From: Candidatus Desantisbacteria bacterium
GTDB taxonomy: Bacteria > JACRDZ01
Assembly: GCA_016209155.1 (NCBI GenBank)
Contig: JACQWU010000323.1
Location: forward strand, 1-37,767
Direction of reading: 5' to 3'
DNA: 37,767 nucleotides
Shown: piece after piece, positions 1-37,767 of the stretch
Numbering within the stretch: position 1 is the stretch's first letter
How the letters are laid out: the number at the start of each line of letters is the position of its first letter
Notes under the pieces: generated by a model
Databases searched by the model: none
The model's input: the letters and a program-made list of their open reading frames with translations, nothing else
Told to the model about the DNA's origin: nothing
Translations under genes and position numbers: made by a program

Positions 1-175
1 TAGAGAGAAATCTTTGAAAATTAATGAGTTAGAAGACTTTATGTATTCTCCCCCCTCTCTAGTCCTCAAATTGCTAATTTTTTTATACCGTTTTTCAATC
101 TAATCAAGTTAAAATTTATTAATGTAAATATTGAAACTGATTATTTAAAAATAAAATGATAATCTTAGCTTCTAT

Positions 176-249
176 TGTCATTCTGAGCAAAGCGAAGAAT
201 CTGTTTTTAAAGTATGAAAAGCAGATTCTTCGCTTCGCTCAGAATGACA
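176..249. repeat. REP-like palindrome with 28-bp arms
   Basis: TGTCATTCTGAGCAAAGCGAAGAATCTG (176-203) and CAGATTCTTCGCTTCGCTCAGAATGACA (222-249), one mismatch; ~140 bp past the PKS stop. Confidence 0.85.
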
Positions 250-304
250 GAATTATTTCATCATACAAAAAGGTTTTTATGATCTTTTAAAAAAATTTGA
301 GGGC

Positions 305-380
305 ACAGAGAAATTATTAGTTTTTCTCCGTGTTCTCTGTGGTTCATTTTTTATCCTTTCATTTTACTTTTGACAGTACC
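305..380. mobile_element. Truncated copy of the 20242-20350 MITE (right portion)
   Basis: Shares TTTTCTCCGTGTTCTCTGTGGTTCATTTTT..ATCCTTT..CAT.TTACTTTTGACAGTACC with ~20288-20350 in the same orientation; ends 5 bp from the PKS stop codon. Confidence 0.8.
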
Positions 381-385
381 AAAAT

Positions 386-3300
386 TTATAACAGTTGATC
401 TGCTTGCTCTATATCCAAATTTCCTTCATATACCTGTTCTAATACCTTCTCAATAGAATAAGACGGTGTTGATTCCAAACTAACATGCAATGTCCTATCT
501 GATTTATTTAATTCCTTTGACAGAAATCCGGCAAATTCACGAATTGTCGGATAATCATATATTTTGGTTGCTATAATCGAGATGCCATACTGTTTATTGA
601 TCACCCGCACCCACTCCACACCTGTAACTGAATCCAATCCCATATCAATAAAAGGTTTATCTATATCAACTTCACTATGTTCCATGTATAAGGTTTTCGC
701 TAAGCTTATTGCTAATTCCTCCTGTAATAATTTTATTGATACGGGATTATACTTTTGAATCACAGGTTTAGAATTGTCCATTATTTTTAATTCTGGTAAT
801 GACTTACTTATAGATGGCAGAATGATTTGATTTTGATCTGATGTTTTGTGAGCCGGCAGTTGATTATCTGACAAAGAAGCTAACTTTATTTTGTTTGGTT
901 TTTCAGATTTATTGGATAAAATGATTACTTCTGCAGGTTCGGTCTTTAAAGGGTGTTGAGATAATATCGAACGTGACTTGTCTTCAGAAAGATGAGAGGC
1001 TTTTTTATCCGCTAGAGAATGTATTGACTTTGCATCTGTTGAGGTGCTGCTGCCTGATGGCATAACATTATTTTCTGACAACCAATATCTCTCTTGAACA
1101 AAAGGGTATGTAGGCAAACTTATGCGATGAGGTTTTTTATCACTGTAAAGTTTGCTCCAATTAACATTCAGCCCCTTGCACCAGAGATCCAAAAGTTTAT
1201 CATACTTTTTCCTGCTGATCCAAGTATCAATTGTTTTTTCAATATCTTCATCTTCTGCAATAATAGCCAGTACATCTTTACTGCGCTTAACCTGCCCTCG
1301 ATAGAGGTTCTCAAAATTATCCTGTCCTTCCAAAAACTTCTTAAGTTTTTCTTCAAGTTCTCTGATTGACGACACCATTATTGCCAGGCGATCTTCCATT
1401 GCTTCACGTCCCACTTGAAGGGTATAGGCTATATCTGCTAAATTAGCATCCAAGAATTGCTGTTCAAGAATCGCAGCCAATAATCGTTGAACTTGCTCTT
1501 TAAGGCGATTTTCATTTTTTGCTGATAGTATTATAATTGCAGGGTTCTGAGGGGTAATTGTAATTGACAACTGATTCTCTTTCTTTTGAATGAATTCTTC
1601 GATTATAACATAGGCATTGGCTCCGCCCGCACCAAAAGCAGAAATACCGGCAATTCTTGGATATTCTTTAGTCGCTCCATTGATTTCCAATATAGGACGT
1701 TTCCATTCAGCAAGCTCTTGTTGAACAACAAAGGGAGTGTTTTTGAAATCAATATTGGGATTAAGTATCCTGGAATGCAGCGATGGCACAAATTGTCTGT
1801 ATTTCATCTGTAATAGGACTTTTGTTAATCCCGCTATACCTGCTGCTGATTCCAAATGTCCTATATTTGACTTTACTGATCCGATCGAACAGTATTGCCT
1901 ATCTTCTGTATATTCTCCAAATGCCTTTGTCAGTCCTGTAATTTCTATTGGATCTCCCAGAGATGTCCCTGTTCCGTGAGCTTCTATATAACTAATTGTC
2001 CGAGGGTCTATCTTCGTCCTTTTTAATGCCTCCTTTATCATGTCCGTCTGGGCATTGGGATTGGGGACTGTGTATCCATTGGTCTTTCCACCTGTACTCA
2101 GCATTGTTCCTTTAATAATTCCATAAATATGATCATTGTCAATATTTGCTTTGTGCAATGGTTTTAAGACAATCGCTCCTACTCCCTCTCCTGCCACAAA
2201 CCCATCTGCCTGATTCCCAAATGATTTGCATTGATTGCTTGAAGACAGCATGGTCATTTCAGACAATTTAATATAATGCTCGGGATTTACAATCAGATTG
2301 ACTCCTCCTGCTATGGCGCATTCACTTGTGCCACTATGCAGACTCTCAACAGCCATATGAATCGCTGTTAATGAAGAAGAACAGGCAGTATCCACTGCTA
2401 TACTCGGACCTTGAAAATTCAGAAAATATGAAAGACGATTCGCAATAGACCAATAGCTTGAGCCGGTAGGATAGTTTCCATTCATAACCCCAACAAACAC
2501 TCCAATCTTTCTACTTCCGCAAAGTGTTGCTGGCGTATATCCTGCATCTTCAATGCTTGAATATGCTATTTCCAAAAACAGACGCTCCTGGGGATCTATC
2601 TGTTCTGCTTCTCTTGGAGAAATCTGAAAAAATGCAGGATCAAATTTGTCAATATTCTTGATAAAACCTCCCCATTTAGTATATATTTTTCCTTTTTTCC
2701 CTTTTTCTTCATTAAAGTAGGTTTGCCAATCCCATCTATCTCCCGGAATCTCAGCAATGCAATTTCTGCCATTTTTTAAATTATTCCAGAATTCAATAAT
2801 ATTATCTGCTTCCGGATATCGTCCTGCAAGCCCAATAATAGCAATATCCTGAAATCTGAAATTTTGAGACTCTGTTTGTTCGGTTTTTTGATTATACCGC
2901 TTCAGAAAGCGTCTGTTTTTTCTTATTGGCAAATTGTGATTCTCCGGTGAAGATGTAACATATATTTCATCATTATGAGAAATCTCTTTTTGATGTTCAT
3001 GCTCATCCAAACCCACCAGAGTAATCAATGATTCCTTCTGAGTTTTTATAAGATGATCTGCTACACCATCAATAGTTTGATACTCAAAAAATAAAGTGCT
3101 TGTAATATTATTCAGTACTTTACTGAGAGCACCGGTAAGCCGGACAATGAAAATTGAATCAATTCCATATTTTTCCAGAGGTGTTTTGGAATCGATATTG
3201 TGAGCGGGGATATTAAGGATTTCACCAACTAATTTTTTAATATAATTTATAGTTCTATCACGAAGAGAATCATACTTAATTTCACCGGTTGTCGAATACC

Positions 3301-6300
3301 TTTGTTCTATGGGCTGCTCTTTCCTTACTTCTGCATTAACTTTCTTTTGAACAGACGGTATACTCATTTTTGGCATTAGTTTTTGCCGGACAACCCCATC
3401 ACTTTCAGCAACTATAATTTGTTGACCTAATCTATGAGACTCATGTGCGGGGAAAAATACTGCCCCGAACCCTTCCTCTTTCAATACTTTTTGCCATGTC
3501 TCAGGATATAATCCGGGACAGCCAGGGATACGCAAACCTATATCCTCATACAGCCACCATCCTTCCAGAAGACCGAATGTCAGGTGTGTAAACAATGATG
3601 TATTGGTTATCTCATTTAGAAGTATAACTCCATTTTTTTTGAGCGCTGCTTTGGCATTCTGTAATGTCTGCCTTATTTTTTTCGTGGCATGCAGCACATT
3701 TGCAGCAATCACCAGATCATAACCTCCGGCATTTATTTTTTGGCCTGCTATTGGCGCACTTACATCAAATATACCGTAAGTCAAATATGGGTTCTCTTGC
3801 CCATACTCTTTTTCCGAATGCAAAAGAAATGACATGGAAATATCCGAATAGCAATACTCTTCAATATTATCCTTATACCTCCTAAGTTTCCTGAAGACTA
3901 TCGTGCTGGTACCGCCTGTTCCTGCTCCTATCTCAAGTATCCGAATCCGTGCAGATGGGTCTTGTTTAAGTCTCTCCTCAAAATAGTCAACTACAACATT
4001 GGCAAGCACTTCATTAAAGTAATCCGCAACAGGATTATCTTTAAATATTCCTTCAACCAATGACATTGAAGCATTCGGAAATATTATGTCTGTGGCATTC
4101 ATCTTCCCTTTGAGAATATCAGGTAGTCCTCGGAGAGTTGTCGCTAACAATATCACTTTTGCTTTCATATTGGGGTCTTTCAACCACTGACCCTTTTTCT
4201 GTTCCCATTCTTTCCATAACACATTTATATCTACTCGATTCTTATCTACAACAGTATATAACGCTCCATCAAAGTGTAAGTAATGTTTCCGTACCAAAAC
4301 AGAGATACTTTCTTTTAACCATTTATCATAAAATTCACTCAGACCACTCTTTATTTTGAGGTCAGCAAGCGCCACCTGATCTTCTGTAAATATGCCAATA
4401 GCTTGTAATTGCTCCAAGAGTATCCGGCAGATAACTTCTTCCATTTCCGACATGGCATCATTTTCTTTTAATACTATTTGACGGGTAGATAAAATCTTAT
4501 CTTTAATGATTTGAATAATCGAGGGAAGGGTATTTTCATAAACCGCAATCGCTTCATCTGTATTGACTCCCTTCATAACTAAAGGTTTTATAATCTTTAT
4601 CATAGCTATCTGATCCATCGGGGATACAAGTAGTGTTTCAGTTGCTTTCATACCTTCCGGTGGTTCAATGGAGCCGATCCCTGCTTGTGCTATCCTCTCC
4701 TGATATGCTTTTGAAGAAACAACCCCTACACTGCCCCAATAGCCCCAATTCATTATTTTCACAGTACATGGCCATTCAAGAACAAGCTGATGGGCAAAAG
4801 CATCGTTAAATGTGCAGCCTGCAGCATAGTTACTCTGTCCCGCAGCTTTTACATATGATTGCATGGAAGAGAAAAAGAGGACAAAATCCAATGGCTCGCG
4901 TTTGAATACTTGTACCATTCGCACACTTACGCTAACTTTCGCTGAAAGAGCTGAATTGAATTGCTCTTCTTGCATATTTGCAAGGCTTTGATCCAGGAGC
5001 ACAATTGCTGAATGTACTATCCCGTTTATATTTATATATCGTTGCTTAATCTCTTCATAGGCGCGCTGGAGGTCATCTAAGTTCGATGCATCAGCTGAAA
5101 TATATAGCGGTGCAGGGCCTAAGTCTGTAAGTCTATTTAATTTTGCTTGAATAGTTGGATTATTTTTTCTTCGTCCTATCCATATGATCTGAGCTTTATA
5201 GTTACGAATCATATACTCGCTCCAGACCTCTCCGATCCCTCCTGCGCCTCCTATCACCACATACACACCCCCGAATTTATAGTTAGCACTGGTCTGATTA
5301 GAATGAGGGCAATCTATTAATAACAAGTTTTGTCGATACCATTCACCTTTATTATAGACCCATGCTTCTCCTTGGGAATCAGCCGGTAGCGTAAACATAT
5401 CATAAATTGGCCATTCATCTCTGCTATCCAAATCAATGAACCGGATATTCCAGTTAGGATATTCTTTGGCAAGAGAGCCAACTAGCCCATTAATGCTCGC
5501 ATGAGATGGATTCACTCGATCACCTTTGTGAATAGGTTGAGACTGAATCGTGATTACACTCCAACCTAAATTTCTAGTATCATAGTTCAAACTCAGAAAA
5601 GCCTTAATTATTCTAAAAACTTGCAGCACCCCACAGTTTTGGTTTTCTATAATTGCTTCATCCGCTAGTGATATCAAAGGCGCATATGGAGCAATCCATA
5701 TAACATGATCAATAGTACTGTAATCTCGCAATTTTTGAGTAATATTCTCTATGGTATCATCAGACTCTATGTCTAATGCATATGCGTTTGGATAAAGCTT
5801 CTGAATAGCAAGCCTGTTATTTTCATTTCCACCTATAATCACAACCTGCTTTGTTGATAAAGGAAATATATCTCCATTTGGTTTTGGTATTGAATCCCAT
5901 ACAGGTGTCAGCAAGATATTGCCAACTGGTAACTCGGAGACAGAAGCTTGAATTGCGCTTTCCATCGTCCTTAATGAAAGTCCCTTCATACGCACGCAAA
6001 CATTACCTTTATCATCACATAAATCAATCTCAAATTTGTATATTATGCTCCCTGCTTTGCTACCATTACTATATCGGATAAATGCCCACATCAGCGATGC
6101 GCATTTTCCAAAAATTTCAAGTTCCTCTAGAGCAAATGGCAAGATCGGCTTGCTATAAACAACATCATCAGACAATATCGAATTATCATCACCTATCATT
6201 AAACCTATTGATGCTTGCAAAGCTGAATCCATTAAACAAGGATGCAAAACAAATTGATCTTTAGTATCAGATATAAATGAAGGCAAAGACAGCTTCGCCA

Positions 6301-9300
6301 ACATTTGACTGTCTCCTATAAGCACTTCATTTATACCCTGATGTCTCGAACCATACTCAATCCCCATTGCCTTAAATAACTCATAACATTTGCTAGAAGA
6401 AAGTTTGCTTTTGGTACATTGAGCTTTTAAATCTTTGATATTCAAAATTGGAATTTCAGAAATCGAAATAAGATGTGCTATTCCGCTGCTGTGAGTTACT
6501 ATATCAACATCGCTTTCTTGAGGTGTGCTGTAAATCTCATAAACAATCTCTTTGTTATTCTCAGGATAGAGTCCGATGTGAACATGGACCGGTTGTCCAT
6601 TTACTGATATGGGTTTTGCCCAAACAATATTCTTCAGGCTGATCCCTGTCAGATCTTCACGCAATGCTTTAGTTGACTGTTCCACTGCTGTTCGGGCCAT
6701 TTCAAGATAAGCCACCCCTGGTAAAACTTTTTGGCCATTCACGACATGATCCGCCAGAAAAAACTCGTCACCCGTAAAAGTAGAACTGAACCGCTGCTCA
6801 AATAAATCTGAAGTGTTTTGATGGAGTAAAGGATGAACAGCAGAAATATTAACCATGCTTATTGTTTTACTGCATGCTGCGGAATCTATATCAGTCACCC
6901 AGTAACGTTCTTTTGCAAATGGATAAACAGGCAGGGGAATCCGCTTCGGTATTTGATTTGAATATAATAATCCCCACTCTATCTCCACACCATTTACCCA
7001 AAGCCGCGCTAATCTTGTAAGTTTTTTTTTATTCAGCAATTTTCTTAGAAATTCTTTCCCCTCTTCTTCTTCACCTAAAAGTTCTATTTTCTCTTTATTT
7101 GATTTTATATCCCCTCGATAAACATTTTCAATATCAGATTTTCCCTCGCTATATTGCAACAATTTTTCCAGTAATTCTTTTGTGTTAGATACCACTAATG
7201 CGAGTCTCTCTTCCATTGGTTCCCGTCCCACCTGTAGGGTGTAGGAGATATCCAATAAGTCCGTATCTGATACGTCTTTATTTTCTAAAAATGCCGCAAT
7301 CTCTCTTGAATATACCTTCAGACGCTCTTCATTCCTAGCAGAAAGAACAATAATATATTGTCCTTCCAATGTAACATTAGGACTATTTAATGATTTGTAT
7401 TCCTCTAATATCAGATGAGCATTTGATCCTCCTGCTCCAAATGCGCTGATACCAGCACGACGAGGATATATCTTATCCTTCCCTGCTTCTTTTATAACAG
7501 GTTGTTTCCATTCCTTAAGTTCGCGTTGAATATAAAATGGTGATTCCTCAAAATTAATATTGGGATTCAGTTTCTCAGTATGGATAGAAGGCACCAACTG
7601 CTTATGATTCATCTGTAGTATCATCTTCGTTAATCCCGCTATACCTGCTGCTGATTCCAAATGTCCTATGTTTGACTTCACTGATCCGATCGAACAGTAT
7701 TGCCTATCCTCTGTATGTTCTCTAAATGCCTTTGTTAACCCTGTAATCTCTATCGGATCTCCCAAAGATGTCCCTGTTCCGTGAGCCTCTATATAACTGA
7801 TTGTCCGAGGGTCTATATTCGCCCTCTTTAATGTCTCCTTTATCAGACTTGCCTGAGCATTGGGGTTCGGTACTGTGTATCCTTTTGCCTTACCGCCAGA
7901 ATTAATAGCCGTAGCCTTAATAACAGCATATATATGGTCTCCATCCTCAATCGCTTTCTGCATTGATTTTAAGAGAACCGCACCCACTCCTTCTCCAGGC
8001 ACGTACCCGTTTCCGCCTTCTCCAAAACTGCGACATCTTCCATCACTTGAGGCAAATTTCAACTGGCTTAACAAAATATATTTATTCGGATGGATCGATA
8101 CATTTATTCCTCCGGCTATAGCTAATTCGCTTTCCCCTCTTCGTATACTTTCACAGGCAAGATGTATTGCTGTCAGGGACGATGAGCACATTGTATCTAA
8201 TGCAATACTCGGACCCTGAAGGTTGAAATAATAAGATACTCTATTAGCTATCGATGCATGCAGGGATCCGAGAGCAATTATATTTCCTTTTTGGGATTCC
8301 TTAACTCCAAATAACTGATATTCGCTATACATCACTCCGACAAATACACCCACCCGATTTTTCTCGATACGGGCAAGCGTATAGCCAGCATCCTCAATTG
8401 TGTGCCATACTGTCTCCAAAAAAAGCCGTTCCTGCGGATCCATAACTTCTGCTTCACGCGGAGCGATGTTAAAAAACAACGGATCAAATTTATCCACATC
8501 TTCTATAAAACCACCCCATTTGCTGTAACTGTTTCCTATTTTCTCTTTGTCAGGATTGTAATATTCCTGATAATCCCATCGATCTTGCGGTATCTCAGTA
8601 ATACAATCTTTTCCTTTTTTTAAATTTTCCCAATACTCCTCTATATTTTTTGCCATAGGATATCTACCACTTAATCCAATAATAGCAATATCTTCTGTCC
8701 CATTCTCAGCTTCTTCACTTGAATGCACAAATCTCCCAGGCCGTTGATATCTCTTCAATTCATTATCCTGATATACTTTTTCTTCCATCCCCTTTGTTCC
8801 TGTTTTATTATATCCTCCAATTGCTTCCAGCAGTCTTTCTATGTGGTTCTCTATAAAATATTTTGTAAGTTCTCTTATATTTTTATATTCAAAAAATAAA
8901 GTTTTTGATAATACTCCAAAATGCTCTTCAAGTTCCCTGGTTACATTCAAGATCATCACAGAATCTATGCCGTAACGCTCAAAAGGATCTTCTGATTGTA
9001 TTTTTGAAGACTGTAGCTTTATCTGATGAGAGATTATATTTTTTAAAAATATCTCTGCTTTTTCCTGTAACTGAATCTTCTCTTGGAGTCCATACTGTTT
9101 GCTGTTATATTCCACATCTGCTGAATAATCTTTATTCAACGCATTCTTTATTTGCTCGCCCTCTCCTTCGAGAACAATCAATTGTGAAACAGGAGATATC
9201 AATCCGTCTTCAAAAACCTGAATACCTTTTTCATTGCTTAATGGTCTAGCTCCGGTCAGTTTCTTGTAAAAAGCTATGGAATCCTCAGGTACCACCATAC

Positions 9301-12300
9301 CTCCTGATTCCCATAATGGCCAATTAATAGAAAGTGTTTTGCCGGATCGTTTTCCTTCTTCTTTCCATTGGCGGCGCATCTCTGAAAAATTATCCATAAA
9401 ACTGTTTCCATATGCATAATCACTCTGCCCTATATTACCTGTTATTGCTGCAATAGAAGAAAACATCACAAAAAAATCTAAGGGATATTCCTTAGTAACT
9501 TCGTCCAACCATATAGTGCCATATACCTTTGGTGACAGAACAGCTTCCATATTTTCTTTTGTCTTCTTCAGCATTAAAGAATCACGAATCACACCAGCGC
9601 TATGAATCACTCCATGTATTTCTCCAAAACGGGATCTTGCTTTTGAAATAAATTTCTCTACATCCCCCTTTTGTGATATATCAGCTTTGATATACATTAT
9701 TTTGGAACCAAGTTTCTCTATTCCCTGTAATTTCCTTTGTTTTTCATTAGACAAATCAGAACGACCTACAAGAACCAATCGTGCCTTAACCTTTCTGGCT
9801 AAGTGCTCTGCAAAAATTAGCCCCAGACCACCTGCACCTCCGGTGATTACATATACTCCTTCTTTTTTTAACGGCAAAGATATATTGGCTTTGTTTGTCA
9901 GCTTAAATTCTTTATAATTTTTTATAAATCGTGACCCGTCTTTATAACAAATCTCAACATTTTTCCTATCTTCTGACTGAAATTCAGGCAATATCAGATC
10001 AAGTAATCGTGAAGGATTTAGGTTGGTTTTAAATTTCTTGGTTATTTGTAAATCTATAATCTTATAAATAAAATTAGGATTTTCCATATGGATAGTTTTT
10101 GCAAAACCTGTTACCCCTGCATATTGCGGTAGCAGCTCATTAGCATGACTTGAATAGACATATAACAGATGTATCTTGCCTTTTATTTTTTGCTCCATAA
10201 GTCCCTGACTCAGATGAAATATAGAGTATATGCCATGGTCAAGCTGATTTCTGAGTGCATCTTCCTTATTTGTAAATTGTTCTTTTGACCACAGATGAAT
10301 AATTTTATCGGGCATTTTATCTTTTTCTCTCAAAGTCTTAAATAACCGGCGATAATCATTGGGCTGTCCGGGATTTATCTCATAAATATTATTTCCCTTA
10401 TCACTATAACTTTCTTTAGGTTTCACTAATATGACCGCGGGAGTATTATTATCATTTTTTATGCGATTATTTAATGTATTAAATACTTCCTCTCCTGTAT
10501 CAAAAAACAAAATAGTTCCTCTTTGAGCCTTTATTGTCTCTTTCGTAATAAGTTCCATCTTTTCCCATTCGCCGTGAAAATATAGTGTCTCATGAGTATT
10601 CAAATCAGTAATACGTTCTTTGTTCAGTAACTCATTATCATTAAAACCTTGTATGGTCTTAGTTTTGTTGTGAAATAGCCGTGGTAAAAAATCTTTTATT
10701 TTCACTAAAGCACTTCCACCCTCATCAACTAATTGAATATGAAATTTATTTAACGGCGCATCTTTACTATATCCATTTTCTGCTATTGCTACATAAACAT
10801 AAAATTTCTCAGGTAACGGCATTTTTATCTCTAACTCTCCAATTGAAAAAGGGACAGAGAGCATGGATGCTGTCTCATTACTTACCATCAGCCAGGCAAC
10901 TGTCTGTAACGCCCCATCCATGAGTGACGGATGAAGTACGAAATCCTGAAACTCCCCTCTCAATTCCTTAGGCAGCTCTATCAAAGATAAAGCTTCTCGC
11001 TCATTATGATACATCTTCTGTATTGTTCGAAAACCTGATCCATATTGAAGCCCTACGGATTGAAACATATCGTAACACTCTTTTCTGCTCTTAATATTCG
11101 GACATCGCGCTCGTATGGCTTCAATATCAATGAATTCATTATTATCAGAGATTTCATCATAGACTAATTTCCCGTACGAATAGATTATCCTGCTGTTAAC
11201 TTCTCCAGTAGTGCTAATCTCAAAATCCACAACACCCTTATCTCTATTTGAATATAGGCTTATTAAGACATCCTGCATCCCATCTGTCACTGTAACCGGT
11301 TTTACCCATATAATATCCTTTAACTTTCTTACCTTACCTTTTCGATAAGCTAAATTACCAGCTGCTCTTGCCATTTCTAAATGAACAACACCTGGCAGCA
11401 TCATTTCATTTTCAACAATATGATTTTTGATATATGAGTCTTCACTCGTGAATACTTTTTTATAACATTGTTCTTCCAACGTAGATTCATTAGTATCAAT
11501 CAGTGGATGAAGCATCGCAATCTGACTTTGTCTAGTGCTTATACCTTTGATGTTTTCAGATTCTGATATCCAGTATCGATCCCTGGCAAACGGATAGGTA
11601 GGCAATGAAATCCGGTTTGGTTTATGTCCCGAATACAATAAACTCTTGTCTATTTCTATACCTACTGTCCAAAGCTGTGCTAATTTTTCAATTTTCCTAT
11701 CATTTATTAAACTTCCTATAAACTCTTTTCCTGCATTTCCTTCAATCAAAATACCTACTTGTGCTTTACTTACCTTTACATTACCCTGAAAGATATTTTC
11801 TATATCTGCTTTACTTTCATAATATAGAGATAATTTTTCTAGCAAATCTTTTGTGTTTGATACTACCAATGCCAGCCTCTCTTCCATTGGTTCCCTGCCA
11901 ACATGTAAAGTATAGGCAATATCTGCAAGAGAAATAGCGTCTTTATTTTTTTCTAAATATTCATGCATCTCTAGAGCATATGTTTTGAGCCTTTCTTTAT
12001 CTTTGGCTGAAAGCATGATAATATATTGTTCCTGATTTTCTATTCTCGCTTGTAAGTTCGGCTTTTCATACTCCTCTAATATCAGATGAGCATTTGATCC
12101 TCCTGCTCCAAATGCGCTGATACCAGCACGACGAGGATATATCTTATCCTTCCCGGCTTCTTTTATAACAGGTTGTTTCCATTCCTTAAGTTCGCGTTGA
12201 ATATAAAACGGTGATTCCTCAAAATTAATATTGGGATTCAGTTTCTCAGTATGGATAGAAGGAACTAACTGCTTATGTTTCATTTGCAATATCACTTTAG

Positions 12301-15300
12301 TCAATCCTGCTATCCCTGCTGCTGATTCCAAATGTCCTATGTTTGACTTCACTGATCCGATCGAACAGTATTGCTTATCCTCTGTATATTCCTTAAATGC
12401 CTTTGTTAGCCCTGTAATCTCTATCGGATCTCCCAGAGATGTCCCTGTTCCGTGAGCCTCTATATAACTAATTGTCCGAGGGTCTATATTTGCCCTCTTT
12501 AATGTCTCCTTTATCAGACTTGCCTGAGCATTGGGGTTCGGGACTGTGTATCCGCTTGTCTTCCCCCCCGCATTTATGAAAGACCCTTTGATGACAGCAT
12601 ATATCTGATCTCCATCTGCAATGGCTTTCTTTAACGGTTTTAATAGCACTGCTCCAATTCCTTCTCCATCCACAAATCCATCTGCATCATCACCAAATGC
12701 CCTGCATTTTTCATCTCTTGAAAGCATGTTCATACTCGATAAGTTGCTGTAGTGCGCTGAGTGAAGAATCAGATTGACTCCGCCAGCTATCGCTGCTTGA
12801 CTCTCACCTCTTTTGATGCTCTCGCATGCAAGGTGAATCGCTGTCAGAGATGCCGAACAAGCCGAGTCTATAGCTATGCTTGGTCCCTGAAGATTGAAAT
12901 AGTATGAAACCCTATTTGCTATCGACCAATATGCCACTGGACTACCGTATCGGACATAATTATTGTTCATTACTCCTACAAAAACCCCTACTTTGTAATC
13001 TATCTCAGCAAGCGCTTTTCTCGTAATACCTGCATCTTCAAATAATGACCATGCTGTCTCTAAAAATAAACGTTCTTGTGGATCCATATTTTCCGCTTCT
13101 TTGGGAGATATGTTGAAAAATAAGGGATCGAATCTATCTACTTCATTTATAAATCCTCCCCATTTGCTATAGCTTTTTCCTGTTTGTCTAGAATCAGGGT
13201 TGTAATACTTATGCCAGTCCCAGCGGTCTATGGGGACCTCGCTTATACAGCTTTTACCACTCCTGAGATTTTTCCAAAAAGACTTGAGACTCTCTGACAT
13301 GGGATAACGCCCACTCACACCGATGATCGCTATGTCATGAACAGTATCTGGATTTTTTGAATCATCTTCCGGTTTATCACCCATAGTCTTATTCTCTGAT
13401 TCTCCCTTCGTAAATCCATATTTCATCTCTGACAAACCTTTCTCTTTTTTTACTTTGTCAGTAGTAAATATCTGATTCGAATTTTCTAAAAAAGAAGGTC
13501 TTTCCAGACTAAATCTCTTTTTAATATCATTCGTATAATTTTTAATAAAATAGTCTGTCAATGCCCCTGCCGATGGGTATTCAAATAATAATGTAACCGG
13601 TAGCTTCCCAAAGTCCCGTTCAAAATTTTTATTAAGTTCCATTACTATAAGAGAATCCACACCGTATTTTTCAAAATTAGACTGTTCATCCATATCTGTT
13701 TTTTTTATCTGTAATACTTCTGAAAATATACTTTTGACATATTCCATTACCTTTTCCCGCAAACCATTTGCCGATGCTGGAATATTAATAGGCTTTTCAT
13801 TGTAGTTTGAACCAATATGTTTAATCTCTTCAGGATACCTCTCCTTTACTTCTTTCTCAGGCTTTTTATTTTCCTTTATCAGCACCATTCCATCGCTTTC
13901 TCCGATAATTATTCTCTGTGCTGTTTTATCTTCAGTTATATTTGGAAGACCCAAAATCTTAGCTTTCCTGAACCCGTTTGACTCAAATATTCCTCTCCAG
14001 TTTTCCATCTCTATCAAAGGTGAATTCTTCAAACGATTCTCACTATCATTAAAAAGCCACCATCCATCTGTTAGTCCGAATATCAGTGTAATAAAGTCTT
14101 GTACACGGATCAGTTCATTCAGTATAAATAAACCGCTTGTTTTAAGCAGTTTTTTGGTTTGATTTAAAGTGTTATCTATTCGTTTTGTGGCATGTATCAC
14201 ATTGGTGCCAATCACTACATCTATGCTATTAGGCTCGAAACCTTGTGCTTTAGGATCCTCCTCAATATTTAATGCCTTGAATTCTACAAAGGGATACTCT
14301 ACTCCAAATCTCTTTCTGCCGTACTGGGTAAATCCTACTGAAATATCAGTATAAAAATACCGAATCTTTTGTGCATATTCTCTAATTGCCTCTAAAACAA
14401 ATTTACTCGTTCCTCCTGTACCTGCTCCTATTTCCAAAATCTTTATCTGCTCAACATCACCTTTATGAAGCATATACCTTATGTAACCACTTACAATTGT
14501 TGCCATAAACTGATTATAATAATCTGCAATTACATTCCCCTTATAAACACCCTCTACTAATGAAAAGTCGCCCCCAGGAAACATAATTTCCATATAATCT
14601 CTTTTTCCTGTAAGAATATCCGGATAAGACTGTATACATGCCCAAAGGAGATCCACATGTGACCTTATCTCAGGATAAAGAGATAACAACTGTTTTTTCA
14701 TATTTACATTATCTTTTAACTCCTCTTTTAGTTCAGCATTTTCTAGTCGAGAATTGGTTAATATCTCCTGACCTGTAAGTTGGATGAATCCTGCTTTGAC
14801 TTGAATTTCCAGTAAAGCATCAAACATTTGGTAATAGTCAGGGATTATCTTTAATTGCATTATTAAATCTTCTTTATAGTATCGTTCTCCTTGATACTGA
14901 AACACGCCCATGCTTTGAAAAGTATAAATTAATAATTTATGACTAAACTTTTCCAACTCGCTAAAAGCCTGCAAAAGCCTAAGAACCGTATCAATTTCAG
15001 GTATTTTGGGTTGTACTTGTGTAATTACAGTTTCAAGGATTGATGGAATGGTCAGAGGATAAAGTTCAATCCAGCGATTCTGGTCTATTCCCATCATCTC
15101 GTATAAGCGTTTATCTGCTTTGACCGAAATGATTTGATCCACCCTATAAGCTAATGTTCTCTTAATTGCCTCCATACCTTCTTTAGGCTCTATTGAACCT
15201 AAACCCTGTGCTGAAAGCCTTCTTTTGTATTCTGCGTTTGCCACAATCCCCACACTTCCCCAGTAGCCCCAATTAATAATCTTCACCGGATAAGACTCAT

Positions 15301-18300
15301 TCTGATTAAGATAATGTGCATACGCATCTTTGAATGTACACCCTGCGATATAATTACTCTGACCTGCATTGCCTGCAAAAGAAAGAATCGAGGAGAAAAA
15401 CATCATAAAATCCAATTCTTCTCCTTTTAAAGCTTTGTGTAAAACCACACTGCCTCTGATCTTCGGAGCCAGTGCTAAGCGAAAAGTCTCTTCATCCATA
15501 TTTTTCAGGGTTTTATCTCTCAAGATAATGGCAGAATGAATAACTCCGTTGATCTTGCCAAACTTTGATTTAGTTTCTTTAACAACAGCTTTCATAGCAT
15601 CCAGGTCAATGGCATTAGCTTTCAGATAAAGAACTTCGCCGCCTTTGGATTCAATCAGAGAAATCGTTTCCTTCTGCTCTGCGCTGAGATTGCTTAGTCC
15701 TATCAGTACTAATTTTGCCTGTACTGTCTCAGCAAGATGTCGGCTTAATTCCAGCCCTATGCCTCCACCCCCGCCTAAGATTAAATAGACTCCGTTTTGC
15801 TTAAAAGGTGTTTGACTTACAGATGGCAGACTAACAGGCTCAAATATCCTCGTATACCGCTTATCATTCCTGATTACGACTTCATTGGCTTGATGATGAG
15901 GGGGTTCATCGAGTATCGTTTTAACTAATGTTTGCAATTTTTCTGAATTTTTATGTATGTTCTCTAAGCTTATGTCAATACAGGTTATCTCCCACTCCGG
16001 ATATTCTTTAGCTATGGTTTTGGTTAAACCAAACAGGCTTGCTCCGTATGGTCTTATGATCGCATCCGTCTGTATCTGATGAACATCGTTAGTAATAACT
16101 TTTAACTTAAGTTTTCTCTGGGAAAAGCCACAACTAGATAGTGATTTGATCAAACGGAACAGAGAGAGTATGCCTTCTTCCTGACTCTCTTCCAGATACA
16201 TTAGATCATCCATGTCACTGGCTCCAGTTTGTATTCCTCCAAGAAAATAGATAGTGTTAATATTTTCAAACTGTGTTATACAGTCATTTAGGGCAGTGAA
16301 ATCTCCTATTTTAATCTTACATTTATTTTTTGAATAGTGCTTTGTCTCATCTCCTAACTCAATCTCTATCACTTCATCTTTTGCATTTGCTTTTGCCAAT
16401 GGCTTTTTAAACGCTAAACTTTGAGATGAATAAATAATAAAAATTATTTTTTTATTTGTTCCATCCTTTGAATCTTCTGAAGACTCGATTCGCTTAATTG
16501 ATAATGGAGAAAATTTCCATTTAGGTAATACAAAAAAATCTTGGAACGGATTTTTATATCTTCGTAAGGACACATGACTAAATTCAATACATATTAAACC
16601 TTTATTATTTAAAAAGACTGCATTAAATTGATCCTCATCAATTCTTTTAACATAAGCATATCCCTGATCCTCGAGAGGATGAAATATTTTCACTTCATCT
16701 ATGCTGAATGGCAGTCTAGGTTGATCATGCAGGATTTCATCAGCTGCTGTAAGTCCAACTATAGTCTGAAGAACTCCGTCCAGCATAGTGGGATGAAATA
16801 TAAAGTTTTGAAATTCCTCCTTGAGTGTTTCAGGTAATGCAAGAATAGATAATGCTTCATTTTTATTGAGAAATAATTCTTGAATAGATTGAAGGCTCAG
16901 GCCATAGGCTAATCCCTTTTTTTGAAAATCTTCATAACACTCTTTCTTGCTCTTTCTAACAATACAATTCTTTTTCACAACATCAATATCAATATATTCA
17001 TTTTGGCTTTTTGCTAAATTTTCATATACTAATTCACCCTGTGCATGCATTATTTTTTGACTGTTCTCTCCGATGCTGCTCACTTCGTATGTTGTAGTAT
17101 TACCAGACGAATAGAGGTTGATTTGAATCTCATCTGATTTATTTGATATAGTTACAGGTCTTGCCCAGACAATATTCTTAAGGTTAATTACTTTTTTTCT
17201 GCTTTTAATCTCTTCTGCTGCGCATGCCATTTCAATACATGCAACCCCTGGTAATACCTTCTGTCCAGCTACTACATGATCTTTTAAATAAAATTCATTT
17301 CCAGTAAATAAGGTAGTGAATTTTTTACTTCTCGCATCTGAAACATCCTTGTGAAGGAGCGGATGCAATTTATCAATTCCTTTTTCTTTTGTACGAACCA
17401 AAAAGGATACATGATCGAATATGTATAATGGCAGGGATACTTTATGAAAAATTCCAGATTGATAAAGCGTTTCCCATTTTATATCCACCCCATGTAGCCA
17501 TAAATATAGTAAGGATTTTCTTAAATTAGCAGACATATCTCCTGATATACCTAAATTTATTGATCTGTCTGTATCATCACAATGAATACCTATACCCAGA
17601 TTTAAAAATTTAAATTTTTCTACAGTTGCTGGAATGCCTGATATTAATAGCGCTTTTTTAATCCAGTCATGAATATCAAAAATTTCGCTAAGATTTTGAT
17701 TTTGATCTTTAAGATATTGATACGGATTTTTTAAATTCAAATTATTTTGTCTTTTATTAAGGATATCTACGATAGATTCAAAATCAGGAGTTTTGCTGCA
17801 TAATAATCCAAACAACATTTCTTTAGGTAAAACATCATCTACAATAAGGTCTATCAATTCATACAGTCTTCCATCAAGAACTCGCTGATCCTGAGACAGA
17901 TTCCATTTTTGATCGAGTCTCTGAAGAGAACTCAAAATCACTACTAAAAATAATAGTCTCTCATGCTCAGTATAAATATTTCCTGACAGTAAAAAATTGT
18001 CATCATAAAGCATTTCCATAAAACTGCATTCTGATTGTTTTAGAATGACATTCCATTCTTCTAGATATTTTTTAAAGGTAAACTGACTTGAATTTAATAA
18101 GCGTGCTTTTTGTATAAAATGATTTAACACTTCTTGTGGGACACTCAATCCATCTACAAGCAATTTGAGATAGGTTTTATTAAAATTATATGGTCTTAAT
18201 ACTTGCTCAGTAACATGATCATAAAAAGGAATGGCGGGACGATAAAACTTAACTTGTTGTAGCTCTTTATTATCCGTTAATATACCAAAGATATCCTCCA

Positions 18301-20218
18301 ATCTCATAATTCCACTAACAGCAAGACTTAACCAAAGGCCTGACTTCTCCCCTATAACTAATTCCGGGGAAAATCCTAATTCTATCAAAGTAGATATATA
18401 AGAATAGCCTGCTATAAAAGAATAAATAGGACGATACTTTTCTATCCACTGCTTTTTTTGAAACCTTTTTTGCAGATCCTGATTTTTATCCTGATGCTGC
18501 AAATATTCTATAACCTTATATAGGTTTTGCTCAAAGATATTTTCATTCTCTATGATTGGTCTAATATCATTAAAACCTTTCCATATAAGATCATTAATCC
18601 GTAAACACCAAGGTTGCATTCCTTTCGAAAAAATAACATCCTTTATTTTCAAAGAATCTATCAGGTCATTTTTATTATTTACAATCTTTCCATACCGATA
18701 AGGAAATGAAACTCTTCCCGTGAGAAGTGTTGCACAAACATCTTGAATATTCATATTTGAATAATCATCGCTCTTAACAAATAATTCCCATTCCTTTATC
18801 ATCTTCTCCAGACTTTGTGGAGTTTTTGCCGAAAGGACAAATAAATTATTTGATTCAGACACTCTTTTTTTTCCAGTATCATTTGTTAAAAGGCTTGTGC
18901 ATGACATTTTTTCTAATGGAGAAAATTCTTCCAATAACAAATGGGAATTCACTCCGCCAAAACCAAATGAACTTACCCCTGCCCGCAGTAATAGACTATC
19001 TTCCTTATCCTTCCAATCAGTCAAATCTGTAGCAACTTTAAAAGGTGTCTTTTCAAAATCAATAATAGGATTTATTGTCTTAATATTTAATGTAGCAGGA
19101 ATCTTTCTGTGCCGCATCATTAACAATACTTTTATAATCCCTGCTATGCCAGCAGATGCTTCCAGATGCCCGATATTTGTCTTCACAGATCCTATTTTGC
19201 AAAATTTATTATTTTTCGTATATTTACGAAAAGCTTGGGTAAGCGCCTCTATCTCGATAGGGTCACCTAATGATGTACCTGTTCCATGAGCCTCAATATA
19301 ACTTATTGTTTCCGGATTTAATCCTGCATCTTGATAAGCTGCTAAGATCACATCCTTTTGCGCCTCTATACTCGGCGCAGTGAGCGACAATGCCTTACCC
19401 CCATGATTCACTGCTGAGCCCTTAATGATTCCGTACACATGGGCACCTGCTTCTTCTGCATCTTCTAAGCGTTGCAAGAGGATGGACCCTACACCATCTC
19501 CAGGAACATATCCATCAGCATCTTTATCAAAAGTTTTACATTGACCATTAGGACTGAGCATCCGCGATTTTGAAAACGAAATATATTTCCATTGGTTAAG
19601 ATTCAGATTTACACTGCTTACAATCGCATAATCACATTCTCTTCGTAAAAGAGCACTCTTCGCTTCATGTATTGCTACGAGTGATGAAGCACATGCTGCG
19701 TTAATTGAAATGCTTGCACCTCGCAAATTAAAGACATACGAGATCCGGTTAGCCAATATACTTTCAAAATTGCCCAGGCAATCATAAACATCAGTTTCTA
19801 CATGGGGCGACAATATCTCATGCCGATAATCCACCGTCATTACACCCACATACACTGAGGTCTTTTTCCTCTGCAGAAGAGCAAGTGGTAAGCCTGAGTC
19901 TTCTATGCAATGCCATGTTTCTTCAAGAAGCAACCTCTGTTGCGGATCCATCACACTTGCTTCCCTCGGAGAGATATTAAAAAACCGATTATCAAATTGA
20001 TCAATGTTATCCAGCAGCCCGCACCACTTACTGACACTTTTGTTTGGTTCGTTTATATCAGAAGAATAAAAAGTGTTAATATCCCAGCGATCGGGAGGGA
20101 TTTCTTTAATCAAGTTAACACCGCACACCAGATTGTTCCAAAATTCGATGTAATTTTTAGCACCCGGAAATCTGCATGCAATGCCAATAACAGCGATATC
20201 CTTTATTTCTTTTTTCAT
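386..20218 (-). CDS. Multimodular trans-AT type I polyketide synthase (4 KS, 3 DH, 3 KR, 2 C-methyltransferases, 4 ACP, degenerate AT relic, C-terminal docking helices)
   Basis: 6610-aa ORF. Approximate nt spans: KS1 20200-18930 (AACASS, HGTGT, GHLE); AT-like relic/insert 18620-17480; DH1 17370-16550 (HVVAGQKVLP, HPTMLD); KR1 16440-15100 (GGGGGIG, LRD, GQSNY); cMT1 14960-13900 (LEIGAGTGG); ACP1 ~13660 (GVDS); KS2 13340-12070 (DSACSAS); DH2 11510-10680; KR2 10520-9140 (GGAGGLG, IRD, GQSDY); ACP2 ~8970 (GIDS); KS3 8695-7400 (DTMCSSS); DH3 6840-5970; KR3 5850-4590; cMT2 4440-3390; ACP3 ~3160 (GIDS); KS4 2850-1595 (DTACSSS); ACP4 730-510 (GLDSVTGVEW). No intact GHSxG AT anywhere; KR-before-MT order and LxxIAYTLxxGRExMExR flanking subdomains are typical of trans-AT PKS. 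Confidence 0.97.
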   Translation of the reverse strand: MKKEIKDIAVIGIACRFPGAKNYIEFWNNLVCGVNLIKEIPPDRWDINTFYSSDINEPNKSVSKWCGLLDNIDQFDNRFFNISPREASVMDPQQRLLLEETWHCIEDSGLPLALLQRKKTSVYVGVMTVDYRHEILSPHVETDVYDCLGNFESILANRISYVFNLRGASISINAACASSLVAIHEAKSALLRRECDYAIVSSVNLNLNQWKYISFSKSRMLSPNGQCKTFDKDADGYVPGDGVGSILLQRLEDAEEAGAHVYGIIKGSAVNHGGKALSLTAPSIEAQKDVILAAYQDAGLNPETISYIEAHGTGTSLGDPIEIEALTQAFRKYTKNNKFCKIGSVKTNIGHLEASAGIAGIIKVLLMMRHRKIPATLNIKTINPIIDFEKTPFKVATDLTDWKDKEDSLLLRAGVSSFGFGGVNSHLLLEEFSPLEKMSCTSLLTNDTGKKRVSESNNLFVLSAKTPQSLEKMIKEWELFVKSDDYSNMNIQDVCATLLTGRVSFPYRYGKIVNNKNDLIDSLKIKDVIFSKGMQPWCLRINDLIWKGFNDIRPIIENENIFEQNLYKVIEYLQHQDKNQDLQKRFQKKQWIEKYRPIYSFIAGYSYISTLIELGFSPELVIGEKSGLWLSLAVSGIMRLEDIFGILTDNKELQQVKFYRPAIPFYDHVTEQVLRPYNFNKTYLKLLVDGLSVPQEVLNHFIQKARLLNSSQFTFKKYLEEWNVILKQSECSFMEMLYDDNFLLSGNIYTEHERLLFLVVILSSLQRLDQKWNLSQDQRVLDGRLYELIDLIVDDVLPKEMLFGLLCSKTPDFESIVDILNKRQNNLNLKNPYQYLKDQNQNLSEIFDIHDWIKKALLISGIPATVEKFKFLNLGIGIHCDDTDRSINLGISGDMSANLRKSLLYLWLHGVDIKWETLYQSGIFHKVSLPLYIFDHVSFLVRTKEKGIDKLHPLLHKDVSDARSKKFTTLFTGNEFYLKDHVVAGQKVLPGVACIEMACAAEEIKSRKKVINLKNIVWARPVTISNKSDEIQINLYSSGNTTTYEVSSIGENSQKIMHAQGELVYENLAKSQNEYIDIDVVKKNCIVRKSKKECYEDFQKKGLAYGLSLQSIQELFLNKNEALSILALPETLKEEFQNFIFHPTMLDGVLQTIVGLTAADEILHDQPRLPFSIDEVKIFHPLEDQGYAYVKRIDEDQFNAVFLNNKGLICIEFSHVSLRRYKNPFQDFFVLPKWKFSPLSIKRIESSEDSKDGTNKKIIFIIYSSQSLAFKKPLAKANAKDEVIEIELGDETKHYSKNKCKIKIGDFTALNDCITQFENINTIYFLGGIQTGASDMDDLMYLEESQEEGILSLFRLIKSLSSCGFSQRKLKLKVITNDVHQIQTDAIIRPYGASLFGLTKTIAKEYPEWEITCIDISLENIHKNSEKLQTLVKTILDEPPHHQANEVVIRNDKRYTRIFEPVSLPSVSQTPFKQNGVYLILGGGGGIGLELSRHLAETVQAKLVLIGLSNLSAEQKETISLIESKGGEVLYLKANAIDLDAMKAVVKETKSKFGKINGVIHSAIILRDKTLKNMDEETFRLALAPKIRGSVVLHKALKGEELDFMMFFSSILSFAGNAGQSNYIAGCTFKDAYAHYLNQNESYPVKIINWGYWGSVGIVANAEYKRRLSAQGLGSIEPKEGMEAIKRTLAYRVDQIISVKADKRLYEMMGIDQNRWIELYPLTIPSILETVITQVQPKIPEIDTVLRLLQAFSELEKFSHKLLIYTFQSMGVFQYQGERYYKEDLIMQLKIIPDYYQMFDALLEIQVKAGFIQLTGQEILTNSRLENAELKEELKDNVNMKKQLLSLYPEIRSHVDLLWACIQSYPDILTGKRDYMEIMFPGGDFSLVEGVYKGNVIADYYNQFMATIVSGYIRYMLHKGDVEQIKILEIGAGTGGTSKFVLEAIREYAQKIRYFYTDISVGFTQYGRKRFGVEYPFVEFKALNIEEDPKAQGFEPNSIDVVIGTNVIHATKRIDNTLNQTKKLLKTSGLFILNELIRVQDFITLIFGLTDGWWLFNDSENRLKNSPLIEMENWRGIFESNGFRKAKILGLPNITEDKTAQRIIIGESDGMVLIKENKKPEKEVKERYPEEIKHIGSNYNEKPINIPASANGLREKVMEYVKSIFSEVLQIKKTDMDEQSNFEKYGVDSLIVMELNKNFERDFGKLPVTLLFEYPSAGALTDYFIKNYTNDIKKRFSLERPSFLENSNQIFTTDKVKKEKGLSEMKYGFTKGESENKTMGDKPEDDSKNPDTVHDIAIIGVSGRYPMSESLKSFWKNLRSGKSCISEVPIDRWDWHKYYNPDSRQTGKSYSKWGGFINEVDRFDPLFFNISPKEAENMDPQERLFLETAWSLFEDAGITRKALAEIDYKVGVFVGVMNNNYVRYGSPVAYWSIANRVSYYFNLQGPSIAIDSACSASLTAIHLACESIKRGESQAAIAGGVNLILHSAHYSNLSSMNMLSRDEKCRAFGDDADGFVDGEGIGAVLLKPLKKAIADGDQIYAVIKGSFINAGGKTSGYTVPNPNAQASLIKETLKRANIDPRTISYIEAHGTGTSLGDPIEITGLTKAFKEYTEDKQYCSIGSVKSNIGHLESAAGIAGLTKVILQMKHKQLVPSIHTEKLNPNINFEESPFYIQRELKEWKQPVIKEAGKDKIYPRRAGISAFGAGGSNAHLILEEYEKPNLQARIENQEQYIIMLSAKDKERLKTYALEMHEYLEKNKDAISLADIAYTLHVGREPMEERLALVVSNTKDLLEKLSLYYESKADIENIFQGNVKVSKAQVGILIEGNAGKEFIGSLINDRKIEKLAQLWTVGIEIDKSLLYSGHKPNRISLPTYPFARDRYWISESENIKGISTRQSQIAMLHPLIDTNESTLEEQCYKKVFTSEDSYIKNHIVENEMMLPGVVHLEMARAAGNLAYRKGKVRKLKDIIWVKPVTVTDGMQDVLISLYSNRDKGVVDFEISTTGEVNSRIIYSYGKLVYDEISDNNEFIDIEAIRARCPNIKSRKECYDMFQSVGLQYGSGFRTIQKMYHNEREALSLIELPKELRGEFQDFVLHPSLMDGALQTVAWLMVSNETASMLSVPFSIGELEIKMPLPEKFYVYVAIAENGYSKDAPLNKFHIQLVDEGGSALVKIKDFLPRLFHNKTKTIQGFNDNELLNKERITDLNTHETLYFHGEWEKMELITKETIKAQRGTILFFDTGEEVFNTLNNRIKNDNNTPAVILVKPKESYSDKGNNIYEINPGQPNDYRRLFKTLREKDKMPDKIIHLWSKEQFTNKEDALRNQLDHGIYSIFHLSQGLMEQKIKGKIHLLYVYSSHANELLPQYAGVTGFAKTIHMENPNFIYKIIDLQITKKFKTNLNPSRLLDLILPEFQSEDRKNVEICYKDGSRFIKNYKEFKLTNKANISLPLKKEGVYVITGGAGGLGLIFAEHLARKVKARLVLVGRSDLSNEKQRKLQGIEKLGSKIMYIKADISQKGDVEKFISKARSRFGEIHGVIHSAGVIRDSLMLKKTKENMEAVLSPKVYGTIWLDEVTKEYPLDFFVMFSSIAAITGNIGQSDYAYGNSFMDNFSEMRRQWKEEGKRSGKTLSINWPLWESGGMVVPEDSIAFYKKLTGARPLSNEKGIQVFEDGLISPVSQLIVLEGEGEQIKNALNKDYSADVEYNSKQYGLQEKIQLQEKAEIFLKNIISHQIKLQSSKIQSEDPFERYGIDSVMILNVTRELEEHFGVLSKTLFFEYKNIRELTKYFIENHIERLLEAIGGYNKTGTKGMEEKVYQDNELKRYQRPGRFVHSSEEAENGTEDIAIIGLSGRYPMAKNIEEYWENLKKGKDCITEIPQDRWDYQEYYNPDKEKIGNSYSKWGGFIEDVDKFDPLFFNIAPREAEVMDPQERLFLETVWHTIEDAGYTLARIEKNRVGVFVGVMYSEYQLFGVKESQKGNIIALGSLHASIANRVSYYFNLQGPSIALDTMCSSSLTAIHLACESIRRGESELAIAGGINVSIHPNKYILLSQLKFASSDGRCRSFGEGGNGYVPGEGVGAVLLKSMQKAIEDGDHIYAVIKATAINSGGKAKGYTVPNPNAQASLIKETLKRANIDPRTISYIEAHGTGTSLGDPIEITGLTKAFREHTEDRQYCSIGSVKSNIGHLESAAGIAGLTKMILQMNHKQLVPSIHTEKLNPNINFEESPFYIQRELKEWKQPVIKEAGKDKIYPRRAGISAFGAGGSNAHLILEEYKSLNSPNVTLEGQYIIVLSARNEERLKVYSREIAAFLENKDVSDTDLLDISYTLQVGREPMEERLALVVSNTKELLEKLLQYSEGKSDIENVYRGDIKSNKEKIELLGEEEEGKEFLRKLLNKKKLTRLARLWVNGVEIEWGLLYSNQIPKRIPLPVYPFAKERYWVTDIDSAACSKTISMVNISAVHPLLHQNTSDLFEQRFSSTFTGDEFFLADHVVNGQKVLPGVAYLEMARTAVEQSTKALREDLTGISLKNIVWAKPISVNGQPVHVHIGLYPENNKEIVYEIYSTPQESDVDIVTHSSGIAHLISISEIPILNIKDLKAQCTKSKLSSSKCYELFKAMGIEYGSRHQGINEVLIGDSQMLAKLSLPSFISDTKDQFVLHPCLMDSALQASIGLMIGDDNSILSDDVVYSKPILPFALEELEIFGKCASLMWAFIRYSNGSKAGSIIYKFEIDLCDDKGNVCVRMKGLSLRTMESAIQASVSELPVGNILLTPVWDSIPKPNGDIFPLSTKQVVIIGGNENNRLAIQKLYPNAYALDIESDDTIENITQKLRDYSTIDHVIWIAPYAPLISLADEAIIENQNCGVLQVFRIIKAFLSLNYDTRNLGWSVITIQSQPIHKGDRVNPSHASINGLVGSLAKEYPNWNIRFIDLDSRDEWPIYDMFTLPADSQGEAWVYNKGEWYRQNLLLIDCPHSNQTSANYKFGGVYVVIGGAGGIGEVWSEYMIRNYKAQIIWIGRRKNNPTIQAKLNRLTDLGPAPLYISADASNLDDLQRAYEEIKQRYININGIVHSAIVLLDQSLANMQEEQFNSALSAKVSVSVRMVQVFKREPLDFVLFFSSMQSYVKAAGQSNYAAGCTFNDAFAHQLVLEWPCTVKIMNWGYWGSVGVVSSKAYQERIAQAGIGSIEPPEGMKATETLLVSPMDQIAMIKIIKPLVMKGVNTDEAIAVYENTLPSIIQIIKDKILSTRQIVLKENDAMSEMEEVICRILLEQLQAIGIFTEDQVALADLKIKSGLSEFYDKWLKESISVLVRKHYLHFDGALYTVVDKNRVDINVLWKEWEQKKGQWLKDPNMKAKVILLATTLRGLPDILKGKMNATDIIFPNASMSLVEGIFKDNPVADYFNEVLANVVVDYFEERLKQDPSARIRILEIGAGTGGTSTIVFRKLRRYKDNIEEYCYSDISMSFLLHSEKEYGQENPYLTYGIFDVSAPIAGQKINAGGYDLVIAANVLHATKKIRQTLQNAKAALKKNGVILLNEITNTSLFTHLTFGLLEGWWLYEDIGLRIPGCPGLYPETWQKVLKEEGFGAVFFPAHESHRLGQQIIVAESDGVVRQKLMPKMSIPSVQKKVNAEVRKEQPIEQRYSTTGEIKYDSLRDRTINYIKKLVGEILNIPAHNIDSKTPLEKYGIDSIFIVRLTGALSKVLNNITSTLFFEYQTIDGVADHLIKTQKESLITLVGLDEHEHQKEISHNDEIYVTSSPENHNLPIRKNRRFLKRYNQKTEQTESQNFRFQDIAIIGLAGRYPEADNIIEFWNNLKNGRNCIAEIPGDRWDWQTYFNEEKGKKGKIYTKWGGFIKNIDKFDPAFFQISPREAEQIDPQERLFLEIAYSSIEDAGYTPATLCGSRKIGVFVGVMNGNYPTGSSYWSIANRLSYFLNFQGPSIAVDTACSSSLTAIHMAVESLHSGTSECAIAGGVNLIVNPEHYIKLSEMTMLSSSNQCKSFGNQADGFVAGEGVGAIVLKPLHKANIDNDHIYGIIKGTMLSTGGKTNGYTVPNPNAQTDMIKEALKRTKIDPRTISYIEAHGTGTSLGDPIEITGLTKAFGEYTEDRQYCSIGSVKSNIGHLESAAGIAGLTKVLLQMKYRQFVPSLHSRILNPNIDFKNTPFVVQQELAEWKRPILEINGATKEYPRIAGISAFGAGGANAYVIIEEFIQKKENQLSITITPQNPAIIILSAKNENRLKEQVQRLLAAILEQQFLDANLADIAYTLQVGREAMEDRLAIMVSSIRELEEKLKKFLEGQDNFENLYRGQVKRSKDVLAIIAEDEDIEKTIDTWISRKKYDKLLDLWCKGLNVNWSKLYSDKKPHRISLPTYPFVQERYWLSENNVMPSGSSTSTDAKSIHSLADKKASHLSEDKSRSILSQHPLKTEPAEVIILSNKSEKPNKIKLASLSDNQLPAHKTSDQNQIILPSISKSLPELKIMDNSKPVIQKYNPVSIKLLQEELAISLAKTLYMEHSEVDIDKPFIDMGLDSVTGVEWVRVINKQYGISIIATKIYDYPTIREFAGFLSKELNKSDRTLHVSLESTPSYSIEKVLEQVYEGNLDIEQADQLL
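7401..7882. repeat. Near-identical DNA repeat in the KS3 C-terminal half (copies at 12072-12553 in KS2 and, partially, 1823-2077 in KS4)
   Basis: Offset 4671 bp (in frame); 7401-7591 vs 12072-12262 differ at only two positions by eye, with synonymous sites largely shared. Confidence 0.9.
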
Positions 20219-20241
20219 ATTTTTTCCCTTACACCATATTT

Positions 20242-20350
20242 GGTAATGTCAAAAATTAACCACAGAGAACACTGAGAAATTACAGAGTTTTCTCCGTGTT
20301 CTCTGTGGTTCATTTTTTTATCCTTTTTTCATATTACTTTTGACAGTACC
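20242..20350. mobile_element. 109-bp MITE with 13-bp TIRs and 8-bp target-site duplication (IS6-like ends)
   Basis: Ends GGTAATGTCAAAA ... TTTTGACAGTACC; flanked by CCATATTT at 20234-20241 and 20351-20358; internal hairpin AACCACAGAGAACAC.GAGAAA/TTTCTCCGTGTTCTCTGTGGTT. Confidence 0.85.
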
Positions 20351-20376
20351 CCATATTTTTGAAATTACTTTTTTCT

Positions 20377-21159
20377 TTATTTTCTGTCATCCCAGGGAAA
20401 CTTCTTATATTTCACATAATTTTCAATATTTTCTCTTACCTTCGGATCAGACATCATCTGGAAACTCTCTGATATAGCTCCTTTTTCCATTTCATCTGTA
20501 ATTAACCACATGCTTCTGAAATAGCTCTTTATATTCTTAATGGTAGATTGCTCCAACCTAAATAATCGCTGAGAAAGATATTGTATACTTCTGTCAGGCT
20601 CTTCGCTGACCTCATCAACTAAATGAATATCAAAAGCTTCTTGCGCTGAAATTGGTAAGGTTGTTAAAGTCATACTATAAGCCTTTTGATATCCCACCCG
20701 TCGGATTAAATACGGTAGCACCATAGCTGGCAATAAACCCCATAATGCCTCAGATAAACTGATTTGAACCCTCGGTGTTGCAATTACCAAGTCACTAGCT
20801 GCTGCTAATCCAACTCCTCCTGCCATAACCTGACCCTCAATCTTAGAAATTATTACTTTCGGGGTTAATGTAAAACGTTTGATAGCTTTCATATATTGGG
20901 ACAAAAATGACATACTATCGTCTTTCTTATCTTGCACATTAAACATTGCAGCCTCTTCAAAATCCATTCCTGTGCAGAACACGTCATTTTGCCCCTCTAA
21001 AATTACTATCCGACATTGAGTATCCTGCTCAGCTTTATCCAATACCTCATTTAATTCCTTTATAAAGGCTCTATTAATACTATTTCGCTGTGATAAGCGA
21101 TTGAATGTGACAGTTATAACCCCTAGCGATTCTTTTACTAAAATTGTGTTATATTTCAC
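20377..21159 (-). CDS. pksH: PksH-like enoyl-CoA hydratase (ECH1) of a beta-branching cassette
   Basis: Crotonase motifs FCTGMDF, GQVMAGGVGLAAASD, SLSEALWGLLPAMVLPYLIRRVG and C-terminal FPW. These match the PksH type rather than the PksI type. GTG start. Confidence 0.88.
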   Translation of the reverse strand: MKYNTILVKESLGVITVTFNRLSQRNSINRAFIKELNEVLDKAEQDTQCRIVILEGQNDVFCTGMDFEEAAMFNVQDKKDDSMSFLSQYMKAIKRFTLTPKVIISKIEGQVMAGGVGLAAASDLVIATPRVQISLSEALWGLLPAMVLPYLIRRVGYQKAYSMTLTTLPISAQEAFDIHLVDEVSEEPDRSIQYLSQRLFRLEQSTIKNIKSYFRSMWLITDEMEKGAISESFQMMSDPKVRENIENYVKYKKFPWDDRK

Positions 21160-21195
21160 GTTTGCTCACCATAATATCAATCAACTCCATATTTA

Positions 21196-21270
21196 CTCAA
21201 GTTGATTGACTTTTTTATTTGATATATGTAAATCTATTACGTATCAAGCAAAAAAGTCAGTCAACTTGAG
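21196..21270. mobile_element. 75-bp MITE-like inverted repeat with direct flanking duplication
   Basis: CTCAAGTTGATTGACTTTTTT ... AAAAAAGTCAGTCAACTTGAG, flanked by TATTTA at 21190-21195 and 21271-21276. The right arm recurs at 24600-24619. Confidence 0.75.
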
Positions 21271-21273
21271 TAT

Positions 21274-22563
21274 TTACAAAACAGCTCTTTTCAATAGAAT
21301 ACTTGTGTTTATACCTCCGAATCCAAAGGAATTACTCATTGCAATATTAATATCAGCTTGTGTTGAAATTGCCCTATTAAATCGACATTCATCATCAATG
21401 GGATTATCTAAATTTATATTAGGATGTACAAATCTATCTCTTATTTGAATAATTACCGCAATCGCTTCGACTACCCCTGCTGAGTACAGACAGTGTCCAA
21501 TTAAGCCCTTAGTTGAATTAATCCATACACGTGATAGATTTTTTTTGAATACCCTCCGAATAGCTCTAATCTCCGTTTCATCCCCTAACTGCGAAGACGA
21601 CCCGTGTGCATTTATATAATCTACATCCTCTGCCTTAACTTTAGCTTGATTTAATGCGAATTCCATTGCCCTGACTTCTCCATCCTCATTCGGATTAGAT
21701 AAACGATTGCCATCAAGAATGAGGGATGCTCCTAAAATTTCAGCTAATATGTGAATGTCTCGCTTTTTTGCAGATTCCAAGGACTCTAAAATGAGACATC
21801 CGCTGGCCTGACCATAAATAAATCCTTCATGGTCTTTATCAAAGGGACGACACGCCTTCTCTGGTTGATCATGAAAACGTTTTCCGCCCATGGCACCGAT
21901 GTTATAGAATCCTTGTAATTCCATGGGTGATAAATCTGCTATTGAACCCACTACCATACATGCATCAACAACACCTAATTGAATAAGCTGATATCCCTTT
22001 AAAATTCCAACATTACCACTGGCAGATGCCCCTCCTACAGTAAATCCTTCCCCTCTAATATCAAAAACCTCACTTAATATCCCAACATGATCAGTATCCA
22101 TATAATGTAGCGCATAACTTGGAGTTATGTATTCAAATGATTGAAAAAACTTTTGATATAAGTCATATTGAAAATTCATAGTAAGATTACTACCGGCTAT
22201 AATAATCCCAAAACGGTCTGGGGAAATTGTCACTTTATTGAGTCGAGCATCTATCCATGCCTCTAATGCTGATAAAACAGAACACTGTATCGCATATGGT
22301 AAACGCCAAGTACAATGTTTTGCTTTTTGCAATATTTCTTCTCCTAACAAAGTATATTGCTGAATAATTGATTCAAATGAAAAATTACTAATCTTAGCGC
22401 CAATTTTAACTGAAATAGCAGGTTTAGATAAATTCTCTAAATACTCTATACCATTTTGCCCAATCTTCAATGATTGTCCATAGTCATTAACATTATGCCC
22501 TATAGGACTAATAATTCCCATCCCTGTAATAACAACACGCCGTTGCATATGATCATTCATCAT
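21274..22563 (-). CDS. pksF: Stand-alone decarboxylating ketosynthase (PksF-like, active-site Cys->Ser)
   Basis: FabF-like fold motifs (RRVVITGMG, INAHG, KGLIGH, SNSFGFGG) with TVGGASASG in place of TACASG; overlaps the ACP gene by 4 nt. Confidence 0.92.
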   Translation of the reverse strand: MMNDHMQRRVVITGMGIISPIGHNVNDYGQSLKIGQNGIEYLENLSKPAISVKIGAKISNFSFESIIQQYTLLGEEILQKAKHCTWRLPYAIQCSVLSALEAWIDARLNKVTISPDRFGIIIAGSNLTMNFQYDLYQKFFQSFEYITPSYALHYMDTDHVGILSEVFDIRGEGFTVGGASASGNVGILKGYQLIQLGVVDACMVVGSIADLSPMELQGFYNIGAMGGKRFHDQPEKACRPFDKDHEGFIYGQASGCLILESLESAKKRDIHILAEILGASLILDGNRLSNPNEDGEVRAMEFALNQAKVKAEDVDYINAHGSSSQLGDETEIRAIRRVFKKNLSRVWINSTKGLIGHCLYSAGVVEAIAVIIQIRDRFVHPNINLDNPIDDECRFNRAISTQADINIAMSNSFGFGGINTSILLKRAVL

Positions 22564-22814
22564 TTTAAACCTGACATCTTTTTTTCATATAAAATATCCA
22601 CCAGCCCTTGAATATTAGTAACCTTAGCAAATTCTACAAGGGGGATATTTATCCCAATAATCTCTATTATTCTTACTACTATATCCATTCTATCAATGGA
22701 ATTCGCCCCTATATCCTTTAGACTTTCTTCTATCCTGATTCCCTCGACTTGTATCCCAGGCAGTATCTCTACAATAGTATTTTTAACAATTTGGTAAATT
22801 TTTTCTTTGGTCAT
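22560..22814 (-). CDS. acpK: Stand-alone donor acyl carrier protein (AcpK-like)
   Basis: 84 aa with the LKDIGANSIDRMDI motif (GANSxDR) characteristic of beta-branching donor ACPs; directly upstream of the PksF-like KS. Confidence 0.9.
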   Translation of the reverse strand: MTKEKIYQIVKNTIVEILPGIQVEGIRIEESLKDIGANSIDRMDIVVRIIEIIGINIPLVEFAKVTNIQGLVDILYEKKMSGLK

Positions 22815-22823
22815 AGTAACCTT

Positions 22824-24305
22824 TCAGTCAATTTGAGTTAATGTCTGAAAACGCTCATTTAACAGATTTGCTGTCTTTTCCATCAGCATTACTCCGATTT
22901 CATCAACATATCGATTTTTCCAATGTTCCATCGGAGTTCCCTTCACCCACTGATTAAACGCACCCAAGGCAGGGCCGCACTGTATCTGATAATCCACTTC
23001 ATGACCTGGGCTACCACTGAGTGCCAGGTGCGTAGAATAACCAAAATACCATCTAAAAATAAAAGCCATTTTTTGTTTAGGATTTCGTTCTGCTTTTTCT
23101 ATTTCTTCCGGTGGATAGTATAATTTGACTTCCTTATATATCTCATCAAAAGTCCGTTTAAAATATTTTTCTTGGATCATCTTTTTGGACTTCTCATCAA
23201 TTTCATCTAAAGAATTATATTGACGATACAAGTCATACAATTTATTTGCCCTTGCTGGAAAAAACACTCCTTTCTTCAGAACCTGAACCTTTGCCCCAAT
23301 CTCAAACATATCGCCTGCTGGCGCGTATTCTGTATCCTGTATATTTATCTCCTGCAGCATATTCTTCACCTCATCACTAGTACCAGCTTCAACAGTGCAT
23401 TGATTGATTGAACCCGTAAGAATGAAATCAGCACCTAAAATAAAAGCTGCTGCTGCTGCCTCAGGGGTTCCAATCCCACCAGCGGCCCCGACCCTTACCT
23501 TCTTTGAATATTGATATTTTTCCATCATCTCATTCCGCAGCTTGATAATCGCTGGCATCAAAGCGTAAGCCACCCCTCCATCAGTATGCCCGCCAGAATC
23601 CGCCTCTACACAGATATCATCTGCCATAGGGATATCTCTCAACATGCGAGCTTGTTCCTTAGTGATTTTATTCTCTTGCATTAGCTTTTCCACAATCCGT
23701 TCAGACGCAGGACTCAAGAATGCCTCAGCAACTTCCGGTCTTGATACCTTTGCTATTACCCTGTTGGCAATGGAGATTGAACCATTCCCATTCCGTTCTA
23801 ACCCAGATGCACGATATCGTACCAGTGGGGGCGTTATAGCCATATATGCTGATGCCTCGATTGTTCTTACATGATATTTCAGGAACAGATCTACAGCCTT
23901 TTCTTCTTTTTTTGAGTCAATTGGGTTGAATAGTAAATTCATACCATATGCATGTTCATCACCTAATTCATTTTGAATATATTGAATGGATTCCTCGATC
24001 TGTGGTATTTCTAAGCCGCCTGTACCAAAAAATCCCAACATTCTCACCTTGCCCATTTTTACGACCATCTCTTTAGAGGATATTCCCTTATACATTGAAC
24101 CTGTAGCATATGCATACTTGAGCTTATAATCTCTTTTAAATTCTTTATCTCCTAAAGACGAAGCTGTAATTATTGTCTGCGTTTGCTTTTCTGCATTATT
24201 AACTACAACCGAATTTATAGTTCTGGAGGATACTTCTTCTTGCAGTTGTTTTCTTTCCTGCATAAAGCCATTTTCATCATCTGTAATTATATGTAACTGT
24301 CTCAT
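22824..24305 (-). CDS. Stand-alone trans-acting enoyl reductase (PfaD/FabK-like FMN oxidoreductase, like the ER domain of PksE)
   Basis: Motifs [95 protein letters not shown]. No AT domain precedes them. Confidence 0.92.
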
Positions 24306-24569
24306 TTTTCTTCTTCATTGAAAAATATTTATCTTTATAGTTGTGAAATAAATTCTTGCCATATTTTCCTGCTTTAAGGTTACGTCCGTTTTTAAATAAA
24401 TTTCTATTTTCCCTGCATGCCTTTACTACATACCGGACATAAATAATAACAATCAAAGAGAACGCATACCTTTACTCCTTTCAAGTGATGAAGGGAAATG
24501 GACGATCTTAAACATAGGCAATTCTCCTAACGATATAAAACATGTGAACACACCCACGTATAATTCATA

Positions 24570-24620
24570 TTGGTTGAATTGCCTTTTTATTTATTTTTCA
24601 AAAAAGTCAGTCAACTTGAT
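24570..24620. repeat. Degenerate second copy of the 21196-21270 element
   Basis: AAAAAAGTCAGTCAACTTGA is identical to 21250-21269; decayed left arm GGTTGAATTGCCTTTTT. Confidence 0.6.
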
Positions 24621-24787
24621 TAATTTAAAGACACTACCGTCATTAACTATTAATTGTATGTTTCAAATAAAAGATAAAAGAGTTCTGGGTATTTTTTTGT
24701 GGAATTTTTGATGAGTGGAGTATATTATAATGAAAGGGTTATATTCAATCACCTTCAGAGGGTATTTTTGGGTAGAGGGTGGACTAA

Positions 24788-24945
24788 GGGGTCATCATGA
24801 AATAAATATCACAAGATTGCGCAGGATTTTGGGCTGTATTCAAGGCGCTTATGAGGGCGCATACTGAATGTATGTAACCGAACAAGCAACGCAGAAGACA
24901 GTTCAAAAGACTAGCAAGATGTGATAGTTATTTCATGACGACCCC
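24788..24945 (+). mobile_element. 158-bp MITE, copy 1 (GGGG...CCCC ends, TAA target duplication)
   Basis: TIR GGGGTC(A/G)TCATGAAATAA.TATCACA / TGTGATA.TTATTTCATGACGACCCC; TAA directly on both sides (24785-24787, 24946-24948). Confidence 0.88.
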
Positions 24946-25272
24946 TAAGTACAGCTTCACATAATTAAGTCTACAAAATTCTCCTTATTCTCCTTTTGTC
25001 CCCCTTTTTCAAAGCTTAACGTTACCCTATAAGTTAAAGGTGGATGGAATTGAAAATTGAGCATTGAGCATTGACAATTGAGATTTAAAAACATGCTTTT
25101 AAATGTAATTTAGTGAATAAAATTATTAAAAAAAGATATTTAATGCTCAATGCTCAATTATAAATGCTCAATTGTCAATAAAATCATTAAAAAATGTAGG
25201 TAATAGTAAGAGCAAAGAGGGTTAGGGGAGATTTTTAATTTTTGTATACTTATTTCTGTGAAGCTGTACTTA
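24946..25272. repeat. Long inverted-repeat element containing nested palindromes and mirrored heptamer arrays
   Basis: 33-bp arms TAAGTACAGCTTCACA.AA.TAAGT.TACAAAA (3 mismatches); ATTGAnn heptamers at 25049-25083 mirrored by GCTCAAT-type heptamers at ~25139-25179. Confidence 0.75.
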
Positions 25273-25310
25273 GGGCTTGCGAAAATACCATGTTATTTTT
25301 TCGCAAGCCC
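25273..25310. terminator. Hairpin just downstream of the regulator gene (possible terminator or minimal MITE)
   Basis: Perfect 13-bp arms GGGCTTGCGAAAA / TTTTCGCAAGCCC, 6 bp past the stop at 25317; no clear U-tract on the minus strand. Confidence 0.5.
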
Positions 25311-25316
25311 TAAATT

Positions 25317-25952
25317 TTAAATCAAGCCTTTTCTTTTAGCTTTAAGAAGCGCGTCCTGTCTGTCTTTTGCTTCAAGTTTTTCATAAATATATTTTACATG
25401 TGAGTGTACTGTATTTGTGCTTATATTTAATTTACTTGAAATTTCTTTATAGCTGTATCCGATATCCATAAATTTAAGTATTTCCCTTTTTTTCTGGCTT
25501 AAAATATTGGCTTCAGGTTTTAATATATTCTGGAATTCTAATATTACTTTCTTTGCTATTTTAGGACTCATGGGAGCGCCGCCTTGATCTAGAGAATAGA
25601 TCGATTCTATAACTTCTCTTGGAGAACTTTCTTTTAAAATATAACCGGATGCTCCTGCTTTTAAAGCAGAAAAAAGATATTCTCTTTCTTCCATATCTGT
25701 ATAAACTAATATTTGAGTATTCGGGATTTTTTTTCTTATATTATATATTAATTCAACTCCTGAAATATCAGGGAAATTAAGTTCAGTCAGGATAATGTCC
25801 GGGGATAATTCTTCTATTGAAAGTATAGCTTTTTGTGCAGAACTGAAAATTCCGACCACTGCGATTTTATATTCCCCGCTTAAAATCAGCTTTAATCTTT
25901 CTAATAAAATAATATTGTGTTCTATTATTACAACTTTTAGCTGCATGTCCAT
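25317..25952 (-). CDS. NarL/FixJ-family response regulator (REC + LuxR HTH) with an atypical receiver (phospho-site Glu57)
   Basis: REC fold with ALKAGASGYILK, linker GGAPMSPKIAKKV, and HTH SYKEISSKLNISTNTVHSHVKYIYEKL. The acidic pocket reads IIEHN and ILTELNFP instead of DD/D. Confidence 0.9.
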   Translation of the reverse strand: MDMQLKVVIIEHNIILLERLKLILSGEYKIAVVGIFSSAQKAILSIEELSPDIILTELNFPDISGVELIYNIRKKIPNTQILVYTDMEEREYLFSALKAGASGYILKESSPREVIESIYSLDQGGAPMSPKIAKKVILEFQNILKPEANILSQKKREILKFMDIGYSYKEISSKLNISTNTVHSHVKYIYEKLEAKDRQDALLKAKRKGLI

Positions 25953-25976
25953 AGTTTAATGTGTCTTATTAATTAA

Positions 25977-26134
25977 GGGGTCGTCATGAAATAACTATCA
26001 CATCTTGCTGGTCTTTTGAGCTGTCTTCTGCGTTGCTTGTTCGGTTACATACATCCAGTATGCTCCCTCACAAGCGCCTTGAATACAGCCCAAAATCCTG
26101 CGCAATCTTGTGATACTTATTTCATGACGACCCC
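25977..26134 (-). mobile_element. 158-bp MITE, copy 2 (inverted relative to copy 1)
   Basis: Reverse complement of 24788-24945 with 7 substitutions by my alignment; TAA on both sides (25974-25976, 26135-26137). Confidence 0.88.
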
Positions 26135-26312
26135 TAATAGCAATGTTTATGAATTTTATAAGTTTAGCTGATAAAGGTATAATATTCTGACTTAAAGCTG
26201 GGATATACACAAATTTGGATTATATACAATAAATACATAAGATCACATTGGTTAATATACAACATAAAATGGAAGATTTCAATAGAATTTTATTTTGGTC
26301 GCAAGCTCAAAC

Positions 26313-26342
26313 TTGACTTTGTACATACAATTGATGTACAAT
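26313..26342 (+). promoter_or_regulatory. Sigma70-type promoter and palindromic operator of the TA operon
   Basis: TTGACT (26313-26318), 18 nt, TACAAT (26337-26342); perfect inverted repeat TTGTACAT-N7-ATGTACAA (26319-26341) overlapping the spacer and -10. Confidence 0.75.
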
Positions 26343-26348
26343 TAAATT

Positions 26349-26633
26349 ATGATATTTGAATGGAATTCTCAAAAAAATGAATGGTTAAAAAAAGAAAGAG
26401 GAGTATCGTTTGAACAAATTATTTTCCATTTATACCAGGGTGATTTATGGAAAACTTCTGATCATCCAGATCAAATTAAATATCCTGGGCAAAAAATTTA
26501 CTATGTAATAATGGATGATTATATTTATTTAGTTCCTTATAAAAAGGAAACCGCTCATATTTTTTTAAAAACAATTATTCCTAGTAGAAAAGCAACTCAA
26601 GATTATAAAAAAGAAATTGGAGAAATATTATGA
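26349..26633 (+). CDS. BrnT-like (RelE-superfamily) type II toxin
   Basis: 94 aa, N-terminal FEWNSQKNEWLKKERGVSFE and C-terminal FLKTIIPSRKAT; ATGA overlap with the downstream RHH gene. Confidence 0.8.
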   Translation: MIFEWNSQKNEWLKKERGVSFEQIIFHLYQGDLWKTSDHPDQIKYPGQKIYYVIMDDYIYLVPYKKETAHIFLKTIIPSRKATQDYKKEIGEIL

Positions 26634-26905
26634 AATTAGATAAAGAAGAACAAGAAATTTTGGCAGCTTATGAAAATGGTTTAATTAAAACCAAGGCCCC
26701 TTTAAAAAAGGAACTAAAAAAAATTAAATCTATAGCTGAAAGTACATTTAAAAAAAATAAAAGAATTACGATTAGGCTTTATGAACATGATTTTGAAGGA
26801 ATTCAAAAAAAAGCTATGGAAATGGGGATTCCTTATCAGACATTAATTTCAGCAATGATTCATCGTTATATTGAAGGTGAATTAGTAGATAGTAAAAATA
26901 GATAA
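26630..26905 (+). CDS. Ribbon-helix-helix (CopG/BrnA-like) antitoxin
   Basis: 91 aa with C-terminal KRITIRL...GIPYQTLISAMIHRYI RHH motif; translationally coupled to the toxin. Confidence 0.8.
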   Translation: MKLDKEEQEILAAYENGLIKTKAPLKKELKKIKSIAESTFKKNKRITIRLYEHDFEGIQKKAMEMGIPYQTLISAMIHRYIEGELVDSKNR

Positions 26906-26926
26906 CTACTCCAATATCGAATTTCA

Positions 26927-29900
26927 TCACCATACCATCTCAGATAATGTTTTAAAATATTTTTCAGTTAAATCTCTGTATTCCAATGGGATACGATCTA
27001 ATTGTATATCTATTTTGTCCTGAAAATCTTTTTTTTCTTTATTTGTCAGTTCTTTTGACAACTCCTCCGGCGAGTTTATTTTCTCGAAAAATTTTGCTTT
27101 ATCTGCTTTGCGTTCCTTATCAAATTCCTCTTTTGTTTTTAATGATTTCTGAGTATCAAGCAATCTGTTTAAAATTCTTTTTTGTTTTCTGTTTAATTCA
27201 GAATTCAGCGCTTTCTTTTTTAATTCCTGAGCAACATTTTCCATTAAGTCTTTTATATCATCAAGTTTTCCCATCATACCTTCCATTTTATTATATTGAT
27301 CGTTTAATTGCTCAAGCATTTCTCTGAGTTTATTTTGTTCATAGGACATTTTTTCCAAAAGCTCCTGCTGTTCAGAAGATAGTTCTCCCTGTTTCTGCAT
27401 TTCATTTTGCATCATTTCAGTCATATCATTTATTCCTTGCTGCTGCTTGCTCATTTTATCGAGCTGGCTGAACATATCTTCGCTTCCAGCCTGTGACATT
27501 TTTTTCTTTAAATCGTTTGATGTTTCAAGAAATTCCGCAATAATTCTATTTAATTCCGTCAGATTTTCATGTATCAATGGTATAGCTGTAAATAAATCAT
27601 TTTCTCCGATATTGATTTTAAGCGAAGACATTTTTTTTGATAAATCCTGCAATCTAAAAGGTAATTCAGGTTTGATAACAGGTGATATTTTTGATATTGC
27701 AACTAATGTCTGCGCCAGATTATTTACTCCTTCACTAAGATGCATTTCCTTAATTGCAAATTCATCAAGAACATTTTCTTCAGCCAGAGTGAGATTTTTA
27801 TCCTGACGCGATTTTGTCTGTATATCCAGCAAAATTTTTTCCTGCTCATTTGATAGAAAAAGACCATTATAAATTATTGTCTGAATCATTCTCAATATTT
27901 CTTCGTTTACATTTCGCTGCATTTCTTTGATTAATTGATCCAGTTGCTCAGCAGTATCAGACATTTGTTTTTGTGTATCATTGGCATTTTTGCTTGATTG
28001 ATCAAATTTCTCATTTTTAAGATTTGCCTTGAGTTCCTGCATTTTTTCTGCAATTTCAGAATTTTTAATTTTGTTTCCTATATCCTGCAATTTTTTACTG
28101 ATATTAGGATTTTCTTTATTAAAATCCTTTGCTAATTCCATAATATTTTCCTGTAAATCGTTTATTTCCTTTTGATCCTGCTCCTGTTTAACTATTAAAT
28201 CATTCATTTCAGCTTTACTGATATTTTCTTTGCCTTTTTTGTTGATTTTTTCTAATGTTTTTTGCAATTCCTTTTGTCTTTCAGCTAATTGCTGGGCTTG
28301 TTTAGCCATTACTTCTAAGCGGCGTTCATTACGAACACGTTTTAAAAGCTCAATAGTTCTATCCAATTTTTGTATGAATTTCTCCTGATTGAATTCTGCA
28401 TCCATTAATGCTTTTTTCTTTTCATCCAGATTTATTTCTTTAATACTTTCATTTAATTTTTGTAAAGTATTTTTCATTTCTTCAGTCATAATATCATTCA
28501 TTAATTTCTGTATTTCCATAACTTTTTCCACTAAGGGCTGCTGGACAAGAGCGTTTTTCTTTAATTCATCAACATTTTTTTCCATTTTATTCTGAATATC
28601 TTTATCTTTTTCCATAACTTCTTTGTGCATTTCCTTAATCTGTTTTATTTCATTTTCCTTATTCCAATCAGTTTTATTTTCATCTTCAATATTTTTGCGA
28701 GTGTTTTCAATACGGGTTTCCAGATTTTTGCTTTCATCCTGAACTTCTTTTAACTCATCAATTTCCTTCCCTTGCTCTAATTCCGTTTCCATATAAATTT
28801 CAAAAAGAGACGGGAAAGTTAAGCTGAAAATCTGTGAAATCCCTTTTTTAGGTCCGTTAACAGTATCATTATCCCATGATTCAGCATAGTATTGAATAAC
28901 CTGTCCGGGAAAGAGTTTTTCATCGGTTAAATCCCATATATAGTTATACAAAACAGTTGTTTTTGCTGAAGTAAATTTAATTAAATCAATAGTTTTTTCC
29001 TGAGACTGGCTGATTATTTTATATTTCAATCTGATTTTTTTAATCCCATAATCATCAGTAACAGAAATGGATAAATTAATTTTCATATCCTGTGGAATTT
29101 TAATATCTCTGCCGGGATTTACTATTTCAACTTTTGGAATTGTGTCTTTTTCAACTTCAATAGTATATTTAACAGGATTGGAATTTTTTATTCCTTCTTT
29201 TGAAGTAATTGCAAATGAATAGTTGTCTGGCTTTGCTACCATGACATCTCCTGATATCTCAGTTGAATCAAGTATTTTTAAAATAGTTCTACCTGAATCA
29301 AAGACAATTTCAGCATTTTCTAATGCTCTATCAGCAGCAGCTTTAATTGTTACTCTGGTTCCTGGTAAAGCCTTAATATTACCAGATACATTATCAATAA
29401 TTTTTGGTTTTAATTCAGTATAAAGCGGGTAATTGCAAGTAAGATTAATATTGCTTATTACTGGTTCCTGATTGATAATTATTGTCCCAATATTAGAGCG
29501 GGCAGATGCTGCTGCTGCTGCATAAAAGGACATATTCATTTGAATATTTTTAAATGTATATTCAACCTCTCCTTTTTTGGGAACGATAATTTTTTCAAGA
29601 GGATAATAAACATCGCTTTTAACAGATGTATAAATAGTAATATCCTGTGGAATTTTTCCATAAATAAAAATATTTATTGATTGAGAGCTGTTTATATTTA
29701 CATATTTTTTATGCGGAAGAATACGTATAATCGTTCGGTCATGAAGATAATTCATGGTAGAGAATCTATAGAAATTATTATAAGTTATGGCTAATTGATA
29801 AGGGAAAATTGCTATCCATAACAAAAAAGGTCCTAAAAATAAAGATAAACTATAAAATTTTTTTCTTAAATTACCAAAATCTAAAATTTTAGACGGATTT

Positions 29901-30340
29901 GTCTTGCTTAATAATTCATCAGCATGTTTCATGCTGAGCTGCATAAATAATGATGAATAACCATAGACATTAGTATATAAATCAAAATTTTTATAGAAAT
30001 CCAGACTGCTGACTAACTTATTATCTGGAATAGGTATGCGGGATTCAATATATTCAGCCAGGGTTATAAAAGATTTTCCTTTAAAAAGCATTTGTATAAT
30101 TATAAAAGCCAAGCTAGTGATATTAAGACTAAAGAAAATCCAGAAAAAAAGTCTTTTATACTCAAACAGAAAATTATCAATAAAACAATAACTTATTAAT
30201 GATATAATTACAACAATACCCTGTAAGCATAAGCCTTCTAATAAAAACAATAAACGTCTGTAAAGCTGGAAACGCTTAATCCAGCTAAAAATATTTTGAT
30301 GCAGTAATTTTATTTCATTTATCATGATTTCATATTCCAC
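26927..30340 (-). CDS. Large membrane-anchored protein, DUF4175-like (N-terminal TM helices, beta-rich Ig-like repeats, long Q/E/K coiled coil)
   Basis: Three hydrophobic segments in the first ~190 aa, motifs YPLYT, DTIPKVEI..P, DDYGI, WDND.VNGPK, ~600 aa of heptad-rich sequence, and terminal IPLEYRDLTEKYFK. Confidence 0.75.
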   Translation of the reverse strand: MEYEIMINEIKLLHQNIFSWIKRFQLYRRLLFLLEGLCLQGIVVIISLISYCFIDNFLFEYKRLFFWIFFSLNITSLAFIIIQMLFKGKSFITLAEYIESRIPIPDNKLVSSLDFYKNFDLYTNVYGYSSLFMQLSMKHADELLSKTNPSKILDFGNLRKKFYSLSLFLGPFLLWIAIFPYQLAITYNNFYRFSTMNYLHDRTIIRILPHKKYVNINSSQSINIFIYGKIPQDITIYTSVKSDVYYPLEKIIVPKKGEVEYTFKNIQMNMSFYAAAAASARSNIGTIIINQEPVISNINLTCNYPLYTELKPKIIDNVSGNIKALPGTRVTIKAAADRALENAEIVFDSGRTILKILDSTEISGDVMVAKPDNYSFAITSKEGIKNSNPVKYTIEVEKDTIPKVEIVNPGRDIKIPQDMKINLSISVTDDYGIKKIRLKYKIISQSQEKTIDLIKFTSAKTTVLYNYIWDLTDEKLFPGQVIQYYAESWDNDTVNGPKKGISQIFSLTFPSLFEIYMETELEQGKEIDELKEVQDESKNLETRIENTRKNIEDENKTDWNKENEIKQIKEMHKEVMEKDKDIQNKMEKNVDELKKNALVQQPLVEKVMEIQKLMNDIMTEEMKNTLQKLNESIKEINLDEKKKALMDAEFNQEKFIQKLDRTIELLKRVRNERRLEVMAKQAQQLAERQKELQKTLEKINKKGKENISKAEMNDLIVKQEQDQKEINDLQENIMELAKDFNKENPNISKKLQDIGNKIKNSEIAEKMQELKANLKNEKFDQSSKNANDTQKQMSDTAEQLDQLIKEMQRNVNEEILRMIQTIIYNGLFLSNEQEKILLDIQTKSRQDKNLTLAEENVLDEFAIKEMHLSEGVNNLAQTLVAISKISPVIKPELPFRLQDLSKKMSSLKINIGENDLFTAIPLIHENLTELNRIIAEFLETSNDLKKKMSQAGSEDMFSQLDKMSKQQQGINDMTEMMQNEMQKQGELSSEQQELLEKMSYEQNKLREMLEQLNDQYNKMEGMMGKLDDIKDLMENVAQELKKKALNSELNRKQKRILNRLLDTQKSLKTKEEFDKERKADKAKFFEKINSPEELSKELTNKEKKDFQDKIDIQLDRIPLEYRDLTEKYFKTLSEMVW

Positions 30341-31679
30341 CCAGAGTGATTTCGGAAATTTGAAAACCCGGGGAACCGCAGATAGAAGTATATCCTACAG
30401 GTATAAAAAGAATATTATCAGCTACTTCAATTATATTATTTAGCATATCAGGCAATGTTGATGCAATTGTAACCTCACGTACTGGATAAGTAAGTTCTCC
30501 ATTTTCAATCCAGATGCCATTAATTCCAACAGAATACTCGCCAGTTATTGGATTAATCCCGCCAACATTCATAGTATGCTTTATATATATACCTTTATCT
30601 ATTTTTTTTATCATTTCATGTTCTTTAATATTTCCCTGTTCAAGATAAAAGTTAGAAGGGATAATAGCTGGTGTAGATTTATATGATGAGCGGAAACCAT
30701 TGCCTGTTGAAGAAATTCCTTCTTTATTCGCCGTATAAGTATTATAAAGATATTTTTTTAAAATACCATTTTGAATAAGTATATTTCGCTGAGTAGGGAC
30801 TCCTTCCCCATCCATTGGAACTGTTAGAAGTCCTCCTTTTAACGTACCATCGTCTATGATGTTTACTTTTGAATTGGCAATTTGCTTACCAGAACAATTT
30901 TTCAAAAATGATCTTCCCTTCTGGCATGCTTCAGCGCTCAGCGCGCTTGCAATGATAGAAACAAATTCACTGCCGGCATTTGGACTAAAAACTGCTGTTA
31001 GTTTTTGACTTTTGATTTTCCTACCGCCTAAAAGCATTATTGCTTCACGGGAAGCATTGCTTACCGCAGTATATGGGTCAAGCTTTTTATAAAAGCGATT
31101 TAAAGTAAAATCCATACCTGTTTCAGAAACAGAACCATCTGAAGCAATCATAATAAAAACCATTCCTGCTTCAGTTGCCCTATAACTTTTGCAAATACCC
31201 CTGGAATTAATTAAAAAATTGCTTTCTTCAACTTCATCATATAAAGCAAATTCAGTATTAATTATTCTCTTATCGTTATATCCAAGCTTTTCCGCTTCTT
31301 TCAGCTTATTGATTTTTTCTTCCAATGGAATTTGAGAAAGTTCATTGTCAAAAATATCAAAATTATTATCTGACGGCAAATTTTCAGGTAAAATATTTCC
31401 GGGGTCAGAATCTATTTCCTGTGCAAGATTTATTATTTTATCTAAAAGCGATGATAAATGAGGATCAGAAAAATCCGATGAATAACCAAAACCCAATTTT
31501 TTATCAATGAAGATGCGTATCCCAAGCCCTTTTTCTCTTGATGATTTAACTGATTCAACCTCTTCATGATGAACCTTGATTGTGTTTTTTAATTTTTCAG
31601 AAATAAAAATTTCTGCTTCATGAGCACCTTTTTTTCGTGCCTGTTTAATAAGATTTTCACCTAAAGCGTAGTAGTCCAT
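30330..31679 (-). CDS. pmbA: TldD/PmbA family protein, PmbA/TldE (non-catalytic) type
   Basis: GLGIRIF..KKLGFGYSSD, IIDDG, DGEGVPTQ, STGNG.R, NPITGEYS and IENGELTYPV motifs; lacks the TldD HExxxH motif. Confidence 0.88.
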   Translation of the reverse strand: MDYYALGENLIKQARKKGAHEAEIFISEKLKNTIKVHHEEVESVKSSREKGLGIRIFIDKKLGFGYSSDFSDPHLSSLLDKIINLAQEIDSDPGNILPENLPSDNNFDIFDNELSQIPLEEKINKLKEAEKLGYNDKRIINTEFALYDEVEESNFLINSRGICKSYRATEAGMVFIMIASDGSVSETGMDFTLNRFYKKLDPYTAVSNASREAIMLLGGRKIKSQKLTAVFSPNAGSEFVSIIASALSAEACQKGRSFLKNCSGKQIANSKVNIIDDGTLKGGLLTVPMDGEGVPTQRNILIQNGILKKYLYNTYTANKEGISSTGNGFRSSYKSTPAIIPSNFYLEQGNIKEHEMIKKIDKGIYIKHTMNVGGINPITGEYSVGINGIWIENGELTYPVREVTIASTLPDMLNNIIEVADNILFIPVGYTSICGSPGFQISEITLGGI

Positions 31680-31699
31680 ATTGCACCTCTTTGCTTATC

Positions 31700-34510
31700 T
31701 CATAAAACTTTTTTTAGATACTGCCCTGTATAAGAATTCGGATTAACAGCTATTTCTTCGGGTGTTCCGCATCCAACCATATATCCGCCAAGATCGCCGC
31801 CTTCAGGGCCAAGATCGATAATATAATCAGCAGTTTTAATTACATCAAGATTGTGTTCAATTACTATAATAGTATTACCTGCATCCGTCAATTGATTTAG
31901 CACATCCATCAATTTAGATATATCAGCAAAATGCAAACCAGTTGTTGGTTCATCCAATAGATACAGGGTGCGGCCCGTACTTCTTTTTCCCAATTCATTG
32001 GAAAGCTTGACTCTTTGAGCTTCACCGCCAGAAAGAGTAGTTGCAGGCTGTCCCAGTTTTATGTATCCCAGACCAACATCATTAATTGTTGAAAGTTTAT
32101 TTTTTATTCTTGGAATATTTTGAAAAAAATTCAGCGCTTCTTCAACAGTCATATCCAGAACTTCGGAAATGCTTTTTCCTTTATATTTTATTTCCAGAGT
32201 ATCGCGGTTATATCTTGTTCCCTTGCATACTTCACAGGGAACATATACATCTGGTAAAAAATGCATTTCAATTTTTATAATTCCATCGCCTTCGCATGCT
32301 TCACATCGTCCGCCTTTTACATTAAACGAGAATCTGCCTTCCTTATATCCCCGCATTTTTGATTCAGGAACTAAAGCGAATAACTTGCGTATTTCAGTGA
32401 AAACTTCAGTATAAGTAGCCGGATTAGACCGGGGAGTGCGTCCAATTGGAGACTGGTCAACATCAATAACCTTATCAAAATGCTCTTTACCCAAAATTTT
32501 TTCGTGTTCCCCAATTTGAACTCTTGACCAATAAAAATGATACATAAGCGAATTATATAAAATATCATTAATCAAAGTGCTTTTTCCTGATCCAGACACG
32601 CCAGTTATACATGTAAATAGTCCAATAGGAATTTTTATATCGATATTTTTTAGATTATTTTGCTTTGCACCAATTACTTCTAAAAATTTCCCTTTTGGTT
32701 TTCGGCGTTGAGCTGGAGTTTTGATGGACAATTTATGCATAAGATATTGCCCTGTTAAGGATTCAGAACATTTAAGCAAATCATCCGGATGTCCGCAAAA
32801 AACTAATTTACCGCCCCGCTCGCCAGCTCCAGGACCCAGATCAATAATATAATCAGCAGAAAGCATAGTTTCCTCATCATGTTCCACAACAATAACACTA
32901 TTTCCTAAATCTCTTAATTCCTTAAGAGTATTAAGCAGTTTGGTATTATCACGCTGATGCAAACCGATGCTTGGTTCATCAAGAATATATAAAACACCAA
33001 CAAGACGCGACCCAATTTGAGTTGCCAGACGAATACGCTGGGATTCTCCGCCTGAAAGTGTACCTGCATTGCGGTCAAGCGTTAAATAGCTTAACCCGAC
33101 ATTATTTAAAAATCCAAGTCTATTTTTTATTTCTTTAAGAATTTGATTTGCAATAAAAAGTTCTTTTTCAGTTAATTTAATTCCGATAAAAAACTGCATA
33201 AGTTCTTTAATAGATAAACGCGTAACATCAATAATATTTTTCCCTGCAATAGTAATAGCTAATGATTCAGGACGCAGGCGATTGCCGGAGCAGCTCGGGC
33301 ATGGCATAACACCCATATAATTTTCAAACTCTTCTCTTATAGCCTGTGACTGCGTTTCTTTATATCTGCGTTCCATATTGCCGATAACGCCTTCAAATTT
33401 AGTATAATGTTCATGACTGATATATTCTTTTTCAAATACAAATTTTATTTTTTCAGTGCCAGCGCCATAAAATAAAATATTTTGAATTTTTTGCGGAAGA
33501 TTTTTCCATTGTGTATCCAGACTGAAATTATAATGATGAGCAACTGCTTTTAACATCTGCTGGAAATAAAATGCAGTGCCTCTGCTCCATGGTTTTATTG
33601 CTCCCTGTTTTAATGACAAATTTTTATCAGGCACAATGCGATCAGGATCAAAATATATTTTATCTCCTAGCCCGCTGCATTCAGGACATGCGCCATAAGG
33701 ACTATTAAATGAAAACATACGCGGAGTTATTTCTCCAACACTTATTCCGCAGTTAATGCAGGCATATTTTTCACTGAAAAGAGTTTCTTTATCATCTTTT
33801 AAAAGAGTTAGTATCCCATCCCCAATAGCTAAAGCTTTTTCTACAGATTCAGCAATACGGTTTAAATTTTCAGCCTTTACTATTAACCTGTCTATAATAA
33901 CTTCAATATCATGTTTTTTATTTTTATTCAGTTTAATTTCATCTTCTTCAATATCATATATTTTTTTATCTATCCTGACTCTTAAATATCCTTCTTTTCG
34001 TATACCGTCAAGTATTTTGCGATATTCGCCTTTGCGGCCTCGTATAGCCGGAGCTAAAATCTGTATTTTAGAATTTTCACCCATTTCCATTATTCTATCA
34101 GTTATTTCCTGCGCGCTTTGCTGTGTAATTTCCCGCCCGCATTTATAGCAATGCGGTTTGCCAATTCTAGCAAAAAAGAGACGCAGATAATCATAAATCT
34201 CTGTAACAGTCCCAACCGTAGAACGCGGATTTTTGCTGGTGCTTTTTTGCTCAATAGAAATAGCAGGGGAAAGCCCGCTGATAAAATCAACTTCAGGTTT
34301 ATCCATCTGTCCTAAAAATTGACGCGCATAAGTGGATAGAGATTCAACATATCTGCGCTGTCCTTCTGCGTATATCGTATCAAATGCAAGCGATGATTTT
34401 CCTGATCCGCTTAAACCTGTTATAACCACAAGTTTATTTCGAGGAATAACGAGATCTATATGTTTAAGATTATGCTGACTTGCACCTTTTATAATAATAT
34501 TTTCTTCCAA
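31700..34510 (-). CDS. uvrA: Excinuclease ABC subunit A
   Basis: Two ABC ATPase domains ([36 protein letters not shown]), CxxC zinc fingers, [12 protein letters not shown]; TTG start preceded by AAGGAG. Confidence 0.98.
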
Positions 34511-34585
34511 AGTAATCTGCTCCTTTTTTTGATTTTCTTATATTACATAAATACTAATATTTTAAAAATTTTACTGGAAGCCTTA

Positions 34586-34614
34586 AATATATTATTTATA
34601 AAATAGAAAGTCAA
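34586..34614 (-). promoter_or_regulatory. Candidate uvrA promoter
   Basis: Minus strand TTGACT-N17-TATATT, ~75 bp upstream of the start; the region is very AT-rich, so a chance match is possible. Confidence 0.4.
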
Positions 34615-34662
34615 ATATATTATTACTTAAATTCAAATAATAACTGAAGTATTACCCCATTT

Positions 34663-34847
34663 TATACCCAAGCTAATCAGGTTTGCGAATTTATAACGTC
34701 ATCTGTACTTCATCTTGAAACGATATTCATTCGCAAAATCCTAGAGCGTAGTTAAAACTACGCCTGCGGTTTTGCTCAATCAGATCGTTCCAATCTGAAG
34801 CACATCTGATTGCTATAATTTTCGCAAACCTGATTAGCTTGGGTATA
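34663..34847. mobile_element. 185-bp near-fully palindromic MITE with TATACCC ends (ERIC/RUP-like, TA-targeting)
   Basis: Perfect 27-bp TIR TATACCCAAGCTAATCAGGTTTGCGAA / TTCGCAAACCTGATTAGCTTGGGTATA; central hairpin GCAAAA...GCGTAGTT-AA-AACTACGC...TTTTGC. Confidence 0.85.
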
Positions 34848-34857
34848 ACAAAAATTC

Positions 34858-34887
34858 TTGACAATTTAATAATTCCATTCCTATAAT
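34858..34887 (+). promoter_or_regulatory. Consensus sigma70 promoter
   Basis: TTGACA (34858-34863), 18 nt, TATAAT (34882-34887). Confidence 0.7.
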
Positions 34888-35108
34888 ACAACTTCATGGA
34901 TGACATGGATGCCGAGGCTGAAGAATTAGGCGGAAAGCGTTCGTTTTTTGCCGGTAAATTTGCAGAATTTAGCTGGCCAAATTTAATGGCTATTGGTAAA
35001 AGCGGATTTGATGTATTGAATCTATATTCCGAATCAATTTAAAAAATGAATTTAAATAAAAATATTCCTCCGCTGTTCAGGGATATTTTTTAAAACGCAT
35101 ATTTACCT
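34887..35108 (+). pseudogene. Relic of the N-terminal region of a type I/IIG restriction-modification N6-adenine methyltransferase (HsdM-like)
   Basis: One frame reads YNFMDDMDAEAEELGGKRSFFAGKFAEFSWPNLM...VLNLYSESI*KMNLNKNIPPLFRDIF*NAYLP, with in-frame TAA at 35040-35042 and 35091-35093. This resembles, from memory, the HsdM_N segment YKFMDDMD..EELGG...IPPLFRDIFKNAYLPY; not database-verified. Confidence 0.7.
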
Positions 35109-35126
35109 ACCTTAGGAGGAATAATT

Positions 35127-36638
35127 ATGAAAATATCAGCAAAAACGTATGCGCTAATATTTGTGTTATTAAGTTTATCTATGGCCTGCATTAATAGAAA
35201 AAAAGATGGAGATAATAATCCTGCTACACAAACAGGGAAGGAAATCCTTGTTAATGCAAATGATTCCACCTCAAGTAATTTTGTAACTATTGAAGAAGCA
35301 TTGAACACAGCAAAAAATGGGGATACAATTAAAATTGCAGCAGGTACATACACACCAACTGGAGGGACACTCGAACTTAAGCCGGGAGTTAAAATTGAAG
35401 GAGCTAATACTGTCACAACAATTATACAGGGTGATATTCTTGATCATAATTCGAGCACGGAACCAGTTTCTCTTTCAAATATTACTTTTAAAAATTTTAA
35501 CTTTCAAAGAGTAGGACCTTCAACTACACCTGAAGAGAAGAATATAATAAAGAATTGCAAATTTGCATCATTGAATATCAGTTATGGGGCAATTTTATCA
35601 GAAACAGACCCAAGTTACTCTTTTCTAATTGAGGGGAATACTGTCAGTGAGGAAATTAGATTTTCGCACGGTGCAGGTAAAGCAACAAATGTGATTAATA
35701 ACAATACAGTTACAGGCAATATCAGCTTGATAATGGGATCTGGGGCTACTAATATTATATCTAATAATACAGTGACAGGTATCATTGAGGATTTAAGTGG
35801 AACAACTACAACAACTATTTCCGGGAATACTATAAATGGAAGGATAGTTGATTCAAGCGGCGGCCACGATGACGGGACCGAAGATGAAATTATTGATAAC
35901 AATATTGTAATATTTGATGAAGACATTTTAGGACCAGAACTTGCAGCTATGGAAATTAAAGGGAGAAGCGCAACAGTCAGTAATAATACTGTTATCGTAA
36001 CAGGCAAGGCAAGCGGAATTATCATAAAATCAGGAACGCCGACAAATATTAAAGGAAATGTAATCACACTTCCGTATATCTTTGACTCGAGCGATCCTTA
36101 TAGTGACCCTGATAATCTTACATGCGCAATTTATACGCTTGCAGGAGCAGGTGAAGTATCAAATAACAAAATAACCGGAGGCTACTATGGAATCTATGAT
36201 AAAAGTGGTGGGGGAAAAATGGATAACAATGATATACAGAGTGCACATATAGGTATCTGGACAGCAGGGGGGAAGGAATTTAACAATAATACTATAAAGG
36301 ATTGTAAGAGTGATGGATTGATTATTGCTACAAAAGGTCCATTTTCATATAACACGATTATGAATAATCTTGGAGCAGGTATAAGAATTCTTAATATATT
36401 ATCTACCACCGTTCCCGATCTTGGTGGAGGAGCTTTAAATGGAGCCGGGAACAACACGATTAAAGGTAATGGGAATTATGATCTTATCATTGAATCTGCC
36501 AATTCTAATATTGATACAATTTTTGCAGAAAATAATTATTGGGATCATTCTTTGGAAGAGGAAATCAATAATTTAGATATATACGATGGACGGGATGAAG
36601 AGGGATTGAGCATAGTTAATTTTGTCCCATTTAAATAG
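35127..36638 (+). CDS. Predicted lipoprotein with right-handed parallel beta-helix (pectin-lyase-like fold)
   Basis: AGGAGG RBS; signal with lipobox LSMA-C; FVTIEEALNTAKNGDTIKIAAGTY start of helix; many I.NN.I/V repeats; DLGGG...GNNTI and AENNYW motifs. Confidence 0.82.
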   Translation: MKISAKTYALIFVLLSLSMACINRKKDGDNNPATQTGKEILVNANDSTSSNFVTIEEALNTAKNGDTIKIAAGTYTPTGGTLELKPGVKIEGANTVTTIIQGDILDHNSSTEPVSLSNITFKNFNFQRVGPSTTPEEKNIIKNCKFASLNISYGAILSETDPSYSFLIEGNTVSEEIRFSHGAGKATNVINNNTVTGNISLIMGSGATNIISNNTVTGIIEDLSGTTTTTISGNTINGRIVDSSGGHDDGTEDEIIDNNIVIFDEDILGPELAAMEIKGRSATVSNNTVIVTGKASGIIIKSGTPTNIKGNVITLPYIFDSSDPYSDPDNLTCAIYTLAGAGEVSNNKITGGYYGIYDKSGGGKMDNNDIQSAHIGIWTAGGKEFNNNTIKDCKSDGLIIATKGPFSYNTIMNNLGAGIRILNILSTTVPDLGGGALNGAGNNTIKGNGNYDLIIESANSNIDTIFAENNYWDHSLEEEINNLDIYDGRDEEGLSIVNFVPFK

Positions 36639-36650
36639 CAAAAAAACATT

Positions 36651-36697
36651 AACCACAGAGACACGCACAGAGAAGAAATGTTTTACCTCTGTGTCTC
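36651..36697. repeat. CACAGAG/CTCTGTG-type imperfect palindrome between convergent genes
   Basis: AACCACAGAGACACGCACAGAG ... CTCTGTGTCTC followed by a T-run; same core motif as the interior of the 20242-20350 element. Confidence 0.5.
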
Positions 36698-36733
36698 CTT
36701 TTTTAGGATCTTATCTCCGGTAAATTCAGCAAT

Positions 36734-37585
36734 TTATATTGTTTTTTGCAGAAACTCTTTTATTTTTTCATATCTCTGTTCATTATCAACCTCTTTATCT
36801 GTAAATCCAGTTTCAAAAGTATCTCTTAATTTCTGATAAAATATACCTGTTGGGATTTTGCTGTCAGCGTTATAATCCCACTCTCTTATTTTTTCCAAGG
36901 CCTTTGAATAATCATCTTTCTGATGATCTTTTAATTCATAAATCCGTTCGCCATAATACTCATAGAGGTTAAAAAATGTCACGCATACCTGCAATACGTC
37001 AACCAAAGAAAATCCTTTATGAATGATTGCTTCCTTGAAATTTTTTTTCAAGAGGTTTAATCCGAATGAAGTTCCCCTGGCCAAAAACGTAGCTCCGCCA
37101 GCTAACATCAAATGAAGAGGATTCAAAGGCAATTCTTTTGTACCTTTGGGTGTAGAACGGCCGTGAAAATCAAACGGAGAAGTCGGAGTGTATTGTCCGG
37201 TTGTCAATCCATAAACACGGTTATTATGAACGATCATTGTTATATCAATATTTCTCTTTGCGGCGAAGATCAGATGTTCCATCCCCTCACCGTAGGCATC
37301 ACCATCCCCCGCGAAAACAATTACCTTCGTACTCGGTTTCGCAATTTTAATCCCTTCCGCCACAGGCAAGGTTCTGCCGTGAAGCGAATAAAAACTATTA
37401 AGGTTTAGGTAGTCAACAATTTTCGCATGACAACCTATCCCTGAAACCAAAACAATATTTTCCGATGGACAGCCCTCAGAGATCAACTCGTTAATAACAA
37501 CCTTAATCGCTGTTAATATCGCGAAGTTCCCGCAGCCTATGCACCATGTATTTTGAGTTTTTGTTACAATATTTTGCTGATTCAT
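36734..37585 (-). CDS. 2-oxoacid:ferredoxin oxidoreductase beta subunit (TPP-binding)
   Basis: TWCIGCGNF, VSGIGC, LHGR.LP.A.GIK, GDGD..GEG, NN.VYGLTTGQYTPT and DVLQVCVTF motifs. Confidence 0.93.
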   Translation of the reverse strand: MNQQNIVTKTQNTWCIGCGNFAILTAIKVVINELISEGCPSENIVLVSGIGCHAKIVDYLNLNSFYSLHGRTLPVAEGIKIAKPSTKVIVFAGDGDAYGEGMEHLIFAAKRNIDITMIVHNNRVYGLTTGQYTPTSPFDFHGRSTPKGTKELPLNPLHLMLAGGATFLARGTSFGLNLLKKNFKEAIIHKGFSLVDVLQVCVTFFNLYEYYGERIYELKDHQKDDYSKALEKIREWDYNADSKIPTGIFYQKLRDTFETGFTDKEVDNEQRYEKIKEFLQKTI

Positions 37586-37767
37586 TATTAAACTTCCTTA
37601 AATTATCTTCTTGACTTTATCCCTATTTTGCAGAAACCCCTTGTAAACATTAGAGTTTTATTTTTTCATGGGCACTACATTTTTTCTATAATATAAGGAG
37701 TTAACTTATAATCTACCTCCATAAGATGATATATTTTTCTAGCATCTTGAGATATTCTCGAAGGTAA

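Follow-up and report, generated by a model that had tools for sequence, protein, structure and literature searches.

The question raised by this locus is which polyketide it encodes, and whether its assembly line is whole and already known. The window, i.e. the entire stretch of DNA that was analysed (37,767 nt), comes from an uncultured groundwater bacterium of a rarely sampled lineage and encodes a 6610-residue trans-AT polyketide synthase (P0001) together with accessory genes (Table 1); it had been predicted to direct the synthesis of a methylated polyene with a beta-branch. The window is the whole of contig C290, so that there is no sequence left of base 1 to retrieve, as had been proposed. 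Judging from gene content, it would be the upstream half of a cluster whose remainder lies on contig C43 of the same genome: the two contigs would form one split trans-AT cluster in which the chain is beta-branched at ACP4 and then handed on to C43 (probability about 0.8). Going by sequence comparison, this assembly line is previously undescribed, and its parts are of a known kind, namely a trans-AT PKS with a beta-branching cassette.

Table 1. Features of the polyketide locus in the window (positions in nt; residues are those of P0001)
Feature	Position	Strand	Remarks
Trans-AT PKS P0001, 6610 aa, modules 1-4	386..20218	-	Single ORF; Pfam domain map
ACP4, beta-branch acceptor	521..706	-	Residues 6505-6566; Trp at Ser+6; followed by 44-aa C-terminal tail
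KS4, short loop, YWSIANR	1775..2848	-	Residues 5791-6148
ACP3	3050..3244	-	Residues 5659-5723
cMT of module 3	3581..3937	-	Residues 5428-5546
KR3, LLD	4736..5269	-	Residues 4984-5161
DH3	5951..6835	-	Residues 4462-4756
KS3, DTMCSSS	7577..8695	-	Residues 3842-4214
ACP2	8858..9046	-	Residues 3725-3787
KR2 with structural subdomain, IRD	9308..10519	-	KR Pfam residues 3454-3637
DH2	10667..11509	-	Residues 2904-3184
KS2, short loop, YWSIANR	12248..13336	-	Residues 2295-2657
ACP1	13550..13744	-	Residues 2159-2223
cMT1	14102..14449	-	Methyltransferase residues 1924-2039
KR1, LRD, B-type motif, catalytic Tyr	15257..15793	-	Residues 1476-1654
DH1	16550..17365	-	Residues 952-1223
AT-like region, non-catalytic (GEKSG at GHSxG site)	17369..18646	-	Between KS-AT linker and post-AT-type linker
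KS1	19082..20203	-	Residues 6-379; Cys/His/His intact; no N-terminal docking region
ECH1, PksH-like dehydratase	20377..21159	-	NCBIfam PRK07112, 245.5 bits, just under the cut-off of 250
Decarboxylating KS, PksF-type	21274..22563	-	PRK07103, 518 bits; Ser for active-site Cys
Free-standing donor ACP, AcpK-type	22560..22814	-	PRK07117, 82 bits
Trans-acting enoyl reductase, PfaD family	22824..24305	-	699.7 bits
Response regulator, receiver and LuxR/GerE DNA-binding domain	25317..25952	-	Flanked by 160-nt inverted repeats

Domain architecture of the window synthase

The domains of P0001 were mapped with Pfam in overlapping chunks of 600 aa, with E-values between 1e-11 and 1e-96, which gave the order KS-(AT-like)-DH-KR-cMT-ACP / KS-DH-KR-ACP / KS-DH-KR-cMT-ACP / KS-ACP. 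Indeed, (i) KS1 to KS4 each have the active-site Cys, HGTGT and NIGH (4/4), (ii) DH1 to DH3 have HxxxGxxxxP, with N for G in DH2, and the Asp of HPxLxDxxLQ, (iii) KR1, KR2 and KR3 have LRD, IRD and LLD, respectively, as well as the catalytic Tyr, and (iv) two Pfam methyltransferase domains are present. The original prediction of four KSs with intact Cys-His-His triads, three DHs with His and Asp, three KRs with Tyr and these motifs, and two cMTs is upheld by domain matches and motif reading alike; the four ACPs, the 425-aa AT-like region behind KS1 and the completeness of the contig were absent from it. The A-type/B-type rule for KRs is given in PMC8739492, and the B-type motif of modules 1 to 3 would predict E-configured double bonds.

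No Acyl_transf_1 match was obtained with Pfam in any of the eight modules of the three synthases on C290 and C43, and two free-standing AT genes are encoded on C43, outside the window (L004 9651-10631 and 10658-11515), C290 having none. The assignment to the trans-AT type is borne out by these two results. AT2, with GHSLG, reaches 335 bits against FabD; AT1 has GSSMG and scores 98 bits. Behind each of the eight KSs lies a RhiE-like or CurL-like linker, from which KS8 is separated by the cMT. The AT-like region behind KS1 has no Pfam AT match, and around the nucleophile elbow it matches ATs weakly; its family profile aligns to ATs with an hhalign probability of 79% (E 1.5e-5), Acyl_transf_1 accounts for 24 of its 30 named ESM Atlas matches, and GHSxG is present in none of its 32 homologues in other synthases (0/32). 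On sequence grounds, the region is a conserved family and no recent wreck.

An N-terminal KS followed by a dead AT-like domain is a conserved starter architecture, found in at least 27 of 30 related synthases. A literature search on inactive ATs in starter modules found nothing pertinent, and a search of 40 relatives with KS1 plus the AT-like region gave FabF-like matches and one 1702-aa frame (36% identity, unrelated genome), nothing else.

It had further been noted that KS2 and KS4, both behind cMT modules, share a shortened loop ending in YWSIANR, that KS3 has DTMCSSS, and that this could reflect substrate-linked clades. The motifs are as described. The clades were assessed with 554 KSs from 120 homologous synthases, each labelled by the domains of its upstream module; this labelling is an in-house surrogate, not TransATor, with references picked by likeness to P0001 and five domain types detectable. 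Among the ten nearest distinct neighbours in this set, nine for KS2 and seven for KS4 follow DH+KR+MT modules and seven for KS3 follow DH+KR modules, and the tree is concordant for all three. The predicted succession alpha-methyl-ene / ene / alpha-methyl-ene is consistent with these neighbours and with the domain sets. The neighbours of KS2, KS3, KS4, KS6 and KS7 match their own upstream modules, and KS2 to KS7 fit substrate-tracking clades in the neighbour and tree test. KS8 does not fit: six of its ten neighbours follow DH+KR and none is labelled 'none', its own upstream module being KS7-ACP; it also has HGTGI and SDTIE where the others have HGTGT and GDPIE. KS1 falls in a tree clade with 30 reference KSs, each the first, N-terminal KS of its protein. 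Behind DH+KR+MT modules, 10 of the 30 measurable KSs have the short loop vs 0/71 behind DH+KR, and a YWSIANR-like motif is present in 17 of the 554 reference KSs, ten of them behind DH+KR+MT. The tie between KS motif and cMT modules thus holds with one counter-example, KS6, which follows a cMT module and yet has a full-length loop.

Beta-branching cassette and the probable partner contig

The co-oriented ER, AcpK-, PksF- and PksH-like genes and the regulator were named as anticipated by NCBIfam, all on the minus strand like P0001. The PksF-type KS has the active site GGASASG, the replacement of Cys by Ser being the rule for the decarboxylating KS of an HMG-synthase cassette, and ECH1 has 4nnq, PksH and VirD as best matches. 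The branch itself had been placed at the last ACP, and several results point there. With the flag position (Ser+6) taken from alignments of ACP4 to solved acceptor ACPs, the Trp flag is present in ACP4 alone, i.e. in 1 of the 7 in-line ACPs; in the PksL, Mup and CurA ACPs it is aligned to a Trp, in the Vir ACPs to a Phe. The top five PDB matches of ACP4 are the acceptor ACPs of PksL, mupirocin (ACP3a/b), CurA and virginiamycin (ACP5a/5b), with E-values from 9e-26 to 2e-10, and the next is an erythronolide synthase ACP at 5e-5. According to PMC10006238, the Trp flag is predictive of beta-branch acceptor ACPs, and its meaning is also taken from PMC12560621. ACP4 is a single acceptor ACP, vs the usual tandem.

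On contig C43, two further synthases (KS5 to KS8) are accompanied by an HMG synthase that is truncated where the contig ends, by a PksI-like ECH2 (413 bits to PksI and 251 bits to CurF ECH2) and by the two free-standing ATs. The contig also encodes a PPTase, lipid-export genes, an aryl-CoA ligase, and a type III PKS resembling CylI, with a 138-aa thiolase-half protein as its small partner. Its modules are KS5-DH-KR-cMT-ACP-KS6-DH in the first protein and KR-ACP-KS7-ACP-KS8-cMT in the second. The HMG synthase is represented by its C-terminal 250 aa at the very start of the contig (HMG_CoA_synt_C, 1.5e-20); a search of the assembly for the N-terminal half, with the catalytic Cys, found nothing. 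For KS5, the match to the PksL KS behind the bacillaene branching ACPs reaches 763 bits vs about 420 bits for other single KSs, four of its ten nearest distinct labelled KSs follow flagged ACPs (background about 4% in the undeduplicated set), and four of the five KSs in its tree clade are flagged. This placement of KS5 among KSs that follow flagged ACPs supports the order from the window protein to C43.

It could be argued that the contigs are separate, C290 carrying a four-module PKS that is self-contained except for missing partner genes, and C43 belonging to a different cluster or to another organism in the bin. No read or run contig bridging C290 and C43 was found, the parts without cover being uninformative, and the one run contig that lengthens C43 does so by 305 nt; the genome is a fragmented bin (352 contigs, 78.8% complete, 2.3% contamination), and the RecA encoded on C43 carries no lineage-specific signal, being 66% identical to same-phylum genomes and also 66% to an unrelated one. 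Separate contigs are nevertheless very improbable, given that (i) the cassette is complementary without duplicates, with donor ACP, KS and ECH1 on C290 and HMG synthase and ECH2 on C43, (ii) ACP4 and KS5 mirror the ACP-KS pair of PksL, (iii) the ATs are divided none to two, (iv) KR1 and KR5 are 66% identical, (v) the PKS genes are raised in GC on both contigs (0.37 and 0.41 vs 0.31-0.33 in the flanks), and (vi) the contig ends face each other. In the whole genome, modular-PKS KS, DH, KR or MT matches are confined to C290 and C43; C344 and C124 have weak, FAS-like KS matches.

For the split cluster thus favoured, a route can be proposed from established PKS logic. The free-standing ATs would load malonate on each ACP, modules 1 to 3 would add alpha-methyl-enoyl, enoyl and alpha-methyl-enoyl units, and module 4 would give a beta-ketoacyl-ACP4; the donor ACP and the Cys-to-Ser KS would provide acetyl-ACP, and HMG synthase, ECH1 and ECH2 would in turn convert the keto group on ACP4 into a beta-methyl branch, after which the chain would pass to KS5 on C43 and on through KS8-cMT. 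A chain of about nine units, multiply methyl-branched and largely unsaturated, would result. Since the PfaD-type trans-ER may saturate some positions, the term 'polyene' is uncertain, and the product is probably best described as a methyl-branched unsaturated chain.

A decaying cluster that makes no product is a most improbable explanation. Several features could be read in this way: a TAG codon lies in frame inside KS5 in the assembled contig, the AT-like region is dead, no thioesterase domain was found genome-wide (one sub-threshold match lies on an unrelated contig), KS8-cMT ends its protein with no ACP behind it and has deviant KS motifs, and a transposase fragment adjoins the ATs on C43. 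However, the TAG reads GAG in both independent run contigs that cover the site (2/2), the 19.8-kb and 7.4-kb frames are open, all eight KSs on the two contigs keep Cys-His-His, every checked DH, KR and MT motif is intact, and the AT-like region is conserved in 32 other synthases. Trans-AT lines without a TE are known.

Start and end of the chain

The ligase encoded on C43 belongs to the benzoate-CoA ligase family (418.7 bits vs a cut-off of 375) and scores 387 bits to 3-hydroxybenzoate-CoA ligase. Its stop overlaps the start of the type III PKS gene, and this cassette is placed behind the last synthase gene, at its downstream end. The type III PKS (345 aa; Chal_sti_synt_C, 3.7e-13) has C129, H268 and N301, invariant in 6/6 sequences, and has 86 PDB matches, the best being CylI (3.9e-19, covering residues 183-341); a 55%-identical homologue is named 'alkylresorcinol/alkylpyrone synthase' by one source. 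A scan of a collection of genome contigs with an alignment of the type III PKS gave a single locus (L011). The preferred reading, with a probability somewhat below even, is that the ligase, the type III PKS and the thiolase-half protein, co-transcribed with the last synthase, supply or capture an aromatic, resorcinol or pyrone end group, and the adjoining MacB-type ABC, LolA-like and DUF1302 genes would bring a lipid-like product to the outer membrane.

As a side observation, the thiolase-half partner of the type III PKS is very rare: a set of 1.84 billion representative proteins contains just five relatives of it.

At the start of the line, an aromatic acid from the type III PKS or an environmental aryl acid activated by the ligase might, as aryl-CoA, prime KS1 and lead to an aryl-capped polyene, a logic likened to that of aryl polyenes, flexirubin and the kendomycin starter. 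The family score of the ligase and its likeness to 3-hydroxybenzoate-CoA ligase suggest this, as do the position of KS1, which lacks both an ACP and a docking region in front of it and falls in a dedicated first-KS clade, a Desulfobacteraceae MAG in which an adenylating enzyme gene likewise lies directly upstream of a type III PKS homologue, and the LolA-like and ABC export genes, which also occur in aryl-polyene clusters. This priming is somewhat doubtful, however, as the two ligases share just 25% identity, no aryl-CoA-specific loading ACP or AT was identified, the cassette sits at the downstream end, and CylI, the best structural relative, acts at the end of its line and not at the start.

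A role in release is likewise possible but rather on the doubtful side. The type III PKS would take a beta-ketoacyl chain from ACP7 (or KS8), add malonyl-CoA and cyclise it to an alkyl-resorcinol or alkyl-pyrone head in the manner of CylI. This accords with the CylI match and the named homologue, with the missing TE, with module 7, a KS-ACP without reductive domains that would deliver a beta-keto substrate such as CylI-type enzymes use according to a review, and with the cyl pathway, where, as reviewed there, a type III PKS and an HMG synthase cassette are likewise combined with a PKS and an acyl-activating enzyme. On the other hand, KS8-cMT would be left without a role, the CylI match is confined to part of the enzyme, an aryl-type ligase would be superfluous on such a route, and the facts could be accounted for just as well by an ACP-TE protein hidden in the gap between the contigs or in the 21% of the genome left unassembled.

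The fullest form of the proposal, in which an eight-module trans-AT PKS works with a CylI-like type III PKS and a thiolase-half partner in place of a TE and makes a resorcinol-, pyrone- or aryl-capped methyl-branched polyene lipid, sent to the outer membrane via LolA-like, DUF1302 and MacB proteins, is rather unlikely when all its parts are taken together. If true, the aryl-polyene and flexirubin pigments would have a modular-PKS counterpart, and a polyketide pathway would be described for the first time in the Firestonebacteria-like candidate lineage. Literature searches on trans-AT with type III PKS and on trans-AT with aryl polyene found nothing pertinent.

Relation to known systems and host

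Among the closest systems is bacillaene (pksX/bae) of Bacillus, which is also trans-AT, combines a polyene with a beta-methyl branch and has the ER, AcpK, PksF, PksG, PksH, PksI set; ACP4 scores 92.9 bits to the PksL acceptor ACP, in addition to the KS5 and ECH2 scores given above. In contrast, the present cluster has four cMTs, another module order, the AT-like pseudo-domain at the first KS, the type III PKS cassette with export genes, and a Firestonebacteria-like MAG as host. No condensation or adenylation domains were found in the synthases with Pfam, and the genome-wide search found no TE; the NRPS modules and terminal TE of bacillaene have no match here and the architecture differs.

Myxopyronin and corallopyronin synthases (MxnK and relatives) share the trans-AT type, the beta-branching cassette and cMTs, and the full-length homologues include P0064, a Myxococcus fulvus synthase (33% identity, 73% coverage) with an AT-like region behind its first KS too (26% identity). 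In published descriptions of these pathways, the chain is completed by a stand-alone thiolase-fold enzyme and not by a TE. MxnB is reportedly a FabH-like KS that joins two chains; the stand-alone enzyme here is instead chalcone-synthase-like, MxnB is not among its best 60 PDB matches, and no second assembly line was seen. In cylindrocyclophane (cyl) biosynthesis, according to a review, a modular PKS is combined with an acyl-activating enzyme and an HMG synthase cassette, and the type III PKS CylI is terminal. The cyl PKSs are said to be cis-AT, to have few modules and to start from a fatty acid, whereas the present cluster has eight trans-AT modules and an aryl-type ligase, and its type III PKS resembles CylI in the C-terminal half only. 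The clusters for aryl polyenes and flexirubin, as generally known, resemble it in having an enzyme that activates an aromatic acid, a polyene chain, and genes for LolA-like and membrane-export proteins; they use type II (discrete KS/CLF) machinery and have no HMG synthase cassette.

The claim that this is not a known cluster is supported by a search of 5.8 billion proteins, in which the best homologues of P0001 share about 40% identity with it across some 60% of the queried part. This marks the cluster as an orphan, and the module order without a close match makes it likely that the predicted product is a new scaffold. Trans-AT PKSs make many bioactive polyketides and, to our knowledge, those characterised so far derive almost entirely from a few cultured phyla; a literature search on the host lineage and polyketides found nothing related. 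The conserved KS plus dead AT-like starter architecture and the pairing of a type III PKS with a rare thiolase-half protein may be of wider relevance.

No modular PKS match was found in the five other GTDB species genomes at family or phylum level, which are all that GTDB has. In the window, Rfam gave no matches and promoter and terminator scans were no better than chance; PADLOC, run on four neighbouring ORFs, gave one 15.8-bit ZorA-like match. Metagenome contigs scanned with a C-terminal 380-aa query yielded only a match at 38% (L012). A comparison of RecA and UvrA with five relatives yielded no useful lineage signal, a same-family genome having no match for either. The taxonomic check proposed on UvrA was carried out: the UvrA encoded on the window contig is 83% identical to that of a Candidatus Firestonebacteria MAG, which points to a Firestonebacteria-like host. 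Furthermore, a 2-oxoacid:ferredoxin oxidoreductase beta subunit is encoded in the window, and together with the lineage it suggests that the host could be anaerobic.

The window synthase and its accessory genes

The window corresponds to the entire 37,767-bp contig C290 of a 3.08-Mb source genome (352 contigs, 33% GC, completeness 78.8%, contamination 2.3%). It encodes a trans-AT polyketide synthase in a single open frame of 6610 codons, and the domains of this protein were mapped by running Pfam on overlapping chunks. Module 1 is composed of KS1, a linker, a 425-aa stretch without Pfam match, DH1, KR1, a methyltransferase and ACP1; module 2 of KS2, DH2, KR2 and ACP2; module 3 of KS3, DH3, KR3, a methyltransferase and ACP3; and module 4 of KS4, a linker, a 200-aa low-complexity spacer, ACP4 and a 44-aa tail. 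The original prediction of a trans-AT PKS is confirmed, since all the motifs that it named are readable and the accessory genes lie upstream in the same orientation. Indeed, (i) Cys, HGTGT and NIGH (the intact C-H-H triad) are readable in all four translated KS, (ii) the His and Asp motifs are found in the three DH, (iii) Tyr and the LRD, IRD and LLD of B-type KR are present in KR1-3, (iv) the shortened YWSIANR loop of KS2 and KS4 and the DTMCSSS of KS3 can be read in the translation, and (v) the two cMT map to modules 1 and 3. The five upstream genes, announced as ER, AcpK-, PksF- and PksH-like genes plus a regulator, encode an ECH1 whose closest solved relatives are 4nnq, PksH and VirD, a PksF-type KS (518 bits) with the active-site Cys replaced by Ser, an AcpK-type ACP (82 bits), a PfaD-family enoyl reductase (699.7 bits) and, separated from the latter by a 1-kb gap, a receiver plus LuxR-type regulator.

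Coordinates of features in the window (C290), on the partner contig (C43; L001 and L004 are stretches of it) and in a Desulfobacteraceae MAG locus (L011)
Feature	Location	Position	Strand
6610-aa trans-AT PKS	window	386-20218	minus
Imperfect palindrome	window	176-249	
54-nt repeat, directly 3' of PKS stop	window	299-352	
54-nt repeat, directly 5' of PKS start	window	20265-20318	
Near-identical KS3 segment	window	7398-7697	
Near-identical KS2 segment	window	12069-12368	
AT-like stretch	window	17369-18646	
160-nt inverted arms	window	24787-24946; 25976-26135	
Overlapping 94-aa and 91-aa ORFs	window	26349-26905	
1137-aa ORF	window	26927-30340	
PKS genes (GC comparison)	L001	1555-18011	
In-frame TAG in KS5	L001	2755-2757	
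KS8 with inserted cMT	L001	14946-18011	
Type III PKS-small protein pair	L004 (C43)	2587-4057 (19586-21056)	
Type III PKS-small protein pair	L011	10001-11574	

The two flanking 54-nt repeats can form hairpins, are 85% identical and have copies on five other contigs (89-100% identity, 21-49 nt aligned). The 160-nt arms are 96% complementary, lie 1029 nt apart with the response-regulator gene between them and have no other copy in the genome; this segment could be an invertible or mobile unit bearing the cluster regulator. Of the overlapping small ORFs, the second weakly resembles a CopG antitoxin, with a score under the Pfam cut-off; together they might form a toxin-antitoxin pair on the edge of the cluster. 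The 1137-aa ORF belongs to no Pfam or NCBIfam family, its sole match being a 15.8-bit ZorA/MotA-like one (PADLOC).

The partner contig and the predicted beta-branch

In a genome-wide tblastn search with the domains of the window protein, only C43 (40.8 kb) had modular-PKS KS, DH, KR and MT matches besides the window, and C344 and C124 had weak FAS-like KS matches only. The window is very probably only half of a system that continues on C43. C43 starts within an HMG-CoA synthase gene and retains just the C-terminal 250 aa of its product. Next come genes for an ECH2 (413 bits to PksI) and for two synthases, one of 3008 aa (docking region, KS5-DH-KR-cMT-ACP5-KS6-DH) and one of 2478 aa (KR-ACP6-KS7-ACP7-KS8-cMT-linker). 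The contig further encodes a member of the benzoate-CoA-ligase family (418.7 bits, cut-off 375), a type III PKS of 345 aa whose gene start overlaps the ligase stop, and a protein of 138 aa that falls in no Pfam family, together with a MacB-type ABC pair, LolA-like and DUF1302 proteins, a PPTase, two free-standing ATs and a transposase fragment. Pfam gave no Acyl_transf_1 match in any synthase of C290 or C43. The cluster is a trans-AT PKS in which all cassette gene types are represented, the HMG-CoA synthase by its C-terminal part, and which is split over both contigs.

In the C43 assembly, an in-frame TAG of KS5 replaces the Glu codon of its EAHGTGT motif. Contigs from four runs of one study, all labelled groundwater metagenome, one of which may be the source of the genome, were aligned to C43: the site reads G (codon GAG) in both covering contigs (runs X1 and X2, depths 4 and 6), and T was found in no aligned run contig. 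This stop is taken to be either an artefact of assembly or a variant of minor frequency.

Trp at position +6 from the phosphopantetheine Ser is found in ACP4 alone among the seven in-line ACPs. The five best solved-structure matches of ACP4 are all beta-branch acceptor ACPs, namely PksL, the mupirocin ACP3a/3b didomain, CurA and virginiamycin ACP5a and ACP5b (E-values 9e-26 to 2e-10; next ACP 5e-5), and its Trp is aligned with that of the acceptor ACPs, or with Phe in the virginiamycin pair. In PMC10006238, the branching-site Trp is given strong predictive value, yet is not the recognition determinant. KS5 scores 763 bits against the PksL KS located downstream of the bacillaene branching ACPs, and about 420 bits against other single KS chains. 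On account of the ACP4 Trp, the acceptor-ACP matches and the likeness of KS5 to the PksL KS, the beta-branch expected at the end of the first protein is placed at ACP4, and the window protein would most probably hand the chain over to the first synthase of C43. Of all parts of the cluster, the branching ones come nearest to known systems: they resemble those of bacillaene, and their closest counterparts are in Bacillus and Paenibacillus.

The GC content of the PKS genes is 0.37 in the window and 0.41 on C43, against 0.33 and 0.31 in the rest of these contigs, which is compatible with horizontal acquisition. KS8 is separated from its flanking linker by an inserted cMT and carries the motifs HGTGI and SDTIE.

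Ketosynthase clades and the AT-like stretch of the first module

As a TransATor surrogate, the 120 full-length homologues that scored best were searched for KS, DH, KR, MT and ACP by means of HMMs derived from the domains of the cluster itself, only these five domain types being visible. The 554 reference KSs were labelled by the domains of the preceding module and collapsed to 392 clusters at 85% identity.

Labels of the ten nearest distinct neighbours of each KS; the reference KSs were picked by likeness to the window protein, and related sequences are not independent
KS	Neighbours	Background
KS1	10/10 first KS at protein N-terminus	12%
KS2	9/10 after DH+KR+MT	15%
KS3	7/10 after DH+KR	26%
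KS4	7/10 after DH+KR+MT, 3/10 after DH+KR	15%
KS5	4/10 after a module with only a Trp-flagged ACP, 3/10 after ACP-only	flagged about 4% (undeduplicated set)
KS6	4/10 after DH+KR+MT, 3 others after MT-containing modules	15%
KS7	8/10 after DH+KR	26%
KS8	6/10 after DH+KR, 0/10 after ACP-only	'none' 9%

A FastTree phylogeny is consistent with these labels, with clades for KS1 (n=30, all first N-terminal KSs, support 1.0), KS4 (n=8, all DH+KR+MT, 0.94), KS5 (4/5 flagged, 0.90) and KS7 (17/24 DH+KR, 0.95); KS8 has no tight clade in this tree. The proposed link between KS motifs and substrates is borne out: a YWSIANR-like motif occurs in 17 of the 554 reference KSs, ten of them after DH+KR+MT and two further ones after partial MT-containing modules, the short loop is present in 10/30 measurable DH+KR+MT KSs versus 0/71 DH+KR KSs, and TMCSS is found in 87 KSs (43 after DH+KR, 23 after KR, 2 after DH+KR+MT). 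KS6 is an exception, having a cMT module upstream and a full-length loop. KS2 and KS3 share 95% DNA identity across 300 nt, their C-terminal halves are 81% and their N-terminal halves 63% identical in protein, and this looks like a recent inter-module gene conversion that would have spared the substrate-side half.

The stretch after KS1 occupies a cis-AT position, between KS-AT-type and post-AT-type linkers, and has weak local AT matches precisely at the nucleophile elbow, with GEKSG in place of GHSxG. In the ESM Atlas, 24 of 30 named matches are Acyl_transf_1 clusters (top score 0.91), which is a lead only. A homologous region exists at the same place in 32 of the 120 homologues (26-44% identity), and GHSxG is absent from all 33 sequences; the family profile aligns with the cluster ATs at a probability of 79% (hhalign, E 1.5e-5) over just 51 columns. 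The region is present in 27/30 KS1-clade proteins, including a Myxococcus fulvus synthase, and the KS begins at most 30 residues from the N-terminus in 28/30. An N-terminal KS followed by a nucleophile-less AT-like domain of about 400 aa is a conserved first-module architecture, and these comparisons suggest, with a probability of about 70%, that the stretch is an AT-derived non-catalytic domain typical of one first-module class. No published description of an AT-like domain in such first modules was found in a limited literature search.

Host, priming and release

A taxonomic hint comes from UvrA, encoded on the same contig as the PKS: its identity is 83% to a protein assigned by name to a Candidatus Firestonebacteria MAG and 84% to a partial protein labelled Poribacteria (next best 66-67%). 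The family of the host is represented in the genome collection by one other species and its phylum by four, and in these five genomes KS1 has FabF-like matches at most. When residues 1-2300 were queried against 5.8 billion proteins, the best homologues had about 40% identity over about 60% of the queried part, and the top identities (52-58%) went with a coverage of just 30-42%; no high-identity collinear match was obtained, in agreement with the view that the module order is not that of a known cluster. The cluster is a genuine orphan trans-AT PKS, apparently intact, and the original interpretation is correct for the half of it that it covered. Its significance is moderate, and the host lineage and the putative type III PKS ending add somewhat.

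Neither an ACP nor a docking region precedes KS1, and the sole free ACP is of the donor type. At the other end, KS8-cMT closes its protein with no ACP after it, and no thioesterase domain was found in the whole genome. An ACP-led protein missing from the assembly is plausible, because 13 synthases of the reference set start with ACP and 19 with MT-ACP; its gene could fall between the two contigs or in the fifth of the genome that was not assembled. The alternative is release by the type III PKS: the Cys-His-Asn triad is invariant in 6/6 relatives, CylI is the solved structure most similar to it (3.9e-19, over residues 183-341 only), and module 7 would, from its domains, deliver a beta-keto substrate of the kind that a review describes for such enzymes. 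The aryl-type ligase (benzoate-CoA-ligase family) of the cluster suggests instead an aromatic starter, used either by KS1 or by the type III PKS. Release by the type III PKS and an aromatic starter are considered equally likely, each at a rather low probability.

Among 1.84 billion representatives, the adjacent 138-aa protein has just five relatives. It shares 37% identity with the protein encoded after the type III PKS homologue of a Desulfobacteraceae MAG, where the pair is conserved within a discrete-KS cluster. Its predicted fold (pLDDT 81.9) matches FabH and type III PKSs in Foldseek (E 5e-4, TMq about 0.5) and THNS and CylI in VIA-align (Z 9.2 and 8.8, respectively), and in this model the putative partner protein looks like one half of a thiolase fold.
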